Shown: positions 1 through 64,000 of the stretch, in pieces
Position numbering within the stretch: position 1 is the stretch's first letter
How the letters are laid out: every line of letters begins with the position of its first letter
Assembly (NCBI GenBank): GCA_001001485.1
Contig: LCKO01000001.1
Span: 76,517 to 140,516 of the forward strand
Source of the DNA: Candidatus Collierbacteria bacterium GW2011_GWB2_45_17
Lineage (GTDB): Bacteria > Patescibacteriota > Microgenomatia > UBA1400 > MFAQ01
DNA length: 64,000 nt
Direction: 5' to 3'
Program-made: the position numbers and the translations under genes
The notes under the pieces: model-generated
Seen by the model: only the letters and a program-made list of their open reading frames with translations
What the model was told of the DNA's origin: nothing
Databases searched by the model: none

Positions 1-1
1 C

Positions 2-1003
2 GTCCGTCAGTCCGCCGAGGATCGAGTCACCGGTTTCCTTCTAAATATCGATAAATATTTCGCCGACAAACCCAGGCCAAAAATAATTCTCACCGGCTGT
101 ATGCTCCATTTTAAGGAAAAGGAAATCATGGCTCTTCTTCCTCAAATAGATGAAATTCTCCCCATTGGTGAAGTAGGTTTCAATCAAAAAGCCATCAGAA
201 AAGATAAAGACAAAGCTTTTATTCCTATTTCCTCCGGCTGCAACTCTTTCTGTACTTTTTGTATCGTGCCTTTTTCCCGCGGACGGGAAAGATCCAGACC
301 ATTGGTAGATATTGTTAAAGAGGTTGAAGACTTGGCGTCTGAAGGTTACACAGAAGTTACCCTCCTAGGCCAAAACGTCAATTCTTGGGGTCTGGAAAAA
401 GTTGGTGTGGCTTTGCGCAAACTCTTTATGGACAAGGAAAACTTTAATGGTGAAACTATTCCTTCAAATCAATCGCAATACTTTAAGCCGCAGGACACTC
501 CACCCTTCGTCACTCTTCTCCGTGCCGTGAGCAAAATTAATGGAATCAAAAAAATCAGCTTTTTCACCAGTAATCCTTGGGACTTTTGGGACGAATTAAT
601 CGATGAAATTGCTGTCAACTCAAAAATTGATCGCTTTATTCATTTACCGGTTCAGTCTGGTAGCAACCGGATATTAAAATTGATGAATCGAGGATACACT
701 CGGGAGTCATATCTCTCTTTAATTAATCAAATTAAAACCAAAATTCCGGACGCGATCTTTGGTACCGACATCATTGTCGGCTTCCCGGGAGAAACGGACG
801 ACGATTTTAACGACTCTCTGTCTTTAATCAAAGACGTCGGCTTCAAGGTGGCTTTTATCGCCAGATACTCTCCCCGCCCCGGTACTGCGTCAGACCGCCT
901 ATTCCCCGATGATGTTTCCGCCAAAGTCAAGAAAGAGCGTTGGGAAATTCTTGATCAAATCGCCAACAAAGACAACCTTAAAACTCGCCCCATCGTCCCC
1001 TAA
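2..1003 (+). CDS. miaB: MiaB-family radical SAM tRNA methylthiotransferase (5'-partial, frame open to window edge)
   Basis: Radical-SAM CxxxCxxC motif 'CNSFCTFCIVP' and 'LLGQNVNSW'. No stop codon lies between nt 2 and the ATG at 101 in this frame. The gene is immediately followed by miaA. Confidence 0.85.
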   Translation, partial: VRQSAEDRVTGFLLNIDKYFADKPRPKIILTGCMLHFKEKEIMALLPQIDEILPIGEVGFNQKAIRKDKDKAFIPISSGCNSFCTFCIVPFSRGRERSRPLVDIVKEVEDLASEGYTEVTLLGQNVNSWGLEKVGVALRKLFMDKENFNGETIPSNQSQYFKPQDTPPFVTLLRAVSKINGIKKISFFTSNPWDFWDELIDEIAVNSKIDRFIHLPVQSGSNRILKLMNRGYTRESYLSLINQIKTKIPDAIFGTDIIVGFPGETDDDFNDSLSLIKDVGFKVAFIARYSPRPGTASDRLFPDDVSAKVKKERWEILDQIANKDNLKTRPIVP

Positions 1004-1004
1004 T

Positions 1005-2015
1005 ATGCCCAAAAAACCAGCAATCCTTGTCATCTGCGGTGCCACAGCCACCGGCAAAACCTCCTTAGCTCTCAAAGTAGCAACGGAAATTATTTCACTT
1101 TCGTCATTGCGAGGAGCGAAGCGACGTGGCTCTCCTGGATACCCCTTGCGGGTAAATCTCACTCCATCAACATCTGTGAACATCCTTTCCGCCGACTCCC
1201 GTCAAATTTATCGTGGTTTGGATATCGTCACCGGCAAAGATCTTCCTCGCGATCTTCCACCGATGATTCGGTTTTTTGGTCTCGACTTGGTCGAACCCAA
1301 TCAGCCCTTCAGCCTTTTAGATTATGTCCGGTATGCCAAAAAAGTTATTCAGGAATCACTAGATAAAGATATTCCCCTCATTATTGTCGGAGGCACCGGT
1401 CTGTATTTAAAAGCCATCACCTCTGATTTGTTAAACGTTCAAGTTCCTCCGAACCAAAGTCTTCGGTTAGAGCTTGAGAAGCTAACACTGGTAGAGCTTC
1501 AAAACCAACTTCAAGAAGTAAATTTCGAAAAATATAAATCATTAAACAATTCCGATATTCACAACCCACGGCGCCTCATCCGCGCTATCGAAATCTCCTC
1601 CGCCAATCCGTCATTGCGAGGAGGTATTCCGACGTGGCAATCTCACTCCACCCCCACATTCCTCTGGGTCGGTCTCCGCCAAGATAAAGAAGCTCAGAGC
1701 GCCAGCATCCGCCAAAGAGTTCTCAAGCGCCTAAACGCTGGAGCGATTGATGAAGTCAAGCAGTTAATCAAGAAATATCCCGAGAGAGACATGGCTCTTT
1801 TTACCAGTCTTGGAGTCAGAGAAATAATTGAATTTCTAAATAAAAAAATCTCACGGGAAGAATTAATTAACCTATGGACCGCCACCGAAAATGACTACGT
1901 TCGGAGACAAATGGTTTGGTTCAAGAAACAACCTGGCATAATTTGGTATGATAGAAACAAGATAAATAAAGATCTGGCCATCAAGCTGGCAGAATTATTC
2001 AAACAAAATGATTAA
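1005..2015 (+). CDS. miaA: tRNA dimethylallyltransferase
   Basis: P-loop 'ICGATATGKTSLA' and 'ILSADSRQIYRGLDIVTGK'. The ATG at 1005 follows the miaB stop (1001-1003). The 909 start in the ORF track overlaps miaB and is unlikely. The gene carries two in-frame repeat insertions. Confidence 0.9.
   Translation: MPKKPAILVICGATATGKTSLALKVATEIISLSSLRGAKRRGSPGYPLRVNLTPSTSVNILSADSRQIYRGLDIVTGKDLPRDLPPMIRFFGLDLVEPNQPFSLLDYVRYAKKVIQESLDKDIPLIIVGGTGLYLKAITSDLLNVQVPPNQSLRLELEKLTLVELQNQLQEVNFEKYKSLNNSDIHNPRRLIRAIEISSANPSLRGGIPTWQSHSTPTFLWVGLRQDKEAQSASIRQRVLKRLNAGAIDEVKQLIKKYPERDMALFTSLGVREIIEFLNKKISREELINLWTATENDYVRRQMVWFKKQPGIIWYDRNKINKDLAIKLAELFKQND
1102..1165 (+). repeat. R1 hairpin repeat, long variant (CGTCATTGCGAGG...GGTAAATCTCACTCC), in-frame inside miaA
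   Basis: Same termini as the copies at 1609, 8720, 15422 and 58688. The internal part matches 58715-58755 (GCTCTCCT[G/A]GATACCC[C]TTGCGGGTAAATCTCACTCC). It translates as 'SLRGAKRRGSPGYPLRVNLTP', lying between the MiaA P-loop helix and the 'SADS' motif. Confidence 0.8.
1609..1649 (+). repeat. R1 hairpin repeat, short variant, in-frame inside miaA
   Basis: Sequence CGTCATTGCGAGGAGGTATTCCGACGTGGCAATCTCACTCC, translating as 'PSLRGGIPTWQSHST'. Confidence 0.8.
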
Positions 2016-3003
2016 AAGAAGACACATAACTTTCGATATCTCCATTGGTAGTATCTTTTGGGTCTTACTTTCTCTGGCGGCAGTCTATGTCTTAGTTCAG
2101 TTGTCGGGGATCATCGTTCTTCTTCTCTGTGCAGCCTTGATTACCTTGGCGGTCTGCCCTTTAGTCGATTGGTTGGATAAGTTCAAAATAAAACGTGGTC
2201 TGTCCGCAATCGTCATTTTATTGTTAATTTTCGGCACAGTTGTCTCTATCGCCATTTATATCGCTACTCCTCTGTTGGAACAAACCCAACTTTTTATCCA
2301 AAAGCTTCCAGGCATCATCGATTCAGTGAGCCCGATCAAGTTTGTTGATGGCTCTTTCAACACCCAGTTTGCAGCCGTTCCCGGTAAAGTTTTAAATTTT
2401 GCCCTGGATACCTTCACTGGATTTATCACCGCCTTCACCGTGATCGTCCTAAGCTATTACATGATTCAAGAGATGCATAATCTTAAAACTTATTTAACCT
2501 TCTGGTTTGGAGAAAAGGGAGACGTTTACAACGCTATCGCTGAAAAACTTGAATTCCAGATTGGTAACTGGGTCAGAGGTCAACTGCTTCTCATGCTTAT
2601 TGTGGGTGTTCTGAGCTATATTGGCTATCTCATAATTGGGCTACCATTTGCCTTACCACTTGCTTTCTTTGCCGGCTTCTTAGAACTCATCCCGAACATT
2701 GGACCCACGATTGCGACCATTCCGGCTGTCTTGGTTGGGTTTTCCATTTCTCCCAATCATGGCATCGCCGCTCTCATCATTTCTCTGATTGTGCAACAGC
2801 TGGAAAATAACTTAATCGTTCCAAAAATCATGCAACAGGTCACCGGACTAAACCCAATTATTACTATTGTCGCTATCATGATCGGTTTTAACCTGGGAGG
2901 CCCCTTGCTCGCCATCCTGGCCTTACCCACAGTCCTCTCTGCTAGGGTTATTCTCAGTCATGTCAGACTCAATAAAGAAACCACCATCCCCGAAATCGAC
3001 TAA
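2008..3003 (+). CDS. AI-2E family transporter (PerM/UPF0118-like permease)
   Basis: Multi-pass membrane protein with 'FLELIPNIGPTIATIPAVL', which is typical of the AI-2E family. Confidence 0.75.
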   Translation: MIKRRHITFDISIGSIFWVLLSLAAVYVLVQLSGIIVLLLCAALITLAVCPLVDWLDKFKIKRGLSAIVILLLIFGTVVSIAIYIATPLLEQTQLFIQKLPGIIDSVSPIKFVDGSFNTQFAAVPGKVLNFALDTFTGFITAFTVIVLSYYMIQEMHNLKTYLTFWFGEKGDVYNAIAEKLEFQIGNWVRGQLLLMLIVGVLSYIGYLIIGLPFALPLAFFAGFLELIPNIGPTIATIPAVLVGFSISPNHGIAALIISLIVQQLENNLIVPKIMQQVTGLNPIITIVAIMIGFNLGGPLLAILALPTVLSARVILSHVRLNKETTIPEID

Positions 3004-3025
3004 ATGGTTAAATTGATTTACAGAG

Positions 3026-3967
3026 ATGGATACTGATTATCGGGAAGTTTCAGATACGATACTCAGAGAATATCCTAATATCCGACCAAAATATTTAATC
3101 ATCTCTAAACAATTCTTTTCTCCAACTGGTCGAGAATATAACACTTTCTTACTTCAAACTACGGATGGTCTATTAGTCGCTAAGGGCATAACCAAACACA
3201 CTAATAGTGTTTCCAAACTGGATACAGAGTGGGTAGCCCTAAAAATACTTAACGGCAAAAACGTTCCCAAATTGATATTTAAAGATCATCGACCGGAGCA
3301 GTATTTACTAATTGAGTTTTTAGAAGGTTTTGGTGCAGCCGATTTATTGACAGAAAACACTAAAATAGAAATTGTTTTTAATTTGATCGGCGATGCACTG
3401 GGAAAGATCCATGGTGTTCCTGTTAATAACTTTGGCAGTCTAGTTGATATACAGCCAGTGATCTGGTCAGAATATATCAAATCAAAATTCTCTGAAAGGA
3501 TGAGTGGTATCAAAAACCTTGTCGACAAAGATCTATTCAAAAAAACGATTTCCATTTTTCACAATCTTGAAGGTTTGTTAGAAAGGGAAAACCACCAACC
3601 ACCGGTAGTTATTCATCGTGACGCCTATTCCGAAAACTTTATTATCGCGAAGGACTTTAGTAAAGCCCTAATGATAGATTTTGCTATGGCGATGGGTGGA
3701 CGGCCCCTTTTTGATGTCGCCAAGTTTTTTACGACAGAGCTGTTTAGGAGGCCTCAGTACCGTGATGACTTCTTAAACTCCTATCAGAGACATATTCCTC
3801 TCGGTACCGACTTTTTCCAAGAATTGACTCTCTACATTCTATTAGAATGCGCCGGTTTCATCGCTTTTAATCATGCTACCAACAACTTCTCGAGCAGAGA
3901 TAGCTGTATCACCACACTCAAAGAAACGGTGGGGAACTTTGGAGTAATGAAATCTTTATTGGAATAA
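3026..3967 (+). CDS. Phosphotransferase-family kinase (APH/choline-kinase fold)
   Basis: Catalytic-loop-like 'VVIHRDAYSENFII' followed by 'MIDF' (HxD...N...D(F) pattern). Confidence 0.6.
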   Translation: MDTDYREVSDTILREYPNIRPKYLIISKQFFSPTGREYNTFLLQTTDGLLVAKGITKHTNSVSKLDTEWVALKILNGKNVPKLIFKDHRPEQYLLIEFLEGFGAADLLTENTKIEIVFNLIGDALGKIHGVPVNNFGSLVDIQPVIWSEYIKSKFSERMSGIKNLVDKDLFKKTISIFHNLEGLLERENHQPPVVIHRDAYSENFIIAKDFSKALMIDFAMAMGGRPLFDVAKFFTTELFRRPQYRDDFLNSYQRHIPLGTDFFQELTLYILLECAGFIAFNHATNNFSSRDSCITTLKETVGNFGVMKSLLE

Positions 3968-3976
3968 CACCTACCT

Positions 3977-4011
3977 GACCCCTTTCGGGGGCCTGCCCCG
4001 ACCCTTTCGGG
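3977..4011. terminator. Two short GC hairpins between convergent genes
   Basis: CCCC-TTTC-GGGG (3979-3990) and GCCCC-N9-GGGGC (3995-4013). They lie between the 3' end of the + strand CDS (stop at 3967) and the 3' end of the - strand rnpB. Confidence 0.45.
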
Positions 4012-4320
4012 GCCTCCAGGTCATAGTAAGCCGGATTCTGTCTAGGAGGAATATCTGTCTATGCTCGAGACTTTAGGGGCGGAAAAAGCACCTTAATCCC
4101 AGATCGTCGATTGCAGCGGGGCGGGTTACCACCCCTATACCGTTACTGGTATAGGGTCCCCGACTAATGCCGGGACGTTTCACCTTTAATCGTCTCTGTG
4201 GCCCTATCGTGCCTCACGAGTTGCCTCGTGAAGAGCCGAGTTTCCCCGGCCACCCTGCTTTTTAGCTGTCCGGACTTTCCTGTCGCCTAAGGCGACCATT
4301 CCCCACCAGATCCTGGAGGC
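4012..4320 (-). ncRNA. rnpB: RNase P RNA, bacterial type A, compact (about 309 nt)
   Basis: The reverse complement contains AGGAAAGTCCGGAC (CR-I), GCAGGGTG, CACAGAGA, AAAGGTGAAACG, GGTAACCCGCC and GACAGAATCCGGCTTA (CR-V). P1 closes the molecule as 5' GCCTCCAGG / 3' CCTGGAGGC. Confidence 0.9.
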
Positions 4321-4376
4321 AAGCTAATTTTACCAGAAATTTGACTTATAGATTAAAGGTATTATGATAAAAGTAT

Positions 4377-5066
4377 ATGCAAACAAATGTCGTTTCTTCC
4401 TTAGAAAACTCCCTCACTTTCGCCGGCAATCAGTTCCTCGTCGGCATCATTAGTATTCTTCCTAGTATCTTTGGTGCCTTGATTTTATTCCTTTTGGGCT
4501 GGATTCTGGCCGATTGGCTTAAGATTCTCACCACCAAAATCGTCAACATCACCAAGCTTGGTTCTCTTTTCAAAAATCCTGCCGTCACCGACTTTCTAAA
4601 AAATGCCCAGGTTTCTCAAAAAATCGAAGTCATCATTGGTGAAGTTGTTAAATGGTTGGTCGTTGCCCTCTTCTTTGTCGCCAGTATCAACATTCTCGGC
4701 ATTACCTCTATCAGCTTTTTCCTAAACAGTATCATCGCCGGTATTCCCACTCTCATCGCCGCCATTATTACTCTAGCTATCGGTGTCGTCGTCGCCGGTT
4801 TTCTGGAAAAAATAATGAAAGGCTCTCTTGGATCATCAGATCCATCTACCTCACGCTTGGTGAGCAAGGTGGTCAGCTATGCCGTCATGACTTTCTTTGT
4901 CTTGTCAGCCCTCTCTCAGCTAGGCATAGCCAGCTTCTTCATTAATACCGTCTTTATTGGCTTTATTTTCGCTCTAGCCCTCGCCCTCGGCATCGGTCTC
5001 GGTCTTGGATCAAAGGATCTCATCAAGACTCTCCTGGAAACCTGGTACAAAAAAATCGAAAAATAA
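4377..5066 (+). CDS. Membrane protein with repeated TM-helix modules (MscS-N-terminal-like 'TM helix' repeats)
   Basis: Four to five hydrophobic helices, repeated 'I..IL..I.GA.I.F..GW' type segments. No catalytic motif was seen. Confidence 0.5.
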   Translation: MQTNVVSSLENSLTFAGNQFLVGIISILPSIFGALILFLLGWILADWLKILTTKIVNITKLGSLFKNPAVTDFLKNAQVSQKIEVIIGEVVKWLVVALFFVASINILGITSISFFLNSIIAGIPTLIAAIITLAIGVVVAGFLEKIMKGSLGSSDPSTSRLVSKVVSYAVMTFFVLSALSQLGIASFFINTVFIGFIFALALALGIGLGLGSKDLIKTLLETWYKKIEK

Positions 5067-5103
5067 TTCGAAAATCTTCCCATCGAGCGAGACGTTGCAA
5101 ACT

Positions 5104-5730
5104 ATGATAGAAAAGAAAGATTCAGCCAGCCAGCTCGAGACATCTCCCGAAAAAAAAGAATTCAGTGGATCCTATGGTTTTGTAATTAAACCAGATTCTA
5201 AAACTCAAAAAAAGGCACAGGCTATAGCTATAAAATTGGCTCCGGGGGCAGAATTCCAAACAACAATTCCTCACATCACTCTTTATCATGGACGAATTGA
5301 ACATCTACCCCTCAGGGTGGTAAAAGAGATTCTCGCAGAATTAAAAGAGCATCGAGGAGAAAGTTTGACGCTTGATTCATTTGAGGTTTATGGAGGCAAC
5401 TTCTTATTTTGGGATATCAAAATGACTAACATTCTTCCCCCTATGCACAAAAAAGCTCTATCGATATCAGCATACCTCGAGAAGGATGGAATCGCGATGG
5501 CACATGATGAGGGATTAAAAATGACGTCAAAAGAATTAGATAACATAATGAGATATGGTCACCCTTTGGTTTTAGAGAGGTACATTCCTCACATTACCTT
5601 GGCTTACGACAGTCATGGTTTAACTCTATCTCCACAACTCCCCTTGGCACCCTGGGGGATAGAAATTGATGACGTGCTTTTCGCTGAAATGGGTAAATAT
5701 GGTGCTGTCGCTCGAATCGTCGATATATAA
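5104..5730 (+). CDS. 2H phosphoesterase superfamily protein (LigT / 2'-5' RNA ligase-like)
   Basis: Two HxT motifs, 'PHITLYH' and 'PHITLAY'. I chose the ATG at 5104 because the 5005 start overlaps the upstream gene. Confidence 0.65.
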   Translation: MIEKKDSASQLETSPEKKEFSGSYGFVIKPDSKTQKKAQAIAIKLAPGAEFQTTIPHITLYHGRIEHLPLRVVKEILAELKEHRGESLTLDSFEVYGGNFLFWDIKMTNILPPMHKKALSISAYLEKDGIAMAHDEGLKMTSKELDNIMRYGHPLVLERYIPHITLAYDSHGLTLSPQLPLAPWGIEIDDVLFAEMGKYGAVARIVDI

Positions 5731-5750
5731 AAATCGAGCGAGATTTTACC

Positions 5751-5790
5751 ACCAAAAAACCCGAGGTCGATTTCTCTAGTCGGGTTTTTT
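5751..5790. terminator. Possible bidirectional terminator
   Basis: An A-run, then CCCGA...TCGGG, then a T-run, lying between convergent genes (5730 and 5804). The stem is short and the loop long. Confidence 0.4.
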
Positions 5791-5803
5791 TGGATCGAAC
5801 CAA

Positions 5804-5944
5804 TTACTTGGCGCCGATTTTAAACATCTTGGTTCCGCATGTTGGACAAACGGATTTAACGGCTGGTTTACCATTTTTCATGGTCACTCTCTCAAATTCA
5901 CTAACTTCTTTTTTGGCTCTACATTTTACACAATAGATCTGCAT
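5804..5944 (-). CDS. Small zinc-ribbon protein (DUF5679-like), 46 aa
   Basis: Hand translation gives MQIYCVKCRAKKEVSEFERVTMKNGKPAVKSVCPTCGTKMFKIGAK, with a CxxC...CxxC pattern. A GAAAGGGGG Shine-Dalgarno-like sequence lies 8-10 nt upstream. The ORF is below the ORF-track length cutoff. Confidence 0.7.
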   Translation of the reverse strand: MQIYCVKCRAKKEVSEFERVTMKNGKPAVKSVCPTCGTKMFKIGAK

Positions 5945-5971
5945 TTACTTGGTTCACCCCCTTTCTTTTGT

Positions 5972-6211
5972 TTAGTGCCTGGACAAATAATTCCAAATAG
6001 CTAACTCCAAGGCTAGCACAAGCATAGTCAGGAGTAAGGTCTTTGTCAAGTCTGCCTTAAAATATTTTTTGTCTGTAGGTGAAGACTCTACCGTTTTAGC
6101 TTTAGATAGCCTTGTCTTTAGTAAGGCTTTATCGATTGTGAATCCCTGTGAAGCCAGCTTCCTCTCGGACGATCTTACCTTAGTTTTCTTTGTTTTTCTT
6201 TGTTTAGCCAT
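5972..6211 (-). CDS. Hypothetical small protein with basic N-terminus and one C-terminal TM helix
   Basis: ORF only; lies upstream of and on the same strand as the DUF5679 gene. Confidence 0.4.
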   Translation of the reverse strand: MAKQRKTKKTKVRSSERKLASQGFTIDKALLKTRLSKAKTVESSPTDKKYFKADLTKTLLLTMLVLALELAIWNYLSRH

Positions 6212-6236
6212 TTTTTATAGTAAAATTAATTAAACT

Positions 6237-6689
6237 ATGGATCCTACCTATTTATTTTATGCCATTTCTGGTCTGTGGCTACTTATTATAACTATTTTGC
6301 TGATTCGTACCATGGTTCATTACAACTCGTTAACCTCAAATGTTTCCAAAAAAGACCTGGTTACTGCCCTAAACCATCTTATTTCCGTCTCTAGTCAAAA
6401 CACGGACGACATCAAGTCTGTTTCGGAAAAATTCCTTAAAGAAACCGTAGAGAATCGGAAACATCTTCAAAGACTCGGTTTTCGTCGCTACAATCCTTTT
6501 ACCGACACCGGAGGCGATCAGAGTTTTTCGGCAGCCTTTCTTGATGATAATGGCGACGGCCTTATGATAAGCTCATTACACAGTCGGGAAAATACTCGGC
6601 TCTACGCTAAACAAGTCGAAAAAGGTCAGGTTACCAGTCAGGCACTTAGTAAAGAAGAACAGGAAGTCATCAAAGAGGCCCTAAAATAA
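6237..6689 (+). CDS. DUF4446 family protein
   Basis: N-terminal TM helix plus 'RLGFRRYNPFTDTGGDQSFSAAFLDDNGDGLMISSLHSRE..RLYAK'. Confidence 0.65.
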   Translation: MDPTYLFYAISGLWLLIITILLIRTMVHYNSLTSNVSKKDLVTALNHLISVSSQNTDDIKSVSEKFLKETVENRKHLQRLGFRRYNPFTDTGGDQSFSAAFLDDNGDGLMISSLHSRENTRLYAKQVEKGQVTSQALSKEEQEVIKEALK

Positions 6690-6704
6690 AATATAATAAA
6701 TTCC

Positions 6705-7904
6705 ATGAAACTAACCCCCAAACTAATCATTTCCCTGGTCATCACCTTTTTTCTTTCTGCCAGCCTGGCTTACGCCATTGTCCCCACGGGAGGTTCCTTA
6801 ATTTCTCCTAAATCCGATACTGCTACGACCAAAAAATCAGCCGGTTTTAGTCAGTTTGCCGGCGAACCAAGCACCGAAGCCTGTCCTTTAAACGGCAAGC
6901 TTTACACCAAATCCGAAAAAATTCTTTGGGAATCCCGTCGACCTATCCTCACCATGATTGAAAATCATGTCGACGCCCGTCCTCAGTCCGGTCTCTCCTA
7001 CGCCGATATCGTTTACGAAGCCGTCGCCGAGGGAGGTATCACCAGATTTATGGGAGTATTTTACTGTGGTGCCCAAGGAGACACTGCCAAAGTCGGACCT
7101 GTTCGGAGCGCCCGAATATACTTTGTGAATCTTGCGGCCGAGTACAACAATCCTATTTATATGCACGTCGGCGGGGGTAACTGTAGTGCTGAACAAGTTG
7201 GCGGACCATGTACTTCAAATAAAAAGGCTTTGGCTTTGGAAGAGCTGGCCAAGATGGGCTGGAGAAAGGCTGGAGGAAATGACTTTGATACTATCTCCGA
7301 TATCGGCTACCCCGTTCTCTTCAGGGACTACAATCGCCTAGGTGATGGTAAAACACTCGCTACCGAACATACCATGGTCGGTTCTCTTCCGGCGGCCTGG
7401 AAAGCAGCTCTTAAACGCGGTTACACCGGCACAGATGACAAAGGCAAGACCTGGTTTTCAGGGTTTAAGCTCTGGAAAATTAGCTCGGAGGGTCTAGTCG
7501 GTCAGCCGGCGACAGACATCAAATACGAGTTTTGGAAAAACTATGCCGACTTTGCTGTTGAATGGAAGTTTGACCAAACTACCAAAGAGTATCTCAGAAA
7601 TCAGGGTGGGGCGCCTCAGATAGACTTGGAAACTTCCAAACAAATTACCACTTCCAATGTCATAGTTCAGTTTACCAAGGAGGAAGGCCCGTTAGATGAT
7701 CACAAGCACATGTTCTACGCCGTCATCGGTGAGGGTACCGGTCTATTCTTCAGCCAGGGTCAGGCAACCGAAATAAAGTGGAAAAAAACCAAACAAACAG
7801 AACGGACTATTTTCATGGATAAATCCGGAAAAGAAATAAGCTTCACTCCAGGCTCAATTTGGATAAGTATTTTACCCATTGGGAACAAAGTGGACTATAA
7901 TTAG
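6705..7904 (+). CDS. DUF3048 domain protein (YerB-like secreted protein or lipoprotein)
   Basis: Signal/TM segment plus 'RPILTMIENHVDARPQSGLSYADIVYEAVAEGGITRFMGVFY'. Confidence 0.7.
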   Translation: MKLTPKLIISLVITFFLSASLAYAIVPTGGSLISPKSDTATTKKSAGFSQFAGEPSTEACPLNGKLYTKSEKILWESRRPILTMIENHVDARPQSGLSYADIVYEAVAEGGITRFMGVFYCGAQGDTAKVGPVRSARIYFVNLAAEYNNPIYMHVGGGNCSAEQVGGPCTSNKKALALEELAKMGWRKAGGNDFDTISDIGYPVLFRDYNRLGDGKTLATEHTMVGSLPAAWKAALKRGYTGTDDKGKTWFSGFKLWKISSEGLVGQPATDIKYEFWKNYADFAVEWKFDQTTKEYLRNQGGAPQIDLETSKQITTSNVIVQFTKEEGPLDDHKHMFYAVIGEGTGLFFSQGQATEIKWKKTKQTERTIFMDKSGKEISFTPGSIWISILPIGNKVDYN

Positions 7905-7907
7905 TCT

Positions 7908-8489
7908 GTGGCGAAACTATCGGACTTAATTATCTCCAAAGTCAGGGTCAAACTCTTGAAAATATTTCTTTCTCAAACGAAAGAAATGTATTATGTTAGA
8001 CAGTTAACCAGAATCACCAAGGAAGAAATCAATGCGGTTCGTCGTGAGCTGGATCATCTTCAAAAGGCCGGTCTTCTCTCCAGTGAAAAGAGAGGCAATC
8101 GTCTTTACTATTCAGTCAAAACCAATTTTCCTCTCTATCCGGAGCTTACCAATCTAGTTATCAAATCTACCGGCTTCGGACGTTTAATCACCAAAAACCG
8201 CAGTAAATTAGGTTTTGTAAAATTTGCCTTCGTCTCTCAAAAACTGGCTCGAGGCTTAAAAAGAGATTCGGAGGAAGTTGATTTAATGATCGTTGGCAAG
8301 ACCATCATGCCTCAGGTTGCTCTTCTGGTCAAGCAGTTAGAAAAAATGCTCGCTACAGAGTTAAACTACTCTTGCATGACGGAAGAGGAGTTCAGCTATC
8401 GCAAGACGCACAAAGATCCATTTATAGTGAAAGTCTTGCTCCAATCCCGCCTCACTTTAATCGGAGACGAAATTCAATTATTAAGTTGA
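7908..8489 (+). CDS. Putative winged-helix transcriptional regulator
   Basis: GTG start. The N-terminal wHTH-like segment is 'YVRQLTRITKEEINAVRRELDHLQKAGLL'. The C-terminal domain is unassigned. Confidence 0.45.
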   Translation: MAKLSDLIISKVRVKLLKIFLSQTKEMYYVRQLTRITKEEINAVRRELDHLQKAGLLSSEKRGNRLYYSVKTNFPLYPELTNLVIKSTGFGRLITKNRSKLGFVKFAFVSQKLARGLKRDSEEVDLMIVGKTIMPQVALLVKQLEKMLATELNYSCMTEEEFSYRKTHKDPFIVKVLLQSRLTLIGDEIQLLS

Positions 8490-8713
8490 TGCCAATTCAA
8501 AAAATTCTCAAAGTTGGAAATTCACTAGGGGTTACTCTTCCTTCAAACTTCGTCAAAAATTTATCTCTCAAGCCTGGAGATTCGGTCGAAGTCACTCAAG
8601 ACATTGGCAACTCTTTAACCTTCTTCTTTATCGACAGTCACCAGCTCAGTTTAGGTCTTAATCAGCCTGTCCGCCATGGAGGGCCTAAAAAAAATACCAA
8701 AAAGCAGATATAA
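8489..8713 (+). CDS. AbrB/MazE/SpoVT-type DNA-binding domain protein
   Basis: 'KVGNSLGVTLPSNFVKNLSLKPGDSVEV' is a swapped-hairpin motif. The ATG overlaps the upstream stop (TGATG). Confidence 0.6.
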   Translation: MPIQKILKVGNSLGVTLPSNFVKNLSLKPGDSVEVTQDIGNSLTFFFIDSHQLSLGLNQPVRHGGPKKNTKKQI

Positions 8714-8719
8714 TTTACA

Positions 8720-8763
8720 CGTCATTGCGAGGTCGCCTCAGGCGACCGTGGCAATCTCACTCC
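8720..8763 (+). repeat. R1 hairpin repeat, intergenic copy
   Basis: Sequence CGTCATTGCGAGGTCGCCTCAGGCGACCGTGGCAATCTCACTCC, with an internal GTCGCC-TCA-GGCGAC hairpin. Confidence 0.8.
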
Positions 8764-8780
8764 ATCAAGTAAAATAATCT

Positions 8781-10115
8781 ATGACTTTTTCCAAGCCACA
8801 AAAAACTTCTCTAGGTGTTTTGATTCTTGTCATCATCTCTCTTTATATTATCTTGCCTGCCAAAATTGGTAACTTTTCTATTCCCAGAATAAACTACAAA
8901 TGGGGTAGTCTGGATCTCTCAAAAGAGATAGAACTCAAGCAGGGTCTGGACATCAAAGGCGGTCTTCAGGTAGTTCTTAAAGCCGAAATGAAAGACATCT
9001 CGTTAGCGGACCGGACTTCTGCTCTAGAATCGCTCAAAAACGTCATCGGCCGTCGAGTTGACCTGTTTGGTGTTTCGGAATCAGGCATAAAAACTGCCGT
9101 CAGTGGCAACGACTTTCGTCTTATTCTCGAGCTTCCCGGTGTTACGGATTCTCAACAAGCACTTTCTTTAATTGGTCAAACTGCTCAAATGGTTTTTGCT
9201 CTCCCTGTTTACACCCCTGGCAAAACCGCCTCTGAATCTGCGACCTTAACTGACTTCCGGTCAACCGACCTGACTGGCGCCGATCTCCAGAGAGCTACCG
9301 TCACCTTTGAGTCTCAGGACCGCTCTCCTGCAGTTTCACTCACCTTTAAAGATAGTGGCAAGATCAAATTTGCTAAACTTACCAAAGACAACATCGGCAA
9401 GCCAATCGCCATTTTGCTCGACGGATATCCTCTTACTATGCCCACGGTCCAGACAGAAATCATCGATGGCAATGCCATCATCACCGGCCAGTTTACGACC
9501 GACGAAGCCAAAGCCCTCTCCGTTCAGCTCAACGCCGGTGCTCTACCGGTACCGGTTTCGATACTGAGCCAAAAAAACATCCCCGCTACTTTAGGTGCCG
9601 ATTCCATCAAGAAAAGTATTACTGCCGGAGCCATTGGTTTATCTATGGTTATTTTCTTTATGATTGTCTACTACGGCCGGCTCGGCTTTATTGCTTCCAT
9701 CGGCTTGGTTCTTTATGGCATTTTTACTTTAGCTCTCTACAAATTGATTCCGGTTGTTTTAAGTCTTCCAGGCATTGCCGGCTTTCTTCTTTCTGTTGGT
9801 ATGGCGGTCGATAGTAATATTCTGGTCTTTGAACGCTATAAAGAAGAAATTCGTGCCGGCCGTGACTGGCAGGTGGGCTTGGAACTGGCTTTTGGCCGTG
9901 CCTGGGACTCGATTAAAGATGCCAATACGGCCACCGTCATCACCGGTTTGATTTTATTTAATCCTTTGGAGTGGAGTTTCCTAAACACCTCAGGTTCTGT
10001 TAGAGGTTTTGCTCTCACCCTTATTCTTGGCATATTTATTTCTCTCTTCACCGGCATCATCGTCACCCGCAATCTTCTTAGATTATTTTTCAAAGGTACA
10101 ACCAAAAAAACATGA
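8781..10115 (+). CDS. secD: Protein translocase subunit SecD
   Basis: 'LKQGLDIKGG', a periplasmic domain, six C-terminal TM helices and 'AVDSNILVFERYKEE'. Followed by an overlapping secF. Confidence 0.9.
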   Translation: MTFSKPQKTSLGVLILVIISLYIILPAKIGNFSIPRINYKWGSLDLSKEIELKQGLDIKGGLQVVLKAEMKDISLADRTSALESLKNVIGRRVDLFGVSESGIKTAVSGNDFRLILELPGVTDSQQALSLIGQTAQMVFALPVYTPGKTASESATLTDFRSTDLTGADLQRATVTFESQDRSPAVSLTFKDSGKIKFAKLTKDNIGKPIAILLDGYPLTMPTVQTEIIDGNAIITGQFTTDEAKALSVQLNAGALPVPVSILSQKNIPATLGADSIKKSITAGAIGLSMVIFFMIVYYGRLGFIASIGLVLYGIFTLALYKLIPVVLSLPGIAGFLLSVGMAVDSNILVFERYKEEIRAGRDWQVGLELAFGRAWDSIKDANTATVITGLILFNPLEWSFLNTSGSVRGFALTLILGIFISLFTGIIVTRNLLRLFFKGTTKKT

Positions 10116-10966
10116 ACTGGATGAAGCACCTCTCTCTCTATTTTGTTATTTCTGCTCTGGTTATTGTCCCGGGCATTTACTCGCTGATCCGTTACGGCCT
10201 CAAACCATCCATTGAATTCACCGGTGGCTCCCGCCTCACCTTAGTTTCAGTCACGTCATCTCCGGATACAGTTCTTCAGTCATTTAAAGACTATACTCCT
10301 CAGTTAGAAATCTCTGACGATACAAGTCTCTCTATCAAATCAAAGGAAATCTCTCAGGAAAACACCCAGAAGATTATTGACGGTCTCAAAAAAGAAAATC
10401 CGGATATCAAATTAACCGACTTCGAAACCATCGGACCTTCCCTAGGCCAAGAAACTATCAAAAAAACCACCAACGCCTTAACCATCGCCTCCCTTCTCCT
10501 TCTGGCCTACATTAGCTTCGCTTTCAAACAGCTTAAATACGGCATTTGCGCCATACTGGCCATGTTCCACGACACTGCTGTTCTTTTAGGCATATTTTCC
10601 CTTCTGGGTCATTTCTGGGGGGTGGAAATAGATCTGCTCTTTGTTACCGCAGTTCTAACAATTCTTTCTTTTTCTGTTCACGACACTATCGTCGTTTACG
10701 ATCGAATCCGCGAACTGTCCCACAAAATCAAAAATGTAGACTACGTTACTCTGGTAAACCAAGCAGTGACCGAGACAATGACCAGGTCACTCAACAACTC
10801 TTTAACGATTATCTTTATGCTTCTTGCCATGTTCCTCATGGGTGGGGAGACTACCAAATATTTCTCTCTGGCCCTCCTCATCGGCACCGTCACCGGCACT
10901 TATTCCAGTACCTTCACCGCCGCCCCCTTGCTCATCCTCTGGGATCGCTTCTCAAAAAAGAAATAA
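10112..10966 (+). CDS. secF: Protein translocase subunit SecF
   Basis: 'GLKPSIEFTGGSRL' and 'HDTIVVYDRIRE'. A 4-nt overlap with secD. Confidence 0.9.
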   Translation: MNWMKHLSLYFVISALVIVPGIYSLIRYGLKPSIEFTGGSRLTLVSVTSSPDTVLQSFKDYTPQLEISDDTSLSIKSKEISQENTQKIIDGLKKENPDIKLTDFETIGPSLGQETIKKTTNALTIASLLLLAYISFAFKQLKYGICAILAMFHDTAVLLGIFSLLGHFWGVEIDLLFVTAVLTILSFSVHDTIVVYDRIRELSHKIKNVDYVTLVNQAVTETMTRSLNNSLTIIFMLLAMFLMGGETTKYFSLALLIGTVTGTYSSTFTAAPLLILWDRFSKKK

Positions 10967-10989
10967 CCAACAAGGTTTATAATCTTTCC

Positions 10990-11745
10990 ATGTTAGTAGG
11001 CGAGTCCGATACCAACAAAATTTTAGATTTCCTTAGACTTGCTCGTCGGATGGAAACAACCTATCGTTTCACCCCTAAGCCGGATGGTAGTTTCGAAAAC
11101 GATGCTGAGCATTCTTGGTCAGTCTCTTTAATTTGTATCCTAGTCGCGAGCCGAATAGAAGAAGAACTAGGAGTAAAGATAGACCAGCTAAAAATGCTCA
11201 AAATGGCCATCATCCACGACATAGCGGAAATTGTCACCGGCGATACTAAAACCTGGGACAACGTCAGTCGAGTCGACAAAGAGGAAAAGGAAAGAACAGC
11301 CATTAAAGATTCGTTGGGCAGACTCCCAAACGACCTGATGGAGGAATTAGTAAATATTTGGGAAGAATGTGAGAAGAGAGAATCTATTGAAGCCATGATC
11401 GTCAAGTCTGTCGATAGATTTGACCCGGTAATCCATCGCACGGTTTTTGATTTAGGTTGGGACAATGTTGAAGATGACCACGCTACTTCAGAGGCATTAG
11501 ATGAGAGACAGCTCCCCAGACACTCATTTTCCAAAACCTTAACCGGGCTTTACACTACTATCCGCGATGAAGCCATTTCAAAAGGGATGTTCAAGGTAGC
11601 GAAGCCTCAATCAGACACGGACGTAGAGGATGAACTCGATCAAGAGCGGGCAGACTCGGAAGGCATGATTCAAAAAGAGTGGATCGATGAGGAATTGATG
11701 AATGAATTAGCTGAAGACCTACATAACGGCAGCACCCCTGGCTAA
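10990..11745 (+). CDS. HD-domain phosphohydrolase (YfbR-like)
   Basis: 'AEHSWSV' and 'IIHDIAEIVTGD' (H...HD...D). I chose the ATG at 10990. The long 10546 start in the ORF track is an out-of-frame run through secF. Confidence 0.7.
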   Translation: MLVGESDTNKILDFLRLARRMETTYRFTPKPDGSFENDAEHSWSVSLICILVASRIEEELGVKIDQLKMLKMAIIHDIAEIVTGDTKTWDNVSRVDKEEKERTAIKDSLGRLPNDLMEELVNIWEECEKRESIEAMIVKSVDRFDPVIHRTVFDLGWDNVEDDHATSEALDERQLPRHSFSKTLTGLYTTIRDEAISKGMFKVAKPQSDTDVEDELDQERADSEGMIQKEWIDEELMNELAEDLHNGSTPG

Positions 11746-11774
11746 TAATTCCTCAACAGATGTAAAATTATTTT

Positions 11775-12329
11775 GTGCCCAATATTTTTCCAAGTAGAAA
11801 ATCTATAAGATTACCAGGATATGACTATTCACAATCTGGAACATATTTTGTAACGATTTGTTCGTACAAACACGAACGCATCTTTGGGGAAATTGTTAAC
11901 AGGGAAATGAAGTTAAACGAATTGGGGTATATTTTGGAAAAAGAATGGATCGGTTTACCTCAAAGATTTACCAATGTTGATCTGAATTCATTTGTCATTA
12001 TGCCAAATCACATACACATGATTATCAAAATTGTAGGGGTTTCATTTATGAAACCCTATCAAAACATGAAACCCGAAACAAGTATCGCCAAATCAAAATC
12101 CAATTGTCACATGGGTTTGATAAATCAAACCCCTACGATTGGAATGATGGTTCGACATTTCAAATCCAAATGTTCATATGAAATTCACCACAATGGATTA
12201 AATCAAATCGTCTGGCAACGTAATTATTTCGAACACATCATTCGGGATGATTCTGATTTGATTCGAATTGTTGAATATATCCAAACTAATCCATCAAATT
12301 GGGAAAAAGACAAATTATATATTCCGTAG
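11775..12329 (+). CDS. REP-associated tyrosine transposase (RAYT, IS200/IS605 Y1 family)
   Basis: 'IRLPGYDYSQSGTYFVTICSYKHERIFG', an HUH motif 'MPNHIHMII' and C-terminal 'WQRNYFEHIIRDD..L.RI.EYI..NP'. Flanked by its own hairpin repeats. Confidence 0.8.
   Translation: MPNIFPSRKSIRLPGYDYSQSGTYFVTICSYKHERIFGEIVNREMKLNELGYILEKEWIGLPQRFTNVDLNSFVIMPNHIHMIIKIVGVSFMKPYQNMKPETSIAKSKSNCHMGLINQTPTIGMMVRHFKSKCSYEIHHNGLNQIVWQRNYFEHIIRDDSDLIRIVEYIQTNPSNWEKDKLYIP
12033..12056 (+). repeat. REP-like hairpin, copy inside the RAYT gene
   Basis: GTAGGGGTTTCATTTATGAAACCC, a GGGTTTCAT/ATGAAACCC palindrome. It translates in-frame as 'VGVSFMKP', just after the HUH motif. Confidence 0.75.
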
Positions 12330-12354
12330 GGGTTTCATTTATGAAACCCGTCAC
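12321..12354 (+). repeat. REP-like hairpin, copy overlapping the RAYT stop codon
   Basis: ATTCCGTAGGGGTTTCATTTATGAAACCCGTCAC, identical over 34 nt to the copy at 12387. Confidence 0.8.
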
Positions 12355-12386
12355 ATCCTCCCGATAAATAACCAACCAAAAACATC

Positions 12387-12420
12387 ATTCCGTAGGGGTT
12401 TCATTTATGAAACCCGTCAC
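12387..12420 (+). repeat. REP-like hairpin, copy supplying the 3' end of cca
   Basis: A 34-nt sequence identical to 12321-12354. Its reverse complement encodes the last residues '..GDGFHK*' and the stop codon of the - strand cca gene. Confidence 0.8.
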
Positions 12421-13858
12421 CCAACTCCTTAATCTTTTTCAGTAAATATTCTCTATTATTTTTACTCGTATCTTCCAGCACTTCTTTAAATAATTCTTTC
12501 AGAACTTTTCCAATGATTGGCCCAGGGGTCACTTTCAGCACCTCCATCACATCCAGACCATTCACCGCCATATCATTTATCTCCATCGGCTCAAACAGTT
12601 GTTCGCCAATTCTTTTTTGTAGTTCCATGAATCTCCAGCTAGTGGTCTTAGCTCCACTGCCCTTACGATCGGCGATTCTCAACATCACCATGTCGCTAAT
12701 ATTCTCTTTCCCCACTTTTCTAATTAGTCTCCGAATAGCCGCATCGGTCATTTCCGGTTGGTAGGCAAACATATGCCACCTGACCAAGGTAATAATTTTA
12801 TCTATTTGTTTACGATTAAACTTTAGTCTTTCAATTATTTCCTTCGCCATCCTCGCCCCCACCACCTCATGTCCGTAAAAAGTGACCATTCCTCTGGTTG
12901 GCTGAGTGGAGCCACAGCTGGGACAAGTGGTCATTTCTTCCGCCAAATCGCGAAACATTTTGCCACACTTCCGGCATTTAAATCTCTGGGATCTGGGTTT
13001 CCCGATGTCATGAATTAAAGTGGCAAACCGCACAATTGGATCCGGTGAAGGACACTCCTTCAATGCTTCAATCATATGATCCAAGGTTGATAGAGTATGG
13101 TGCCCTCCCTGAACCACTCCTTTTCCTTCCAACATCTCCGGCATAAACTGATTCATGAGTCCGGTCGAAATTAACATCTTTACTCCATCCGCCGGATAAG
13201 GAGATTCCAGTATTCTTAAAAATTCATCTCGCACTCTCTCCTTACTAATTTTTGACAACAACTCCGACTTCTCTTGGATGGCCAGGAGAGTTTTTTCTTC
13301 AATCGAAAACCCGAGTTTCGCCGCAAATCTTATGGCTCGCATCATTCGTAGAGCATCTTCACCAAAACGCGATCTTGGGTCACCCACCGCTCGAATAAGC
13401 CCTTTATCAAAGTCAGCCAGTCCATCCACCAAATCTATTAACTCCGTTCGGCTAACTACCATGGCGTTTACAGTAAAATCTCTTCGGGTAACGTCTTCTT
13501 CCAGTGTCTTTCCCCACGAGACATTGTCAGGTCTTCTAAAGTCGGAGTACTCTTTCTCCGATCTATACGTTGTAATCTCGTAAAGTTCCTCTTTTCCATT
13601 CAAGGTCACGTTATATGAAACCGTGCCAAAATCATTATTATAAAAAGGACTTCTAGATTTTAGTACTTCCAGACTTTGTTCCGGTGTCGCGTTGGTCGTC
13701 AGATCGCAATTTTCCGGCACTTTACCGAGCACTAAGTTTCTTACTCCACCACCCACTAGATAGATTTCAAAGCCAGCCTTTTCATAGTCCTTCATCACCT
13801 TTTTTAAAGGTTCCGGCATGAGCATCAATTCGTCAGGCAAAAGAAGTCTTCTGTACAC
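12401..13858 (-). CDS. cca: CCA-adding enzyme / poly(A) polymerase-family nucleotidyltransferase with HD domain
   Basis: 'YLVGGGVRNLVLG' and 'RRDFTVNAM' plus an HD domain ('IHDIGKP...FYGHE'). The start is uncertain (several Met in the first 15 codons). An extra CxxC...CxxC insert lies in the HD region. Confidence 0.8.
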   Translation of the reverse strand: MYRRLLLPDELMLMPEPLKKVMKDYEKAGFEIYLVGGGVRNLVLGKVPENCDLTTNATPEQSLEVLKSRSPFYNNDFGTVSYNVTLNGKEELYEITTYRSEKEYSDFRRPDNVSWGKTLEEDVTRRDFTVNAMVVSRTELIDLVDGLADFDKGLIRAVGDPRSRFGEDALRMMRAIRFAAKLGFSIEEKTLLAIQEKSELLSKISKERVRDEFLRILESPYPADGVKMLISTGLMNQFMPEMLEGKGVVQGGHHTLSTLDHMIEALKECPSPDPIVRFATLIHDIGKPRSQRFKCRKCGKMFRDLAEEMTTCPSCGSTQPTRGMVTFYGHEVVGARMAKEIIERLKFNRKQIDKIITLVRWHMFAYQPEMTDAAIRRLIRKVGKENISDMVMLRIADRKGSGAKTTSWRFMELQKRIGEQLFEPMEINDMAVNGLDVMEVLKVTPGPIIGKVLKELFKEVLEDTSKNNREYLLKKIKELGDGFHK

Positions 13859-13892
13859 GTATAAATTTTATCACTTCGAGTACAATTGCCTC

Positions 13893-15380
13893 ATGGAGAT
13901 CGGTCTAAAAAATATTATTTCCGAACTGAAAAAAGGCGGCAACCTGAGTGATGGTGATCGCCTTACCCAAATTTTTACGTTTGCAAAAGAGAAACACACC
14001 GGTCAAATTCGCCAAACAGGGGACTCTCTTTTTACTCACCCCGTTTCCATTGCCTTCTCATTGGCGTGTTGGGGTTTGGATCAGACGACTGTCGAAGCCG
14101 CTCTTCTTCATGAGGTTCCGGAAATGTCTGGAGTCACCATTGATGAAATCGCGAGCCTTTTTGGAGAAGAATGTGCCAGGCTAGTTGATGGCGTCATCCG
14201 TGTCGGCCAGGTAAAACTCCGTGGCAGTCAGAACGAAGAGTTTCTCGAAAATCTCCGTAAAATGTTCGTCGCTATGGCTCAAGACGTTAGAGTGGTAATT
14301 ATTCGCTTAGCGGACAGACTCCACAACATCACCACTCTGGAGGCTGTTCCTTTATCGAAACAAAAAAGAATCGCTCTGGAAACTCTTGAAATTTACGCGC
14401 CTCTAGCGGACAGACTGGGTATGGGTAAATTAAAAGGGGATCTGGAAGATCTTGCTTTCCCCTTTGTTTACCCGGACGAATATACCTGGGTGTCGACCAT
14501 TGCCAAGCCTCATTTCAAGCACTCGGAGGACAACATTGTCGAAGTTCTCCATCGGATTAGACAACAATTGGCCAAAAATAATGTCAACGCTCGGACAGAG
14601 TCTCGCCTGAAACGAAAATACAGTTTGTTCAGAAAACTCATGCGGCCGGAAATAAATCGAGACATCAGCCAGATACACGATCTAATGGCCGTCAGAATCA
14701 TCACCGGGGACACCGCTTCTTGTTACTCGACTCTTGGAATTATTCATGAATACTGGAAACCGGTTCCCTTTTTAGGCATCTCCGATTTTATTTCTCAGCC
14801 CAAACCAAATGGTTATCAATCAATCCACACCAAAGTATTTGATAACCGAGGAAACATCGTCGAGATTCAAATTAGATCCGAAGAGATGCATTCCCATGCT
14901 GAGTTCGGAGCCGCAGCTCACTTTGCTTATGCCCACGCCAAGCACCAAGGGGCCACCGACGAAAAGTTAGAGAAAGGAACCGCCTTCAGCATTACCCAGA
15001 AAATGGCTTGGGTCAAACAATTAGCCGGTTGGCAACAGCAAATAGTGGGGGTCAAAGAAAGTTTATCCGATTTTCGCTTAGACGCCCTTTCTCATCACAT
15101 CTATGTTTTTTCTCCCAAAGGAGATGTTTACGATCTTCCGGAAAACTCCACTCCGGTTGACTACGCTTTTAACGTACACTCCAATTTAGGATTTTACATT
15201 CAGTCGGCCAAAATTAATGGGAAAATGGCTTCTATCGACTCGAAATTAAAAAGTGGCGATCTTGTCGAAATCATCAAGACTAAGTCTCAAAAAACTCCCA
15301 ATCGAAACTGGCTCCGTTTCGTAAAAACCCACAAAGCTAAAACCGAAATTAGAAAAGCTCTCGGAGAGAAAAAGGGTTAG
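13893..15380 (+). CDS. RelA/SpoT-family (p)ppGpp synthetase/hydrolase (HD + synthetase + TGS, no ACT domain)
   Basis: HD region 'THPVSIA...LLHEV', synthetase region 'YSLFRKLMR...IHDLMAVRII..GYQSIHT' and TGS 'IYVFSPKGDVYDLPENSTPVDYAF'. I chose the ATG at 13893 to avoid overlap with cca. Confidence 0.85.
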   Translation: MEIGLKNIISELKKGGNLSDGDRLTQIFTFAKEKHTGQIRQTGDSLFTHPVSIAFSLACWGLDQTTVEAALLHEVPEMSGVTIDEIASLFGEECARLVDGVIRVGQVKLRGSQNEEFLENLRKMFVAMAQDVRVVIIRLADRLHNITTLEAVPLSKQKRIALETLEIYAPLADRLGMGKLKGDLEDLAFPFVYPDEYTWVSTIAKPHFKHSEDNIVEVLHRIRQQLAKNNVNARTESRLKRKYSLFRKLMRPEINRDISQIHDLMAVRIITGDTASCYSTLGIIHEYWKPVPFLGISDFISQPKPNGYQSIHTKVFDNRGNIVEIQIRSEEMHSHAEFGAAAHFAYAHAKHQGATDEKLEKGTAFSITQKMAWVKQLAGWQQQIVGVKESLSDFRLDALSHHIYVFSPKGDVYDLPENSTPVDYAFNVHSNLGFYIQSAKINGKMASIDSKLKSGDLVEIIKTKSQKTPNRNWLRFVKTHKAKTEIRKALGEKKG

Positions 15381-15397
15381 TATAAACTGTGACCGAC

Positions 15398-16351
15398 ATG
15401 AAAAAATCCAAACCACACCACCGTCATTGCGAGGAACGAAGTGACGTGGCAATCTCACTCCACCCCTCACTCAGATTTTTTTTCAATATCTCAGCCTTAT
15501 TTTCTATCTGCCTCTTCTTTATTTTTTCTCCGGTTATGGGCAGGTTGCCTGGTCCCGTCAAACCCTCCGTCAAAGCCGCCTACACCAGCGAACCCAAGTC
15601 TCCGGTTTCCCAAAAATTATCCCCTCCCAGTTTTACCACCACCGGTATCTTCGTCATGGATCTGGATACTGGCATCGTTCTGTTGGATAAAAATCCTCCC
15701 CTCCGTCTCAAGCCTGCCTCTCTGACCAAAATTATGACTTCTCTGGTGGCGCTTGATTATTATTCCGAGGGCTCCGTCTTAAAAGTCATCAATGGTCAAA
15801 AATCTCTTGGTAACACGGTCAAGCTGGTGAAAGGCGACGAACTTACTGCTAGTGAAGTGATCTACGCCTTACTCGTTCCCTCCGGAAACGATGCCGCCGT
15901 TACTTTAGCCGAAAACTACCCGGGGGGTTATCAGCAGTTTGTCAAAAAAATGAATCAAAAAATTACCGAACTGGGCCTATCTAACACCAACTTCACCAAT
16001 GTCAGTGGAGTAGAAAGTCCCAATCACTACACTTCCGCTTACGACATTGCTATGATAGCTAGAACTGCCCTAAGAAGACCCGCTTTCTCCACCATCGTTT
16101 CTACAAAAAACATCACCATCACTAGCTTAAAAGGCCATACCTATCCCTTGGAATCTACCAATATTCTTCTGGGAAAACCGGGCATTGTGGGCGTTAAAAC
16201 CGGCTGGACTCCTGAAGCCGGCGAGTGCCTCGTTATCTTGGTCACGAAGGACAATCACCCTGTTCTCATTAGCCTACTAAATAGTAATGATCGCTTCGGC
16301 GAAGCCCAAAAAATCATCAATTGGGTCTACTCCAACTACCTTTGGCAATAA
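15398..16351 (+). CDS. D-alanyl-D-alanine carboxypeptidase (S11, PBP5/DacB-like)
   Basis: SxxK 'ASLTKIM', SxN 'PSGND' and KTG 'VKTGWT', with an N-terminal TM anchor. The start is either 15389 (GTG) or 15398 (ATG). Confidence 0.85.
   Translation: MKKSKPHHRHCEERSDVAISLHPSLRFFFNISALFSICLFFIFSPVMGRLPGPVKPSVKAAYTSEPKSPVSQKLSPPSFTTTGIFVMDLDTGIVLLDKNPPLRLKPASLTKIMTSLVALDYYSEGSVLKVINGQKSLGNTVKLVKGDELTASEVIYALLVPSGNDAAVTLAENYPGGYQQFVKKMNQKITELGLSNTNFTNVSGVESPNHYTSAYDIAMIARTALRRPAFSTIVSTKNITITSLKGHTYPLESTNILLGKPGIVGVKTGWTPEAGECLVILVTKDNHPVLISLLNSNDRFGEAQKIINWVYSNYLWQ
15422..15461 (+). repeat. R1 hairpin repeat inside the 5' end of the carboxypeptidase ORF
   Basis: CGTCATTGCGAGGAACGAAGTGACGTGGCAATCTCACTCC, translating as 'HCEERSDVAISLH' ahead of the TM anchor. 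Confidence 0.8.
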
Positions 16352-16354
16352 CAT

Positions 16355-17437
16355 CTACTTCGTGATCCAATCGTCCATTACCGCCGAGACGTAAGCAGTA
16401 AATCCTTGATCTCCCAAGAATACATAAATAGGCATGGCAAATTTTTGATTTTCATTTGAATCATAGTATCCTAGAAAAACCCTTCGGATCTTTATCTCAT
16501 CCGTCTTTGGTCCTCCCGTGCTTACAAATCCCCCCCCTGTAGAAAGTTCTTCCCAAGCTTTCTCTCCAGTTTTTATTGGGTAAGTACCGCTTTTGGCATA
16601 GTCAATATCGGTGTACTCGTAATCCATGGTAATAATCTTTTCACTTTGTATCTTCGATCCGGAAATAACGGTTCTGATGAGTCCCTTTGTCGGGTCTGTT
16701 CGGTAAAAAGGATAGCTGGCTACTACTTCTTTGGTCTTACTACCGGGGTCTATTTCATCCATGTTTTTTCTAAAAAAATCAATCTGTACAAAGTCGGCAT
16801 CAGACAAAGAAAGGGCATTCACCAGTTTACCGATATCATTTTTTAAATAAGTTATTTTTTCCACCCCAATGACATCCTCGTTTAGTAAACCAATTCTTTT
16901 GAGATAGTTTTCCGTCTCGGTAATTACCGCTTTGTCGGAGGTAAAGTCTCCCATGGTGGCTAAGGTGGGATTATTCTGCCACAGTCGTGACAGTTTGAAG
17001 TGTCCGGAGATAATGTTCATGTCTAGTCTGGAGTTCAGCTGATCTTGATTCGTCCAAATATAATTCGTCTCGGTTGGCTGTTGCGGTTTAAATAGAAATC
17101 CGAGCGCCGTCGCCGTATCAATCGCGTTAGCGGAATCGGCGAAGCCACTTCGCCTAGTTGGTGCCCAGTAAACCCTCATTCTATCCGGAAAGGCCGGAAT
17201 TTTTCCTGTTGGGAGCTCGAGCAGTATTTTGGGTCTATTTTTACTCATCGAAAAATTTACCCCCTGCAGTTTATTAAACTCCACTGAGGCCGGAGGTAGG
17301 GGGGGAGGATATAAGAATTTGTAATAATTTACCGCCGCGATACCGATATACCACATGACTGTAATTACCACAAATCCAATACCACCCCATCTTATTGTTT
17401 TTCGGGCAGAAACGGATGCTTCGGTTAGTGTAGCCAT
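16355..17437 (-). CDS. Hypothetical membrane-anchored extracytoplasmic protein
   Basis: Long ORF with an N-terminal TM helix ('IGFVVITVMWYIGIAAV'). No recognisable motif. Confidence 0.5.
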   Translation of the reverse strand: MATLTEASVSARKTIRWGGIGFVVITVMWYIGIAAVNYYKFLYPPPLPPASVEFNKLQGVNFSMSKNRPKILLELPTGKIPAFPDRMRVYWAPTRRSGFADSANAIDTATALGFLFKPQQPTETNYIWTNQDQLNSRLDMNIISGHFKLSRLWQNNPTLATMGDFTSDKAVITETENYLKRIGLLNEDVIGVEKITYLKNDIGKLVNALSLSDADFVQIDFFRKNMDEIDPGSKTKEVVASYPFYRTDPTKGLIRTVISGSKIQSEKIITMDYEYTDIDYAKSGTYPIKTGEKAWEELSTGGGFVSTGGPKTDEIKIRRVFLGYYDSNENQKFAMPIYVFLGDQGFTAYVSAVMDDWITK

Positions 17438-17461
17438 ATCTTAATAAAGTATACTATTCAT

Positions 17462-18883
17462 ATGGCCGATACGCACGTCAGAACCAGAAATGCTCCTTCT
17501 CCTACCGGAATTCCTCATGTAGGGAATACCCGTACGGCGCTTTACGACTATCTTCTTGCCAAAAAATATGGTGGAGAATTTATTTTACGTATCGAAGATA
17601 CCGATCAAGATCGTTTTGTTGAAGGCTCTATCGAAAAGATTTATGAGATCCACGATTTTTTAGGACTAGTTCGAGATGAAGATCCCGTTGTGGGTGGTCC
17701 GTACGGTCCATATATCCAAACCCAGCGCCTAGAACTCTATCAGCAATATGCTCAGCTTCTCATCGATTCCGGCACCGCTTATTACTGCTTTTGTTCCGAA
17801 GACCGCCTCAAATCGCTTCATGAAAAAAATCAATTCGCTAAATACGACCGTCATTGCCGTCATTTACCTCAAGAAGAAGTTAAAAAACAGTTGGGCTCCG
17901 GTACTCCTTACGTTATCCGGGCCAAAATGCCGGAAACTGGATTTACTACGTGGCACGATCTTGTTCAGGGCAAGTTAAGTTTGCCCAATACTGAGTGTGA
18001 TGACAAAGTCCTAATGAAGACCAATGGCATTCCCACCTATCATCTGGCCGTGGTCGTTGATGATCATCTAATGAAAATTAGTCATGTCCTCCGTGGTGTG
18101 GAATGGATGGCCTCTACCCCCATTCACCTGTTTTTATATGAGGCTCTAGGTTGGGAACCCCCAATCTTTGCTCACGTTCCCTTACTCTTAGGTCCGGATA
18201 AGACCAAGTTATCCAAGCGACATGGTGCCAAGTCAGTTTTAGAATACGCTGAAGATGGTTATCTCCCAGAAGCCATCAATAACTTCCTTTTCTATCTCGG
18301 TTTTTCTTACAAAGACAACTCTGATCTGCTGACTCTAGGGGAGATGGTCGAAATCTTCGACGAAAAGAAGATCCAAAGACAAAATGCCATCTTTGATATT
18401 CAGCGCCTTAACTATCTAAATAGCCAATGGATAAAAAAATTACCCGAAATCGATCTCTTTGATAGATTAAAGTCCTTTATTCCCGCTGATTGGCCCAAAG
18501 AAAAAGTTCTGGAAATTATATCTCTAGTCAAAGACCGTTTGTTCACTCTAAAAGAATTTTCTCCGGCAGTAGATTATTTCTTTAATCTCCCCGAGGTCAA
18601 TTTACAGTCGGTTCTGGAACAATCCGGTCACTCCGAACCGGAAACCAAAGCCTGGTTCGCTATCGCCTCCAACACCATCAGTAGTCTTACTGATTTTACT
18701 TCCGCCAATCTTCACGACGAACTAGCCAAAGCTCAGCAAGCGTCTGGCTTTTCACCCAGGGAAGCTTTTATGTCTCTCCGGGTCGCCATTTCCGGCCGTT
18801 TGGTAACACCACCACTTTTCGACTGTTTGGTAATTTTGGGTAAAGAAGAAACCCTCAGACGGCTTTCCGCTGTTTTTGCATAA
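17462..18883 (+). CDS. gltX: Glutamyl-tRNA synthetase
   Basis: HIGH-type motif 'PSPTGIPHVGNTRTALY' and KMSKS-type motif 'KLSKRHG'. Confidence 0.9.
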   Translation: MADTHVRTRNAPSPTGIPHVGNTRTALYDYLLAKKYGGEFILRIEDTDQDRFVEGSIEKIYEIHDFLGLVRDEDPVVGGPYGPYIQTQRLELYQQYAQLLIDSGTAYYCFCSEDRLKSLHEKNQFAKYDRHCRHLPQEEVKKQLGSGTPYVIRAKMPETGFTTWHDLVQGKLSLPNTECDDKVLMKTNGIPTYHLAVVVDDHLMKISHVLRGVEWMASTPIHLFLYEALGWEPPIFAHVPLLLGPDKTKLSKRHGAKSVLEYAEDGYLPEAINNFLFYLGFSYKDNSDLLTLGEMVEIFDEKKIQRQNAIFDIQRLNYLNSQWIKKLPEIDLFDRLKSFIPADWPKEKVLEIISLVKDRLFTLKEFSPAVDYFFNLPEVNLQSVLEQSGHSEPETKAWFAIASNTISSLTDFTSANLHDELAKAQQASGFSPREAFMSLRVAISGRLVTPPLFDCLVILGKEETLRRLSAVFA

Positions 18884-18885
18884 AT

Positions 18886-19761
18886 ATGGCCATCAGCAAT
18901 CTGTCAAGATCGATTCAAAGACTGGAAAAAAGATCCGGAATTCTTCGAAATCGTCTCCTGTTTCACAAAGCCGCCAAAAAATTCTTCTCCAAATCTTCAC
19001 TTATTGCCTACGATCTTCGTCAAAGATCCAGTCATCTTCTGGCCGGTGCCGGACTGATCGGCGCTTTAATTACTATGCCGGCACCTTCCGGTCTTGTCCG
19101 GCCCGCCACTTCCACTCACTCCTCACAGCCTTTGGAAAACGAATTAACGGTCAGACAGAAACTAATGTCTTCTCTCCAAGAAATTCTTCCTCACCAACCA
19201 ACTTGGTTAACGCCGGAAACCGCCCAAAAAATTGAGCAAATTATCTACGAAAATACCAATATCTCTACCAAAGCGGTTTTGGAGGATCAAACCCTAAAGC
19301 ATCAACTGGGCTATATCGGTTTCGAGCAACACCTCAGTCGTTTCCCCGGAGACTCTTTGGCCGAACACGACGACGTCCAGGAAGCCGGTCTGGCTCCCGG
19401 CCGTGGCGCTTTTGGTTACTTTGCCAAAGACAGAGGTGTATTTACCACCAGAGAATTTATGAGGGAAAAATACTACTGTGTGGTACAGACTCTTTATCTG
19501 GATAACTGGAACCAAGACCACCGCTTCTTAAAAGATTGGTATGCTTTTAGAAAAATGATCGTTATCAATCCGGTCAATGGCCTGGCTGTAGTCTGTGATA
19601 TTGGCGATGCCGGCCCGGCAGACTGGACTGGCAAACAGTTCGGTGGCTCTCCCGAAATCATGCAAATTCTTGATTTAAACAAGGGTCCGCGCAAAGGCCT
19701 GGTTTTGATGCTTTTCGTCGACGACCCAGACAATACAATTCCCCTAGGACCCATAAACTAA
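18886..19761 (+). CDS. Hypothetical protein
   Basis: ORF only, 2 nt after the gltX stop; hydrophobic segment 'LLAGAGLIGALITMPAP'. Confidence 0.5.
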   Translation: MAISNLSRSIQRLEKRSGILRNRLLFHKAAKKFFSKSSLIAYDLRQRSSHLLAGAGLIGALITMPAPSGLVRPATSTHSSQPLENELTVRQKLMSSLQEILPHQPTWLTPETAQKIEQIIYENTNISTKAVLEDQTLKHQLGYIGFEQHLSRFPGDSLAEHDDVQEAGLAPGRGAFGYFAKDRGVFTTREFMREKYYCVVQTLYLDNWNQDHRFLKDWYAFRKMIVINPVNGLAVVCDIGDAGPADWTGKQFGGSPEIMQILDLNKGPRKGLVLMLFVDDPDNTIPLGPIN

Positions 19762-19797
19762 CAACCAATAACTAACAACCAATAACTCCCAACACCC

Positions 19798-20118
19798 ATG
19801 GCCATCCTCTTCTACGATCATCTCATCATCAAATCAGAAATTGAAGAAGCTATCAGCGCTTCCCCCGAAGCCGAAAATCAAAAAGGCAAGGCTCTTCAGC
19901 TTATCGATGACATCATCTTTCAAGGCATTGTCAGTTTTCTTCTCGAAAAATTAGAGCCACATCATCACCGCACCTTTCTTACCCATGTCCACGAAAGACC
20001 ATACGATCCGGAAATTATTGCTTATCTTAGAGATCACGTCGGTCCCAACATCGAAGAAGACCTCCGTGCCGAGGCGGACAAGTTGATCAAAATGATACTA
20101 CAAGATTTGCAGAAATAG
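19798..20118 (+). CDS. Hypothetical protein
   Basis: ORF only. Confidence 0.4.
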   Translation: MAILFYDHLIIKSEIEEAISASPEAENQKGKALQLIDDIIFQGIVSFLLEKLEPHHHRTFLTHVHERPYDPEIIAYLRDHVGPNIEEDLRAEADKLIKMILQDLQK

Positions 20119-20134
20119 TGTTATTCTAATATCT

Positions 20135-20662
20135 ATGAACGAAGAAAAATGTCCAAAATGTAGCTCTCCGCTTGGAGAAATAGTCGAAACCGCCACCGGC
20201 CGGAAACTTCAGCGTTGTTCTACGGGTAGCTGGAATCGAGAAACCAAAACTTCAGACGGTTGTGATTATGTTAAGTGGCTGGAGGTACAGCCTCAACAGC
20301 TGGATGAAAAATGTCCCAAGTGTAGTTCTCCTTTGGTTCTTCAGGTCACTCGTTTTGGTAAAAAAATGAAAAAATGCAGCACTAATATCTGGAACAAAGA
20401 AACCAAAACTTCAGAAGGTTGCGACTACGTCGAATGGATAAACGGCACCACCGAGAAACTGGATGAAAAATGTCCTCAATGCAGTGAACCTTTGGTATTA
20501 TTTACCACGGCCAATGGCAAGAGACTAAAAAAGTGTTCTACCTCCGGCTGGGATAGAGATGCCAAAAGAGCCACTGGTTGCGACTATGTTCAGTGGCTTA
20601 AAGGCAATTTCAATCCTCCCGCCAACGGCGAGGAGTTTCTCCCACCGGAAGACATTTTCTAA
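20135..20662 (+). CDS. Protein made of three tandem zinc-ribbon modules (topoisomerase C4 zinc-finger-like)
   Basis: Three repeats of 'EKCPKCSSPL...KKCST..WN.ETKTS.GCDYV.W'. The DNA period is 159 bp (GAAAAATGTCC at 20147, 20306 and 20465). Confidence 0.6.
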   Translation: MNEEKCPKCSSPLGEIVETATGRKLQRCSTGSWNRETKTSDGCDYVKWLEVQPQQLDEKCPKCSSPLVLQVTRFGKKMKKCSTNIWNKETKTSEGCDYVEWINGTTEKLDEKCPQCSEPLVLFTTANGKRLKKCSTSGWDRDAKRATGCDYVQWLKGNFNPPANGEEFLPPEDIF

Positions 20663-21111
20663 TGAAGAAAAATATCCATTCAACTCTCGACACCATCTCT
20701 CGAAAGATGACCTACTATATTGGCACCAGTGCCTCTATCGTTATTCACACTCTGCTTTTTATCGGAATCTTTGCTCTGAAATTGTTTAAAGTTCCCACCG
20801 AAGAGATTCTCCTTGTCCTTACCACTGCCGTCTCTCTTGAAGCCATTTATTTAGCCATTTTTATCCAAATGACCGTCAATCGAACCACTCTGAGTCTTGC
20901 CGGAGTTGAGGAGGATATCGATGACATTCAGGAAGATGTGGATGATATTCAAGAAGATGTCGATAGTCTGGAAACCAACATCAAAGAGATTTCTGAGGAT
21001 TATATCGATGATTCAGGGGAGATCAGCATGGTCAATGTTCTGAAAGACATGGAGCTTCGACTCAAGGATCTCCAAAAAGACATCTCCGTCTTGAAAAAAA
21101 GAGAAACATAA
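20662..21111 (+). CDS. Membrane protein (DUF1003 / low-affinity iron permease-like) with acidic coiled-coil tail
   Basis: Two TM helices with 'SLEAIYLAIFIQMTVNR'. The start overlaps the upstream stop (TAATGA). The family assignment is tentative. Confidence 0.45.
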   Translation: MKKNIHSTLDTISRKMTYYIGTSASIVIHTLLFIGIFALKLFKVPTEEILLVLTTAVSLEAIYLAIFIQMTVNRTTLSLAGVEEDIDDIQEDVDDIQEDVDSLETNIKEISEDYIDDSGEISMVNVLKDMELRLKDLQKDISVLKKRET

Positions 21112-21115
21112 CGTT

Positions 21116-21367
21116 CTATTCTTCCTTTATCAAGGCCTCCTTTTTTGTTTTCGTCAGTTTTTTCAACTCCATCTCTCTTTTTATCGCTTCGGTTCTGGTT
21201 GGGAATTTTTCCGAATACACGAGTCTTACACTGTCAAAGTATCGAATATATTTTGCTCCCTTTCCAGATTTATCCCGATGTTCCTTGAGCCTTCGTTCCA
21301 GATTATTAGTCTGTCCGATATACAAAGTATCCGAAGATGTTCGCAGGATATAAACAAAAAAGGTCAT
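21116..21367 (-). CDS. GIY-YIG nuclease family protein
   Basis: 'FFVYILRTSSDTLYIGQTNNLERRLKEH'. Confidence 0.8.
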   Translation of the reverse strand: MTFFVYILRTSSDTLYIGQTNNLERRLKEHRDKSGKGAKYIRYFDSVRLVYSEKFPTRTEAIKREMELKKLTKTKKEALIKEE

Positions 21368-21370
21368 ACT

Positions 21371-22045
21371 CTAAAACGATTTCACCATCACCTCGGAAAA
21401 GAAAGACTCAACGATAAATTTTTTCATTTCTCTATTCAGTTTACCAGGAATCTCCGGCAGTAAATATTCCTCCGCAATGTGCCTATTTAATACCCAAGCC
21501 GAAATAGTTCCATCATCGTGATAATTCTCTGGGTGTATCAGTTTCCGGTACCCCTCTTTGAAGTCATACCCCAAATGAGGATCTTCAGCATCATCCACTC
21601 CGTTTAATAGCTTTACTCCTCGGTCTTTTAGCAAACGATTATGTTTTAATACAAATTCATTATTTATTTTTTTATAACCCACGTCGTAAAGGTAATAGTT
21701 TGTTTCTAGGGGATCTTCGTGAAATGATACAAACAGCTCAAAATCCTTATCCTTAATTGTCTCAATATTTATCTGTACTTCCGGGTCATCCGAGTCGGAG
21801 AAAAATTCTCTGTTCATATCGCTCCCGGCATTATTTTTCCTCGTCTTATTCTCCACCGCCGAAGGAGAAACACAGGGAACGAAAACAAAAGCTGGTAGGA
21901 TTTTTTCATATTTGATCAGTGCCTCCGTTACAAAGTCAGTCACTTCGTACTCATCTCCGTGAGTTCCAGAGTGAATTAGTAACTTTGGATTTTCTCCGGA
22001 AACAAAATAATGAAACTTTGAATTTTTCGTCTCTACCTTACGCAT
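21371..22045 (-). CDS. M14-like zinc carboxypeptidase / succinylglutamate desuccinylase-aspartoacylase family protein
   Basis: 'LLIHSGTHGDEYE' (HxxE zinc ligands) and 'FVSFHED'. Confidence 0.55.
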   Translation of the reverse strand: MRKVETKNSKFHYFVSGENPKLLIHSGTHGDEYEVTDFVTEALIKYEKILPAFVFVPCVSPSAVENKTRKNNAGSDMNREFFSDSDDPEVQINIETIKDKDFELFVSFHEDPLETNYYLYDVGYKKINNEFVLKHNRLLKDRGVKLLNGVDDAEDPHLGYDFKEGYRKLIHPENYHDDGTISAWVLNRHIAEEYLLPEIPGKLNREMKKFIVESFFSEVMVKSF

Positions 22046-22049
22046 ACCG

Positions 22050-22481
22050 CTAGTATTTAACCTTATACTTTTTGGTCACACTTTGGCCACTAGTCGTCTG
22101 ATAAGTAATTGTAAGCCGCACATTGCTAATGTTTTTATGAGCAGTACATACTCTATAGGAACATGTTCCCAAAAAAAGCGATTTTGATACACTATTTTCA
22201 CTAGCTTCTACCCGCCCGCCGGCTCCCTGGTCGATGCCATTACTGTTGTAAATCAATTCGTAATTTACTCCCTTGGTGTTTCCCAATCCCTTAAAACTGA
22301 CGTTCAAATACTGTTTCCATCCAGTCAGCTTTGCGGATACAGAGAACTGACTACTCCGAACGGTCGAGGTTGCCATGGTTTTGCTCCAAACTCGCTTTTT
22401 GGCTGCCAAGGCTGGAGTTGCCATCGAAAATAACAAAGCAGTGGCCAAAGCCAAAATCAAGAGGTAATTCCTTTTTTTCAT
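22050..22481 (-). CDS. Hypothetical secreted protein
   Basis: Signal peptide 'LLILALATALLFSMATPALA'; ORF only. Confidence 0.5.
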   Translation of the reverse strand: MKKRNYLLILALATALLFSMATPALAAKKRVWSKTMATSTVRSSQFSVSAKLTGWKQYLNVSFKGLGNTKGVNYELIYNSNGIDQGAGGRVEASENSVSKSLFLGTCSYRVCTAHKNISNVRLTITYQTTSGQSVTKKYKVKY

Positions 22482-22507
22482 CTTAGTCCATTATAATAAA
22501 GTTTAAT

Positions 22508-23074
22508 ATGTTTTCAAAACGAATTTTCATCACTGTAGCCTTCCTTCTTTTAATTGGTGGTTTGGCAACCTTCATTTATTCAAAAAACAAACCAACTTCG
22601 AAAAAAATCACGGAAGTACCATCAATTTCCCCAACACCGTCACCCGTTACCTTATTAACTTGGACCGATGAAGCTGGTTTTTCCTTTCAGTATCCCGAAG
22701 GCACCGTTATCGACAAACACCCGGAAGACATCAAAAATTATGCTAATCTAACCCTCACACTTCCATCACGGGAGACGGTCAACGTTTTAGTATCAGACAA
22801 TCAGTACAAAAATTTAGATGCCTGGGTGGGTCAAAATTCTGCCTTCGACACAACCTTAGATGGCCGACCGGCTAAAAAAATTCTCGAGAATGACTTGGAA
22901 ACAATCGCTTGTATCGATAATGAGGTGATTGTCAAAATTACTGGCAAGGATATATCTGAAATCGTTAAATCTTGGACTTTTATCTACCCAACACCAACCG
23001 CACCCAAAAATTCTACTAAGACCACTGCACCAACTTCTCCCTCCTCAGACGAAGACGTTTTGATAGAAGAATAA
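22508..23074 (+). CDS. Hypothetical membrane-anchored protein
   Basis: N-terminal TM helix and a Pro/Thr/Ser-rich linker; ORF only. Confidence 0.5.
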   Translation: MFSKRIFITVAFLLLIGGLATFIYSKNKPTSKKITEVPSISPTPSPVTLLTWTDEAGFSFQYPEGTVIDKHPEDIKNYANLTLTLPSRETVNVLVSDNQYKNLDAWVGQNSAFDTTLDGRPAKKILENDLETIACIDNEVIVKITGKDISEIVKSWTFIYPTPTAPKNSTKTTAPTSPSSDEDVLIEE

Positions 23075-23077
23075 GGA

Positions 23078-23165
23078 TTGTATCCCGACCTGCTCCGATT
23101 CGAGTCCTCGGGACTCTTATCGAGAGTCTCGGGACGGTCGGGATGATTTGCCTTCGGCAAAGCGG
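23078..23165 (+). repeat. R3 hairpin repeat (ATTGTATCCCGAC...GTCGGGATGATTTGCC)
   Basis: Shares its termini with 27567-27614 and carries nested hairpins (GAGTCC-TCG-GGACTC; TTGCC-TTCG-GGCAA). Confidence 0.7.
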
Positions 23166-23194
23166 TACATGGTTTTGCAAAATACAAGTATATT

Positions 23195-23647
23195 TTACGA
23201 ATTGATTAAAACCTGTTCCTCTAGCAACAAACGTAGTGACATAGTTATTTCTGGGTCATTATTGTGAATTAAGTTAGACTTTTCGTCACTGAGTTTTAAT
23301 ATACCCTCCTGACTTGTACTGTTTGATTCTTCATTGTCAATTGTGTTAAATTGGGTCTCAACTGCATAATAATAGTTAGGTCTACCTTGGTATAACTTTA
23401 ATCTTCTGTAGCATTGAGGTGGCCCCTCCTGAGTATCACTTACTAATATCGGTTTCGTTTTTAGATCTACTCCAAAAGCCTTAGCAACCGAACCCTTGTT
23501 AATTACGCGATCTTCACCCAAACGTCGTGTCCAAAGAATAGAGCCTTGATTTTCAACAAGTTTTATCGACTTCAGTCTGAATATCTCCTTTTTTATGGCT
23601 AGTGGGATTTCCGTGTCTAAAAGAGATAAAAGCGTCTCACTATACAT
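23195..23647 (-). CDS. Hypothetical protein
   Basis: AT-rich ORF between the R3 repeat and the first att-like remnant. Confidence 0.45.
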   Translation of the reverse strand: MYSETLLSLLDTEIPLAIKKEIFRLKSIKLVENQGSILWTRRLGEDRVINKGSVAKAFGVDLKTKPILVSDTQEGPPQCYRRLKLYQGRPNYYYAVETQFNTIDNEESNSTSQEGILKLSDEKSNLIHNNDPEITMSLRLLLEEQVLINS

Positions 23648-23667
23648 ATAGGAAATTATACATTGTG

Positions 23668-23745
23668 CCTCCGCGCGGGCGACCTCCCCAAAAACGGGCA
23701 GAGATTCCCAGAGTGTTGTCTGTTATAACGATATTCGAACTTGGT
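23668..23745 (+). repeat. att-like remnant A (decayed copy of the tRNA-Gln 3' flank and 3' end)
   Basis: CCTCCGCGCGGGCGACCTCCCCAAAAACGGGCAGAGATTCCCAGAGTGTTGTCTGTTATAACGATATTCGAACTTGG aligns by eye with 27361-27432 and 31905-31975. It aligns more loosely with 37060-37125, which contains the real tRNA T-arm (TTCGAA core). Confidence 0.65.
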
Positions 23746-23786
23746 TCCAACATTATAGCCATAAATAATATTGATATACTTCAGGT

Positions 23787-24413
23787 ATGAAACCATATTC
23801 CGACATGACCAAAAACAACACGGTACTGCTTGTAATCGACCCGGTAAATTCCTGTGCCCACGAAAAATGCGAAACCCCAGAAATAAATATTTATTTTTCC
23901 AAAATTAGAGCCATGCTTCCCAAACTAGCAAATTTTATTAAAGAATATAAGAAAAAGACAAACGGTTTAGTTATCTATACCACCATTACTCCTTGGAACA
24001 AAGAACACCTTGCTGAAAATCTAAACGAGCTTTATACCGATCCTCGAGCCCGTTACTACTCAGATGACACCACCGGGTTTGATGAAGAATTTCACACTGT
24101 AAATCCATCTCCGGAGGACTTGGTTTTTGATAAAAACACTTATGACGTTTTTACTAATGAAAAATTACTTCAAGAACTAAAGGATAGAAAAATTCACTAT
24201 ATCATTGTCACGGGGATATTTTCAGATGGCTGTGTCCTTTCTTCTGTCATAAGCGGATTTTCCAAAGGTTTCAATTTTGTCATTCTCAAGGATCTTATCG
24301 AGACAACGGATGACGAAAAGAGACAAAGACTCCAAGAGTTGTTAGTCAGTTTTACTTTCCCAAGATTGTATGGCAAAACCATCACCTCCAGTGAGTTATT
24401 GGAAATCTTGTAA
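23787..24413 (+). CDS. Isochorismatase-family cysteine hydrolase
   Basis: 'VLLVIDPVNSC' and 'IIVTGIFSDGCVLSSV' (catalytic Cys context). Confidence 0.75.
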   Translation: MKPYSDMTKNNTVLLVIDPVNSCAHEKCETPEINIYFSKIRAMLPKLANFIKEYKKKTNGLVIYTTITPWNKEHLAENLNELYTDPRARYYSDDTTGFDEEFHTVNPSPEDLVFDKNTYDVFTNEKLLQELKDRKIHYIIVTGIFSDGCVLSSVISGFSKGFNFVILKDLIETTDDEKRQRLQELLVSFTFPRLYGKTITSSELLEIL

Positions 24414-24422
24414 AGATTCTTT

Positions 24423-24719
24423 ATGAACAAAGTTCTTCGACTGTTTTTTATCGCCATAGTGATATTCTCCACATATCATCTGATTCGTGATTTACTCACA
24501 AACTTTGGAATTCATAACTACATTGTAGATTTTGCACATCGTTCTCACTTATGGTGTGGAAAATTTTATCCTTGGGTTTGTCATTGGATAACAGTTCCGT
24601 CAGAAATTTTTACTTTAGTCGTGTCGTTAATAATACTAAGACGAAATAGACCAGGAACACTTGGAGTTTTAGTTTTGATTCAAGTACCACTATGGTTATT
24701 ATTAGTTTTATTGCCTTAG
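24423..24719 (+). CDS. Small 3-TM membrane protein, island paralog 1
   Basis: 98 aa; 'YHLIRDLLTNFGIHNYIVDFAHRSHLWCGKFYPWVCHWITVP'. A near-identical paralog lies at 28848-29144. Confidence 0.6.
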   Translation: MNKVLRLFFIAIVIFSTYHLIRDLLTNFGIHNYIVDFAHRSHLWCGKFYPWVCHWITVPSEIFTLVVSLIILRRNRPGTLGVLVLIQVPLWLLLVLLP

Positions 24720-24721
24720 AT

Positions 24722-25504
24722 CTACTGACTTCCAAATTTTCTCCAGTTTCTATCGGTTCTGGTTCGATGAATCTTTTCGAGTTTACTTTGCTCTTTTTGC
24801 CATTTTAAAAAAGATCCGCGACAACGGACATCTTTTGTATATGCGATCAGCCATTGGGTTAGTGGCCATTCACCAACTGCCCTACATTTTGTAAATTTGA
24901 AAACTACAAAGTCACGATATTTACTCATGTCGTTATTAGAGATTAGTGGTGTTAGTCTCTTAATAATTTGCAAGAAGCATAAATCGACCTCAGGAGTAGG
25001 TGTGAAATCAGTTCTTTTGAAAACGTGACTGATTTTAATTTCAAACCAAGGATAAAAGAGAATTGAAAGCATACTATTCTTTCTCTGATTAACCATGAAT
25101 TTTTCAGCCGCCTCTTTTTGGACAATCAGACTACAAGAATCCGGTGGATTATCAGAAAACAACAGCTTTTTGACAATCTCCCCGGTTATAGAAAATGGAA
25201 TATTCGAAAAGACTTTGTATGGTTCTCTTGGAAGATCAAGGGCTAAAATATCACTACAAACAAGTTCCAAAGCTATATTGTTCCCCAGACGACTAGACAG
25301 ATGGGCAAATAAACCCTTGTCAATTTCGACTGCAATCACCTTCTTGGAAACAGATAGCAAGCCTTCAGTGAGTATGCCACTGCCGGCACCAATTTCCAAA
25401 ACCGTATTTTTCCACGAAATACCAGAGGCGGCAATGAGCCGCTTTACAAGGTCGCGTCCCCTAAGAAAGTTCTGCGATAGTAGTTTCCGCCGTGTTTTGA
25501 ACAT
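24722..25504 (-). CDS. rRNA adenine N6-methyltransferase family protein, Erm-like
   Basis: 'LSQNFL', SAM motif 'LEIGAGSGILT', 'VIAVEID' and 'YKVFSNIPFSITGEIVKKLL'. The C-terminal half runs parallel to ErmC as I remember it ('ISNNDMSKYRDFVVFKFT' versus 'ISHKDKQKYNYFVMKWV'). Confidence 0.7.
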   Translation of the reverse strand: MFKTRRKLLSQNFLRGRDLVKRLIAASGISWKNTVLEIGAGSGILTEGLLSVSKKVIAVEIDKGLFAHLSSRLGNNIALELVCSDILALDLPREPYKVFSNIPFSITGEIVKKLLFSDNPPDSCSLIVQKEAAEKFMVNQRKNSMLSILFYPWFEIKISHVFKRTDFTPTPEVDLCFLQIIKRLTPLISNNDMSKYRDFVVFKFTKCRAVGEWPLTQWLIAYTKDVRCRGSFLKWQKEQSKLEKIHRTRTDRNWRKFGSQ

Positions 25505-25537
25505 GGCAGAGGATTCTGCAAGTAATCATAATAGCCT

Positions 25538-25565
25538 CATTATATCAGAACCTAGTTGGTTGTCA
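25538..25565 (-). promoter_or_regulatory. Putative sigma70-type promoter of the Erm-like gene
   Basis: The minus strand reads TTGACA-16 nt-TATAAT, ending about 33 nt upstream of the ATG at 25504. Confidence 0.5.
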
Positions 25566-25672
25566 ACTGTTATAGGCTGATTAACTTGCCTGTTTTGCAG
25601 GCATACTTATAGTATCCTCACTGAAATATAATTAGCCTATGAATCGATATTTATCAATCATTCTAACATTCA

Positions 25673-25698
25673 ACAAAAAAACCCGCCATTCGGCGGGG
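25673..25698 (-). terminator. Rho-independent terminator downstream of the CBS gene
   Basis: The minus strand reads CCCCGCCGAATGGCGGG followed by TTTTTTT. Confidence 0.75.
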
Positions 25699-25708
25699 TC
25701 ATCTTTAT

Positions 25709-26164
25709 TTATCTGGCACCGAGAATGTAAGACTCAAACTGCTGTGCCACTAATTCCTGGTTTTTTAATAGAGCGTAGAGCACATCCCTTATTGAAACTA
25801 TCCCCACCAGCTTTTTCTTATCAATCACCGGCACGTGCCTGATTTTCTTATCTTTCATTAAGTTCAGACAGTCCATAATGTTGGTGAAAGGAGAAACGTA
25901 GGCCGGGTCAGCCGTCATATACTCGGCCACAAACACTTTTTTTGGATCTACTCTGTCTAGCAATACTTTAAAGGCCAGGTCGCGCTCTGTAATAATCCCG
26001 ACCATCTTCCCTTCATCAAGCACCGGCAAGGCTCCAAAACCTTTATCTCGCAGAATCTTGCCTGCCTCATAGACTGTGAACCGGGGACTGACAGCGAAGA
26101 CCTTTTCCGTATCCAAATGAGATACTTTCAGAACATCTAACACTCTCGACATTAATACCTCCAA
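25709..26164 (-). CDS. CBS domain pair protein
   Basis: Two CBS repeats: 'ALPVLDEGKMVGIITERDL' and 'IRHVPVIDKKKLVGIVSIRDV'. Confidence 0.8.
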   Translation of the reverse strand: MEVLMSRVLDVLKVSHLDTEKVFAVSPRFTVYEAGKILRDKGFGALPVLDEGKMVGIITERDLAFKVLLDRVDPKKVFVAEYMTADPAYVSPFTNIMDCLNLMKDKKIRHVPVIDKKKLVGIVSIRDVLYALLKNQELVAQQFESYILGAR

Positions 26165-26337
26165 TTTTGATAAGGTGCAGAACTCGGTGATTATACAACA
26201 AAGTCCCAGTCCAGGCTCGAGCCCGACCTATTCGTATCATTTTGATACGATTAAGGTATATGAATGATACGAAGAAGTGCGGTACGAAGCCATAAAACCA
26301 TTCGACACAATCCTAAATTATGCGAATAGTCAAAGTT

Positions 26338-26423
26338 GTTTCGCCACCCCCGTCAGCCTCAGGCAGAGTGGCAATCCAGAATCTTGTCATTCCGGTCCGC
26401 CAGTTGGCGGATGACCCGGAATC
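26338..26423 (+). repeat. R4 repeat (GTTTCGCCACCCCCGTCAGCCTC[A/T]GGC[A/T]GAG...CCGGTCCGCC..GGCGGA)
   Basis: The first 32 nt are nearly identical to 27481-27512. Both copies end in a CCGCC-N4-GGCGG hairpin. Confidence 0.7.
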
Positions 26424-26436
26424 TATACAAATTTCC

Positions 26437-26499
26437 ATCTGATATTTATGGATTGAGCCAGCCTTGGCCTAACGGCCAAAGTGCCTGCTTCGCAGGCAC
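26437..26499 (+). repeat. R2 twin-hairpin module, copy 1
   Basis: ATCTGATATTTATGGATTGAGCCAGCCTTGGCCTAACGGCCAAAGTGCCTGCTTCGCAGGCAC. It has two adjacent stem-loops; the second is GTGCCTGC-TTCG-GCAGGCAC. It ends 47 nt upstream of the ATG at 26547. Confidence 0.75.
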
Positions 26500-26546
26500 A
26501 AGAAACACTCTAACTTTATAGTAATCAAGAAGTGTAAAATTCACCT

Positions 26547-27266
26547 ATGGCGATAGAAGAAATTGCAGCTGAAACAGATGTACTCAAAAAACCAGAAGTA
26601 AAAGTTGAGACAGATAGAATAGTGTCGGAAAGCCAAGAGGCTATAACAACTGCGATACTTAAATACGGCTCCTTGTTAGATGAGTCTACTTTGCTTGGCA
26701 TGATTCAAGGAGCTGCTTTTGAAAGAATTGCTCTTGATTTTATTGAGTTACACAGAATTGGTTATGACTCTCTTGACGACAAGCGTCAAAAACTAATTCT
26801 TGAAAACATTAGAGCCAAGTCAATTCGTAACCCTGACGGAATAATTGCAAGGTCTGGTATAGAAATATATGGAGTATTTGAAGTTAAGTTAGACCCAATT
26901 AGAGATACAAATTATCGAGTATCGGATCAGATAAAACACTTTGGAGAAAACATCTGGGATGCGGTTCAAGAGTTAAGACAGCAGGGCAAACTGGATGAGA
27001 TTACCGTTGTCAACCCTGAAGAAATAAAAATAGTAGTTATTCACCCAAGAAGTGCTAAAAACGAATATGTCGAAATGGAAATCGAAGAGTTATCCTCAGG
27101 AGTTCTAAAAGGAACAAAGAAGGGTCGTTCTGATATTGAATATATTTTTATTCCTATTACAAAACAAGAAATAGTAGCTTTCGCAAAAACCATAAAGGAT
27201 AGAGTGGTAGATGGGCTTACTGATGATGTGAAATGTTGGATTGTTCCAGATGAATGGGTTGATTAA
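26547..27266 (+). CDS. Hypothetical protein, possible PD-(D/E)xK nuclease fold
   Basis: 'NPDGIIARSGIEIYGVFEVKLD' fits a D...E.K pattern. The fold call is weak. Confidence 0.45.
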   Translation: MAIEEIAAETDVLKKPEVKVETDRIVSESQEAITTAILKYGSLLDESTLLGMIQGAAFERIALDFIELHRIGYDSLDDKRQKLILENIRAKSIRNPDGIIARSGIEIYGVFEVKLDPIRDTNYRVSDQIKHFGENIWDAVQELRQQGKLDEITVVNPEEIKIVVIHPRSAKNEYVEMEIEELSSGVLKGTKKGRSDIEYIFIPITKQEIVAFAKTIKDRVVDGLTDDVKCWIVPDEWVD

Positions 27267-27312
27267 CATACTCTTTGGTGCACACATAGCCAAATCTCTA
27301 CCATTTTTAGAT

Positions 27313-27434
27313 CTGGTGGGCGGGCGCGCGTCCTCCAGAGGCGGATCAGCCTATGGCTGAGGCGACCTCCCCGAAAACGGGCGGGAAATCCCAGAGTGTT
27401 GCCTGTTATAACGAAATTCGAACTTATTTTCGGG
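27313..27434 (+). repeat. att-like remnant B (with a 31-nt internal insertion)
   Basis: CTGGTGGGCGGGCGCGCG...GCGACCTCCCCGAAAACGGGCGGGAAATCCCAGAGTGTTGCCTGTTATAACGAAATTCGAACTTATTTTCGGG. Collinear with remnants A and C and with the tRNA flank. Confidence 0.65.
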
Positions 27435-27480
27435 ACCATTACTAATCTATTGGCTCACCGCTCCACACTCCGTGTCTCGC

Positions 27481-27550
27481 GTTTCGCCACCCCCGTCAGC
27501 CTCTGGCTGAGCCTCCCCTGCCGGTCCGCCTTTGGCGGAGGCGGAACCAC
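27481..27550 (+). repeat. R4 repeat, copy 2
   Basis: GTTTCGCCACCCCCGTCAGCCTCTGGCTGAG...CCGGTCCGCCTTTGGCGGAGGCGGAACC. Confidence 0.7.
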
Positions 27551-27566
27551 TTGCGCGCGATTTAAT

Positions 27567-27614
27567 ATTGTATCCCGACTGCGGTCGGGATGAATTGCTC
27601 TGCGAGCAAGCGCC
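27567..27614 (+). repeat. R3 hairpin repeat, short copy
   Basis: ATTGTATCCCGAC-TGCG-GTCGGGATGAATTGCTC-TGCG-AGCAAGCGCC. Confidence 0.7.
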
Positions 27615-27688
27615 AGCTATCGCTGTCGCATCTTTATGTTCGCCCGCCTTAGGCGGACGAAGCTCTCTCAATATATGGCTCAGAACAT

Positions 27689-27734
27689 CGTCATTGCGAG
27701 GAGTGCAATGACGAAGCAATCTATATAGATTGCT
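27689..27734 (+). repeat. R1-related repeat variant
   Basis: CGTCATTGCGAGGAGTGCAATGACGAAGCAATCTATATAGATTGCT, with hairpins GTCATTGC/GCAATGAC and AGCAATCTAT/ATAGATTGCT. Confidence 0.65.
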
Positions 27735-27777
27735 CTTCCTCGCCATAAAATATCAGATAGTTAGGAGAAATTTTACT

Positions 27778-27840
27778 ATCTGATATTTAAGGGTTGAGAC
27801 AGCATTGGCCTTCGGCCAAAGTGCCTGCTTCGCAGGCACA
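27778..27840 (+). repeat. R2 twin-hairpin module, copy 2
   Basis: ATCTGATATTTAAGGGTTGAGACAGCATTGGCCTTCGGCCAAAGTGCCTGCTTCGCAGGCACA. Both loops are TTCG. It ends 20 nt upstream of the ATG at 27861. Confidence 0.75.
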
Positions 27841-27860
27841 GTAGATGGTAGAATTCAATT

Positions 27861-28418
27861 ATGAATGAAAAATTACTCGAAAGAGTTAAAGGATTTGAAG
27901 AAACGCTAGAGAAATTTCCAGAAGTTCGATATGCAGGAGATCCTGTACTTAGACAATCAGCATTAGAGGTAACTGTGGAAGAAGGGATTCAGTTAGGAAT
28001 ACTTCTTGGCGAAGTGTTATTGCGTTATCGAGAGGCTGTTGGATATGGTAGGGGATTTGCAGCTCCGCAGATAGGAGAAAACAAGGCTGTCTTTGTCACA
28101 TTTGTGGAAAATAAATTACAGACATTTATTAACCCAAAGATAGTTGAGAAATCAAAGGAAACAAATTTCTATAAGGAACTTTGTTTAAGTTCTGGAATTA
28201 TGTCCGCAGATGTCGAGAGATCTGTTTGGATAGTAATGGAATGGACTGATACAGAAGGTCATAATCATAGCGAAAGATTTGATGGTTTTCTCGCTAGGCT
28301 ATATCAACACGAGGAGGCACATTTAAGAGGAAAACTAAACTTAGATGAGGCAGTAGATGGTGGAATAGAATTTATGCTTTTTGACCCGCTGAAAGAACAA
28401 CTTAGGGACAAAAGATAA
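27861..28418 (+). CDS. def: Peptide deformylase homolog (island-borne)
   Basis: The three PDF motifs are recognisable: 'GRGFAAPQIG', 'KELCLSSG' (an EGCLS variant with the Cys retained) and 'QHEEAHLRG' (HExxH). Confidence 0.7.
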   Translation: MNEKLLERVKGFEETLEKFPEVRYAGDPVLRQSALEVTVEEGIQLGILLGEVLLRYREAVGYGRGFAAPQIGENKAVFVTFVENKLQTFINPKIVEKSKETNFYKELCLSSGIMSADVERSVWIVMEWTDTEGHNHSERFDGFLARLYQHEEAHLRGKLNLDEAVDGGIEFMLFDPLKEQLRDKR

Positions 28419-28419
28419 A

Positions 28420-28794
28420 ATGAGTGGTTTCTCTGGGCAATCAATTATTGACGAAAAAAGTCATAAAGTACGTCAGTATATTTTTGCGCTGATTTGGATT
28501 GTTATTCTGATTCACTTTCTTAAAGACATCACGCAAGATATTCTAAATATACCCACCTTCCTTGATGCCTTTGGAAATATTCAAGAAGATGTTAGCTGGT
28601 TACCCATCTGGGCACAATCTTTGGTATATGGGACAGGAGTAAGTTCATTTCTGGCGGAAATATTTTTATTGATATCGATTCCTATTATAAAAAAACGAGA
28701 AAAGGGATCAAATTTGGAAAAATGGGTCATTGGAGTCGTTATTTTTATGCTGATATATTTTCCAGTTGTCATATTTCTCGATCCGCGCTACTGA
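28420..28794 (+). CDS. Hypothetical 3-4 TM membrane protein
   Basis: ORF with hydrophobic helices. N-terminal 'LIHFLKDITQDIL' resembles 'YHLIRDLLTNF' of the small paralog pair. Confidence 0.5.
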   Translation: MSGFSGQSIIDEKSHKVRQYIFALIWIVILIHFLKDITQDILNIPTFLDAFGNIQEDVSWLPIWAQSLVYGTGVSSFLAEIFLLISIPIIKKREKGSNLEKWVIGVVIFMLIYFPVVIFLDPRY

Positions 28795-28847
28795 ACCAGA
28801 CTCTCCTGGAAGAAAAATGTAAAAATACTAATAGCTACAATACAAAT

Positions 28848-29144
28848 ATGAACAAAGTACTACGACTACTTTTTACTACAATACTAGTATTCTCTGTATA
28901 TCATCTGGTTCGTGATTTACTCACAAATTTTGGAATTCATAACTATATTGTAGATTTTGCACATCGTCCTCACTTGTGGTGTGGAAAATTTTATCCTTGG
29001 GTTTGTCATTGGATTACAGTTCCTCCTGAGATTTTTACGTTAATAGTGTCACTAATCGTATTAAAGCGAAACAGAGTAGGAGTACTTGGGTTTTTAGTTT
29101 TATTACAAGTACCACTGTGGTTATTATTAGTCTTATTACCTTAG
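28848..29144 (+). CDS. Small 3-TM membrane protein, island paralog 2
   Basis: 98 aa, collinear with 24423-24719 with few substitutions. 'HLWCGKFYPWVCHWITVP' is conserved. Confidence 0.6.
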   Translation: MNKVLRLLFTTILVFSVYHLVRDLLTNFGIHNYIVDFAHRPHLWCGKFYPWVCHWITVPPEIFTLIVSLIVLKRNRVGVLGFLVLLQVPLWLLLVLLP

Positions 29145-29147
29145 CAA

Positions 29148-29522
29148 ATGATGTTTCGATCACTTTTTCAAAAAATTGTAAGACAAAGATCTGAAGTTGT
29201 TATTAGTCGCATCTTTCCATTTCTCAAAGACTCAAAAAAGATTTTAGATATTGGTTCTGGGACTGGTGATGTAGCATTTCTGCTAGGGGAACATGGAAAA
29301 GACGTAACGCCTGTTGATGTTAGCGATTTTCATGGTCCTAGACTTGTAAAAACCACGATCTACGACGGACGAAAACTACCATTTCCGAATAACTCATTTG
29401 ATACTGCCATGCTACTTATGGTTATGCACCACACCTCTAACCCAGAAATTGTCTTTGATGAAGCATCAAGGGTAGCCAAAGAATTAGTGGTTATTGAAAC
29501 GTCTGGGGTAGAAAGGTTGTAG
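29148..29522 (+). CDS. Class I SAM-dependent methyltransferase, probably C-terminally truncated
   Basis: 'ILDIGSGTGDVAFLL'. At only 124 aa it ends soon after motif post-II. Confidence 0.5.
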   Translation: MMFRSLFQKIVRQRSEVVISRIFPFLKDSKKILDIGSGTGDVAFLLGEHGKDVTPVDVSDFHGPRLVKTTIYDGRKLPFPNNSFDTAMLLMVMHHTSNPEIVFDEASRVAKELVVIETSGVERL

Positions 29523-29582
29523 AAAAACTAGCCGGTCTAGGGTAATTGTTATAGTGAAGAATCTAAAAACGAACTAACGAAA

Positions 29583-30005
29583 ATGATTCTAGGTAAAGAA
29601 GTCCGCTTAACCGGTTTACAAGCAGATCACTACGGAAGAGTGGTGGCGGATGTTTTCCTTAAAGACGGAACATATATAAATCTGCACATGGTCAAGAGTG
29701 GTTTTACTGCATATATTAGAGCTTACGACCAAAATCTCACCCATATGAAAGAAGCGGGAGATTATGCTCGGCAAAATAAACTAGGTGTATTTAGTCCTGC
29801 CTGTTTCCAGACAGTGCCGGAAAATCCAAAGTGCAAAATCAAAGGAAATCTGGACGAGAAAAACCCCGACAGAAAATTTTACTTAAAGCCAAGTTGTGCC
29901 TATTACGATTCAGTAGTTGTAGAAAAATATTTAGGTGAGCAATGGTTCTGTACGGAGCAAGAAGCAATTCAAGCAGGTTATGTAAAATCCCCGAATTGTA
30001 AATAA
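29583..30005 (+). pseudogene. Thermonuclease (SNase)-like fragment lacking the N-terminal half
   Basis: The ORF begins inside the SNase fold ('EVRLTGLQADHYGRVVADVFLKDG..NLHMVKSGFTAY'). The usual N-terminal 'DGDT...RL.GID.PE' part is absent. The C-terminal 'WFCTEQEAIQAGY' tail is present. Confidence 0.5.
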
Positions 30006-30087
30006 ATATAGAAAATAATCAATCGTTATTTTGAGATGTAGCGGGATTTGGCCTATTGGCCAGAGTGAGTGCTACGCAGATACACTA

Positions 30088-31071
30088 TTATTCACGATCT
30101 TGATCAAAAATATGATCAATATCACTCCATCGATTTGCTTTTCCTGTTTTAAAAAAGCTTTTTGGATTCTCTTGTATATATCTAATCTCATCGTCCTGCA
30201 GCTCTAGTCCACACATTGGACACTTCATATACCTATATGGAAATTGTAGGGTTCCGTCTGGATTCCAGTCATAATCGATACCAATAATCAACCACAACGT
30301 ATCATTCTTACATGACGGACACTGACAATCTTCTATAAATGCATCTACATCATCAGGACCAAGCACGACATTTGTCTTTGAGAACTCTTTGATTTGCCCA
30401 GGAGTAAGTCTTTCATATTTGTCCTCAAAAAAAGTTATCTTTTTCATTAAATTTCCTTCAAATAGGTCTATCATGCTTTTGGTGACCTTCTCGAGTCTTT
30501 TCCAGAGAGATACATCAAGTGAAACAATCTTTGGTGAGGCAATGTGTACAGGTCTTTGGGCTAATGGTTCTAAAAACGAATACATAAACGGAAAAATATC
30601 CTTCGCCAGCAACAGATTAATATCGTCTAAATTGATATTTATCTCGTGATGTACAACTTCATTCCGCAGTTTAGATAATTCTAATAGTTTATCCATAATT
30701 GCAGATAAATCTACAAATTGGTTCAATCTTTTTAAGATAATTACAAAATTGGCTGTTCTCAACTCTTGTTTATTATTTTTTGTTCTATTAGTTGTTTTTC
30801 CCTCTAGTGAAAAAATTTTGATAACTTGTATACCTTCGTCATCAATTCGTTCCAAAATTAAAGCAGGGCAGATTCCCTTTAAGTATTCCTTAAATATTAA
30901 TTCAATAGAAATTTGAGTTTTGATCAAACAACTAACTATTCTTCGAGCATCGTTCCCAGATTCTAAAAATTCTTTTAAGCCTTCCTCTAGCAAATCAACA
31001 GAATCATACCCATATGATGTGTGAGTTTCGTCTCCGAACCTAGTTTTTTTGTGTCGATATACGCCTCCCAT
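30088..31071 (-). CDS. Hypothetical protein: N-terminal HEPN-like helical domain plus C-terminal zinc ribbon
   Basis: An Rx4H motif 'LSKLRNEVVHHE' sits at the end of an approximately 150-aa helical region. The C-terminus has 'CQCPSCKND...KCPMCG'. Confidence 0.45.
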   Translation of the reverse strand: MGGVYRHKKTRFGDETHTSYGYDSVDLLEEGLKEFLESGNDARRIVSCLIKTQISIELIFKEYLKGICPALILERIDDEGIQVIKIFSLEGKTTNRTKNNKQELRTANFVIILKRLNQFVDLSAIMDKLLELSKLRNEVVHHEININLDDINLLLAKDIFPFMYSFLEPLAQRPVHIASPKIVSLDVSLWKRLEKVTKSMIDLFEGNLMKKITFFEDKYERLTPGQIKEFSKTNVVLGPDDVDAFIEDCQCPSCKNDTLWLIIGIDYDWNPDGTLQFPYRYMKCPMCGLELQDDEIRYIQENPKSFFKTGKANRWSDIDHIFDQDRE

Positions 31072-31140
31072 TAAAGTAATATAACATCCCCGGTCGCTTG
31101 AAGTACGGAGTAAATAAAATCCACTTATTCAGCGACTTTT

Positions 31141-31728
31141 CTAGATTTCTTCACTCATATCAAGAATATCAACGGGCAAGTCATCCTCAACTCCTTCATC
31201 AAGCATTTTTATTGCTTTCCAAAACTCATCAGGAATTTCGAGACTCCCTATCTTTGTTGTACCTTCTGGAACTGTAACTAATTTAGCAAGACTGAATCCT
31301 GGTTGTTCACACTCAACTATTTCTCCTGGTTTGTCATTTTCTTTCAGAACGTAGAGACACATTAATTCTCCCTGGTGAACTTGCAGGGAAAAACTAACTT
31401 CCTCAATCAAAGAATCATATTTATATACTGCTAGACCATCGGGGGTAATGTGGAACAATAAAAATTTTCCTTGTTGGATGTTTTCGTCAAAAACATGATC
31501 TGTCTCTACATATTGAACGGGTGTTCTGTGTCCTGGCATTACTTCAACTAAGGCCCCATCAACTATTTCATCAGAGACATCTTCATATTTCCAAGTTTTG
31601 AATCTAACTCCTTTAATTTCTTCCAAAACCGTCCACTCACTCGCAACTATTGGTCCAGAAAATTCCTCATTGGCAATAATGCCTCCATTTGGACTCTCAA
31701 AATCAATTCCGTGTTCTTTGGTTGTCAT
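31141..31728 (-). CDS. Hypothetical acidic protein (possibly cupin-like)
   Basis: ORF only; 'VEVMPGHRTPVQYVETDHVF' is weakly cupin-like. Confidence 0.4.
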   Translation of the reverse strand: MTTKEHGIDFESPNGGIIANEEFSGPIVASEWTVLEEIKGVRFKTWKYEDVSDEIVDGALVEVMPGHRTPVQYVETDHVFDENIQQGKFLLFHITPDGLAVYKYDSLIEEVSFSLQVHQGELMCLYVLKENDKPGEIVECEQPGFSLAKLVTVPEGTTKIGSLEIPDEFWKAIKMLDEGVEDDLPVDILDMSEEI

Positions 31729-31828
31729 GGCACAAATTATACTTCAATTGGGATACTCAACAACAATTTGGGAATAATTGTTCTATATCCGATAATATAT
31801 TTATATTAAATTTTTGCGTTTTCTGTCG

Positions 31829-31909
31829 CTTTTTGAAAGATAAACAGATTATTGTGGAATGGGAAAAGCCCTTCGCATCGCTCCGCGCGTGGGCGGGCGC
31901 GCGGGCGAC
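31829..31909 (+). repeat. 81-bp direct repeat, left copy (orphan recombinase 3' end)
   Basis: CTTTTTGAAAGATAAACAGATTATTGTGGAATGGGAAAAGCCCTTCGCATCGCTCCGCGCGTGGGCGGGCGCGCGGGCGAC, identical to 36984-37064. It would encode '..LKDKQIIVEWEKPFASLRAWAGARA', but no recombinase gene lies upstream of it. Confidence 0.9.
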
Positions 31910-31942
31910 CTCCCCGAATGTGGGCGAGATTTCCCAGAGTGT

Positions 31943-32035
31943 TGGCGGTTTACGAAAAATGTCGAACTTCATTTGATTAGCTCGGCCTTCGGCCTCGCTT
32001 GCTCCGGCGCGGCGCCCCCACCCGCCGCGCCTCCG
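31943..32035 (+). repeat. 93-bp perfect inverted repeat, left arm
   Basis: TGGCGGTTTACGAAAAATGTCGAACTTCATTTGATTAGCTCGGCCTTCGGCCTCGCTTGCTCCGGCGCGGCGCCCCCACCCGCCGCGCCTCCG is the exact reverse complement of 35304-35396. Confidence 0.9.
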
Positions 32036-32167
32036 CTATTTTTTGAGCGCGCGATTTTCTCGCCCTTCGGGCGAGCGAGGAAGAAATTTTTAGTTTTCCT
32101 TGCCCCGTCCGCCCACGCGCGGAAATAATTTTAGCTCCCACAATAATATCAGAATTAAATTACAAAT

Positions 32168-32893
32168 TTAATTCGAATTCATAATTTCTGATACCTTGTT
32201 ATTTTCTTCTATTAAAAAGATCCTAGTAAAATTATGATTAATTCCATTAATAGCTGTTTTAAAGATATTAGCGTCAGCCAAAGGATAATTGTTTATAACA
32301 CCTAGCCATTTTTCACCATTATTGCTATTTATTTCTTTGAGCTTTGACTCTTTTTCTTTAATTATTTTGTCTAGTATTAATTGCGTTTGCTCTTGAATGA
32401 CAATAATGGGGTTTTTGTCTGTTATTGCTCCTATAATTGCTTTACGCCTGTTGTCACCATGACTAATTTCATGAACTTCAACGATTTCTCCATAAATTTT
32501 CAAGTTTCTATTTCCAGGTGGCTTATTTTTTCTTATTAACTTATCCAAAGTTCTCACGAGACCTTTTTTGAATTTATTGAAATTTTTTACAGGCACTTTG
32601 AAAACCAACATTATAGATTTTCCTTTAGGAACCAGATTTTTGTATTTATTATCTAGTTGATTGCAAAATTTAATAAGGGTTTCCGTAGAAGTTCTTTTCT
32701 TGCTTTTCTCGTTTTCATCTTTATAAATAGATTCTGCCGTGGTAATTTCTAATGGGGTTTTATTACCACTACTATCGACACAATAGTAATCTGGAGGATC
32801 TCCACCCGGTACTATTTCAAAAGGTGGATATGAGATTGATTCAAGATAAACCTTTATCGACTTTTTCGCGTATTCTTCATCAACTCGCATCAT
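32168..32893 (-). CDS. Hypothetical protein (possible PD-(D/E)xK-like N-terminus)
   Basis: 'GGDPPDYYCVDSSGNKTPLEITTAE'. The assignment is weak. Lies inside the inverted-repeat-bounded segment. Confidence 0.4.
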   Translation of the reverse strand: MMRVDEEYAKKSIKVYLESISYPPFEIVPGGDPPDYYCVDSSGNKTPLEITTAESIYKDENEKSKKRTSTETLIKFCNQLDNKYKNLVPKGKSIMLVFKVPVKNFNKFKKGLVRTLDKLIRKNKPPGNRNLKIYGEIVEVHEISHGDNRRKAIIGAITDKNPIIVIQEQTQLILDKIIKEKESKLKEINSNNGEKWLGVINNYPLADANIFKTAINGINHNFTRIFLIEENNKVSEIMNSN

Positions 32894-33036
32894 AAATAAT
32901 GATTCGTCCTTAAACTGAAGACATTGTGTATAAAAATCATAATCATAAGTAGTTTATCATATAGAAGTATATCTGTTTGCACTATCACAATCCCCATTGA
33001 GTTTTTTATGATAAAGATTTACAATTGGAGTAGCTT

Positions 33037-34338
33037 ATGAAGACAATAATTATCTGGCTTTTTGGTTTGGGTTTTCTTTTAGGCCTTCTTATTACATTAC
33101 TTTTAAGAATGTGGTTGATCGTACCAATTTATTTGATACTGACTTTAGTAACTATTCCTCCTCTACATAATTTTTTATCAAAACGAGTTAATTTAAAACT
33201 AAATAGAGTGAGTCGTTTAATTTTAATTTTTTTACTTGTTCCATTGTCTATGCTAATCGCCACTCTTTACGGATTCGTTGATGGAACAACTACACTTAAA
33301 AAAACAGCTCAATTTTTTGCTGATGACGGTTCCTCTTTATATATGTATCCCAGCTTATACTGGCCCACTGATAAAGGCGGTTATGATGACGCTTCTAAAA
33401 ATCCAGCTATTGCAAGTGACAAGATGATATTTAATGTGTTTGATTTAAGAGAAGGATATAATGCTGGATTCGGAACGATAATGGCTCCTTTTAAGCCAAA
33501 CTTGAGACATGAAATTGAAAAAATATTGAAATATAAACCAAGTAAAATATTCAATTATTCGGATATCGTTGTATTCAATAAAGAAGTACAAAAAGACGAT
33601 AAGAGAGTTTTCATCCAACGAGTCATTGCTAAAGGTGGTGATAAAGTTCGTTTTGAAAATGGATATGTATATGTTAACGGAAAAAAGATTGATGAACCAT
33701 ATTTAGCAAAAGACCAATCAACCTATGCAGGTATTTTTTACAATCAAGAAAAGTTTATCAAAAATTGTGAGGAAATAATCGTACCTGCAAATCAATTGTT
33801 TGTTCTAGGTGACAATAGGATGCTTTCCGATGGTGATAGTAGAAATTTTGGCACAATTTCAGAAGATGAAATACTTGGATATTTACCAAAGGATTATCAA
33901 ACAACATTTTCAAAATATTGGTTAAAGAATAATCAAATGAAGGTTGTAAGTGATGGGGATAGTAACGAATTATTAACTTATTTTAATCAAATAAGGCAAA
34001 AAAAAGGAATGTCTAACTTAACCACATCAAATGATTTAAACATAATAATAAAAAATTATCTTAAAAGTGCTATTGAAAATAATGACTTCTCTAATATCCC
34101 AAAAAAATTAGCCACTCAAAAGGCATTACAGGAAATTATAAACAGAAATCCAATAGGAGTGACAATAATAGAAGGGGTGTATGATCTGGATACTTATAAG
34201 GGATATTTATATTTGGTTGCAGGCGACGCGAATTCCCAAGAGGCACAGAAAAATAGTTCAAAATTTGCTTTTTCAAGCTTTAGGACAGAAATCGATGGTT
34301 GTATGAAGTCTGGAACAATTATTGCTACTTTTAAATGA
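33037..34338 (+). CDS. Signal peptidase I (S26)-like membrane protein with a C-terminal extra domain; catalytic residues look substituted
   Basis: S26 boxes 'IQRVIAKGGDKVRFENGYVYVNGKKIDEPY' and 'VLGDNRMLSDGDSRNFGTISEDEILG'. The expected 'SM.P' nucleophile box reads 'YMYPSL', and the 'KR' general-base position reads 'QR'. Confidence 0.55.
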   Translation: MKTIIIWLFGLGFLLGLLITLLLRMWLIVPIYLILTLVTIPPLHNFLSKRVNLKLNRVSRLILIFLLVPLSMLIATLYGFVDGTTTLKKTAQFFADDGSSLYMYPSLYWPTDKGGYDDASKNPAIASDKMIFNVFDLREGYNAGFGTIMAPFKPNLRHEIEKILKYKPSKIFNYSDIVVFNKEVQKDDKRVFIQRVIAKGGDKVRFENGYVYVNGKKIDEPYLAKDQSTYAGIFYNQEKFIKNCEEIIVPANQLFVLGDNRMLSDGDSRNFGTISEDEILGYLPKDYQTTFSKYWLKNNQMKVVSDGDSNELLTYFNQIRQKKGMSNLTTSNDLNIIIKNYLKSAIENNDFSNIPKKLATQKALQEIINRNPIGVTIIEGVYDLDTYKGYLYLVAGDANSQEAQKNSSKFAFSSFRTEIDGCMKSGTIIATFK

Positions 34339-34355
34339 AACTTTGTGACACCTAA

Positions 34356-35102
34356 TTAAATAGCTGACTGATTTAGTTCTTCAACTAACTTTTGCGATTT
34401 CTCCATTAGTCGTTTTTCGTTATAATCTGGGGATATATTCAAAGATGCTCCTAATACTACCAAAGAAAACAGTAAGGTATTAAATAATCTTTTGAGTCCC
34501 ATTTTAAGTATGTCATCAGAATATAATTGCGGGCCCATAATAAGCTCGTGGTTATTTTGGGAAGTACGAATATTATTTTTTGTGATATCGTAAATTACAT
34601 TCGGATTATTGTGTAAAAAACGAGAAGACTCTTTGAATAAATTTAGAAAAACGATTTTGTGCCATTTGACTTGTTTTGCCTTTTGTTTGTCAGAAATAAA
34701 AACTTTTCCATCCTCTTCAACTCGTTTTAACATAGCCTCAATTTTATGATTTCTGAAAAAATTTCGGTAGTTCGTAGTGCGATATTCAATTTCTGTATCT
34801 GGAAATTCCTTAAAATAAGCAGAAAGTATAACTGCCTCCGCCACTACTCTTATCATGATTTCTGATGATCGGATATATCCGGAACTCAACAAATAAAAGG
34901 CGTTATCCATCAATGGTAAGGTTTGAGAGAGTAGAATTAGCAATGTCCAATTAGGATATTCGTTATCCTTTACTTTTCCTGATGTTGCCTGTAGAAATGA
35001 AGTGTAAACTTCAAGTAATTGATTAAACAAAATTTCTTCGTTTTGAAACTTTGTTTTGAATGCAGATAAAATAGTTTTTTCTTCTTTATCAAAAATTCCC
35101 AT
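34356..35102 (-). CDS. Hypothetical all-helical protein
   Basis: ORF only; lies inside the inverted-repeat-bounded segment. Confidence 0.45.
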   Translation of the reverse strand: MGIFDKEEKTILSAFKTKFQNEEILFNQLLEVYTSFLQATSGKVKDNEYPNWTLLILLSQTLPLMDNAFYLLSSGYIRSSEIMIRVVAEAVILSAYFKEFPDTEIEYRTTNYRNFFRNHKIEAMLKRVEEDGKVFISDKQKAKQVKWHKIVFLNLFKESSRFLHNNPNVIYDITKNNIRTSQNNHELIMGPQLYSDDILKMGLKRLFNTLLFSLVVLGASLNISPDYNEKRLMEKSQKLVEELNQSAI

Positions 35103-35162
35103 ATCTTATTTTATCATTTTTGTTCGCTTGTAGTTTTATTTGAAAAAGTTTATATTAAATTC

Positions 35163-35248
35163 GGAACCAGTAGTTTACAGATTGTCTTTTTTAATGGCGC
35201 ACTCGTCAGCAAGGAGACAGTCTAAGCTGGTTCCAACGGTGCGCCATT
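35163..35248 (+). ncRNA. Candidate structured RNA or DNA element with pseudoknot-type interleaved complementarity
   Basis: Three pairings: GGAACCAG (35163-70) with CTGGTTCC (35227-34); AGATTGTCT (35179-87) with AGACAGTCT (35215-23; one G-T pair that is a wobble only on the + strand); AATGGCGCAC (35193-202) with GTGCGCCATT (35239-48). Confidence 0.3.
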
Positions 35249-35303
35249 TAAAATTTTTGCGTTTTTTTAGTCGCTTTCAGTGACTTTTACGAGCCGACAG
35301 TTT

Positions 35304-35396
35304 CGGAGGCGCGGCGGGTGGGGGCGCCGCGCCGGAGCAAGCGAGGCCGAAGGCCGAGCTAATCAAATGAAGTTCGACATTTTTCGTAAACCGCCA
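35304..35396 (-). repeat. 93-bp perfect inverted repeat, right arm
   Basis: Exact reverse complement of 31943-32035. Its outer flank (35397-35470) is a degenerate inverted copy of the GGGCGGGCGCG..ACCTCCC att-like flank. Confidence 0.9.
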
Positions 35397-35601
35397 GCCA
35401 GTAAAGAGAAGAAAGAGATTGGGAGGTAGCGCTTTCCGCGCCCGCCTCCGCGGAAAGCGCGTCAAATCCGCCTTTTTTGAAACTTGCGGACAGGCGCCGA
35501 AAAAAGAAGGAAGAAAAAACGCAAAAATTGGGCTTCTTGAAAGAAGCCCTGCTCACTATCGTTCGCTTAAAGAACTTTTAGGAGATAAGATATAAAACGA
35601 C

Positions 35602-37158
35602 ATGATTAAATACATCGCCTATTGCAGGAAATCTACAGACGAACCAGACAGACAAATTTTGTCTATTGAGGCGCAAGTTGCCGAACTTGAGGAATTCGCC
35701 GCAAAGGAGAATTTAAAAATAGTTTCTTTCATTACTGAGAGTAAAACTGCCAAAGAGCCGGGAAGACAGAAATTTGCGGAGGTTTTGGAAAAGATTGAAA
35801 ACGGCGGAGCCGCCGGTATCATCTCGTGGCATCCAGACAGACTTGCAAGAAATTCTGTTGATGGCGGAAAGATTATCTATTTATTGGATACAGGAAAATT
35901 GCTTGATTTAAAATTTCCGTCTTTTTGGTTTGAAAATACACCGCAAGGCAAGTTTATGTTAGGAATGGCCTTTAATCAGTCTAAGTATTATGTGGATAAT
36001 CTTTCCGAAAATGTTAAACGAGGTAACCGCCAAAAACTCCGCCGTGGCGAGTGGCCGAATCAAGCAACTTTTGGTTACTTAAATATCAACAAAAAGATCG
36101 AAGTTGATAAGAAACGAGCCAAGTATGTGCAAAAAGCTTTTCAGCTTTTTGCTTCCGGCGGCTACGGATATGCGGACATCCGAAAATTTTTCAACCAAAA
36201 CAAAATTTTCAACAAGTCCGGTCATGAACTCCACCTTGATAAAGTCAAAAGAATTTTGACCGATCCGTTCTACTATGGAGTGATGAGATTTTGCGGCGAA
36301 CTTTATGAAGGAAAACACCAGCCCTTAATTAGCAAGAAGCTTTTTGATAAATGTCAAGAAGTTGTGAAACTCAAAAGCAGAAAGGTTAAAAACAACAAAC
36401 ATCTTTTTGATTTTCTGGGACTTGTAAAGTGCGGCGAATGTGGCGGCGCAATCACCGCTGAAATGCATACAAAGAATTACAAACGAACTAATAGAACGGT
36501 TGAGTATGTATATTACCGTTGTTCAAAAAAGAAAGGTGCTTGCTCGCAAAAATATATTGATAAAGAGGAAATTCAGAAACAACTAAAAGAGATTGTTTTG
36601 CGAGCATCTCTGCCGCCGCACGCCGCCAAAAAATTTCTTGAGTGGGCGGATAAAGACGTAAGTCAAGAAAAGGATAAATCATCGAGAATTATTTCGACTT
36701 ATCAACTGCAACTCAAGGAAACTGAGGAGAAAACTGATCGTTTGCTTGAAGGATATTTAGACAAGATAATTTCTCCTGAAGATTACCAAAAGAAAAAGAA
36801 CGAACTGGTTGAAACAAAATCGCTTCTAAGTTCCAAAATTAAGGAGATTTCTACAAACGGCGTTGAATGGCTCGAACCTTTCCAGGAATTCGTAAATAGT
36901 GCGCTTTCAGCGCAAAAAATCGCGCGCAAGGGTTCCGCGGACTCAGAACTGCGGTTCTTCGTCCAAAACATCGGTTCGAACTTCTTTTTGAAAGATAAAC
37001 AGATTATTGTGGAATGGGAAAAGCCCTTCGCATCGCTCCGCGCGTGGGCGGGCGCGCGGGCGACTGACCCCGTTCCTACCGAAATGTCCCGAAGTGTTGC
37101 CGGACTAGGACTCGAACCTAGAATATTCGCCTTCAGAGGGCGACGTCCTACCAATTAG
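35602..37158 (+). CDS. Large serine recombinase (resolvase/invertase N-domain + recombinase domain + zinc ribbon + coiled coil)
   Basis: 'IAYCRKSTDEPDRQILSIEAQ' (Ser nucleophile context), 'SWHPDRLARN' and zinc ribbon 'CGECGG...YYRCSKKKGACSQ'. The ORF tail reads through the att repeat into the antisense of tRNA-Gln, so the last 40 aa or so are probably fortuitous. Confidence 0.85.
   Translation: MIKYIAYCRKSTDEPDRQILSIEAQVAELEEFAAKENLKIVSFITESKTAKEPGRQKFAEVLEKIENGGAAGIISWHPDRLARNSVDGGKIIYLLDTGKLLDLKFPSFWFENTPQGKFMLGMAFNQSKYYVDNLSENVKRGNRQKLRRGEWPNQATFGYLNINKKIEVDKKRAKYVQKAFQLFASGGYGYADIRKFFNQNKIFNKSGHELHLDKVKRILTDPFYYGVMRFCGELYEGKHQPLISKKLFDKCQEVVKLKSRKVKNNKHLFDFLGLVKCGECGGAITAEMHTKNYKRTNRTVEYVYYRCSKKKGACSQKYIDKEEIQKQLKEIVLRASLPPHAAKKFLEWADKDVSQEKDKSSRIISTYQLQLKETEEKTDRLLEGYLDKIISPEDYQKKKNELVETKSLLSSKIKEISTNGVEWLEPFQEFVNSALSAQKIARKGSADSELRFFVQNIGSNFFLKDKQIIVEWEKPFASLRAWAGARATDPVPTEMSRSVAGLGLEPRIFAFRGRRPTN
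36984..37064 (+). repeat. 81-bp direct repeat, right copy (true recombinase 3' end plus att flank)
   Basis: Identical to 31829-31909. Confidence 0.9.
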
Positions 37159-37169
37159 ACGATCCGGCA
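37097..37169 (-). tRNA. tRNA-Gln (anticodon CUG), no encoded CCA
   Basis: Hand-folded from the reverse complement: TGCCGGA TC GTCT AATTGGTA GGAC G TCGCC CTCTGAA GGCGA ATATT CTAGG TTCGAGT CCTAG TCCGGCA A. It has a 7-bp acceptor stem, a GTTCGAGTC T-loop and a CU-CUG-AA anticodon loop. Confidence 0.85.
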
Positions 37170-37228
37170 ATATGAGCTTATTTTACCTTATTTGGCCATA
37201 AAAACTTCACTATTTTTCTTTCGTAAAC

Positions 37229-37969
37229 TTATTCATCAAAGGTATAAACATGGGCAAACTGATCTAGATATCCGGACTTTTTAGTATCCGGATCGATGTC
37301 AATCGTCATTAGAGAAATAATGGCTTGGGGGTTCATTTCTTTAATTTTTGCAATCATTACTCTGGATGTGTAGGTTTCCATGACAGCATCATCGGCAATC
37401 AGAATATGTTCTCCGGAGAGGGAAAGATTTTCGGGGAGGTAGCCATTAACCGGCTGAATTCCACTGCGGGAAAAAACCATATGATCTACCGGCAAGGGGT
37501 GTTGAAATTTCTTGGACATTATTAGACCCAAATATTCTCCTATTATGCAACCGGACACCGCCGCTGTAATAATATGTGTCACCCTATCTTTAATGGCCGC
37601 CTCCGCGACATCACCAAACTGTCCTATGACTCGGCGCATTTCCCAAAAACCACTGTTTCGGTAACGCTGCTGTTCACTCGCCCTGGTGATATCCTCTTGG
37701 GTTATTCCGAGAATGTTGTTCACCGAAAAAAGTGAACTATGAAACCGTCCAAGAGCATCAGAAGAAATATGACCATTGTCCACAATCTCGGACGCAAAGT
37801 CTTGTGAATAGAATTTAATAAGCTCAAATACATACTCTGTCGGTTGGGGTAAAGAGGAAATTGGTGGATCTCTCTTGTAAAGAGTGATCCACAAAGCCAA
37901 AGCCCTCAGCTGATCCATGTCTCGCTCATAGCGAAGCATTTCGTTGTAGTTACTCAAAAAAATCTCCAC
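37229..37969 (-). CDS. Phosphoribosyltransferase-fold protein with a unique N-terminal domain
   Basis: PRPP-loop-like 'HILIADDAVMETYTS' in the C-terminal half. The N-terminal 110 aa or so are unassigned. Confidence 0.55.
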   Translation of the reverse strand: MEIFLSNYNEMLRYERDMDQLRALALWITLYKRDPPISSLPQPTEYVFELIKFYSQDFASEIVDNGHISSDALGRFHSSLFSVNNILGITQEDITRASEQQRYRNSGFWEMRRVIGQFGDVAEAAIKDRVTHIITAAVSGCIIGEYLGLIMSKKFQHPLPVDHMVFSRSGIQPVNGYLPENLSLSGEHILIADDAVMETYTSRVMIAKIKEMNPQAIISLMTIDIDPDTKKSGYLDQFAHVYTFDE

Positions 37970-37974
37970 GAATC

Positions 37975-38778
37975 CTACTTCCTCGCCACAATTATTCCCG
38001 TCGAACGGAAGCTTTCCAGCTCGCCATCTGAGAAGCCAAAGTCATCCTTCCACTTGTTTTTGAGATAGGGGATAGTCGAAGATCGCTGGAAAAGAACCGA
38101 CATCCCCAGAAGCCTAAATATCTGGTCGTATTCTTCAAAACTTACCGGTACATAATTTTCCTTTCCCTCTCTTTCCCAGTTATCATCATACATATATTTC
38201 AGCAAAAAGTGATTTAATTGTTTGACACTATTCATCACCCCAAAAATATTTTCAAAGTCGGCCAGCAGGGGAGCTATTTCCGCCTTAGCTTTTACTTTTT
38301 CTTTCATTTCCTTTACCCAAAGTTGAGATTTACCGGCATAGTCATAGAGAATCATGTCGCGGATAATCAAAGTTCCTTGGGGATTCAAAATCTCATGAGC
38401 ATCGGCCAGGGCTTTGACGACAGTGGAGATACCCTCACCGTAAGAAAAAAATTCATGCAATACCGAGCAAAATAAAGCCACGTCAAATCTTTCCGGATTA
38501 ACAAGTCTTTCTCTCAAAAAGCCGCATTCGAACTTTACATTTTTCCTCTCTCCAACACACTCTTGAGCTTTCTTAACAAACTCTTCATCCAAGTCGATCC
38601 CCACAAAGCTAATAGTAGGGTACATATCAGCCAAAGCCAGAGTTACCGTTCCATCGGCACAGCCCACATCCAGAATCGACCGTGTGTCTTGGGGGATAAA
38701 ACGGGCAATTTTCAGTTTTTCCTGAAGTGGTTTGCTCATACGCTCAAGGTAGAGTTTTGGGTTGGCGATTTCCTCCAT
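37975..38778 (-). CDS. Class I SAM-dependent methyltransferase
   Basis: 'ILDVGCADGTVT', 'GIDLDEEFV' and 'LFCSVLHE'. Lies upstream of, and 5 nt from, the PRTase-like gene. Confidence 0.7.
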   Translation of the reverse strand: MEEIANPKLYLERMSKPLQEKLKIARFIPQDTRSILDVGCADGTVTLALADMYPTISFVGIDLDEEFVKKAQECVGERKNVKFECGFLRERLVNPERFDVALFCSVLHEFFSYGEGISTVVKALADAHEILNPQGTLIIRDMILYDYAGKSQLWVKEMKEKVKAKAEIAPLLADFENIFGVMNSVKQLNHFLLKYMYDDNWEREGKENYVPVSFEEYDQIFRLLGMSVLFQRSSTIPYLKNKWKDDFGFSDGELESFRSTGIIVARK

Positions 38779-38837
38779 TCGTCTATTTTATGCTACAATC
38801 GGCCAGTTGGAAACAGAACCCTAAAAAGGAGCCTAGC

Positions 38838-39239
38838 ATGACCCAAAGTTGGATATTTGATGCCAAAATTAAAGTCTTGATGGAAAATGAAGCCAAATGG
38901 GCAGAACATCAGGATAAAAGGCGTGAGCGCGCCCAAACAATTCGTACTTTTGAAGAAAAAATAGCCCAAACCAGGTACGAAATAGAAATGGTGCTGGAGG
39001 AAGCACGAAGGCAAGGACTGGGAGTGGAGGGTCCCGACATTAACTATTCACAAAATTTCAGGGACACTTCCCCGCTCTATTTATGGAAGGTGACCGATTA
39101 CGCCCAAAACCAGTCGTATCTTATCCTTCTCTACTTGATTACCTGGCAGGGAAACTTAGTTCCCTCAACCAACGCTCAAGAAATCGAGCGGGATATAAAG
39201 GAATGGTTGTTCCGGATATACTCCAAAAATTATAAGTAG
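38838..39239 (+). CDS. Hypothetical protein
   Basis: ATG at 38838 preceded by AAAGGAG. The 38727 start in the ORF track overlaps the divergent gene. Confidence 0.45.
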   Translation: MTQSWIFDAKIKVLMENEAKWAEHQDKRRERAQTIRTFEEKIAQTRYEIEMVLEEARRQGLGVEGPDINYSQNFRDTSPLYLWKVTDYAQNQSYLILLYLITWQGNLVPSTNAQEIERDIKEWLFRIYSKNYK

Positions 39240-39250
39240 CAATCTCACCA

Positions 39251-39276
39251 GGTGCCCTCACGGGCACCATTTTTTT
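39251..39276 (+). terminator. Rho-independent terminator
   Basis: GGTGCCC-TCAC-GGGCACC followed by ATTTTTTT. Confidence 0.75.
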
Positions 39277-39308
39277 GATACCATTGACGTAAACTAACAT
39301 ATCTCTAT

Positions 39309-40463
39309 ATGAAAAATCTGGCCGAACCATTGGCTTCCAAGATCCGCCCAAAATCCCTAGACGAGTTTATCGGTCAGGATCACTTAGTGGGTGTTGGTAA
39401 ACCTCTCCGGCTAGCCATCAAAAACAAATTGATTTTTTCCTATCTCCTTTGGGGTTCCCCGGGTACCGGTAAAACCACTATCGCCAGAATTTATGCCGAC
39501 GCTATCGATGCTGATTTCCATGAACTTTCGGCTGTCTCCGCCGGCAAAGACGATATTCGTCAGATTGCTAGCGAAAAAAACCAAAGCACCAAACCAATTG
39601 TTATATTTTTAGATGAAATTCATCGTTTCAACAAAGCCCAGCAAGATTATCTCCTGCCTTTTGTTGAGTCGGGCAAGATCACTCTCATCGGCGCCACCAC
39701 CGAAAACCCCAGTTTCGAAATTATTCCCCCGCTTCTCTCCCGTTGTCGAGTATTTGTGCTTAAAGAACACACTCCGGAAGACATCGGCAAAATTATCGAC
39801 CGCGCCATCAAATCCCTCAAAACCAAAATGGACAACGACGTCCGAGATTGGCTTTCGGAATTTGCCAATGGAGATGCTCGTCAAGCCATCGGTCTTATCG
39901 AGTCCACCTTTAATCTATATAAGTCTCTCACTATAGACAACTTCAAAAACGCCATCCAAAATAAATTTTTAAGATTCGATAAAAAAGGCGAAGAGCACTA
40001 CAACATTATTTCTGCTTTTATCAAGTCCATGAGAGCCAGCAATCCGGACGCCGCCATTTACTACTTGGCTCGTATGGTAGATAGCGGTGAGGATCCTCTT
40101 TTTATCGCCCGCCGTATGGTCATCTTTGCCAGTGAGGATATTGGACTTGCCCAGCCTACAGCTCTGGTAGTTGCCAATGCTGTTTTTGCCGCCTGTCAGC
40201 AAATAGGTTATCCCGAATGCGCTATCAATCTGGCCCACGGTGTTGCTTATCTAGCCGGCTGTGCCAAAAACAGATCCGCTTACGATGCTCTCAGATCTGC
40301 CCAAGCAGATGTTAGTCAGCACGGTAATTTACCTATTCCTCTGAATCTTAGAAACGCCCCCACCAAATTAATGAAAAGTCTGGGTTACGGCAAAGATTAC
40401 GAACAGTACACCGACGCTGATCTTCTTCCGGAAAAACTCAAAGGCAAAAAATACCTTAAATAA
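39309..40463 (+). CDS. rarA: Replication-associated recombination protein A (AAA+ ATPase)
   Basis: 'RPKSLDEFIGQDHLVG', Walker A 'GSPGTGKTT', Walker B 'LDEIHRFNK' and the MgsA C-terminal 'DPLFIARRMVIFASEDIG'. Confidence 0.85.
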   Translation: MKNLAEPLASKIRPKSLDEFIGQDHLVGVGKPLRLAIKNKLIFSYLLWGSPGTGKTTIARIYADAIDADFHELSAVSAGKDDIRQIASEKNQSTKPIVIFLDEIHRFNKAQQDYLLPFVESGKITLIGATTENPSFEIIPPLLSRCRVFVLKEHTPEDIGKIIDRAIKSLKTKMDNDVRDWLSEFANGDARQAIGLIESTFNLYKSLTIDNFKNAIQNKFLRFDKKGEEHYNIISAFIKSMRASNPDAAIYYLARMVDSGEDPLFIARRMVIFASEDIGLAQPTALVVANAVFAACQQIGYPECAINLAHGVAYLAGCAKNRSAYDALRSAQADVSQHGNLPIPLNLRNAPTKLMKSLGYGKDYEQYTDADLLPEKLKGKKYLK

Positions 40464-40494
40464 AAAAAGCTCTGGGTCTTATCCAGAGCTTTTA
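40464..40494. terminator. Bidirectional hairpin between convergent genes
   Basis: AAAAGCTCTGG-N7-CCAGAGCTTTT. It overlaps the last codons of the - strand protease gene. Confidence 0.65.
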
Positions 40495-41171
40495 ATAATC
40501 CAGTCTAGTGTATCTTTATTCATTAAGTTGATGTAAAACGAACTTGGTCGCAGTTTTCCAATAAAACTATGATTTCCACCAGAAACCAACCCAATCAATC
40601 TGCAGTTCTTGTCCAAAAGTGATCCTCCGGAATCACCTGCCGAAGTAGCTCCGTTGTGAAACACAATCATCGTCTTTGGTTCATGTTGAGATAAGAGTTC
40701 ATCCATATTCACCACTTCAAAACGGCTACCAACATATTTTACTGAGTTTAGACCGTTTCTAAGACCGGAAACAACATATGGAGGTTGGTTATTCTCTAAC
40801 CTACCCTCACTCAGAATAGCCACTGGCAAGGGGAGAGGTTTGCTTAATATTAATATCGCCAAGTCCAAGTCGGGGTGGATGATAACTTTCAAGACCTTCA
40901 CGTCACTTACAAATCCCAAAATAGTCTTGAAAGAAACATCCTTGTCTGCCAAATGTTTGTTGGTCAGCACCACCGAGTTTCCGATATAAACCCCATTTCC
41001 CAGCACATACAATCCATCCTCTTGTTGTCTCCACGTCGCTACCGAAGAAGCAAAGTCCTCGCAGGGGTTGGAAAATCGCGCACTCTCGAACCAATAAACG
41101 ACATTATCATTAATTACCACCCAGAGAACAGCCAAAATAGCACTTATTACTAAAAGGTTGGTTTTTTTCAT
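40479..41171 (-). CDS. Trypsin-like (S1) serine protease, membrane-anchored or secreted
   Basis: 'GDSGGSL' around the catalytic Ser, 'TNKHLAD' (His context) and an N-terminal TM helix. Confidence 0.7.
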   Translation of the reverse strand: MKKTNLLVISAILAVLWVVINDNVVYWFESARFSNPCEDFASSVATWRQQEDGLYVLGNGVYIGNSVVLTNKHLADKDVSFKTILGFVSDVKVLKVIIHPDLDLAILILSKPLPLPVAILSEGRLENNQPPYVVSGLRNGLNSVKYVGSRFEVVNMDELLSQHEPKTMIVFHNGATSAGDSGGSLLDKNCRLIGLVSGGNHSFIGKLRPSSFYINLMNKDTLDWIIKSSG

Positions 41172-41241
41172 TTCTCCTCCGAAGGGACAGTTTTAAGGTT
41201 CTGTACCCGATATTTTAACCTAATACCTCTATAATAGAAAC

Positions 41242-41694
41242 ATGAAGCGTGGCTTTGTCCTGATAATCATTGGTTTTGCTATTTTTTCTTCCCTGGTTCT
41301 TTACAACTACCTCCAGGCTCAGTCAGCCATAAAAGACACCCGCCCCTCGCCCCTCACGATCGATCTGGTTTCTTATCCGGAAGTGGTTAAAGCTGGTCAC
41401 ACCGGTACTTTTATCTGGAGAATCGAGGCTTCCCCAGACCTTTCTACTCCTTCCACCACTATTTACTGGGGGTACGAGGCTTCCCCCGGTGCCCTAACCA
41501 AACAAGACTCGCCCCAAGCCGTTGGTTATCCGAGTTCTCAGCCGGACTATCTGAGTGGTAATTTCAGTCTTCCAAGTAGTTTTGATCTCAATATCAAGCT
41601 TACCCAGCCCGGCCAAGTTTTCTTCCGTGCCTATGCCAAGGTTAAAGGGGATCATCTTTGGTCGGAAGAAATGTCTCTTAATGTGGAAAAATAA
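41242..41694 (+). CDS. Hypothetical secreted protein
   Basis: N-terminal TM/signal 'FVLIIIGFAIFSSLVLY'; ORF only. Confidence 0.5.
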   Translation: MKRGFVLIIIGFAIFSSLVLYNYLQAQSAIKDTRPSPLTIDLVSYPEVVKAGHTGTFIWRIEASPDLSTPSTTIYWGYEASPGALTKQDSPQAVGYPSSQPDYLSGNFSLPSSFDLNIKLTQPGQVFFRAYAKVKGDHLWSEEMSLNVEK

Positions 41695-41840
41695 CATGCC
41701 TGAAACTACTAAATTTTCCAAATCTTTTTTTACCATCATTACCATTCTTACCGTGATCGCAACCATACTTATCGGACTAAGATTTCTCACCAATTAACTT
41801 AATTAGCAATTTATGGCTTGTTCTGCTAAAATCTAAAACT

Positions 41841-44204
41841 ATGGCAGGAAACGAAGCTAAAAAAGATATCTCTCAGACAAGTTTGATCCCCTTCATTGGT
41901 CTAAAGGAGGGTGTTATTTTTCCCGATACCGAAGCCGTCTTAACCTTCGGTAGACCAACTTCCATTACCGGTATACTCGAAGCCTTGACGAATGATCAAG
42001 TGGTTTGTTTTGTTTCTCAAATCGACCCCAAACTAGTTCCATCGAGTCTGTCTAACTACTATACGGTGGGTACCGTTTGTAAAATAATCAAAACTTTACC
42101 CGTTAACGAGGAGCTACACGCCATCGTCAGAGGTTTGTTTAGAGTCAAAATTAGGCAACTGGATCAACGGGACGATCGTACCTGGGCTGTGGTGGAAGTC
42201 ATCGATGAACCTCAGGACTCTTCCAACGAAATTCAAGCTTTGGCCAATCGTACTGTCGCTGAGATAAAAAGAGCTGCCGAACTTGGAAAAACCAACATCG
42301 AGCCAGGAGTCTTGACCAAAATAATTAGTTCTTTCGATCCCCTTTTGATCGCCAATCAAATTTCCGCCGTTATCAATATCAAAAATGAAGAAAAACAAAA
42401 ACTTTTGGAAGAAAATTCTCTTGAAATTAGGTTGAGATTTATTGAAAATCACCTAAATGAAGAGATAAAAATACTCGAGTTGGAAAAGAAGATTGAAAAT
42501 AAAACTCAGAAACGTTTTGACGAAAATATGAAAGAGGCTGTTCTTCGTGAGAGAATGCGCGCCATTCAAAAAGAGCTCGGAGAAGGCTCAGAAGAAGAGG
42601 AAATTTCAGAGTTGAAAAAGAAACTAAAAAAAACCAATTTACCTAAAGATATTCACACTAAAGTGGTCAAAGAAGTGGACAGACTAGCCAAGCTCTCCAT
42701 CCACAATCCGGAGGCATCATATCTTCGTGCTTGGATTGAGATCGTTCTGGAACTTCCCTGGGGGTTGTTCACCAAAAGTAGGTACTCTTTATCGAAAGCT
42801 GAAAAAATTCTGGATCGGGATCACTATGGTCTGGAAAAAGTTAAAGAAAGAATTCTGGAATACATCGCGGTTCTAAAACTGAAATCAGATCAAGTCAAGA
42901 ATACCAAGAAACGCATCGTCAACCCACCCACCATTCTTTGCTTTGTCGGCCCCCCTGGTGTTGGAAAAACTTCGGTTGGCCGGTCCATCGCCAAAGCCAT
43001 TGGTCGTAAATTTGTCAAAATGTCTCTTGGAGGAGTCAAAGACGAGGCTGAAATTCGTGGCCATCGTCGCACCTATGTTGGAGCCATGCCGGGTAGAGTA
43101 ATTCAGTCTATTAAAGACAGTGGTGTAAACAATCCGATTTTTATGTTGGATGAAATAGACAAAATCGGCGCTGATTTCCGAGGAGATCCCAGCTCGGCCC
43201 TTCTCGAAGCCTTGGATCCGGAACAAAACTACGCTTTTCAAGATCACTATCTTGACATTCCTTACGATCTTTCTCAAGTACTGTTTATTACTACAGCCAA
43301 CGTTCTCGATACTATCCCGTCGGCTTTGAGAGATCGTCTGGAAATTATCGAGTTCTCCGGTTACACCGAAGAAGAAAAGTTCAACATTGCCAAAAAATAT
43401 CTCATCAAAAAACAAGCAGAAATAAATGCCCTAAACCTTAAAGACATCCAGCTAAGTTCTCCCATGCTCCGTTATCTGGTAAGGTACTATACTCGAGAAG
43501 CCGGTGTTCGTAATTTGGAACGCCAAATTGCCTCTCTTATGCGCAAGGTCGCTAGGGTAAAAGCTTCAGGTAAAGAGCTTCCTATCACTATCAGCAAAGA
43601 AAAAATCCATAAGTATCTTGGCCCCATTATTTATAGCCACACTCTGGCCGAAGAAACTGACCAGATCGGTCTGGTTACCGGTATGGCTTACACCAAAGTC
43701 GGCGGCGACATTCTCTTTATCGAGGTGGCCATCATGCCCGGACAGGGGAAAATTACTCTTACCGGCCAACTTGGAGATGTCATGAAGGAGTCGGCCAAAG
43801 CGGCCTACTCTTATGTGCGTTCACACTGTGTCCAGCTGGGGATAAAACAAGAAAAAATCGCCAAATCGGATATTCATGTCCACGTTCCGGAAGGAGCTGT
43901 TCCCAAAGACGGTCCCAGTGCCGGTTTGGCCATAACTACTGCTATAATCTCCGCCTTTACTCACAGACCGGTCAAGAGAGACCTCTCCATGACCGGAGAA
44001 GTCACTCTTCGCGGTCGTGCTTTGGAGATTGGCGGAGTTAGAGAAAAGGTCGTTGCCGCTCATCGAGCCGGAATCAAACAAGTCATTCTTCCAAAAGATA
44101 ATGAAAGGAACCTGGTTGATCTTCCGGAGAAGGTGAAGCAGGATCTCAAGTTCCATTTTGTGAGAAACATGGACGAAGTTGTCAAGATCGTCTTCGGAAA
44201 ATAA
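41841..44204 (+). CDS. lon: ATP-dependent Lon protease
   Basis: Walker A 'GPPGVGKTS', 'LDEIDK' and protease motif 'PKDGPSAGLA'. Confidence 0.95.
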   Translation: MAGNEAKKDISQTSLIPFIGLKEGVIFPDTEAVLTFGRPTSITGILEALTNDQVVCFVSQIDPKLVPSSLSNYYTVGTVCKIIKTLPVNEELHAIVRGLFRVKIRQLDQRDDRTWAVVEVIDEPQDSSNEIQALANRTVAEIKRAAELGKTNIEPGVLTKIISSFDPLLIANQISAVINIKNEEKQKLLEENSLEIRLRFIENHLNEEIKILELEKKIENKTQKRFDENMKEAVLRERMRAIQKELGEGSEEEEISELKKKLKKTNLPKDIHTKVVKEVDRLAKLSIHNPEASYLRAWIEIVLELPWGLFTKSRYSLSKAEKILDRDHYGLEKVKERILEYIAVLKLKSDQVKNTKKRIVNPPTILCFVGPPGVGKTSVGRSIAKAIGRKFVKMSLGGVKDEAEIRGHRRTYVGAMPGRVIQSIKDSGVNNPIFMLDEIDKIGADFRGDPSSALLEALDPEQNYAFQDHYLDIPYDLSQVLFITTANVLDTIPSALRDRLEIIEFSGYTEEEKFNIAKKYLIKKQAEINALNLKDIQLSSPMLRYLVRYYTREAGVRNLERQIASLMRKVARVKASGKELPITISKEKIHKYLGPIIYSHTLAEETDQIGLVTGMAYTKVGGDILFIEVAIMPGQGKITLTGQLGDVMKESAKAAYSYVRSHCVQLGIKQEKIAKSDIHVHVPEGAVPKDGPSAGLAITTAIISAFTHRPVKRDLSMTGEVTLRGRALEIGGVREKVVAAHRAGIKQVILPKDNERNLVDLPEKVKQDLKFHFVRNMDEVVKIVFGK

Positions 44205-44856
44205 TCCAAATTCCAACACCTACGGCCGCCACTCCGAAAATAATCGCCATTGGCACACCGCCTACTCGCCAGATTATTTCCCCAGGTCTTATCCCCTCCA
44301 GAAAAATTCTTATTACTCCATAGCCGATTAGGTAGACTCCTGCAAGATAACCGGATCTTGACTTTTTTTTGGCGCTTTTCCACAGTAATCCAAACAAAAT
44401 TAAATTCAAGACCGCTTCATAAGCAAAAAGTGGTTCGCCATTTTTTCCAAAAAGTTCTCCATTCACTCGGTTCCCCACTCGGCCTATTGCCTGCGCCAAG
44501 GGTACTCCTACTATCAGATCATCTAGAGTTTTCAAAAAATTCAGTTTCTTAGTTAAGCCATAAATATAAAGGGCCATCACTCCTCCTACTATCGCTCCCC
44601 AAATCCCCAAACCACCCTCCCAGACATAAAAAATCTTTAGTGGATTATAGGTGTAATATCTAGACCAAAAATCGATGACATGATACAGTCTGGCGCCCAC
44701 GATCCCTCCAAGCACCACCCAAGGAAAAGCTTTTTCTAAAAGTTTCTTTTCAGCCTGAGTCTTTTTGCGCGCCAGAGCTATTTCAATTGCCGCCCAAACC
44801 CCAACACCAATCAGGAGTCCATAGAGATATATCTTGAGTCCAAAAATCTCAAACAC
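44182..44856 (-). CDS. lgt: Prolipoprotein diacylglyceryl transferase
   Basis: 'GARLYHV', 'GGLGIWGAI' and 'GRVGNRVNGELFG'. Confidence 0.85.
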   Translation of the reverse strand: MFEIFGLKIYLYGLLIGVGVWAAIEIALARKKTQAEKKLLEKAFPWVVLGGIVGARLYHVIDFWSRYYTYNPLKIFYVWEGGLGIWGAIVGGVMALYIYGLTKKLNFLKTLDDLIVGVPLAQAIGRVGNRVNGELFGKNGEPLFAYEAVLNLILFGLLWKSAKKKSRSGYLAGVYLIGYGVIRIFLEGIRPGEIIWRVGGVPMAIIFGVAAVGVGIWIIFRRRS

Positions 44857-46087
44857 TTTGTAGATTTTTTACAAACTGTTCCACGCTCATCATCTTTGGC
44901 TCATCACTTTGTCTGGCTTTCACTTCGATTTCGTTGGTGGCCAAACTTCTTTCCGATACCACTACTCTCCATGGACAACCAATCAAGTCGGCAGAGGTGA
45001 ACTTTCCTCCGACATTGATATCACGATCATCCCATAAAACTTCAATACCTTTGGCTTTCAGAACTTCGTATATTTCTTGAGCCTTTTCGTTTTGTTGGAT
45101 ATCGATTAGGTGGACATCGAAAGGAGCTACGCCCAAAGGCCAAATAATTCCCTTATCATCATGAAATTTTTCCACAATTACCCCCATAGTCCTACTAATA
45201 CCAATGCCATAACAGCCCATTATCGGATATACCTGTTCTCCGGTATTGGTTGCCACTTTAAGATCAAAGGCCTTTGAGTATTTTTGGCCCAAGTCAAACA
45301 CATTTCCCACTTCCGCCGCCACCGAAGGTTTTAGGGTAGATTCTCCACATTTGGAGCATTTATCTCCTTGTTTGATAGTACTAAAATCGTCAACGTTTAC
45401 ACAAAACTCACAAGAGTCACAGTACAAGATGTTTACCTCACCGGCCTCCGTCAACACTTCAAATTCATAAGAAACCTTTTCGGTAAATGCTCCACCGGAA
45501 GCCTCCGTTACTTTTGCCTCAAGTCCCATCCGCGCAAAAACTTTGAGATACGCCTTTTTAGCTATTTCATAAAACTTATCAAAATCAGCTTGGTCAAGGT
45601 GAAAAGAATACATGTCTTTCATCAAAAATTCTCTACCTCTTAGTATTCCCGACCTCGATCTAAGTTCGTCTCGAAACTTCCATTGAATGTGGTACGGCAT
45701 TCTGGGCAGATCTCGATAAGACTTGACAAATTCGCGCATCAGAGGTGTTACCACTTCTTCCTGAGACTGTCCCAAAGCATAGTCTCTATCGGTTCGACTT
45801 TTTAATTTAAACAAAACTCCAATGTTGTCCCATCCTCCTGATTTTTTCCAAATCTCGGCCGGGTGGAGCATGGGCATGAGAACTTCTTCTCCGCCAATAG
45901 CATCCATTTCTTCACGCACAATTTTTTCAATCTTTCTCAGCACTCTTAAACCGAAAGGTAAATAGGTGTAAACTCCCGCCATTAGTTGTCTAACAAAGCC
46001 TGCCTGAACCAATAATTTGTGGTTAATTGTTTCGGCATCTTTAGGGGCTTGTTTTTCTGGCTTCACGCTCATCTTGCTCATCTTCAT
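44849..46087 (-). CDS. proS: Prolyl-tRNA synthetase (short form without the large editing insertion)
   Basis: 'AGFVRQLMAGVYTYLPFGLRVLRKIEKIVREEM' and class II motifs. I chose the start at the Met cluster 'MKMSKMS' (46087) to avoid overlap with the divergent gene. Confidence 0.85.
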   Translation of the reverse strand: MKMSKMSVKPEKQAPKDAETINHKLLVQAGFVRQLMAGVYTYLPFGLRVLRKIEKIVREEMDAIGGEEVLMPMLHPAEIWKKSGGWDNIGVLFKLKSRTDRDYALGQSQEEVVTPLMREFVKSYRDLPRMPYHIQWKFRDELRSRSGILRGREFLMKDMYSFHLDQADFDKFYEIAKKAYLKVFARMGLEAKVTEASGGAFTEKVSYEFEVLTEAGEVNILYCDSCEFCVNVDDFSTIKQGDKCSKCGESTLKPSVAAEVGNVFDLGQKYSKAFDLKVATNTGEQVYPIMGCYGIGISRTMGVIVEKFHDDKGIIWPLGVAPFDVHLIDIQQNEKAQEIYEVLKAKGIEVLWDDRDINVGGKFTSADLIGCPWRVVVSERSLATNEIEVKARQSDEPKMMSVEQFVKNLQSV

Positions 46088-46118
46088 ACCGTTATTATAC
46101 CTGCTAATATTATGAGTA

Positions 46119-46967
46119 GTGATTACTCTCAGTCCCCTTACTATTACCAAGGCATCGGGTGAATCAGAACATTTCGACGAGTCAAAACTGATCAAGTCTC
46201 TAACCGCTTCAGGTATTTCTGCGGCAGTCTCTACACATACGGTCGATTATCTAAAAGATCATCTCAGAACCGGCATCACCACCAAAGACATTCACGAACA
46301 TGTTTCGACCTATCTAAAGGAAAATGCTCCTATAACCAGCTACTACAACTACGGTCTCAAACGGGCCATTATGGAACTCGGGCCATCAGGCCACCCCTTC
46401 GAAATTATTGTCTCAGATATCTTAAACGGTTACGATTACAAAACCGAAGTTGGTGTTATAGTCCTCGGTAAATGCGTCACTCATGAGGTAGATGTGGTAG
46501 CCAAAAAAGGCCACAAACAATTTTTTATCGAGTGTAAGTTTCATAACGGCTCTGGAGTCAAAACCGATATTCAAGTAGCTCTCTATACCTACGCCAGATA
46601 CTTGGATATAAACTCGGCTATGCAACAAAGTCATGGGACAGATATTTCCTACTATCCGTGGTTAGTTACCAATACCAAAGTCACCTCCGAAGTCTTTGAC
46701 TATGCCACCTGTGTCGGTTTAGAGCTCACCTCCTGGCTTCACCCTCAAGGTCACGGTTTGGCTGATCTTATCGTGGCCACCGGTCTACACCCCGTTACCT
46801 TGATTTACCATCTTCCCAGATTCAAACTTCATCGACTTTTCGAGCGTAAAATAGTTTCTTGTGCCAGACTAAAAACAGCTATTGAAACCGATTCGGTTTC
46901 GGACATACTCACTCGTGAAGAAATATCTAGATCTCTGGAAGATATAAAAGTTATTTGCAAAGTATAG
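46119..46967 (+). CDS. ATP-cone domain protein fused to a PD-(D/E)xK nuclease-like domain
   Basis: The N-terminal 'ITKASGESEHFDESKLIKSL..SG' is ATP-cone-like. 'HEVDVVAKKGHKQFFIECKFH' fits a D..E.K pattern. GTG start. Confidence 0.55.
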   Translation: MITLSPLTITKASGESEHFDESKLIKSLTASGISAAVSTHTVDYLKDHLRTGITTKDIHEHVSTYLKENAPITSYYNYGLKRAIMELGPSGHPFEIIVSDILNGYDYKTEVGVIVLGKCVTHEVDVVAKKGHKQFFIECKFHNGSGVKTDIQVALYTYARYLDINSAMQQSHGTDISYYPWLVTNTKVTSEVFDYATCVGLELTSWLHPQGHGLADLIVATGLHPVTLIYHLPRFKLHRLFERKIVSCARLKTAIETDSVSDILTREEISRSLEDIKVICKV

Positions 46968-46974
46968 TAATATT

Positions 46975-47343
46975 ATGAACAATATTTTTATACGTATACT
47001 CCTTATTAGTCTCGCCTTGTTTGGGGTGTACAAAATATTTCCTCAAATTTCCGAACCGGTTGATTATTATTTAAAGAATCCTCAATTTCAAGCCTCGGTC
47101 GTCGTTCCGGTCATCAAAGGCGCCAACAAAATACTTCCAGACAAGCTACAACTGCCTTCCATAAAAGTCATGGGGGTAAACACCGGGTACACAGATGAGC
47201 CACCCCTGAAAACCTTGACCGATGAGATCAGCAAGCAAGCCGCCAGTGTAGCCGCCGGTCTAGTGGAGAAATCATCAAAAGCCGTTTCGGATCAGTTTTG
47301 TAACGCTCTCCTGGAAAAAATCAAGACCGAGTGCGGCCAATAA
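46975..47343 (+). CDS. Hypothetical secreted protein
   Basis: N-terminal TM helix; ORF only. Confidence 0.45.
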   Translation: MNNIFIRILLISLALFGVYKIFPQISEPVDYYLKNPQFQASVVVPVIKGANKILPDKLQLPSIKVMGVNTGYTDEPPLKTLTDEISKQAASVAAGLVEKSSKAVSDQFCNALLEKIKTECGQ

Positions 47344-47392
47344 AATTTTACACCTCATCTTGAGTTCTTGATTCCTTGAGTTCTGGAGTTCT

Positions 47393-47689
47393 TTATCCTA
47401 TCGTCACCCCAATCATATCCAACTTTGGTAGGTATCTTTTAATTTCCCCCCTAAATTTTTCTGCCAAATTTGCCGAATAAGTTGCGTTCTGAGTGTTTTC
47501 CATGTGTCCACACAGTCTATTTTCATACTCGTGGACAATCTCCATAATCTTTACTCCTTCAGCGTTAAAATCGTTCTGAAACTTTCTTGGATCAGTTTCG
47601 TACTTATCATGAAGTTCTTGAAAAGCATCAAACTCCTTCTCATACTTGCTCACCATTTCGTCAAACATTTCTTTGAATTTTGCCGCCAT
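47393..47689 (-). CDS. Hypothetical helical protein
   Basis: Start taken at the internal Met 'MAAKFKEMF'. The longer 47797 start would overlap the divergent kinase gene. Confidence 0.4.
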   Translation of the reverse strand: MAAKFKEMFDEMVSKYEKEFDAFQELHDKYETDPRKFQNDFNAEGVKIMEIVHEYENRLCGHMENTQNATYSANLAEKFRGEIKRYLPKLDMIGVTIG

Positions 47690-47735
47690 GAAAACAATAG
47701 TACCAAAAATGTTCCAAAAAATGTACACTTGATTT

Positions 47736-48344
47736 ATGAAAAGGACAGTCATTTGTTTAGTCGGTTCCATGGTTTCCGGAAAAGGTGATGTTGGCAAACA
47801 CCTAGAAAGGGAACTTGGTTTTACTTACGAAAGTCTTTCTGATCGAGTAAGGGAAGAAGTTGATGCCAGGGGAGTGGAGAGACTTAGGGAGAACCTCATG
47901 GATATTGGAAACGATCTCCGTGAAACTAACGGTAATGCTGTCTTAGCCGAAAGAACCTTTGAGTTACTAAGAAATACCACTGGAGATATTGTTATTGACG
48001 CCGTGAGGAATCCCGGAGAAATCGAATTTTTAAGACGGGAGTTGGGAGCTCTAGTCTTTGGCATAGACGCCCCACAAGGAAAAAGACTCGAATGGTACTT
48101 AGCTAGAGCAGAGGTAAGAGGTGAAGATAGAGCCACTCCGGAAGATTTTTATAGAGCTGACAGTCGGGACTACGGCGTGGGCGAAGCAGACTCTGGTCAA
48201 CAAGTTGGCCGTTGTTTGGAGTTGGCCGATTGCATCATCTTCAACGACGGTTCAAAGAAACAACTTTTCGAAAAGGCTGAGTACTATCTGATTTTGAATG
48301 GTTTTAGTCCTGAGGGTGCTAGAAGATCCCAAGAAATAAAATAA
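47736..48344 (+). CDS. P-loop nucleotide kinase-like protein (CoaE/dNMP-kinase-like)
   Basis: Variant Walker A 'LVGSMVSGKGDV'. The size and layout match small nucleotide kinases. Confidence 0.5.
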   Translation: MKRTVICLVGSMVSGKGDVGKHLERELGFTYESLSDRVREEVDARGVERLRENLMDIGNDLRETNGNAVLAERTFELLRNTTGDIVIDAVRNPGEIEFLRRELGALVFGIDAPQGKRLEWYLARAEVRGEDRATPEDFYRADSRDYGVGEADSGQQVGRCLELADCIIFNDGSKKQLFEKAEYYLILNGFSPEGARRSQEIK

Positions 48345-48347
48345 AAT

Positions 48348-48363
48348 CCCCGCCTAAGCGGGG
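48348..48363. terminator. Hairpin between convergent genes
   Basis: CCCCGC-CTAA-GCGGGG, with A-rich sequence upstream and T-rich sequence downstream. Confidence 0.6.
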
Positions 48364-48369
48364 TTTCTG

Positions 48370-48687
48370 TTACAAGATTTCAGTTTCTACTTCTTCAAAA
48401 ATGGTACAGGTAATAGCCGTGGCAACGGATACACCCTTGAGGGAATCTCCGAAATGAAATGCCACCGCAACGACGATGTTATTCCGGATTACTTCCACGT
48501 CGTCCGTTTCTATATACCCGGCCAAGGTTAAGTTCAGACACACCTTATTTGAAGTCATCTTACTTACTCTGACCTCAACTTTTGGTTTGAAAACTTTTTG
48601 TATTGCCCGGCACAGTTTGAACTCCAGATCATCGTTATTGGTTTTTGCCAATAAAGCCTTCGGCAAAATCACCGTCAAATCGTTCAT
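48370..48687 (-). CDS. Hypothetical protein
   Basis: ORF only. Confidence 0.4.
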   Translation of the reverse strand: MNDLTVILPKALLAKTNNDDLEFKLCRAIQKVFKPKVEVRVSKMTSNKVCLNLTLAGYIETDDVEVIRNNIVVAVAFHFGDSLKGVSVATAITCTIFEEVETEIL

Positions 48688-48710
48688 TTATACCTCCGAT
48701 TTAGATTTTT

Positions 48711-49481
48711 TCAAGAACTCCTGTATTCTACACCCTTATTAGGGGTCTTTTCTTGCCTAACCTTCTCAAACAGCACCAAAGCCGTGGCTACACTCACGTT
48801 CAGCGAGGCTACTTCCTGGTTCATAGGGATATGGACAAACAAGTCGCACTCAGCCTGTAGAGGCTTGGAGATTCCCTCAGCCTCACCGCCCATCAAAAAA
48901 GCCATCGGCCCTACGAGTTTAGTCTCATATATCGGTTTACCCATGCCTACCTCTACCCCTATAACCGGTACGGCATATTTATGAAGCAGATTCATGGCTT
49001 GAAAAAGACTCATGGGGATCAGTGGTACATAGGCCGCCGCTCCCATCGAGATCTTGGCTACCACCGGTGTTATTTGATGAACACCGTTGGGTGAGGCTAC
49101 CACCGCGTCCACTCCAGCCGCCCAAGTGGTTCTCATAATGGCGCCCAGATTTTGCTCGTAGTCTATGTGATTAAGCAGTAGTATAAAGACGTCTCTTTTG
49201 AGCCTAAGAATTTGTTCGAGGGACTTTGTCTCTGGCGCCTCCATCATGGCGATTATTCCTTGGGCATTTTTTGACTCAGACATCTTTTCTAGTTCTTCTG
49301 ATCTAATTATTTGAACTTTTATACCTTTATTTCTAGCCAGCTTCTCAATCTCATTTATTTTTAAGTCCTTCAGCGACCCTGAACCGATCATGAGAGCCGT
49401 AATTCTTTGGTCGGAAGTCAGGGCATCCCGCACCATATTTCTGCCCTCCAGTGTAATAAAATCAGCTTGTTTCGCCATCAT
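48711..49481 (-). CDS. TrmH/SpoU-family RNA 2'-O-methyltransferase (RlmB-like)
   Basis: 'NLGAIMRT', 'FLMGGEAEGIS' and 'IPM...VASLNVSVA'. Confidence 0.8.
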   Translation of the reverse strand: MMAKQADFITLEGRNMVRDALTSDQRITALMIGSGSLKDLKINEIEKLARNKGIKVQIIRSEELEKMSESKNAQGIIAMMEAPETKSLEQILRLKRDVFILLLNHIDYEQNLGAIMRTTWAAGVDAVVASPNGVHQITPVVAKISMGAAAYVPLIPMSLFQAMNLLHKYAVPVIGVEVGMGKPIYETKLVGPMAFLMGGEAEGISKPLQAECDLFVHIPMNQEVASLNVSVATALVLFEKVRQEKTPNKGVEYRSS

Positions 49482-49659
49482 CCAATTTTACCTCATCTAA
49501 AAAACCCACCTCTGTGACGGGTTCGGAAAAATACTTGTCGACCACAAAAGCTACTTGCTTTCCCACTTTGGGAATATATGCCGATATTTGCACCAGAGCT
49601 TCGATCATGTCGGAAACACCAAAATCGGAAGCCAACTCGGCTATCTCTATAATCAAGTT

Positions 49660-50205
49660 ATGGAAAAAGAATTAACCCAAAAAACCTACTACGTTTTTCT
49701 AGGACGTTTTTGCCCTTTTCATCTAGGTCATCAGAAAACTATCAATGCCATGATTGTGAGACATGGAATAGACAATATTATCGTTATGATCGGTTCTTCA
49801 AATGCCTATAATTCAAGAACCCCATATACTTATGAAGATAGAAAAGCCATGATAAAAGCCGTCTATCCAGGTATCTTAGTAATTCCAATTCCGGACTCCA
49901 ACCCTTCTTTGATCCATTTCGACGGCACAGGCAACAGCCTTTGGCTAGCAGGTATCAAAAAGATTGAGTCTGAAATGAAAGCCCACTTCATTTTTTATGG
50001 TGGTTCAGTGGAGGATCTTGAAGTTCTTTCTCAAAGCTTTGAAACAGCCATTCTAGTCGAGCGAGATCAGCCTGAAAACGGGATTTCCGCCACTCGTGTT
50101 CGCCAAGCACTGGATACAGGAGACGAGGTCACTCTTGGATTGCTACTCGACCCCAAAGTCCTACCACTTACCATTTCTGGCTTCACCAGGTTCAAAAGCA
50201 CCTAG
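49660..50205 (+). CDS. Nicotinamide/nicotinate mononucleotide adenylyltransferase (NadM-like cytidylyltransferase fold)
   Basis: 'GRFCPFHLGHQ' ((H/T)xGH motif) and 'ISATRVR' (ISxTxxR). I chose the ATG at 49660. Lies upstream of nadE. Confidence 0.7.
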   Translation: MEKELTQKTYYVFLGRFCPFHLGHQKTINAMIVRHGIDNIIVMIGSSNAYNSRTPYTYEDRKAMIKAVYPGILVIPIPDSNPSLIHFDGTGNSLWLAGIKKIESEMKAHFIFYGGSVEDLEVLSQSFETAILVERDQPENGISATRVRQALDTGDEVTLGLLLDPKVLPLTISGFTRFKST

Positions 50206-50237
50206 CTAGTTAGTGTACTTTATACTATAATTAAATT

Positions 50238-52091
50238 ATGAAAACAAAACTTAAAGTTGCTCTAGCTCAATTAGATGTTCAAGCTGGGCACCCGGATATA
50301 AATGTTCGCAAAATTCTCTCAGAGATCAGTAAGGCTAAAGATAGAGGTGTCGACATCGTTATCTTCTCTGAACTGGTCGTTTCCGGTTATCTTCTGTGCG
50401 ACGAATGGGAAAACGACAGCTTCATAAAAGATCTCACCGATTACAACGAAGATATCAGAAAAGCTAGTCAAGGCATCGCCGTAATTTGGGGAAATGTCTA
50501 CGCCGACTGGGACAAAAAAGGTGAAGATGGTAGAACCAGAAAATACAACGCAGCCTTTATTGCCCAGAATGGGCAGTGGGTCAGTAATGGATTGTTTAGT
50601 GGTCACACCTTTAAGACTTTAATGCCTAAGTATCGTGAGTTCGATGATGAAAGACATTTTTATTCTTTAACTAAATTATCTATTGAAAAAGGTGTTCCCC
50701 TAGAAAGTCTCCTCCAGCCATTTCCTCTGGATATTAAAGGTGAGACAGTCAAGCTCGGTGCCATCATGTGCGAGGACATGTGGTCTGATGACTACTTAGT
50801 CAGCCCAACACACTTTCTAGTGAACAACGGCGCCGAAATTATTGCCAATCTTTCTTGTTCTCCCTGGACTTGGAGAAAAAATGACAAACGCCATCGGGTC
50901 GTAAGGTCATTACTCAAAAAAGATCCGGTACCTTTTATCTACTGCAACAACGTCGGTACTCAAAATAACGGCAAAACTATTTTTCTCTTCGATGGTAACT
51001 CAACTATTTACAATTCCGAAGGTACTTTACAAGCCGTCGCCACAGACTATTTGGAGGAAACACTCGATGTCGTCATCGATGAAAAGAACCCTTCTTCGAT
51101 TAGTCCGATAATTCTCTCAGACAAACAGGACATTACCGAGCTATATAACGGTTTAGTCTACGGTCTTTCTCACTTCTTTTCTTCACTTTCCCAAAAAAAA
51201 GTGGTCATTGGTCTCAGTGGAGGAGTGGATAGTGCTGTTGTCGCCTACCTTTTAGCCGACTCACTTGGAAAAGAAAATGTTTACGGCATCAACATGCCCT
51301 CAAAGTTCAACTCAGCTCTTACCAAAAACTCCGCCGAACTCTTAGCCAAAAATTTGGGGATTCATTATCTTATTTTTCCCATTCAGTCTTCAGTCGATCT
51401 TACCGTCAAACAGCTTCTGGAAAAATCATTACCGGTAACTACTCTGACTATCGAAAATATTCAGGCTCGAGATCGTAGCAGTCGACTTTTGGCAGCCATA
51501 TCAAGTAGTCTCGAAGCAGTTTTCGTCAATAATGGTAACAAGACTGAGACAGCGCTAGGTTACTGTACTTTGTACGGAGATGTCGACGGCGCTATCGCTC
51601 CAATAGCCGATATTTACAAGAGTGAGATTTATCAATTAGCTAGCTTCATTAATGAGAAGGAAAGCAAGGAAATCATTCCCCAGTCGATTCTGGATGTCGT
51701 TCCTTCAGCCGAGCTAAGCGCCGATCAGGATGTAACTAAGGGAAAGGGAGATCCAATTCTCTATCCCTATCATGACAAACTTCTCCGTTCGTTTATTGAA
51801 TTTCGCTTCGATCCTGAGCACGTTCTAGAGTTATACCTCAACGGCACTCTGGAAAAGGAGCTAAAAATTGAACAGGGATTGGTCAAGAAGTACTTTCCTT
51901 CAGACCAAGGGTTTATTGCCGATCTGGAACACAAGTGGGAACTTTTTAAATCCAATATTTTTAAAAGGATCCAAGCTCCGCCCATTATTGCCGTCAGCCG
52001 CCGGGCTTTTGGCTTTGATCTGCGCGAAGCCCAAAATGGAGTTAACTTCACCCGAGGCTACCAAAAACTCAAAATAAGTATCCTGTCTTGA
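50238..52091 (+). CDS. nadE: Glutamine-dependent NAD+ synthetase (CN-hydrolase + PP-loop synthetase)
   Basis: N-terminal nitrilase-like domain ('FSELVVSGY', 'CEDMW') and PP-loop 'GLSGGVDSAV'. Confidence 0.85.
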   Translation: MKTKLKVALAQLDVQAGHPDINVRKILSEISKAKDRGVDIVIFSELVVSGYLLCDEWENDSFIKDLTDYNEDIRKASQGIAVIWGNVYADWDKKGEDGRTRKYNAAFIAQNGQWVSNGLFSGHTFKTLMPKYREFDDERHFYSLTKLSIEKGVPLESLLQPFPLDIKGETVKLGAIMCEDMWSDDYLVSPTHFLVNNGAEIIANLSCSPWTWRKNDKRHRVVRSLLKKDPVPFIYCNNVGTQNNGKTIFLFDGNSTIYNSEGTLQAVATDYLEETLDVVIDEKNPSSISPIILSDKQDITELYNGLVYGLSHFFSSLSQKKVVIGLSGGVDSAVVAYLLADSLGKENVYGINMPSKFNSALTKNSAELLAKNLGIHYLIFPIQSSVDLTVKQLLEKSLPVTTLTIENIQARDRSSRLLAAISSSLEAVFVNNGNKTETALGYCTLYGDVDGAIAPIADIYKSEIYQLASFINEKESKEIIPQSILDVVPSAELSADQDVTKGKGDPILYPYHDKLLRSFIEFRFDPEHVLELYLNGTLEKELKIEQGLVKKYFPSDQGFIADLEHKWELFKSNIFKRIQAPPIIAVSRRAFGFDLREAQNGVNFTRGYQKLKISILS

Positions 52092-52121
52092 CAAACCCTA
52101 TAATATTATGGTATCTTACTC

Positions 52122-52136
52122 TTGCCAATTTGGCAA
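52122..52136. promoter_or_regulatory. 15-bp palindrome, possible operator
   Basis: TTGCCAA-T-TTGGCAA, lying between a TTGACA box (52088-52093) and the small ORF at 52142. Confidence 0.35.
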
Positions 52137-52141
52137 ACAAC

Positions 52142-52243
52142 ATGAGAAATATAAACCTAAATATTAAACTTGACCTTCCACAAATCCTTGCGGGAGGCTC
52201 TCAAGGCCTTAACTGTGCCTCGGCATTTGCGTATATTATGTAA
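52142..52243 (+). CDS. Candidate 33-aa peptide with a double-glycine-type leader
   Basis: Hand translation gives MRNINLNIKLDLPQILAGG|SQGLNCASAFAYIM. No clear Shine-Dalgarno sequence. Followed by a strong terminator and then an ABC exporter gene. Confidence 0.3.
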   Translation: MRNINLNIKLDLPQILAGGSQGLNCASAFAYIM

Positions 52244-52270
52244 TTAAATTAATTAAAATAGATTTACTCA

Positions 52271-52297
52271 AACGCCGCGGCATACGCGGCGTTTTTG
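52271..52297 (+). terminator. Rho-independent terminator
   Basis: ACGCCGCG-GCATA-CGCGGCGT followed by TTTT. Confidence 0.8.
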
Positions 52298-52327
52298 TGC
52301 GTACTTTAAAATTCTAAAGGAGGTAGT

Positions 52328-54001
52328 GTGTTTAAGAAACTTTGGTCACTTTTGGCCCCATTTCATCGTACTTTTTATGTCTTTATTCTTTTGGCATTTC
52401 TCTATGAGACGGTTCAGTTGGGTGCCAGCTACGTCATCAGTTTGGTGGTGACTCTCTTTGGGACAGGTGTCGCCCCTTGGGCCTTTGACTGGCACATCAT
52501 TTCGAAGCAAAGCCATCCCATATTCCGCCACCTAAAGCTCTCGGCCATTACCAAGTTTCTGAAGATGAACATCCCTTGGCACCACCAGCACAACTCAGGC
52601 ACTCTGGTCGGCAAGGTAGGTGATGGCGTCTGGAAAACTCTGGACATTATCGATGTCATGAGCTGGGAATTTGTGCCCACCGTGGTTCAAACCGTCATTA
52701 GCTTGATCCCGCTTTTTATCATCAGTCCCTGGGTGGCTCTGGTGGCTATCATTACCTTCGTTCTCTTTGCCTGGCTCACTCTTAAGGGGAACCGTGAAAA
52801 ACAGCCTTTTAGGTCAAAGCGACAAGATTACTACGAAGAGGAATGGAACAAGTCCATTGCTTCGGTTCAATCAGTCGAAACCAATTTGATGTTTGGTCAA
52901 CAGCCTCGCCTCTTAAACGATCAGGCAGTTATTCATAACGGCATTATCTCTGAAGCTCTCAAAGAGCACCGTTTGGGTATCTTTAAGTACAACCGTTGGC
53001 GAATTAGAGTCCTCACCATTGCCCGCAGGATCATCTTGGTTGTTTGGATCCTTCAACTGATTCAGGGCAGTCTCACAATCGCCGGCTTGATCTTCGTCAG
53101 TGTCCTGGTCGAGCGTCTATTTAATAGCTGTTGGCGTTTTGCCAGGCTCCTCGATCGTGCGGCCGAAAACAGTGAAGGAGCAGAGAGACTAGCCAATCTA
53201 CTGCTGGAACCTGAACCTATCGAAACCGGCTCCATCCAATCCGTCCCAGCAGGACCCATCGGTGTTAGTCTTTCTGACGTTTGTTTTGCCTATGAAGGAG
53301 ATTACTCAGAAGCAGATGGAGCTCTCCACGACTTTAGTCTGGAGATAGAACCAGGCCAGATCGTTGCTTTGGTCGGTCAATCCGGAGCCGGTAAAACTAC
53401 CATTCGTAAAGTCATCACCAGGCTTGCTCCTTGTCAGATGGGTACCATCACTGTTGCCGGTATCGATATCAATGATTGGAACGGTTCTCAGCTCCTGGAG
53501 CAGTTTAGTTACGTCCCCCAAGGTGACGATGTCTACATCTTCGACGAAAGCATCCGCTACAACATCGCCTTTCCTCGTCCGGAAGCTACCGAAGAAGAGG
53601 TTGAAAAAGCGGCCCACCTAGCCGGTATTCACGAGTTTGTCATTGGTCTAAAGGATGGTTATGACACTCAGGTTGGGGAGCGCGGCATTCGTCTGTCCGG
53701 TGGCCAAAAACAACGAGTGGCTCTAGCTCGCGCGGTGCTAGCCGATCGTCCGATTCTTATTCTCGACGAAGCTACCAGTTCGGTCGACGCTATTACCGAG
53801 AAAGAGATTCAAACCAACATGCGCGCTATCCTCACCGGTAAGACGGCCATCATCATCGCTCATCGCCTTTCCACGATCTGGGGACTGGCTGACAAAATTG
53901 TCGTCATGGATCAAGGAAAGAAAGTTGAAGAGGGGACACATGAAGAGCTTATAAAAAGCCACGGAATTTATGCTCAAATGGTCTCTCTCCAAACAAATTA
54001 A
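52328..54001 (+). CDS. ABC transporter, fused permease/ATPase (exporter type)
   Basis: GTG start after AAGGAGG. Walker A 'GQSGAGKTT', signature 'LSGGQKQRVALARA' and Walker B 'ILILDEATS'. There is no N-terminal C39 peptidase domain. Confidence 0.85.
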   Translation: MFKKLWSLLAPFHRTFYVFILLAFLYETVQLGASYVISLVVTLFGTGVAPWAFDWHIISKQSHPIFRHLKLSAITKFLKMNIPWHHQHNSGTLVGKVGDGVWKTLDIIDVMSWEFVPTVVQTVISLIPLFIISPWVALVAIITFVLFAWLTLKGNREKQPFRSKRQDYYEEEWNKSIASVQSVETNLMFGQQPRLLNDQAVIHNGIISEALKEHRLGIFKYNRWRIRVLTIARRIILVVWILQLIQGSLTIAGLIFVSVLVERLFNSCWRFARLLDRAAENSEGAERLANLLLEPEPIETGSIQSVPAGPIGVSLSDVCFAYEGDYSEADGALHDFSLEIEPGQIVALVGQSGAGKTTIRKVITRLAPCQMGTITVAGIDINDWNGSQLLEQFSYVPQGDDVYIFDESIRYNIAFPRPEATEEEVEKAAHLAGIHEFVIGLKDGYDTQVGERGIRLSGGQKQRVALARAVLADRPILILDEATSSVDAITEKEIQTNMRAILTGKTAIIIAHRLSTIWGLADKIVVMDQGKKVEEGTHEELIKSHGIYAQMVSLQTN

Positions 54002-54005
54002 CTCC

Positions 54006-54030
54006 AACGCCCCTTAATCGGGGCGTTTTC
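54006..54030 (+). terminator. Rho-independent terminator
   Basis: ACGCCCC-TTAATC-GGGGCGT followed by TTTTC. Confidence 0.8.
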
Positions 54031-54065
54031 TTGTCTTATTTTTCTTATTGTCCTATGATACGCGC

Positions 54066-54629
54066 ATGACAGAATTAGGGAAACAATTTCCTTATGACGC
54101 TTTAAAAGCCTCAGGGGAAACAGCAGTTCATCGCTACGGTCCTTCTTTTTCAGCCCGGATTTTAGTCGAAAGAGATTTATTGGAAGGTAATATTTTTGAT
54201 TGGGGTTGTGGTCGTGGTTACGATTTAAATTATTTCAGAAGTAAAGGTTTTTCGGCCGAAGGCTGGGACCCTGTTCATTTACCGGAAAATCCGCCAGAAA
54301 AATATTCGGCCGGTTCTTTCGACTTGGTTCACTGCGCTTTCGTTTTAAATACCCTTCCCGATTCGGAGGAAAGACTAAAAATTCTTCGAGCTATTCATGA
54401 TTTTCTCCCTGCTTCAGGAGAAATTTCCTTGACCGTTCGATCTCAAAGTAACATTAAAACTAATCTAAAACCGACCTGGAAAAGATTCGGCGATGGCTGG
54501 CTCACTCCCAAAGGAACTTTCCAAAGAGGTTACACCGCCGAAGAGCTGGTAGAAATAATAACACCACTTTTTAAAGACATAATCGTTTTCTCAAGAGATC
54601 CAGTATTTATTATCGCCTCTCCCGTCTAA
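54066..54629 (+). CDS. SAM-dependent methyltransferase
   Basis: 'IFDWGCGRGYD' and 'LVHCAFVLNTL'. Start is ATG 54066 (or TTG 54048). Confidence 0.65.
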   Translation: MTELGKQFPYDALKASGETAVHRYGPSFSARILVERDLLEGNIFDWGCGRGYDLNYFRSKGFSAEGWDPVHLPENPPEKYSAGSFDLVHCAFVLNTLPDSEERLKILRAIHDFLPASGEISLTVRSQSNIKTNLKPTWKRFGDGWLTPKGTFQRGYTAEELVEIITPLFKDIIVFSRDPVFIIASPV

Positions 54630-54673
54630 AGGATTTGTTATAATCCCAGTGAACCTTGACAAACAGGAGAAAT

Positions 54674-55816
54674 ATGTCGAAACGTAAAAGTAAAAACTCA
54701 TGGATTTACACTCTACTCGTTATCGCCTTGGTTGGCATTTATCTACTCGCTGGACCAGATCAATTTTTTATACAAGACCAACCAGTATTTAGCCCCCCAA
54801 CTCAAGAGGTAAAAGGCATCACGGCAACAGTGGCCACGGAGAAGACTTGGTACGAGGTTTACTTCACCTCTCCCAAGATTCCCTTTGACGAGGTAATTAC
54901 CGGAGGAATTGAGAACAACTTAATCGACAAAATAAACGCGGCTCAAATTTCCATCGATCTAGCGGTCTATGAGTTTGATCTGGAAAATGTTGCCCTAGCC
55001 TTAATCGCCGCCGATAACCGAGGTGTTCTGGTTCGGGTGGTTTACGACAACGAATTTTCAGACCCAGATCCTCAAATGCAGGAACTAAAACAAGCGGGGA
55101 TTCAGACCATTCCGGACGAACGCTCCGCTTTTATGCACAATAAATTTTTCGTTTTTGATAACCGGTGTGTCTGGACCGGTTCATTCAATCTCAGCCTTAA
55201 TGCCGCTTACCGCAACAACGAAAACGCCCTGTACTTTTGTTCGACCGAAGCCGCTCAGAACTACACGACGGAATTTGAAGAAATGTTCGCTGGTCAATTT
55301 GGGGTTACTTCGCCATCAGACACCCCTTTTCCAAACTTCACCATTGGGGAGTTTGCTATCGAAAGCTATTTCGCCCCTGAGGACGAAGTCATGAATCAAG
55401 TTGTTTCGGAAGTGCTGAGTTCCAACACATCTATTCATTTTATGGCCTTTTCTTTCACGAATGATCCACTGGGAGAAGCCATGCGTAGTATGTTGGAGCA
55501 GGGGATTGATATTTCTGGAATCTTCGAAACTAGAGGCGCCGATAGCCAATACTCAGAGTGTTTGCCCCTTCTCAAGTCTGGGGCCGATATCACTCTAGAC
55601 GGAAACCCTCGAACCTTTCACCATAAAGTCATCGTCATTGATGGTCAGACGGTCATTCTTGGTTCGTTTAACTTTAGCGCAAGTGCCGATGAGGAAAATG
55701 ATGAAAATTTACTCATCATTCACGATCCTGCTCTTGCCCAAGTCTACGAGCAAGAGTTTCAGCGCATGAAGGCACAGTCTCTTCTACCGGTAAATGGCAC
55801 CTGCAAAACCAAATGA
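54674..55816 (+). CDS. Phospholipase D-family protein (two HKD motifs), membrane-anchored
   Basis: 'FMHNKFFVFDNRCVWTGSFN' and 'FHHKVIVIDGQTVILGSFN', with an N-terminal TM helix. Confidence 0.8.
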   Translation: MSKRKSKNSWIYTLLVIALVGIYLLAGPDQFFIQDQPVFSPPTQEVKGITATVATEKTWYEVYFTSPKIPFDEVITGGIENNLIDKINAAQISIDLAVYEFDLENVALALIAADNRGVLVRVVYDNEFSDPDPQMQELKQAGIQTIPDERSAFMHNKFFVFDNRCVWTGSFNLSLNAAYRNNENALYFCSTEAAQNYTTEFEEMFAGQFGVTSPSDTPFPNFTIGEFAIESYFAPEDEVMNQVVSEVLSSNTSIHFMAFSFTNDPLGEAMRSMLEQGIDISGIFETRGADSQYSECLPLLKSGADITLDGNPRTFHHKVIVIDGQTVILGSFNFSASADEENDENLLIIHDPALAQVYEQEFQRMKAQSLLPVNGTCKTK

Positions 55817-55823
55817 CCCATTC

Positions 55824-55848
55824 GTCCCGCTACCAAGCGGGGCTTTTT
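55824..55848 (+). terminator. Rho-independent terminator
   Basis: GTCCCGC-TACCAA-GCGGGGC followed by TTTTT. Confidence 0.75.
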
Positions 55849-55903
55849 CAATTCACTAAACTGCCACTATACAAATAATACAACTAGTTGTAACATATGA
55901 ATA

Positions 55904-56086
55904 ATGACAACTACATCTACATCAGCTAAGAACACTCAGCGGGTAACCTTATTTATCAAGCCGGAAATTCTCAAACATTCCCGTGCCCAAGCAATTGTGG
56001 AAGATATCACTCTCACCAAACTAGTTACAAACGCTTTGATTGCTTATTTACCTGTTGTTACGGTTATTAAAAAAGCAGAGTTATAA
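55904..56086 (+). CDS. Small ribbon-helix-helix-like protein
   Basis: 'QRVTLFIKPEILKHSRAQAIVEDITLTKLVTNALIAYL' has a beta-alpha-alpha pattern. Confidence 0.4.
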   Translation: MTTTSTSAKNTQRVTLFIKPEILKHSRAQAIVEDITLTKLVTNALIAYLPVVTVIKKAEL

Positions 56087-56098
56087 ATAATAAAAAAT

Positions 56099-56446
56099 AT
56101 GACAAACTTAGTCTCCGAAACAAAAGTTGAAGCTTCAAATACCCAAACCGCCGAGTATTTGATTTATTACGTTCTTGGTACACTCGAGATTCTTTTGGCT
56201 TTTCGCCTTCTTTTAAAACTTGCCGGAGCCAGTCTGTCTAGTGGTTTCGTCAGAATGATATATGGTTTGACCAGTATTTTCGTTTGGCCATTTGAGGGAA
56301 TTTTTCGCAAAGGTTTTGCTCAAGGTGTAGAGACCACCTCAGTCCTGGAGCCCGCCACCATCGTCGCTCTTATCGTCTACGCCATTTTGGCCTGGGGGAT
56401 CGTCAAGCTGGTCCGCATATCATCCGGAGAGAAACAAATTAATTAA
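56099..56446 (+). CDS. YggT family membrane protein
   Basis: 'YLIYYVLGTLEILLAFRLLLKLAGAS..SGFVRMIYGLTSIFVWPFEGIF'. Confidence 0.65.
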   Translation: MTNLVSETKVEASNTQTAEYLIYYVLGTLEILLAFRLLLKLAGASLSSGFVRMIYGLTSIFVWPFEGIFRKGFAQGVETTSVLEPATIVALIVYAILAWGIVKLVRISSGEKQIN

Positions 56447-56463
56447 TAAAAATATAAAAAAAT

Positions 56464-56715
56464 ATGGGAATAATACTTTGGATAATTTTTGGAGCTATCG
56501 CAGGATGGCTTGCTTCAATGCTAATGGATACAAATTCCAGTCAGGGCACTACAGGTGACATCATCATGGGCATCGTCGGTTCAGTTGTTGGCGGATTTAT
56601 TATGAATCTAATTGGTAAGTCTGGGGTAAACGGTTTTAACCTCTATAGTATGTTTGTCGCTGTAGTTGGTGCGATTATAGTTATCTACATCGGACGAAAG
56701 CTCAGAAAGGCGTAA
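56464..56715 (+). CDS. GlsB/YeaQ/YmgE (transglycosylase-associated) family membrane protein
   Basis: 'IILWIIFGAIAGWLASMLM' and 'GIVGSVVGGFI'. Confidence 0.75.
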   Translation: MGIILWIIFGAIAGWLASMLMDTNSSQGTTGDIIMGIVGSVVGGFIMNLIGKSGVNGFNLYSMFVAVVGAIIVIYIGRKLRKA

Positions 56716-56726
56716 ATCCTAATCTA

Positions 56727-57068
56727 ATGCTCAACTTAATTTTTTTACTTTTGATGGGCTCCGCGTTAGCTTATATTTCCAAATTTAACCTGGCACCCAT
56801 ATCGGTCAATCTTGGTTATTATGTTATTTCTAATGTTCCTCTCTTTTATGTCATTGTAGGATCACTCCTGATTGGTTTAGTGATTTCTTTTCTCATGCAA
56901 CTTTTGAAAAACATATCCAATGCCTTTATCTTAAGAAGTAAAAAGAAGGAAATAAAAACTAGCCAAGAAGAAATTCTAGAGCTTACCAAACGGGTACACC
57001 AACTTGAGCTAGAAAACGAAAAACTCAAGCACACCGATGCCGAGATTTCTGACCCCAATGCTTTATGA
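56727..57068 (+). CDS. LapA/DUF1049-like membrane protein with coiled-coil tail
   Basis: Two TM helices and then 'EILELTKRVHQLELENEKLK'. Confidence 0.5.
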   Translation: MLNLIFLLLMGSALAYISKFNLAPISVNLGYYVISNVPLFYVIVGSLLIGLVISFLMQLLKNISNAFILRSKKKEIKTSQEEILELTKRVHQLELENEKLKHTDAEISDPNAL

Positions 57069-57562
57069 AATCTCTCTTTGCCAGGCTTTGGAAAGTTCTC
57101 AATTTTTCAAAAAAGATACAGATAGCAATTATGCATCTGTTCCAAGACAAATTTCTGGTTGGGGTAACCGGAATTATTTTTAACGATCAGAACGAAGTTC
57201 TCCTTTTTAAACATCTCTATCGCGCACACGCTTGGAGCTTACCCGGGGGATATTTGAAGGGTGGAGAACACCCCAAGGAGGGATTAGAGAGAGAAATAAA
57301 AGAAGAGTCGGGTTTGGTTGTCAGTGCCGACTCACCTCTCAAAACCCGCACCGACAGAGATGCGGCCAGACTTGACATGTGTTACACCGGGATCTTAATT
57401 GGCGGCGAGTTCACACCTTCTCACGAAGTGTCTGAGTTTGGTTTTTTTGCCCAAGATAAATTACCTCTTTTACGTAGCAACCAAGTTTTCCTTATCGACA
57501 CCGCTCTCCAAGAGCGCCGTCCAAAATTTATCTCCCATGAACTACTCTCAAATATCGAATGA
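57065..57562 (+). CDS. NUDIX hydrolase
   Basis: Nudix box 'GGYLKGGEHPKEGLEREIKEESGL'. Confidence 0.85.
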   Translation: MKSLFARLWKVLNFSKKIQIAIMHLFQDKFLVGVTGIIFNDQNEVLLFKHLYRAHAWSLPGGYLKGGEHPKEGLEREIKEESGLVVSADSPLKTRTDRDAARLDMCYTGILIGGEFTPSHEVSEFGFFAQDKLPLLRSNQVFLIDTALQERRPKFISHELLSNIE

Positions 57563-58581
57563 ATTTTCATCCAAATTTTTCGAGTTAGTTGAAAAGGCAA
57601 ACAAGATTGTAATCACCGCCCACGAATCTCCAGATGATGACTCCATAGGATCGGTACTGTCTATTTATGAGATTCTTATCACTAAATATCCAAGGAAAAA
57701 TATAAGAATCATCTATTCCAGCGAACCGGAACCTAGATTCAGCGTCTTCAAAAACTACAGCAAAATTGAGTTCGTCCCAGATTTAGCCGATGAAATTGGG
57801 AATACAGATTTGCTAGTTGTACTCGATGGAAGTCAATTTAGTCGATTTTCGAAGCAGCCCGAAAAACTAAAGATAATTCCCAAAAATATCTGTATTGATC
57901 ACCACGCATCACCAATTAATGAATTTTCATTGAGTCTGGTATCTCCAGACTATCCCTCTTGCACAGAAATAATTTATCTTGCTTTATGTCGCGACTTTGT
58001 AGTTAGTAGAGAACTTGCCGAAATTTTTCTTTTGGGAATACTTGGAGATACGGGTAACTTTACTTATTTAAAGCCTCATCAGACCGAAACACTAGCAACA
58101 GCCAAAAAGTTACTAGAGATTAGTAAAATCGAAATTCAAGAATTCCAGTCCAGATATAGAACAATCTCCAAGCGATCATTTGCCGTTATACAAGAGTTAA
58201 TGAAGAACACTTGTTATTTCTTCCGTGATTGGTTGGCCTGATTTTCAATATACTTATATCGAGAGGAAATTTGCGGAAGATGATAAATATACGGATAGTG
58301 AAATTAGTGAGGGGAATCACCTCTACATGTCAAACTATTTAAGAATGATTGAAGGACATACTTGGGGTTTTGTAATAACACCAAAAAATAACGGTGAATG
58401 TGGTATATCTGGAAGATCGTTACCAAAGAGTGTTAGTATAAGAGATTTAATGGAAAGAATGAAAATCGGAGGGGGACATGATAGGGCGGCTGGAGGAACG
58501 TTTAAAAACGAGAAAGATGTAAAAAACTGTATCAATGAAGTCATAGAATGGACCAAAAATAATAAACCTATAATACTATAA
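57537..58581 (+). pseudogene. DHH/DHHA1 phosphoesterase (NrnA-like) split by a +1 frame change near 58225-58241
   Basis: The DHH half ('ITAHESPDDDSIGS', 'CIDHHAS') ends at the stop at 58241. The DHHA1 half ('GGGHDRAAGG') continues in the next frame from about 58225. This could be a real frameshift or an assembly error. Confidence 0.6.
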
Positions 58582-58687
58582 GTTTTGCTTTGAGGCTTAT
58601 GCCTCTGCGAAATCTCGTGTACCCCAACGGGAGCTCTGCGCGGCCTGTCCCTGTACTTCTGGAGCCACACTCGGCTCCCGCCCTTAT

Positions 58688-58755
58688 CGTCATTGCGAGT
58701 TTCGGTACTCCGAACCGTAGCTCTCCTAGATACCCTTGCGGGTAAATCTCACTCC
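58688..58755 (+). repeat. R1 hairpin repeat, long variant
   Basis: CGTCATTGCGAG...GTAGCTCTCCTAGATACCCTTGCGGGTAAATCTCACTCC. Its 3' part matches 1127-1165. Confidence 0.8.
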
Positions 58756-58780
58756 ACCCTGTCATTCAGGGCTTGACATA

Positions 58781-58808
58781 TCGGTCAAAGTGCCTGCTTC
58801 GCAGGCAC
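58781..58808 (+). repeat. R2 module, partial copy (second hairpin only)
   Basis: TCGGTCAAAGTGCCTGCTTCGCAGGCAC. Confidence 0.7.
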
Positions 58809-58822
58809 AAAAGTGGAAACTA

Positions 58823-58851
58823 TTGACAAGTTATCCATATGGGAGTATATT
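58823..58851 (+). promoter_or_regulatory. Putative sigma70-type promoter of the nucleotide-modification-like operon
   Basis: TTGACA (58823-58828), a 17-nt spacer, then TATATT (58846-58851); about 29 nt upstream of the ATG at 58880. Confidence 0.5.
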
Positions 58852-58858
58852 CCCATCT

Positions 58859-58876
58859 ATTGCGCCATGGCGCAAT
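58859..58876. promoter_or_regulatory. 18-bp perfect palindrome between the -10 box and the start codon (operator or 5'-UTR hairpin)
   Basis: ATTGCGCCA|TGGCGCAAT. Confidence 0.45.
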
Positions 58877-58879
58877 GCT

Positions 58880-59461
58880 ATGAACAAATTAATTTTTGCG
58901 ACGGGGAACCGGGCAAAGTTATTAGACGCTTCAAAAGCTCTATCTGAATTAGGGATAGAAATTATTGGGCAAAAAATAGAAATAGAGGAGATTCAAAGTT
59001 TAGATCAGGAAGAAATTATTATGAAAAAGGCCAAAAAAGCCTTTGAGATGGTCAACTTACCTCTTTTTGTAGACGACACGGGTTTTTATCTAGATTCGTA
59101 TCCACAGTTTCCAGGAACTCTCACCAAATACGTAAATAAGACTTTGGGAATAAATGGTCTTTCAAAGCTTTTTGAGGAGGGTCAGACAGCCCATTTCAAA
59201 ACCCTTCTTTGCTTGATAACTTCTGACACAGTAGTTATTGCTGAGGGGAAACTATCAGGTAAACTCACAAAAAAGATGTCTTCCAACTTCAATCCCGATA
59301 CTCCCATAAATAGTATTTTTGTTCCCGAAGGATACAACAAACCACTAATAGATCTCATCGAGAATTCCAACATAGGTAACCTCCATCGTACAAGGGCATT
59401 CGTCGATTTGGGTACAAAAATCAAAACATTACAAATTAATTTAATAAATGACTCCATCTGA
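58880..59461 (+). CDS. rdgB: HAM1/RdgB-family non-canonical NTP pyrophosphatase
   Basis: 'LIFATGNRAKLLDASKAL', 'IEEIQS' and 'LFVDDTGFYLDSYPQFPGTLTKY'. The ATG at 58880 follows the promoter; the 58736 start in the ORF track runs through repeats. Confidence 0.8.
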   Translation: MNKLIFATGNRAKLLDASKALSELGIEIIGQKIEIEEIQSLDQEEIIMKKAKKAFEMVNLPLFVDDTGFYLDSYPQFPGTLTKYVNKTLGINGLSKLFEEGQTAHFKTLLCLITSDTVVIAEGKLSGKLTKKMSSNFNPDTPINSIFVPEGYNKPLIDLIENSNIGNLHRTRAFVDLGTKIKTLQINLINDSI

Positions 59462-60224
59462 AAAAGTTCTTAAAGACAACAGAGGCTATGTTAGTCAGTA
59501 TCCAAAAAACAAAAAGGTTGTCATGATTGTCTCTGGCGGTCTTGACTCAATAGCGACATCGGCAAGGCTAATGGAAGAATTTGATCTGGAAATCTTTCCT
59601 CTACATATACACAGGGGACAAACTAACACAAATGCTGAAAATAATGCTGTCAATTTTTTTACTGATTATTTTCAAAACAGGTATGGTAAAAATAAATTCC
59701 ATACTCCTCAGATGATATCTGTCAACGTGCCTCCTGTAGAATTTAAAAAGGATTTATTACCCTACACAAAGGTAAAAGGACATCCAATGAGAGATCCCAT
59801 AATGCACCTATTGGGAGTCGAATACGCCGTTGCAGTATCTCAGGCATCAGATGAGCCAGTAAAAACAATCTATTGTGCTATTGTTCCAGAAGATTATTTT
59901 CCTCATAGCTCTTTAGATGGTTTAAGAGCCAATACGGTGAATACCTGTATCAATATGGGTGATTGGGACTGGCAAATTTCTTCACCCAACATAGATCCTT
60001 TTCTCTCTACTCCATTTGGCAAAAAAGAAGAAATCGCCTGGTGTATGGAAAGACAGATTTCGATAGGAAAAACGATTTCTTGTAACGAAGCTAGCGAAAA
60101 AACAAACCACCTTGCTTGTGGATTATGTAAATCTTGTTTCAGAAGACATACTGCTTTCACCAATCTTGGGTTTGAAGACCCTACAGAATATTATGAAAAA
60201 CCCCACTTTGAACAATTCATCTAA
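59448..60224 (+). CDS. QueC-like PP-loop ATPase, paralog 1
   Basis: 'VVMIVSGGLDSIATS' and a C-terminal Cys cluster 'SCNE...ACGLCKSCFRRHTAF'. 'FPHSSL' replaces QueC's 'YPDCR'. Overlaps rdgB by 14 nt. Confidence 0.7.
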   Translation: MTPSEKVLKDNRGYVSQYPKNKKVVMIVSGGLDSIATSARLMEEFDLEIFPLHIHRGQTNTNAENNAVNFFTDYFQNRYGKNKFHTPQMISVNVPPVEFKKDLLPYTKVKGHPMRDPIMHLLGVEYAVAVSQASDEPVKTIYCAIVPEDYFPHSSLDGLRANTVNTCINMGDWDWQISSPNIDPFLSTPFGKKEEIAWCMERQISIGKTISCNEASEKTNHLACGLCKSCFRRHTAFTNLGFEDPTEYYEKPHFEQFI

Positions 60225-61266
60225 AACATACTTAGAAGAAAAAAGGGGTTCTTCAAAAATTTCACCTTCCAAAGAAGGAAAAATTAGATTTGATTTAGCT
60301 GAGGGTCTCTGGGAAAAATCTGACTTGGCATCCCTACCTGACAGAACATCTTCAAAACTAAAAGATAAATTATCTAATTTTTTAAACCTCGATAGCTCTA
60401 ACTTATCGATTCATGCTGGAGCGGATGAAATAATCGAAATAATTCCCAGAATGTATCTAGATCGTGATGACAGGGTTATTGTTATCGTTCCCACTTTCGA
60501 TAGATTGCTTGCGACAAATAAAAAAGTAGGGGCAGAAGTAATTAACTTTGAACTCTCAGCTACCAAGAATTTTCGCTTTGAAGATGAAGAATACCAAAAT
60601 CTTGAAGTTGCGATAAAAAGCAAGAAACCAAAGATTATCTGGATGTGTACTCCGAATAACCCCACAGGACAGATAATTGATCTCCAGTTTATTGATAAGA
60701 TCGCAGGTGAATCCCCCGACATTTTGATAGTGGTTGATGAGGCGTATCAGGAATATAGTAGTTTGAATCCGAAAGAGTCGGCAGTAAGTTTGCTAAGTAA
60801 ACATAATAACTTACTTGTAATAAGATCTTTTTCCAAAGCGTTTGCTCTTGCAGGTGCAAGGGTGGGTTGTGCGATCTCAAACCCTGAAATGATTTCAAAA
60901 ATTGAAAACTTCAGAACCATGTTTAATGTGTCGACTTCAGCCCAAAGAATGGGAATAAAATCATTAACTCAATCAAAGATAAATTATGTGGAGGATAAAA
61001 TTTCAAAGATACATAATCAAATGATTAGGTTTGTTTCAAAGATCAAGTCTTTATCAAATTATGAACTAATAGAAGACTCAAAGACAAATTTCATCTTTAT
61101 TAGACACAAATCCAAAGATCTTTTTGAGGAGCTATACAAAAGAGGACTTGCTGTAAGTGACTGGAGATTTGCTCCTGGAGTTATTGGGAAAGGTTATGTG
61201 AGGATTTCGATTAACACGCCATCATTGAATACAAAGATATTAGATATCTTAGAAAAAATTAATTAG
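60193..61266 (+). CDS. Fold-type I PLP enzyme, HisC/CobD-like aminotransferase or decarboxylase
   Basis: 'CTPNNPTGQ', 'VVDEAYQEY' and 'SFSKAFALAGARVGC' (PLP lysine context). The start at ATG 60193 is tentative. Confidence 0.75.
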   Translation: MKNPTLNNSSKTYLEEKRGSSKISPSKEGKIRFDLAEGLWEKSDLASLPDRTSSKLKDKLSNFLNLDSSNLSIHAGADEIIEIIPRMYLDRDDRVIVIVPTFDRLLATNKKVGAEVINFELSATKNFRFEDEEYQNLEVAIKSKKPKIIWMCTPNNPTGQIIDLQFIDKIAGESPDILIVVDEAYQEYSSLNPKESAVSLLSKHNNLLVIRSFSKAFALAGARVGCAISNPEMISKIENFRTMFNVSTSAQRMGIKSLTQSKINYVEDKISKIHNQMIRFVSKIKSLSNYELIEDSKTNFIFIRHKSKDLFEELYKRGLAVSDWRFAPGVIGKGYVRISINTPSLNTKILDILEKIN

Positions 61267-61294
61267 CATCTTTTAAAAATTATTAACAAAAATA

Positions 61295-61912
61295 ATGAAA
61301 CAAATAATCGCAAAAACTGCAGGTCTTGCTTGGCAAAGTGCGCTCAAATACGTATCTACTGAAGGACACGATATCAAAGATGGAGAGAAAGATCTAAAGG
61401 AGGTAATGAATGTTTTTCTAACCGTTGAAAGTCCTAGTGGATCAGATCCAATACTAGAGAAATTTGCAGATCAGGCAATGATCGATTGGATGAGAAAAAA
61501 CTTTCTATCATTAGATCCAGTGGCAAATTGGAGATACAGTTATGGCCAAAGGTTTACAGATTACTATGGTATTGATCAGATAAAGGGAATCATCGAGAAA
61601 CTAAAGAAAAATCCAGAATCGAAGTCAGCAACAATCACACTTATGGATCCGAAAGGAGATGGAGGACATATACCCTGTATAGTCGCCCTTGATTTTAAGA
61701 TTCGTGACGGCAAACTCATGACCACAGCATTTTTCAGAAGCCAAGACGTTGGAAAGAAAATTTATGCTGACATAATCTGTTTGGGTGAAATTGCCCAAAA
61801 AATAGCTAATGAGGTTAACGCTCAAAATGGGGAATTAAATATTTTAATCGTCTCACTTCACTTATACGAAGAAGATCGAGACAAGATTAACCAATTACTT
61901 AATGCATCATGA
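61295..61912 (+). CDS. Short thymidylate-synthase-fold protein (ThyA / pyrimidine hydroxymethylase superfamily, methanogen-type length)
   Basis: 'IDQIKGIIEKLKKNPESKSATITLMDPKGDGGHIPCIVALDFKIRDGKLMTTAFFRSQDVGKK' runs parallel to the ThyA core ('DQ...l..nP.SRR......P.....PC......f.....L.....RS.D...G'). The protein is only 205 aa. Confidence 0.65.
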   Translation: MKQIIAKTAGLAWQSALKYVSTEGHDIKDGEKDLKEVMNVFLTVESPSGSDPILEKFADQAMIDWMRKNFLSLDPVANWRYSYGQRFTDYYGIDQIKGIIEKLKKNPESKSATITLMDPKGDGGHIPCIVALDFKIRDGKLMTTAFFRSQDVGKKIYADIICLGEIAQKIANEVNAQNGELNILIVSLHLYEEDRDKINQLLNAS

Positions 61913-62715
61913 AAAAATCAACTTTTCCTATTAGGGTTTTCAGTAACCGTGATGAGGATTCAAAAATTTTAGAAATGATGAATAACATATTCCTCTATCG
62001 TCGAGGGTATATTTCTAAAGTACCAAAAAATGAAGATGTTGTCTTTATCTTTTCTGGTGGTCTAGATTCTAGTATCACTTTGGACATGATCATTAATGAG
62101 TGGGGAGTGAATGTCTTCCCTCTATTTGTAAGAAGGAGTGCTAGAGCCACGAAGTTTGAAGAGGAGTCGGTACGGTTCTTTGTTGATTTTTACCAAAAAA
62201 AATATCCCGGTCGCATGCAAAATCTAGAAGTAGTTGAAATCGAAGTACCACCACTACCATTCAAGAAGTATCCGGAAGTAGATAGATTGAAGAAACTTGG
62301 ACATCCGATGAGGAATGCGGTTTTGCAATCATTAGGAGTTCAGTATGCACAGAAACTAAGGGCCACCGTGTCGCCAAAACTAAACACAGTACTAACTGCT
62401 ACAGTGGGAGACGATAGCTTCCCCCACTCTTCTCTTCAGGCGCTAAGGAGTGTTAATCTGGGAGTCTGCATCGATACGGGAGATTGGGGATGGCAAGTTA
62501 CTTCTCCTCTGGTAGATGTTGTATATGAGGGGAGACCTCTATTCAAAAAAGATCTAATTGGATATGCCATAAAGCACAATCTCCCTTTAGACAAAACCAG
62601 AACTTGTATTGAAGGTGGTGAGAAACCAGATGGTACATGCCCTGAGTGCTTATGTAGACTTCGGGCTTTTGAGGCGGCAGGAGTTATTGATCCATTAGAT
62701 TATCAAAATCAATAG
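61909..62715 (+). CDS. QueC-like PP-loop ATPase, paralog 2
   Basis: 'VVFIFSGGLDSSITL', 'FPHSSLQALR' and 'CIEGG..PDGTCPECLCRLRAF'. Collinear with paralog 1 along its full length. A 4-nt overlap with the upstream gene. Confidence 0.7.
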   Translation: MKKSTFPIRVFSNRDEDSKILEMMNNIFLYRRGYISKVPKNEDVVFIFSGGLDSSITLDMIINEWGVNVFPLFVRRSARATKFEEESVRFFVDFYQKKYPGRMQNLEVVEIEVPPLPFKKYPEVDRLKKLGHPMRNAVLQSLGVQYAQKLRATVSPKLNTVLTATVGDDSFPHSSLQALRSVNLGVCIDTGDWGWQVTSPLVDVVYEGRPLFKKDLIGYAIKHNLPLDKTRTCIEGGEKPDGTCPECLCRLRAFEAAGVIDPLDYQNQ

Positions 62716-62717
62716 AC

Positions 62718-63356
62718 ATGTTTATTAGAATTGGTGGAATTCCAGGAGTCGGAAAATCAACGGTTATAGATAAGTTATCGAAAGTTGGGAAAATGTATGG
62801 GTTGCCGATTGAAAAAGTCAAAGGTGGAGATGTTTTGCTAAAACTCGCTGGCGTTTCTACTTATGACGAGCTTAGGAAGCTTCCAGAAAGTTTTCGAGCC
62901 TCACTCCGCCCAGAAATGTTTCGCATTATGTATGAGGAAGATAGGCAGAACCCTCAAGTAATTCGACTTCGAGATGCTCATTTCAGCCTTATTGATCCAG
63001 AAACAGGTCAGATCGTTACATTCCCTCTTCAGCATGAAGATAGTGAGCAGATGTTGGCAATGATAGTTCTAACTGCCGATCCTGAAATCATTCTTACCAG
63101 AAGACTCGGGGACAAAAGTAGATCTGATCGATTTATGGACTTGGATGTTATCATTGAAGAACAAAGGATAGAGATCGAAACTGCAGAAGCCCAATCAAAA
63201 CAGCTCGACAGAGAACTAGTTATTGTAGACAATTCTCCAGAGGGACTATCTGTATACAAAGAAATCATCAACAAGGCATTTCCTGAAGGTAATCTTTCCT
63301 CTACTTTGGAAGCTGCTATCTTTGGATCGGGTGGAAAATTAGAAACAAACAGATAA
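62718..63356 (+). CDS. P-loop kinase (archaeal adenylate-kinase / NMP-kinase-like)
   Basis: Walker A 'IGGIPGVGKSTVIDKL'. The size and layout match small nucleotide kinases. Confidence 0.6.
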   Translation: MFIRIGGIPGVGKSTVIDKLSKVGKMYGLPIEKVKGGDVLLKLAGVSTYDELRKLPESFRASLRPEMFRIMYEEDRQNPQVIRLRDAHFSLIDPETGQIVTFPLQHEDSEQMLAMIVLTADPEIILTRRLGDKSRSDRFMDLDVIIEEQRIEIETAEAQSKQLDRELVIVDNSPEGLSVYKEIINKAFPEGNLSSTLEAAIFGSGGKLETNR

Positions 63357-63360
63357 ACAT

Positions 63361-64000
63361 ATGTCAATTCTTGCAGATAACCAAGTCAAAGAGATGATCT
63401 CAGCAAAAATGCTGAATATTGATCCATTTTTTTCAGATTTCTTAGGACCTAACCTCTATTATTGCCATTTGGGAAATAAGTTTCTTGTACCAAAGAATGA
63501 AGTCAGGACTTTTGACCCTCTAACTATGGAGTCCAAAGACATTTTCGAATCAGTTGAGACTAACCTGCCTATCACCATAAAAACCCAAGGCTTTCTACTA
63601 GCTGAAACATTTGAATATTTTGGCGTAGATGACAAGCATGTTGTAAAACTCATGAACTCAAGTTCTTTGGCTCGTTGCGGAATTTCCCATGCTGCCATAG
63701 GGATGATTAACGCTGGTTGTGGTATGGAGAAGCCCGTTAAGTTAACTCTTGAACTCGTTAATAACGCACCTTTTGATGTTATCCTTACACCCACCTCAAT
63801 TGACGAAAATAAAAAAATTATCTGGGGAACTGAAGTCTTGAAAATTGCTGTTGAAACAATGAGTTTTAAACCTGATTCCTCTTATGATAAGTGGAGATTC
63901 GCTGCGTACAACAAAGACCAAAAACCCAGTGGTTCGAAAATGAAAAATCGCTTTGAATCGGGAAAGGAATTTATTGTTCCAACAAACTCCCTATACAACA
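63361..64000 (+). CDS. dCTP deaminase / dUTPase-superfamily protein (3'-partial, runs off the window)
   Basis: Hand translation from the ATG at 63361 gives 'MSILADNQVKEMISAKMLNIDPFFSDFLGPNLYYCHLGNKFLV...LLAETFEYFGVDDKHVVKLMNSSSLARCGISHAAIGMINAGCGMEKPVKLTLELVNNAPFDV', which runs parallel to Dcd ('GRSSl.R.G......g.idpGf.g..tLEl.N'). No stop occurs before nt 64000. The ORF is not in the ORF track. Confidence 0.7.
   Translation, partial: MSILADNQVKEMISAKMLNIDPFFSDFLGPNLYYCHLGNKFLVPKNEVRTFDPLTMESKDIFESVETNLPITIKTQGFLLAETFEYFGVDDKHVVKLMNSSSLARCGISHAAIGMINAGCGMEKPVKLTLELVNNAPFDVILTPTSIDENKKIIWGTEVLKIAVETMSFKPDSSYDKWRFAAYNKDQKPSGSKMKNRFESGKEFIVPTNSLYN

Follow-up and report, generated by a model that had tools for sequence, protein, structure and literature searches.

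R1, a probable CGTC-tagged family of short hairpin repeats carried in frame within genes of Candidatus Collierbacteria

REP-type repeats that lie in frame within essential genes are textbook for Rickettsia and have been catalogued in a few other bacteria. In that genus the RPE-1 elements, reportedly described by Ogata et al. in 2000, are said to be about 100–150 bp long and to be inserted in frame in many genes, essential ones included; they are translated, are located at protein surfaces in an organism with a reduced, small genome, and are confined to Rickettsia. Elements of the IS200/IS605 group, by the account attributed to Ton-Hoang et al. in 2010, are said to be recognized through subterminal hairpins, to generate no target-site duplication and to show a replication-linked orientation bias.

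The superfamily of CGTC-tagged REPs (Di Nocera, De Gregorio and Rocco 2013, PMC3733652) includes Neisseria dRS3 (CGTC-1) and two Rickettsia conorii repeats, RPE-6 (CGTC-1) and RPE-4 (CGTC-4). Its members are defined by an unpaired terminal CGTC (TGTC or CCTC is allowed), an uninterrupted 8–9-bp stem whose first two pairs are A-T, a 4–5-nt loop and a short unpaired CCA tail; head-to-head dimers predominate. These repeats have no dedicated transposase and are found in several phyla, mostly in intergenic DNA; they are also documented inside ORFs in frame, often as two units per gene and often at the N-terminus. The authors allow that bulged, unusual members were possibly missed by their census.

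We analyzed a window of 64,000 nt from Candidatus Collierbacteria, a lineage of the candidate phyla radiation, that contains six copies of a short repeat, R1. Our reading, to which we give a probability of about 0.72, is that R1 is a CGTC-tagged, REP-type family of short, non-autonomous hairpin repeats that has multiplied in Collierbacteria and neighboring lineages. An initial annotation of the window had described R1 as palindromic, with conserved termini and short and long variants, and had compared it to the repeats of Rickettsia; as a whole its observation is confirmed as real and its interpretation is partly supported. The six copies are located where the annotation had placed them, and all are on the + strand. 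The R1 5′ end, CGTCATTGCGAGG, is found exactly (0 mismatches) at 1102, 1609, 8720, 15422 and 27689 and with 1 mismatch at 58688; chance predicts 0.77 copies (100 shuffles), and none of the 100 shuffles attained six. The 3′ end, GTGGCAATCTCACTCC, has no mismatch at 1634, 8748 and 15446 and 3 mismatches at 1150 and 58740, both in long variants; the short and long variants range from 40 to 68 nt (64, 41, 44, 40, 46 and 68 nt for the copies starting at 1102, 1609, 8720, 15422, 27689 and 58688, respectively). The survey figures that we give for related genomes are samples, that is, they describe copies among the matches listed.

R1 has the layout CGTC/ATTGC...GCAAT/C in the window and in 117/117 copies collected (among the matches listed). 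The outer stem is 5 bp (ATTGC/GCAAT), with the A-T pairs first; the internal loop has GAG on one side and CGTG or CGAA on the other; and the inner hairpin is hypervariable (0–8 bp) or has nested hairpin modules in its place. The tail is CTCACTCCAYC, which takes the form CTCACTCC-A-Y-C in candidate-phyla-radiation copies. Among the matches listed, the 82 distinct candidate-phyla-radiation copies have C (90%) or T (10%) at position −1 and A (99%) at position +1; the base at −1 is read before GTCATT, and GTC itself is fixed by the search pattern. Among 103 distinct copies (again among the matches listed), 43 have a perfect inner stem of at least 4 bp, with more than 20 different stem sequences, and 29 have an inner hairpin with p ≤ 0.05 vs 5 expected. 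In class A copies the CGTC tag is able to pair with a downstream GACG; the two ends of R1 are not inverted copies of one another. The description of R1 as palindromic holds for two intergenic copies, those at 8720 and 27689 (DNA folding z = −4.0 and −8.3) and is weak for the three coding copies (z = +0.3, 0.0 and −0.4), that is, the coding copies are poor hairpins. At gathering thresholds, Rfam identifies only RNase P and one tRNA in the whole window and no R1 family; a permissive Rfam scan of the R1-bearing loci gives no match on R1.

Two copies are located in miaA, which encodes tRNA dimethylallyltransferase (1005..2015, + strand; PF01715 at 6e-47). As the annotation had claimed, the frame is intact: the ORF at 909–2015 reads through both copies and yields exactly the peptides that it had quoted (...SLSSLRGAKRRGSPGYPLRVNLTPSTSV... 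and ...NPSLRGGIPTWQSHSTPT...). The protein is 100% identical to one from Candidatus Collierbacteria GW2011_GWB1_45_35, every invariant column is kept in the ortholog alignment, and dN/dS outside the inserts is 0.16–0.18; miaA is intact and under purifying selection. Copy 1 (the long variant; 1102..1165, + strand; residues 33–54, SLRGAKRRGSPGYPLRVNLTP) is placed between the post-P-loop helix and the strand that bears ILSADS. This site is a gap relative to both solved MiaA structures and insertion-free Collierbacteria orthologs; judged by these alignments, it is a true lineage-specific insertion. A nested 24-nt hairpin module (TCTCCTGGATACCCCTTGCGGGTA; 1131..1154, + strand) interrupts copy 1 between GGC and AATCTC and adds SPGYPLRV; the module is missing from an otherwise identical copy in related loci L001/L002, where the flanks are 100% identical, and a 21-nt version is found at the same R1 junction in related loci L010, L065 and L071.

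Copy 2 (the short variant; 1609..1649, + strand; residues 202–215, SLRGGIPTWQSHS) is entered in one element reading frame and exited in another, and is located in the loop between the helix at 188–199 and the strand at 218–225. The segment at this site has equal length in Bacillus, Staphylococcus and E. coli MiaA (solved structures), and MiaA orthologs without R1 still hold a 17–22-residue loop there; thus, R1 occupies or replaces a variable loop. The annotation had claimed two insertions in MiaA; on ortholog and structure alignment, site 1 is a true gap and site 2, judged by the refuting condition that the annotation itself had set, is not a net insertion. It had also placed both in surface loops, and in the AlphaFold model both segments are unstructured, low-confidence loops (coil with pLDDT <50 at residues 45–53 in site 1; mean pLDDT 56 in site 2).

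A third genic copy is located in the gene encoding a D-Ala-D-Ala carboxypeptidase (Peptidase_S11; 15398..16351, + strand; PF00768 at 5e-51), and translation of the ORF (15389/15398) gives MKKSKPHHRHCEERSDVAISLHPSLR. This copy (copy 4; 15422..15461, + strand; RHCEERSDVAISL) is read in frame as part of the cytoplasmic N-terminal tail, after the MKKSKPHH start and before the membrane helix; the MKK start is common to insertion-free orthologs, and the copy is downstream of it. Both the frame and the peptide that the annotation had reported for this N-terminus agree with the translation. The carboxypeptidase is 100% identical to P0121 (protein database search). Its orthologs either lack an insert at this position or carry another repeat there, read in another frame; the collected R1-bearing loci include no carboxypeptidase ortholog. 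Both MiaA sites also contain different repeat peptides in different frames in orthologs, and the MiaA and carboxypeptidase sites hold other CGTC-superfamily repeats as well (peptides VIPAKAGIH, VIPDLIRDP and HSGLDPES). The two MiaA loops and the carboxypeptidase tail each act as a hotspot where several repeat families occur. The predicted tryptic peptides of the R1-encoded segments include GSPGYPLR, VNLTPSTSVNILSADSR and GGIPTWQSHSTPTFLWVGLR.

The other three copies are intergenic. Copy 3 (8720..8763, + strand), with the strong inner hairpin GTCGCC-TCA-GGCGAC, is located 5 nt downstream of a TATAAT (8709–8714) and 17 nt upstream of the secD ATG (8781). The sequence at 27689, upstream of def, had been annotated as an R1 variant; the 5′ half of R1 is present there, folded on itself (CGTCATTGC/GCAATGACG), but is really part of a larger two-hairpin palindrome (27689..27748, + strand) that proceeds to the palindrome AGCAATCTAT/ATAGATTGCT and then to a degenerate inverted left arm, CTTCCTCGCCAT. 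Copy 6 (the long variant; 58688..58755, + strand) has a DHH/DHHA1 gene and a Ham1-family gene on either side and contains the inner hairpin TTCGG-TACT-CCGAA plus the same nested module as miaA copy 1, here 23 nt long (58722–58744). With the element taken as +, the genes that flank intergenic copies are oriented ++ in 16 cases, +− in 7, −+ in 9 and −− in 6 (among the matches listed).

In candidate-phyla-radiation loci, 37/84 copies (about 44%, among the matches listed) are located in long ORFs vs about 86% coding sequence; this suggests that selection acts against genic copies. Their hosts, named by inspecting the translations, include PMT/ArnT-like membrane proteins, a class I aminoacyl-tRNA synthetase, a UvrD-like helicase, and NAD synthetase-, Dus-, TsaD- and TatD-like proteins. 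R1 has four stop-free frames, three sense and one antisense, and the 37 genic copies (among the matches listed) are 28 sense and 9 antisense, about 3:1; this match to the 3:1 ratio of open frames is a filter that is sensible only if the copies are translated. Read through in frame, the genic copies are predicted to be translated, not removed. The annotation had expected lengths within coding sequences to be biased toward multiples of three; that bias is absent for the R1 core in ORFs (13:12:12 modulo three, among the matches listed), and divisibility by three holds only for the nested 21- or 24-nt module. With no modulo-three preference, a fixed pasted-in unit fails to explain how the frame is kept.

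The forward strand of R1 is the C-rich strand in 93/105 loci (among the matches listed), and antisense genic copies are still on the C-rich strand. Of the copies listed in MFAS01000001, a Collierbacteria genome of 1.09 Mb, 14/14 are on one strand, from 40 kb to 1.04 Mb; this genome has monotonic GC skew (PMC7143001), for which the same paper proposes, as a proposal only, mostly or wholly one-directional chromosome replication. On the + strand of the window the skew is negative in plus- and minus-strand genes alike, third codon positions included; because the skew is independent of gene direction, gene direction is ruled out as the cause of the R1 strand bias. We tentatively suggest that R1 and the sister CGTC repeats might insert strand-specifically via ssDNA at the replication fork and might, in this way, mark one-directional chromosome replication; we consider the suggestion less likely than not. 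If it is true, R1 would be an independent marker of one-directional replication of most or all of the chromosome, and the repeats would supply the essential proteins of a minimal genome, steadily and in one direction, with new sequence for surface loops. The strand lock links the repeat family to the unusual one-strand asymmetry in nucleotide content of Collierbacteria, Beckwithbacteria and Ch65, and offers a second, independent handle on the replication of their chromosomes.

Among 18 window ORFs scanned against Pfam, the only HUH ssDNA enzyme is a Y1 transposase (IS200-like, RAYT-type; 11775..12329, + strand; PF01797, 25.8 bits, cut-off 23); the gene is syntenic and 75% identical in related locus L005. 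Its product may be a candidate trans-acting mobilizer at most. Repeats by or in the gene (12028, 12113 (inverted), 12321 and 12387; family CGTAGGGGTTTCATTTATGAAACCC) are of the GTAG type, and those inside the RAYT gene itself are translated in frame; because the flanking repeats are GTAG-type, the RAYT is not supported as the mobilizer of R1. We know of no cognate enzyme for R1. No target-site duplication is found at the immediate flanks (73/82 copies have no flank identity, among the matches listed) or with flexible boundaries (the longest shared flank word is 4.55 vs 4.55 in the shuffled-pair control). A flank-to-flank search of all loci gives no clean empty-vs-filled pair with sharp ends; the best presence/absence case (L089/L046 vs the window at about 46093) is a 50–53-nt difference with ambiguous ends, and the same search gave one decayed remnant and, beside a sister element, one tandem 57-nt insertion; the exact limits of the mobile unit are given by none of the three. 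The IMG/VR viral contigs contain no match to the R1 pattern and so give no hint of a phage vector.

From these sequences we infer that R1 is mobile. R1 would have multiplied in Collierbacteria and neighboring Microgenomates, with most copies coming to lie in intergenic DNA; the spread would be strand-specific via ssDNA, through the trans action of an HUH/Y1-type enzyme or some similar replication-coupled process, and would be followed by homogenization between copies. A genic copy would survive only when the net change keeps the frame, one of the four stop-free frames is used and the site is a tolerant surface loop or terminal tail; its translation would then simply give a short disordered peptide (SLRG..., VIAR..., RHCE... 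or, in antisense, GVRLPR..PRND). Permissive sites, that is, the two MiaA loops and the carboxypeptidase tail, would have collected different repeat families repeatedly.

Several observations could also be accommodated if the R1 copies are old and no longer transpose but are reshuffled by homologous or microhomology recombination and gene conversion, with conversion swapping middles, nesting modules and making R1 copies junctions for inter-strain recombination; we consider this possible, if somewhat doubtful. At miaA site 1, four close relatives have the same R1 ends and four different middles, which is at least as indicative of conversion or turnover in place as of transposition. Copy 2 is 43/44 identical to its counterpart in L005 despite a dS of about 1.2 for miaA, and copy 3, upstream of secD, is 43/43 identical to the orthologous L005 copy, with the same TATAAT and different flanks. 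The miaA gene is also a mosaic, in which L001 is 96% window-like upstream and 98% L003-like downstream of a switch point in the site-2 R1 loop; the occupation of the same orthologous sites by different CGTC families and the lack of target-site duplications fit conversion as well. However, the arms available for conversion are just 11–19 nt, the dispersal of R1 over unrelated genes and intergenic regions of many genomes, and of its core over distant phyla, needs some spread at some time, and conversion by itself does not predict a strand lock along the whole chromosome; conversion is compatible with the CGTC-REP reading as a later phase and is not exclusive of it.

The strand lock, that is, strict orientation to the C-rich strand over the whole chromosome, could instead be chromosome biology, with R1 primarily a functional DNA or RNA signal (e.g., a Chi/FtsK-like oriented motif, a site bound by a recombination, gyrase or nucleoid protein, or a transcript-stabilizing 5′-leader hairpin) and the genic copies a by-product. 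Conservation is far higher in the R1 termini than in the host gene, candidate-phyla-radiation and alphaproteobacterial versions of the 33-nt core share about 94% identity, and the copy at 8720 is just past a TATAAT before secD, both conserved in L005. We nevertheless judge a primary signal unlikely: copies are irregularly placed and their number varies widely from genome to genome (among the matches listed), a point that PMC3733652 likewise makes against a general function of CGTC REPs; they are sparse (about 1 per 10 kb in the window and, with the strict pattern, about 1 per 50–80 kb in MFAS01000001), the middle is hypervariable, the intergenic copies have no consistent position relative to genes, and no Rfam family matches. 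The genome is metagenome-assembled and assemblers can be misled by short repeats, but chimeric assembly at repeats, or miaA being a pseudogene, is hardly credible: the in-frame arrangement is repeated in independent assemblies (P0001–P0003, P0006 and P0007) and in L001/L002, which are from different samples, and miaA, whose ORF is intact with its invariant columns kept, has a dN/dS of about 0.17, so that the pseudogene reading raised in the annotation is not borne out. Nothing direct favors removal of the genic copies after transcription or translation as mini-intron or intein-like intervening sequences, a possibility that the annotation had raised. Intervening sequences are known in the rRNA genes of candidate phyla radiation bacteria; every genic copy of R1, however, is stop-free and keeps the frame, the 28:9 orientation is the open-frame ratio, and an element of 40 nt with no ribozyme or splice-site features, no Rfam match and no intein motifs in its peptides makes removal very improbable. 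Against the CGTC-REP reading itself, R1 departs from two features of the superfamily, the uninterrupted 8–9-bp stem and the predominance of dimers, and the one Y1 gene found among the scanned window ORFs has GTAG repeats, and not R1, on its flanks.

If R1 is a CGTC-tagged REP-type family, the phenomenon is known and the lineage is new: a literature search for palindromic elements in the candidate phyla radiation gives nothing relevant, that is, no description for these bacteria, and a full-text search with the R1 sequence and the peptides HCEERSDEAI, VIARSEATKQS, SLRGAKRRGN and GTCATTGCGAGG gives unrelated primer matches only. Genomes in this radiation are small and dense and abound in protein insertions that lack an explanation; recognition of R1 and its sister families would explain many odd low-complexity segments (SLRG..., VIAR..., ...PRND) in their predicted proteins. 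Annotators and structure predictors are thus warned that such segments are repeat-derived loops, and the families are usable as strain-typing markers.

Like the CGTC REPs, R1 has an unpaired CGTC tag (6/6 in the window, sometimes TGTC in relatives) and A-T as its first two stem pairs, and it is scattered and mostly intergenic, with in-frame genic units and no adjoining transposase. In contrast to their 8–9-bp uninterrupted stem, R1 has a split one, in which 5 bp are followed by an internal loop and then by an inner hairpin that varies; their consensus tail is CCA, and that of R1 is the longer CTCACTCCAYC, which contains CCA 6 nt further out; and they form predominantly head-to-head dimers, whereas 5/6 window copies of R1 are single and all are on one strand. 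Extra R1 cores in the loci are on the same strand in 49 cases and on the opposite strand in 19 (among the matches listed). The 33-nt core is common to relatives in Methylosinus and Halomonas, both of which are head-to-head dimers; after GCAAT the Methylosinus relative has CCA directly (canonical) and the Halomonas relative has CTCA. The strings SLRG, HCE, VIAR and ATTGC are absent from the text and supplements of PMC3733652, so R1, with its ATTGCGAGG stem, is apparently outside the four CGTC families described there.

GTAG REP/RAYT systems and REPINs are also short hairpin repeats with an unpaired tetranucleotide tag that are thought to move as ssDNA, but their tag is GTAG, R1 does not adjoin the RAYT gene of the window, and GTAG copies in the sampled loci are 46:30 on the two strands, with little bias compared with R1 (among the matches listed); membership of R1 in this group is ruled out by its CGTC tag and by the different family that flanks the RAYT gene. 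Bacterial MITEs (Correia, Nezha and Coxiella QMITEs, among others) are, like R1, small, non-autonomous and occasionally in frame in genes; they have IS-derived terminal inverted repeats and target-site duplications, whereas R1 has neither, and its ends are not inverted copies, which rules out R1 as a MITE. IS200/IS605 elements share with R1 the one-strand orientation bias and the lack of a target-site duplication, but they carry tnpA, often tnpB, and distinct left and right ends, whereas R1 is 40 nt and geneless. RPE-1 and R1 are both palindromic, in frame and translated, at surface positions in functional genes; compared by description, not by sequence, RPE-1 is about 100–150 bp and R1 is 40–68 nt, so there is no match in size. 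As the CGTC superfamily includes RPE-4 and RPE-6 and is known in frame inside genes, the comparison with Rickettsia is apt and the phenomenon is already known; the annotation, which had invoked Rickettsia-type hairpin repeats tolerated in frame, is right in a stronger sense, that is, R1 shares the CGTC tag and the AT-start stem described for the superfamily in PMC3733652.

The initial annotation described a family of small hairpin repeats (R1) inserted in-frame in genes, and the family is real: the 13-mer CGTCATTGCGAGG occurs exactly at 1102, 1609, 8720, 15422, and 27689 and with one mismatch at 58688, with all six matches on the + strand against a chance expectation of 0.77. Three window copies have an exact 3' end, GTGGCAATCTCACTCC; in both long copies it is split by an extra module, that is, a small hairpin nested in the R1 middle. 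Both copies in miaA (1102–1165 and 1609–1649) are read through by a single ORF (909–2015; the real start is at 1005), translation of which exactly reproduces the peptides quoted for MiaA. The ORF at 15389/15398 encodes MKKSKPHH-RHCEERSDVAISL-HPSLR followed by a membrane helix. The two products match Pfam families IPPT (6e-47; MiaA) and Peptidase_S11 (5e-51; D-Ala-D-Ala carboxypeptidase), and the MiaA is 100% identical to a protein of Candidatus Collierbacteria bacterium GW2011_GWB1_45_35 (candidate phyla radiation, Microgenomates). The earlier reading, mobile hairpin repeats tolerated in frame as in the case of the Rickettsia palindromic elements, is right in substance but needs correction at the second MiaA site and with respect to length and to the folding of the coding copies (vide infra).

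We scanned one genome per species with the pattern GTCATTGCGAG-N16-46-ATCTCACTCC; this identified at least 105 loci, and 117 R1 copies (about 100 distinct) were read from the matches listed. Among these, R1 starts with a pyrimidine, C (C 90%, T 10%), and GTC, continues with ATTGC, GAG, a variable middle, and CG(T/A)(G/A), and ends with GCAAT, CTCACTCC, A (99%), a pyrimidine (95%), and C (62%); an outer stem of 5 bp arises from pairing of ATTGC with GCAAT. The middle varies widely in sequence and is often a perfect hairpin of its own (e.g., TTCGG-TACT-CCGAA, ACCCGC-CCTG-GCGGGT, GTCGCC-TCA-GGCGAC, CCCGGC-AAA-GCCGGG, GCGGC-GAA-GCCGC, and more than 20 others): among 103 copies from the matches listed, the inner stem is at least 4 bp in 43, and the inner hairpin has p ≤ 0.05 in 29 (5 expected). 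The other class of middle (GAGCGAAGCGACG, GAGGTAYTCCGACG, or similar) takes in all three coding copies in the window and folds weakly (z = +0.3 to −0.4); the intergenic copies at 8720 and 27689 fold strongly (z = −4.0 and −8.3, respectively). The nested small hairpins occupy fixed junctions: a 21–24-nt module (..GATACCC-loop-GGGTA) lies between GGC and AATCTC (window 1131–1154 and 58722–58744; loci L010, L065, and L071 from other genomes), a CCTGCCTG-CCGG-CAGGCAGG module precedes CGTGGC (L008, L017, L025, and L060), and a GTAG repeat is located within the middle in L082. Read from its sequence, canonical R1 is stop-free in all three sense frames (RHCEERSDVAISL, VIARSEATWQSHS, and SLRGAKRRGNLTP) and in one antisense frame (GVRLPRRFAPRND).

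Di Nocera et al. (2013; PMC3733652) recognize two REP superfamilies, tagged with GTAG and CGTC, respectively. In the CGTC superfamily, the terminal CGTC (or TGTC) is unpaired, the stem nearly always opens with two A-T pairs, and the tail is short (consensus CCA); these repeats are mostly head-to-head dimers, lack a dedicated transposase, and include documented in-frame intragenic copies; CGTC-1 corresponds to dRS3 of Neisseria and RPE-6 of R. conorii, and CGTC-4 to RPE-4 (PMC3733652). In a BLAST of plasmids, the 33-nt R1 core was found in Methylosinus, Methylocystis, Halomonas, Novosphingobium, Calothrix, and Legionella; those read from Methylosinus and Halomonas are head-to-head dimers, including a Methylosinus copy with a CCA tail (CGTCATTGCGAGGAGCGAAGCGACGAAGCAAT-CCAG ... 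CTGGATTGCTTCGCGTTGCTCGCAATGACG). Because R1 has the tag, the AT-start stem, and dimeric relatives with the same core (one of them CCA-tailed), we assign it to the CGTC-tagged repeats; because its strings and peptides were not found in the text and supplements of PMC3733652, we regard it as an additional family within a known class. From its sequence, then, R1 appears to be a further family in the CGTC-tagged group of REPs, to which short Rickettsia RPEs also belong. Sister families (GTCATCCCGAGCGCAGTCGAGGGATCTCACTCCACC and CGTCATCTCGAGCGAAGTTGAGAGATCACACTCCAC) share its lineage-specific tail. R1 matched no Rfam family, a search of IMG/VR viral contigs gave no copy, and the literature searched yielded no description of its sequence or of such repeats in the candidate phyla radiation.

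The initial annotation proposed two lineage-specific insertions in MiaA, and this holds for one of them. At site 1 (the loop with the copy at 1102–1165), ~27 residues between the post-P-loop helix and the ILSADS strand have no counterpart in solved MiaA structures, so this is a real insertion. At site 2 (the loop with the copy at 1609–1649), Bacillus, Staphylococcus, and E. coli MiaA have a segment of equal length and Collierbacteria orthologs without R1 keep 17–22 residues; R1 therefore occupies a variable loop without lengthening it. In an alignment of 31 orthologs, the repeat-derived sequence varies at both sites: SLRGAKRRG(N)LTP, SLRST.., GTAG-type VGAIHESP, HSGLDPES, VIPDP.., or none at site 1, and SLRGG(I/T)PTWQS, SLRGAKRRGNLTPS, PRHCEERSDAAIQ, RHCQERKRPACRQAGVAISLHPE, VIASFGTPNRGNLTP, VIPAKAGIH, or unrelated sequence at site 2. 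VIPAKAGIH, VIPDLIRDP, and HSGLDPES, repeat peptides in the orthologs, are classical CGTC-1/CGTC-3 signatures (PMC3733652, Additional file 3). Both sites are hotspots for several repeat families in several frames, which fits a permissive-site filter together with the tendency of such repeats to cluster. In the site 1 DNA of four close relatives the R1 ends are the same and the middles are four different ones; the sole difference between the window and L001 is a clean 24-nt module. In L003 and L004, which lack R1 at site 2, the loop is filled by three copies of a short tandem repeat, CCGTGTCA. In the MiaA ortholog P0005 (alignment columns 60–140), GNLTPP..V.ILSADS is present twice with CGTC-type repeat peptides between, so flanking coding sequence was duplicated along with the repeats.

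The proposal that MiaA tolerates R1 in loops is borne out: in an AlphaFold model (mean pLDDT 83.5), residues 36–57 and 200–217 are in coil, and the lowest confidence falls there (pLDDT <50 at 45–53; mean 56 at 201–210). Outside the inserts, miaA has a dN/dS of 0.16–0.18 relative to three relatives, and all invariant columns of the ortholog alignment are retained; the gene is functional. The carboxypeptidase copy was placed correctly at the cytoplasmic N-terminus. Its orthologs start with MKK with or without an insert (P0124, MKKMNPRLFF...; P0144, MKKYPKLPRLLL...; P0122, MKKNKTTT-VIASRTRRSNP-YRF...; P0140, ...RHCDLPANAAHQALQAGGTRRGNL...; P0142, ...VISSERSESRDLTP...), so R1 is part of the coding sequence and lies in the cytoplasmic tail that precedes the membrane helix; the tail is a third hotspot. 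An internal GTG at 15446 may be an alternative start.

Copies were scored as genic when well inside an ORF of at least 100 residues, using a crude ORF caller and the candidate-phyla-radiation loci among the matches listed. By this definition 37 of 84 copies are genic, with ~86% of the sequence coding, that is, genic R1 is depleted approximately eight-fold in odds yet common. Among the matches listed, 28 genic copies are sense (frames SLRG 20, VIAR 6, RHCE 2) and nine antisense, the same 3:1 ratio as for stop-free frames, which argues that genic R1 would be translated, not removed. From inspection of translations, hosts of sense copies include PMT/ArnT-like membrane glycosyltransferases and a radical-SAM-like protein; hosts of antisense copies, with peptides GVRLPR..PRND or WSEIAT..PRNDG, include a class I aminoacyl-tRNA synthetase, a UvrD-like helicase, and NAD synthetase-, Dus-, TsaD-, and TatD-like proteins. 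The expected bias toward lengths divisible by three is absent: core lengths in the 37 genic copies from the matches listed are distributed 13:12:12 modulo three. No target-site duplication was found at the R1 copies examined; given both results, frame retention is not due to a fixed unit. Clean cases are limited to the modules of 21 and 24 nt and, in L007 relative to L078, a tandem insertion of 57 nt.

Among the matches listed, no contig with two or more copies has them on both strands. In MFAS01000001, a closed Collierbacteria genome of 1.09 Mb, 14/14 strict copies (matches listed) and 17/17 cores are on the + strand, from 40 kb to 1.04 Mb. In 93 of the 105 loci among the matches listed, R1 reads forward on the C-rich strand (mean skew −0.115), and most exceptions come from outside the candidate phyla radiation. 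On the window + strand, skew averages −0.065 in plus-strand and −0.144 in minus-strand genes, and third codon positions give −0.26 in plus-strand genes and +0.14 on the coding strand of minus-strand genes; because both orientations and third positions agree, the skew belongs to the chromosome strand and does not follow gene direction. R1 orientation tracks this asymmetry. The C-rich strand carries ~70% of the window genes, contrary to the general rule by which the leading strand is the G-rich one. C enrichment of one strand along the whole chromosome is described for the MFAS01000001 genome, a Beckwithbacteria genome, and Ch65, and mostly unidirectional replication was proposed for them (Kadnikov et al., 2020; PMC7143001); the strong skew of the window and MFAS01000001 loci (L010–L106), with a C-rich + strand, matches the asymmetry in PMC7143001.

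Four MAGs labelled 'uncultured Pseudomonadales' (CAYGCQ, CAZUFH, CAYHNG, and CAZPFY; loci L007, L013, L015, L017, L022, L023, L031, L033, L042–L044, L049, and others) all have the skew and the repeats, and loci of three of them are 77–86% identical in nucleotide sequence to Collierbacteria or other candidate-phyla-radiation loci over hundreds of bases to ~2 kb; almost certainly, all four belong to the candidate phyla radiation and carry a wrong label.

The strand-locked orientation and the absence of target-site duplications, together with the hairpin and the unpaired tag, favor a strand-specific single-stranded-DNA mechanism as the most likely mode by which R1 would have spread. The window Y1 (RAYT-type) protein (PF01797, 25.8 bits; syntenic in a relative) is only a candidate mobilizer, because its own repeats are GTAG-tagged. 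As a rival or complement, recombination between copies may do much of the work, and this is supported by the turnover of R1. The miaA genes of the window and L005 have a dS of ~1.2, yet their site 2 copies are identical at 43/44 positions, and the copies upstream of secD at 43/43 with differing flanks; against this dS, near-identity suggests that R1 is either constrained at the DNA level or homogenized by conversion. The miaA gene (1005–2015) is recombinant among related genomes, with the identity switch at the site 2 R1 loop: before and after site 2, respectively, identity is 96% and 76% between the window and L001, 85% and 98% between L001 and L003, and 65% and 85% between the window and L005. 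An orthologous site may carry R1 in one genome and another CGTC family in a second. R1 copies coincide with recombination junctions. Single-stranded-DNA spread, the preferred mode, could operate alongside such exchange.

The window contains other repeats. The Y1 gene (11775–12329, +) has a forward and an inverted copy of its GTAG repeat, CGTAGGGGTTTCATTTATGAAACCC, inside the ORF (12028–12061 and 12113–12137) and two more just downstream (12321–12354 and 12387–12420); the internal pair is translated in frame (VGVSFMKP...HMGLINQTPT) between the HxH and tyrosine motifs and is kept in the L005 ortholog (75% identity). A 39-nt double-hairpin repeat distinct from R1, CTTGGCCTAACGGCCAAAGTGCCTGCTTCGCAGGCACAA, occurs at 26463–26501, 27803–27841, 30047–30085, and 58772–58810; the 26463, 27803, and 58772 copies each precede a gene start by a few tens of bases, and two copies come after an R1 copy. 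A 65-nt dispersed repeat (GGCGACCTCCCC..GGGC..CCCAGAGTGTTG..) has three intergenic copies (23678–23742, 27361–27425, and 31904–31968). An exact 81-nt direct repeat (31829–31909 and 36984–37064) flanks ~5 kb that contain a perfect 93-nt inverted repeat (31943–32035 and 35304–35396) and adjoins a tRNA (37097–37169, −); the bracketed region may have arisen by integration of an element or by recent duplication. Bacterial class A RNase P RNA is located at 4012–4316 (−; 105.5 bits, gathering score 100).

R1 is unusual in this lineage for its modular middle, its long tail, the large share of genic copies, and its strict confinement to the C-rich strand of a chromosome with monotonic skew. In its tag and AT-start stem R1 resembles the CGTC-tagged REPs, but its split stem, long tail, and singleton habit depart from their definition; in its orientation it resembles the IS200/IS605-type single-strand transposons, which likewise follow strand asymmetry.

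What the first reader, a model, noticed from the sequence alone, without database searches (positions are those of the whole stretch)
23078..37169. Tandem accretion of decayed integrative elements at tRNA-Gln, mobilised by a large serine recombinase rather than a tyrosine integrase
Seen in sequence: a hand-folded tRNA-Gln(CUG) lies at 37097-37169 on the - strand. The sequence downstream of its 3' end (GGGCGGGCGCGCGGGCGAC...CCCGAAGTGTTGCCGGACTAGGACTCGAACC) recurs in the same orientation, progressively diverged. The copies are at 31885-31975, 27313-27434 (with a 31-nt insertion) and 23668-23745. Each keeps a T-arm-like TTCGAAC core, so they look like pseudo-tRNA ends. The intervals between copies (about 3.6, 4.5 and 5.2 kb) carry AT-rich accessory genes and gene fragments. 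Only the tRNA-proximal unit has a recombinase (35602-37158). An identical 81-bp repeat holding the last 15 or so recombinase codons plus flank sits at 31829-31909 with no recombinase upstream. Established knowledge: serial integration at one tRNA generates arrays of displaced tRNA 3' fragments, but tRNA targeting is typical of tyrosine integrases, not large serine recombinases. Inference: an LSR-borne element family repeatedly inserted at the tRNA-Gln 3' flank, and each arrival displaced the previous att copy.
Basis: partly seen in the sequence, partly recalled or inferred. Interest (0 to 1): 0.7.

Follow-up and report, generated by a model that had tools for sequence, protein, structure and literature searches.

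The report
Serine-recombinase island array at tRNA-Gln
A 14-kb stretch next to a glutamine tRNA gene in an uncultured groundwater bacterium (Collierbacteria, CPR) is a stack of small mobile elements inserted one after another by a large serine recombinase, and that enzyme belongs to a big, apparently undescribed family that targets tRNA gene ends and always carries an inverted spare copy of its own attachment site.

Summary
tRNA-Gln(CUG) lies at 37096-37169(-). A 518-aa large serine recombinase (LSR) gene reads into it. Four same-strand att-like copies (23678, 27361, 31904, 37059) match a pattern expected 0 times by chance.

The copies are not displaced tRNA ends. Each is a junction: the 3' end of an LSR gene ("b", P arm), then a 4-6-bp crossover core (GTTG) at the tRNA discriminator, then an element arm ("a", P' arm). 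The a arm mimics the tRNA T-loop 4-5 nt further out, as in known LSR attP versus attB half-sites.

It forms a perfect 93-bp inverted repeat around a 3.3-kb cargo.

In 80 related CPR loci, 61 LSR genes abut a tRNA (11 tRNA types). 46 of 53 assessable loci carry an inverted copy of b, adjoined by an inverted a arm wherever it was mapped.

Relatives have LSR-free tRNA-Gln sites. Sites B and A look like the two products of one crossover.

Verdict: serial LSR integration at tRNA-Gln is supported. The role of the inverted attP copy is unexplained. No activity was seen in 24 contigs of the source population.

The parts
37096..37169 (-). tRNA-Gln(CUG). Its 3' end (acceptor/T-arm) is the B'-type half-site of the integration target. 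The crossover core GTTG is at 37096-37099.
   Evidence: ARAGORN; Rfam tRNA, 65 bits; core defined by comparing the R, M and L sites.
36984..37099 (+). Site A, attR-type junction b1|tRNA. X (36984-37064) is the ultraconserved LSR 3' end with a GC hairpin. m2 (37065-37097) is the hypervariable P half-site. The core GTTG follows.
   Evidence: X is 100% identical to L005 and 99% to L030. m2 is only about 55% identical to m1, counted by eye from the sequences.
35602..37158 (+). Large serine recombinase gene, 518 aa. It is chimeric: nt 1-1314 are type 2 (80-98% to L006, L010, L015). From about 36916 onward it is type 1 (95-100% to L005, L030, L031).
   Evidence: Pfam PF00239, PF07508, PF13408; sliding-window identities; homologues and their C-terminal tails.
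35249..35530 (-). Site E, an inverted attP-type module b2|a2 just upstream of the LSR gene. The a2 arm is 35304-35396 and the b2 arm 35397-35530. It also holds a 17-nt copy of LSR coding sequence, a hairpin and a T-rich motif (35249-35303). It is the homologue of the module found upstream of nearly every LSR of the family.
   Evidence: I1; b2_E is 92-98% identical to the modules of L008-L027.
32036..35303 (.). Cargo S of the LSR-bearing element, flanked by the perfect 93-bp inverted a2 arms. Genes: 32168-32893(-) unknown; 33037-34338(+) S26 signal-peptidase-like; 34356-35102(-) weak DUF5677.
31806..32035 (+). Site B, a hybrid junction. T-rich motif AAATTTTTGCGTTTTCTGTCG (31806-31828), then X (31829-31909), then m1 (31910-31942), then the a2 arm (31943-32035). 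The core GTTG is at 31941-31944. The left half is a former type-1 attR and the right half is the P' arm of the type-2-cargo element.
   Evidence: X+m1 is 99% identical over 114 nt to L030, where it is joined to tRNA-Gln.
27561..31805 (.). Cargo of an older, LSR-less type-1 element. Genes: peptide deformylase, 124-aa membrane protein, 98-aa membrane protein, truncated methyltransferase, SNase-like nuclease, 327-aa HEPN-like protein, 195-aa protein.
   Evidence: Pfam. Homologues of 28847-29522 (89-97% aa) lie inside the element of L031. An SNase homologue (84%) lies upstream of the LSR in L047.
27313..27560 (+). Site C, b|a1 junction. It holds the last 22 nt or so of X with a 31-nt insertion, an m variant, the core GTTG (27398-27401) and a long a1 arm. 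Further a1-distal sequence runs to about 27840, and a partial duplicate lies at 26338-26500.
   Evidence: The a1 arm is 95-98% identical to the a arms of L005, L031, L032 and L092.
23746..27312 (.). Interval between sites D and C. Genes: isochorismatase-like, 98-aa membrane protein (paralogue of 28847-29144), RsmA/Erm-like methyltransferase, CBS-domain protein, 239-aa protein.
   Evidence: Pfam. An isochorismatase homologue (88%) lies upstream of the LSR element in L092. Homologues of the membrane protein sit between the inverted module and the LSR gene in L024 and L052.
23662..23745 (+). Site D, the most decayed b|a1 junction. X has lost its hairpin (CCTCCGCGCGGGCGAC). An m variant, the core GTTG (23715-23718) and only about 29 nt of a1 remain.
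   Evidence: The left end of the L031 element shows the same X truncation.

Best explanation
The region is an integration hotspot at the 3' end of tRNA-Gln(CUG) in a Collierbacteria-like CPR genome. It has been filled by serial site-specific insertion of small elements that belong to a large, CPR-wide family of tRNA-targeting large serine recombinases (LSRs).

The canonical element of this family reads: attL (host flank|a), cargo of 0.8-9 kb, an inverted full copy of attP (a'|b'), the LSR gene whose own 3' end is b, then attR (b|tRNA). Strand exchange happens in a 4-9-bp core at the tRNA discriminator/CCA position. The a arm (P') carries a TCGAAC motif 4-5 nt further from the core than the T-loop TTCGAAC of the tRNA (B'). 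This is the spacing rule by which known LSRs tell attP from attB.

Inferred: the left half of the target is not sequence-constrained, so b|tRNA remains a usable target after each insertion. A new element therefore lands between the resident element and the tRNA. It leaves a b|a junction behind, and the older LSR genes then decay.

In this window:
- The newest element spans 31.9-37.1 kb. It was already a recombinant, with a type-2 LSR body, a type-2 inverted module and a type-1 tail.
- It inserted into the attR of a type-1 element spanning 27.4-31.9 kb.
- At least one or two older remnants follow, from 23.7 to 27.4 kb and possibly further left.

Shown: the sites, the family-wide architecture, the LSR-free sites in relatives, the hybrid junction and the chimeric LSR gene.
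Inferred: that the LSR catalysed each step, the order of events, and that the target's left half is irrelevant.
For: - LSR domains.
- Four same-strand junction copies against 0 expected.
- 61 of 80 related genome loci have an antisense tRNA at the LSR 3' end. LSRs at least 75% identical to this one sit at tRNA-Gln; more distant ones sit at Lys, Glu, Val, Pro, Leu, Ile, Ser, Arg, Trp or Phe.
- In 30 loci all three sites (R, M, L) were mapped, and in 20 more R and M. The sites of a locus share only a 4-9-nt core, and the host-side halves are unrelated between loci.
- The TCGAAC offset is +4 or +5 nt in 42 of 46 loci. This matches the 5-bp shift of the zinc-ribbon-domain (ZD) motif in Rutherford et al. 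2013 (PMC3783163).
- LSR-free tRNA-Gln/RarA sites occur in relatives L088, L090, L091, L094 and L095, with no a or b remnants. L090 retains the window's left-flank genes.
- Site B's left half (X+m1) is joined to tRNA-Gln in L030. Its right half (a2) is the P' arm of type-2 elements. There is no flanking homology across the core.
- Other loci show a newer insertion between a resident LSR and the tRNA, or direct b|a junctions: L029, L173, L052, and the left ends of L031 and L005.
- Island genes recur as cargo in other elements.
- No tyrosine integrase is present in the island.
Against: - No excised circle, empty allele or inversion variant was found in the source population. All 24 contigs read are colinear with the window.
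- The older units have no LSR and only partial sites, so their origin by integration is inferred from junction anatomy.
- The left edge of site B is a T-rich motif joined exactly at the start of X. This is the boundary seen in the non-coding inverted copies, and the simple model does not explain it.
- Some island genes (isochorismatase, 124-aa protein, SNase) occur in the same order in L092. They could be older shared flank rather than independent cargo.
- The LSR-free relatives are only 74-88% identical in RarA, so they are not the same species.
Confidence: 0.75

Rival explanations
1. The array is a mosaic assembled mainly by homologous recombination or gene conversion, for example after natural transformation. 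The ultraconserved modules (tRNA, X, a arms) would serve as portable homology, rather than successive LSR-catalysed insertions.
For: - The LSR gene is a chimera with a sharp switch at about 36916.
- X is 100% identical between genus-level relatives, while the adjacent 33-nt m is only about 55% identical between sites A and B (sequences).
- The a arms are 89-99% identical across different candidate phyla-level groups.
- Cargo between conserved arms is completely different from genome to genome.
- b and its inverted copy stay a median 99.6% identical, which needs gene conversion or something similar.
Against: The informative junctions switch partner exactly at the 4-9-nt core with no homology on either side. 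This holds for site B versus site A, and for the R/M/L sites mapped in 30 loci. That is the signature of site-specific exchange, not homologous exchange. Homologous exchange probably reshuffles modules afterwards, but it does not create b|a or host|a junctions.
Confidence: 0.15
2. The locus is chiefly a DNA-inversion (phase-variation-like) system. The LSR would flip the 3.3-kb segment between the perfect 93-bp inverted repeats, or flip its own gene between inverted sites. The direct copies would be incidental.
For: - A perfect 93-bp inverted repeat flanks cargo S next to the LSR gene.
- In 46 of 53 loci the LSR gene itself lies between inverted b copies of about 103 nt and 99.6% identity.
- Many assemblies break exactly in these repeats (L003 ends 6 nt from the site-E crossover).
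- Site B and L052 carry a non-coding-type b copy in direct orientation, as expected after a flip.
Against: - All 24 contigs of the source population show one orientation.
- All 61 tRNA-adjacent loci have the LSR gene convergent with the tRNA.
- Both arms flanking the cargo are P'-type, a pairing that known LSRs do not recombine.
- In this window the LSR's own tail (b1) has no inverted partner.
- Inversion does not explain the absence of the island in relatives.
Confidence: 0.07
3. The repeated copies are a generic intergenic repeat or terminator family (REP/MITE-like GC-rich hairpins) of this AT-rich genome. On this view they have no link to integration, or they are true displaced tRNA 3' ends left by a lost tyrosine integrase.
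For: - The genome does contain GC-rich hairpin repeat families (D3, D6).
- X and the a arms contain GC hairpins with UUCG-like loops, and T-rich tracts that look like terminators.
- L090 has a real 18-nt displaced tRNA-Gln 3' fragment 150 nt from its tRNA.
Against: - The family is confined to the 13.5 kb next to the tRNA and all copies are co-oriented.
- The same arms sit at LSR element ends in dozens of other genomes.
- No tyrosine integrase is present in the island.
- The copies lack the tRNA acceptor/T-stem pairing and carry the T-loop-like motif at P-type spacing, not tRNA spacing.
Confidence: 0.03

Closest known systems
SCCmec / SCC composite islands mobilised by CcrAB or CcrC (staphylococci) and the Enterococcus cassette chromosome
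   Same: Large serine recombinases insert cassettes at the 3' end of one conserved housekeeping gene. Further cassettes stack in tandem. Many cassettes lack a recombinase and are bounded by repeated att sites (PMC11470126; PMC6222049).
   Different: - The target here is a tRNA gene end (11 different tRNA types across the family), not rlmH.
- There is one LSR gene, not a CcrA/CcrB pair.
- The LSR is not detectably close to characterised LSRs. PDB gives only weak N-terminal hits.
- Elements are tiny (cargo 0.8-9 kb).
- An inverted full attP copy sits upstream of the LSR gene. To my knowledge SCC has no counterpart.
Phage-type large serine integrases (Listeria A118/LI, Bxb1, phiC31, SPbeta)
   Same: - The domain set matches: catalytic + recombinase + zinc-ribbon with coiled coil.
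- The crossover core is short.
- attP has dyad symmetry.
- The same DNA motif sits about 5 bp closer to the centre in the host site than in the element site (PMC3783163).
   Different: - No phage genes and no relatives in IMG/VR.
- No conserved second gene that could be a directionality factor.
- The junctions imply insertion into an attR-type site, which those enzymes do not perform.
- The target's left half is unconstrained.
- The LSR gene overlaps its own P arm and reads into the tRNA.
tRNA-targeting genomic islands and prophages with tyrosine integrases (P4-like and similar), including tandem arrays at one tRNA
   Same: Insertion at the 3' end of a tRNA gene. The tRNA stays intact. Island content varies between relatives. 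Older, decayed units accumulate away from the tRNA.
   Different: - The recombinase is a serine enzyme, not a tyrosine enzyme.
- The shared core is 4-9 nt at the discriminator, rather than tens of nt of tRNA sequence.
- No tRNA 3' fragment is duplicated.
- The repeats between units are recombinase-gene ends plus element arms.
LSR 'transposases' TnpX / TndX of Tn4451 / Tn5397
   Same: From memory: single large serine recombinases that both excise and insert small elements without a separate directionality factor. This is what the RDF-less elements here would need.
   Different: Those elements insert at many sites around a GA dinucleotide rather than at tRNA genes. They have no inverted attP copy. 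No sequence closeness was tested or found here.
Inversion systems with recombination sites inside long identical inverted repeats (yeast 2-micron FLP/FRT; Hin/Gin invertases)
   Same: Two long, nearly identical inverted repeats, each holding a recombination site, divide the element into two segments (cargo and recombinase gene). Their identity is maintained far beyond the minimal site.
   Different: No inversion isomers were observed. The enzyme class differs from FLP, and the size class differs from Hin/Gin. Nothing suggests that the element replicates on its own.

Membership tests
Large serine recombinase (serine integrase) family | N-terminal resolvase-type catalytic domain with the nucleophilic serine | tested here: met
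   PF00239, E=4e-21, residues 5-151. The motif YCRKSTDE...HPDRLARN is visible in the translation. Weak PDB hits fall on LSR catalytic domains only.
Large serine recombinase (serine integrase) family | C-terminal recombinase domain plus zinc-ribbon domain with an embedded coiled coil | tested here: met
   PF07508 (residues 171-256) and PF13408 (residues 272-330). The heptad-rich stretch at about 340-440 was seen in the sequence only; the coiled coil was not modelled.
Large serine recombinase (serine integrase) family | attP and attB share only a short core, and the zinc-ribbon-domain motif is shifted about 5 bp inward in attB | tested here: met
   Core of 4-9 nt in the 50 loci where at least the R and M sites were compared. 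TCGAAC offset of +4 or +5 nt in 42 of 46 loci. Rule taken from PMC3783163.
Large serine recombinase (serine integrase) family | Unidirectional attP x attB reaction, with excision needing a separate directionality factor | not testable with these tools
   No conserved accessory gene is shared by 30 cargos. The junction anatomy suggests use of attR-type targets. Biochemistry is needed.
tRNA-associated genomic island / integrative element | Sits at the 3' end of an intact tRNA gene with a recombinase gene at the tRNA-proximal end | tested here: met
tRNA-associated genomic island / integrative element | Bounded by repeated att sequences | tested here: met
   Four co-oriented junction copies. The outermost host|a junction of the whole array was not found.
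tRNA-associated genomic island / integrative element | Absent from the same site in relatives (empty site) | tested here: met
   L088, L090, L091, L094 and L095 have tRNA-Gln next to RarA with no LSR and no a or b remnants. L090 also has the left-flank genes. Their RarA is 74-88% identical to the window's, so they are not conspecific.
tRNA-associated genomic island / integrative element | Evidence of current mobility (circular junction or polymorphic presence within the population) | tested here: not met
   The 13 and 24 contigs read from several samples are all colinear with the window. Reads could not be searched.
SCC-type cassette chromosome | ccrAB or ccrC recombinases and insertion in rlmH (orfX) | tested here: not met
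   There is a single LSR gene and the target is tRNA-Gln. The resemblance is functional only.
Tyrosine-integrase tRNA island | Phage-integrase-family tyrosine recombinase, and a duplicated tRNA 3' segment as the direct repeat | tested here: not met
   Pfam scans of the island ORFs found no such domain. The repeats are LSR 3' ends plus element arms, not tRNA segments.
Serine-invertase switch (Hin/Gin-like invertible segment) | Both orientations of the segment present | tested here: not met
   Only one orientation appears in all contigs of the population and in all 61 tRNA-adjacent loci. Minority isomers cannot be excluded without reads.

The most novel reading that the evidence does not exclude
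These CPR LSRs may define a new operating mode for serine integrases. Only the right half-sites would specify the reaction: the element arm a (P') and the tRNA acceptor/T-loop (B'). Any x|a site could then recombine with any y|tRNA site, and the products would again be one a-type and one tRNA-type site. That would make insertion, excision, in-trans mobilisation of recombinase-less cassettes and stacking at one tRNA all possible with a single protein and no directionality factor. It would resemble an integron built on a serine recombinase and a tRNA. The conserved inverted attP copy would pair with attR to flip the recombinase gene relative to the tRNA promoter, acting as an on/off switch.
Probability: 0.25. 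Interest if true: 0.85.

Novelty: new variant of a known kind. Interest (0 to 1): 0.68.

Why it matters
Integration into tRNA genes is treated as the hallmark of tyrosine integrases. Here a whole radiation of serine integrases does it, across at least 11 tRNA types. There are 330 relatives in one-genome-per-species GTDB and thousands of protein hits. Recognition appears to rest on the universal T-loop sequence, placed with the attP/attB spacing rule.

The hosts are CPR/Patescibacteria, whose mobile elements and routes of gene exchange are very poorly known. The cargos are highly variable small gene sets.

The elements are minimal: one protein plus sites of about 100 nt that can be defined from sequence alone. 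Dozens of natural attP/attB/attL/attR sets are laid out here. That makes site choice, target switching between tRNAs and directionality directly testable.

They could also supply new compact integrases with predictable landing sites.

The near-universal, almost identical inverted copy of the attachment site is a structural feature with no explanation and, as far as I could find, no described precedent.

Tried and rejected
- Structured RNA: the GC-rich UUCG-hairpin stretches might have been a known RNA. Rfam found only the tRNA in the region, at both gathering and E-value thresholds.
- Assembly artefact: rejected. The same arrangement appears in independent assemblies (MEGAHIT, ANAN16 scaffolds, JGI, and an NCBI MAG 100% identical to the window).
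- Transposon bounded by the 93-bp inverted repeats: no target-site duplication and no transposase.
- Decay of an LSR gene in situ as the origin of site B: not sufficient. Its left boundary coincides with the boundary of the non-coding inverted copies in other genomes. L052 has the same direct module.
- Conserved cargo gene as a candidate directionality factor: none is shared among 30 cargos.
- Free or phage-borne form: no relatives in IMG/VR.
- LSR tails that read into an a arm (P0020, P0025, P0028): these turned out to be tandem insertions or non-tRNA junctions, not circles.
- Flipped LSR cassettes among the 80 loci: none seen.
- Literature: four full-text searches found no description of this LSR family or of tRNA-targeting LSRs in CPR.
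- First two pattern searches: they failed because I miscounted a spacer. Corrected.

Full report
**What is in the window**

ARAGORN and Rfam place tRNA-Gln(CUG) at 37096/7-37169 on the minus strand. ORF 35602-37158(+) encodes a 518-aa protein with the three Pfam domains of a large serine recombinase (LSR): Resolvase, Recombinase and Zn_ribbon_recom. Its frame runs 60 nt into the tRNA gene.

The repeat finder confirms an 81-bp perfect direct repeat, here called X (31829-31909 = 36984-37064). It also confirms a family of att-like copies at 23678, 27361 and 31904, spaced 3683 and 4543 nt apart.

A pattern derived from these copies, GGCGAC-N3-CCC-N16-TCCCRRAGTGTTG, hits four times, all on the + strand: 23678, 27361, 31904 and 37059. 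None of 100 shuffles gave a hit. A second pattern gives the same four places. The family occurs nowhere else in the 64 kb, and the generic GC-rich hairpin repeats of this genome are different sequences. Rfam finds no known RNA in the region apart from the tRNA. The island has lower G+C (0.31-0.40) than its flanks.

There is a fifth copy in inverted orientation directly upstream of the LSR gene (35304-35530). With the copy at 31.9 kb it forms a perfect 93-bp inverted repeat, 31943-32035 versus 35304-35396. This repeat encloses 3268 nt with three genes: one unknown, one S26-peptidase-like, one weakly DUF5677-like.

**What the copies are**

The LSR has thousands of homologues in CPR/Patescibacteria. 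Many of their C-termini are antisense translations of tRNA T-arms.

Eighty related loci from one-genome-per-species GTDB, out of 330 relatives, were fetched. In 61 of them a tRNA on the opposite strand abuts or overlaps the LSR 3' end. LSRs at least 75% identical to ours sit at tRNA-Gln (CUG or UUG). More distant ones sit at Lys, Glu, Leu, Pro, Val, Ile, Ser, Arg, Trp or Phe. Ten of the 19 exceptions have almost no downstream sequence.

In 46 of 53 assessable loci, the last 100 nt or so of the LSR gene up to the tRNA (b) is repeated in inverted orientation 35-110 nt upstream of the LSR start. The median is 103 nt at 99.6% identity. Wherever it was mapped (about 50 loci), next to that inverted b lies an inverted copy of an arm (a), and in 30 of these loci a direct copy of a marks the far end of the element.

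The canonical element therefore reads: host|a, cargo of 0.8-8.9 kb, a'|b', LSR, b|tRNA. In other words, attL, an inverted intact attP, and attR.

The three sites of a locus share only 4-9 nt:
- GTTG or GCTG(G) for the two tRNA-Gln types.
- (TG)GTGA for Lys, Glu and Val.
- GTCG for Pro.

These cores sit at the discriminator/CCA end of the tRNA.

The host-side halves are unrelated between loci, even for LSRs 83-87% identical.

The a arm carries TCGAAC 4 or 5 nt further from the core than the T-loop TTCGAAC of the tRNA, in 42 of 46 loci. This is the spacing by which the Listeria integrase distinguishes attP from attB half-sites (Rutherford et al. 2013, PMC3783163).

So the "T-arm-like" cores are P' arms that mimic the T-loop. 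They are not displaced tRNA ends, and essentially no tRNA sequence is duplicated.

**Reading the window with this key**

Two module types meet here.
- Type 1: tail b1 = X plus a 33-nt segment m; arm a1; core GTTG. Examples are L005, L030, L031 and L032.
- Type 2: tail b2; arm a2; core GCTG. Examples are L006 and L008-L027.

The five sites are:
- Site A (36984-37099): X.m2|tRNA.
- Site E (inverted): b2|a2, 92-98% identical to the modules of type-2 elements.
- Site B (31806-32035): X.m1|a2.
- Site C: a shortened X.m|a1.
- Site D: a further shortened X.m|a1, retaining 29 nt of a1.

The LSR gene is a chimera. Nucleotides 1-1314 are 80-98% identical to type 2. From about 36916 onward it is 95-100% identical to type 1.

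X+m1 of site B is 99% identical over 114 nt to L030, where it is the end of a type-1 LSR gene joined to tRNA-Gln. Sites B and A are therefore what one exchange within GTGTTG would produce. The partners would be a resident X.m1|tRNA site and an incoming X.m2|a2 site. There is no homology on either side of the core, which points to site-specific rather than homologous recombination.

The 100% identity of the two X copies is not evidence of recency, because X is also 100% identical in L005 (RarA only 76% identical). By contrast, m differs sharply between loci.

**Evidence that the interval is an island**

Loci anchored on the right-flank gene rarA were fetched from metagenomes. tRNA-Gln(CUG) lies next to rarA with no LSR and no a or b remnant in L088 (RarA 88%), L090, L091, L094 and L095. 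L098 and L101-L103, more distant relatives, also lack an LSR.

L090 also has homologues of the window's left-flank genes 18886-20662, only 3.4 kb from the tRNA. In the window the distance is 16.4 kb. The left flank up to about 20.7 kb is core: RelA/SpoT, a D-Ala-D-Ala carboxypeptidase and GluRS.

L093 is an LSR-less remnant (an a1 arm plus a truncated b|tRNA). In L041 the LSR cassette has been deleted between its inverted arms.

Island genes recur in other elements:
- 28847-29522 at 89-97% aa inside the L031 element.
- The SNase gene in L047 and L092.
- The isochorismatase gene in L092.
- The 98-aa membrane protein between the inverted module and the LSR gene in L024 and L052.

**Stacking is not unique to this window**

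- L029 and L173 have LSR-b|a' followed by further DNA where a tRNA normally abuts; in L029 the tRNA-Gln follows 1.8 kb later, and the L173 contig ends before any tRNA. That is, a newer insertion lies between the resident element and its target.
- L052 has a direct motif-b|a module like site B.
- The left ends of the L031 and L005 elements are truncated b|a junctions.

Together with the unconstrained host-side half, this suggests that any x|tRNA site remains a target after integration. Characterised phage integrases do not recombine attP with attR (PMC3783163), so this step is inferred, not shown. The functional analogue is SCC/SCCmec, where Ccr LSRs stack and mobilise tandem cassettes at rlmH (PMC11470126).

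**What remains unexplained**

1. The function of the inverted attP copy, and the near-identity of b and its inverted copy. No flipped LSR cassette was seen in 61 loci. All 24 contigs of the source population are colinear with the window, including GCA_003539025.1, which is 100% identical. However, many assemblies break in these repeats. Site B and L052 also carry a non-coding-type b boundary in direct orientation, as a flip would leave.
2. The contrast between ultraconserved X and hypervariable m.
3. The 17-nt piece of LSR coding sequence and the T-rich motif that bound the inverted module.

No gene is shared among 30 cargos, so there is no candidate directionality factor. There are no relatives in IMG/VR and no close solved structure. 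Four full-text searches found no description of this family.

**Verdict**

The thing itself is a new variant of a known kind: a tRNA-associated island array built by a serine integrase rather than a tyrosine integrase. It is a member of a large family with a distinctive, undescribed three-site architecture. There is no sign of current activity in this population.

Noticed in passing
window 4012-4316 (-): Bacterial RNase P RNA class A, 105.5 bits, just above the gathering score of 100. It has several deleted helices (a compact, CPR-like form). This shows that the window is bacterial.
   Followed up: no
window 26463-26501, 27803-27841, 30047-30085, 58772-58810; also L005 1316-1345 and 7218-7247: A separate GC-rich double-hairpin repeat family (..GGCCAAAGTGCCTGCTTCGCAGGCACA..). 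It occurs in intergenic positions, inside and outside the island and in a related genome. It looks like a REP/terminator-type element.
   Followed up: partly
window 1094-1135, 15414-15455, 27681-27722: Another dispersed hairpin repeat (CGTCATTGCGAGGARCGAAGYGACG), with three copies at 76-79% identity.
   Followed up: no
window 12321-12354 and 12387-12420 (plus 12028-12061): Two identical 34-nt copies, and a third at 74%, of a hairpin (GTAGGGGTTTCATTTATGAAACCC) within 400 nt.
   Followed up: no
window 20135-20662 (+): The ORF is built of three 159-nt (53-aa) tandem units, each with a C4 zinc-ribbon of the topoisomerase type. It is conserved next to gltX in relatives L090 and L046.
   Followed up: no
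window 24423-24719 and 28847-29144: Paralogous 98-aa membrane-protein genes (84% nt identity), one in each older unit. Homologues lie between the inverted att module and the LSR gene in L024 and L052, and in the L031 cargo. This may be a recurrent passenger of these elements.
   Followed up: partly
L088 7411, L091 3641, L094 8825 versus window 37096: LSR-free tRNA-Gln genes of three relatives encode the 3' CCA (TGGTTGCC..). Occupied type-1 sites read ..GTGTTGCC.. and so lose the encoded CCA. In type-2 elements the b arm supplies TGG (CCA) to the tRNA instead.
   Followed up: partly
L090, about 150 nt left of the tRNA-Gln at 5224: An 18-nt copy of the tRNA-Gln 3' end (TGCCGGACTAGGACTCGG) lies downstream of the intact tRNA in an LSR-free relative. 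It is a true displaced tRNA fragment from some other, unidentified insertion.
   Followed up: no
L041 7800-8066: Next to a tRNA-Gln, the LSR cassette has been removed between its inverted b arms. What remains is a2 ... a2'|32 nt of inverted P arm + 14 nt of direct P arm|tRNA. This is a route by which recombinase-less remnants form.
   Followed up: partly
L027, L064, L069, L074, L174 (3' end of the LSR gene): The b arm is joined to sequence that is neither a tRNA nor a recognisable a arm. L027 and L174 share the same partner sequence (GGCACTARTTGAG..). These may be secondary targets or rearranged sites.
   Followed up: partly
L003 position 1 (= window 35391); L002 position 1 (= window 27487): One MEGAHIT contig (k=141) of the source population ends 6 nt from the crossover point of the inverted site E, although the repeat there is only 93 nt. 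This could be a graph branch at an active site or just low coverage.
   Followed up: no
L173 11618-14677: The DNA inserted downstream of the LSR-b|a' junction carries an HTH_17 (excisionase-like) gene and a 945-aa SMC_N protein. A different kind of mobile element may be using the same tRNA-proximal site.
   Followed up: no
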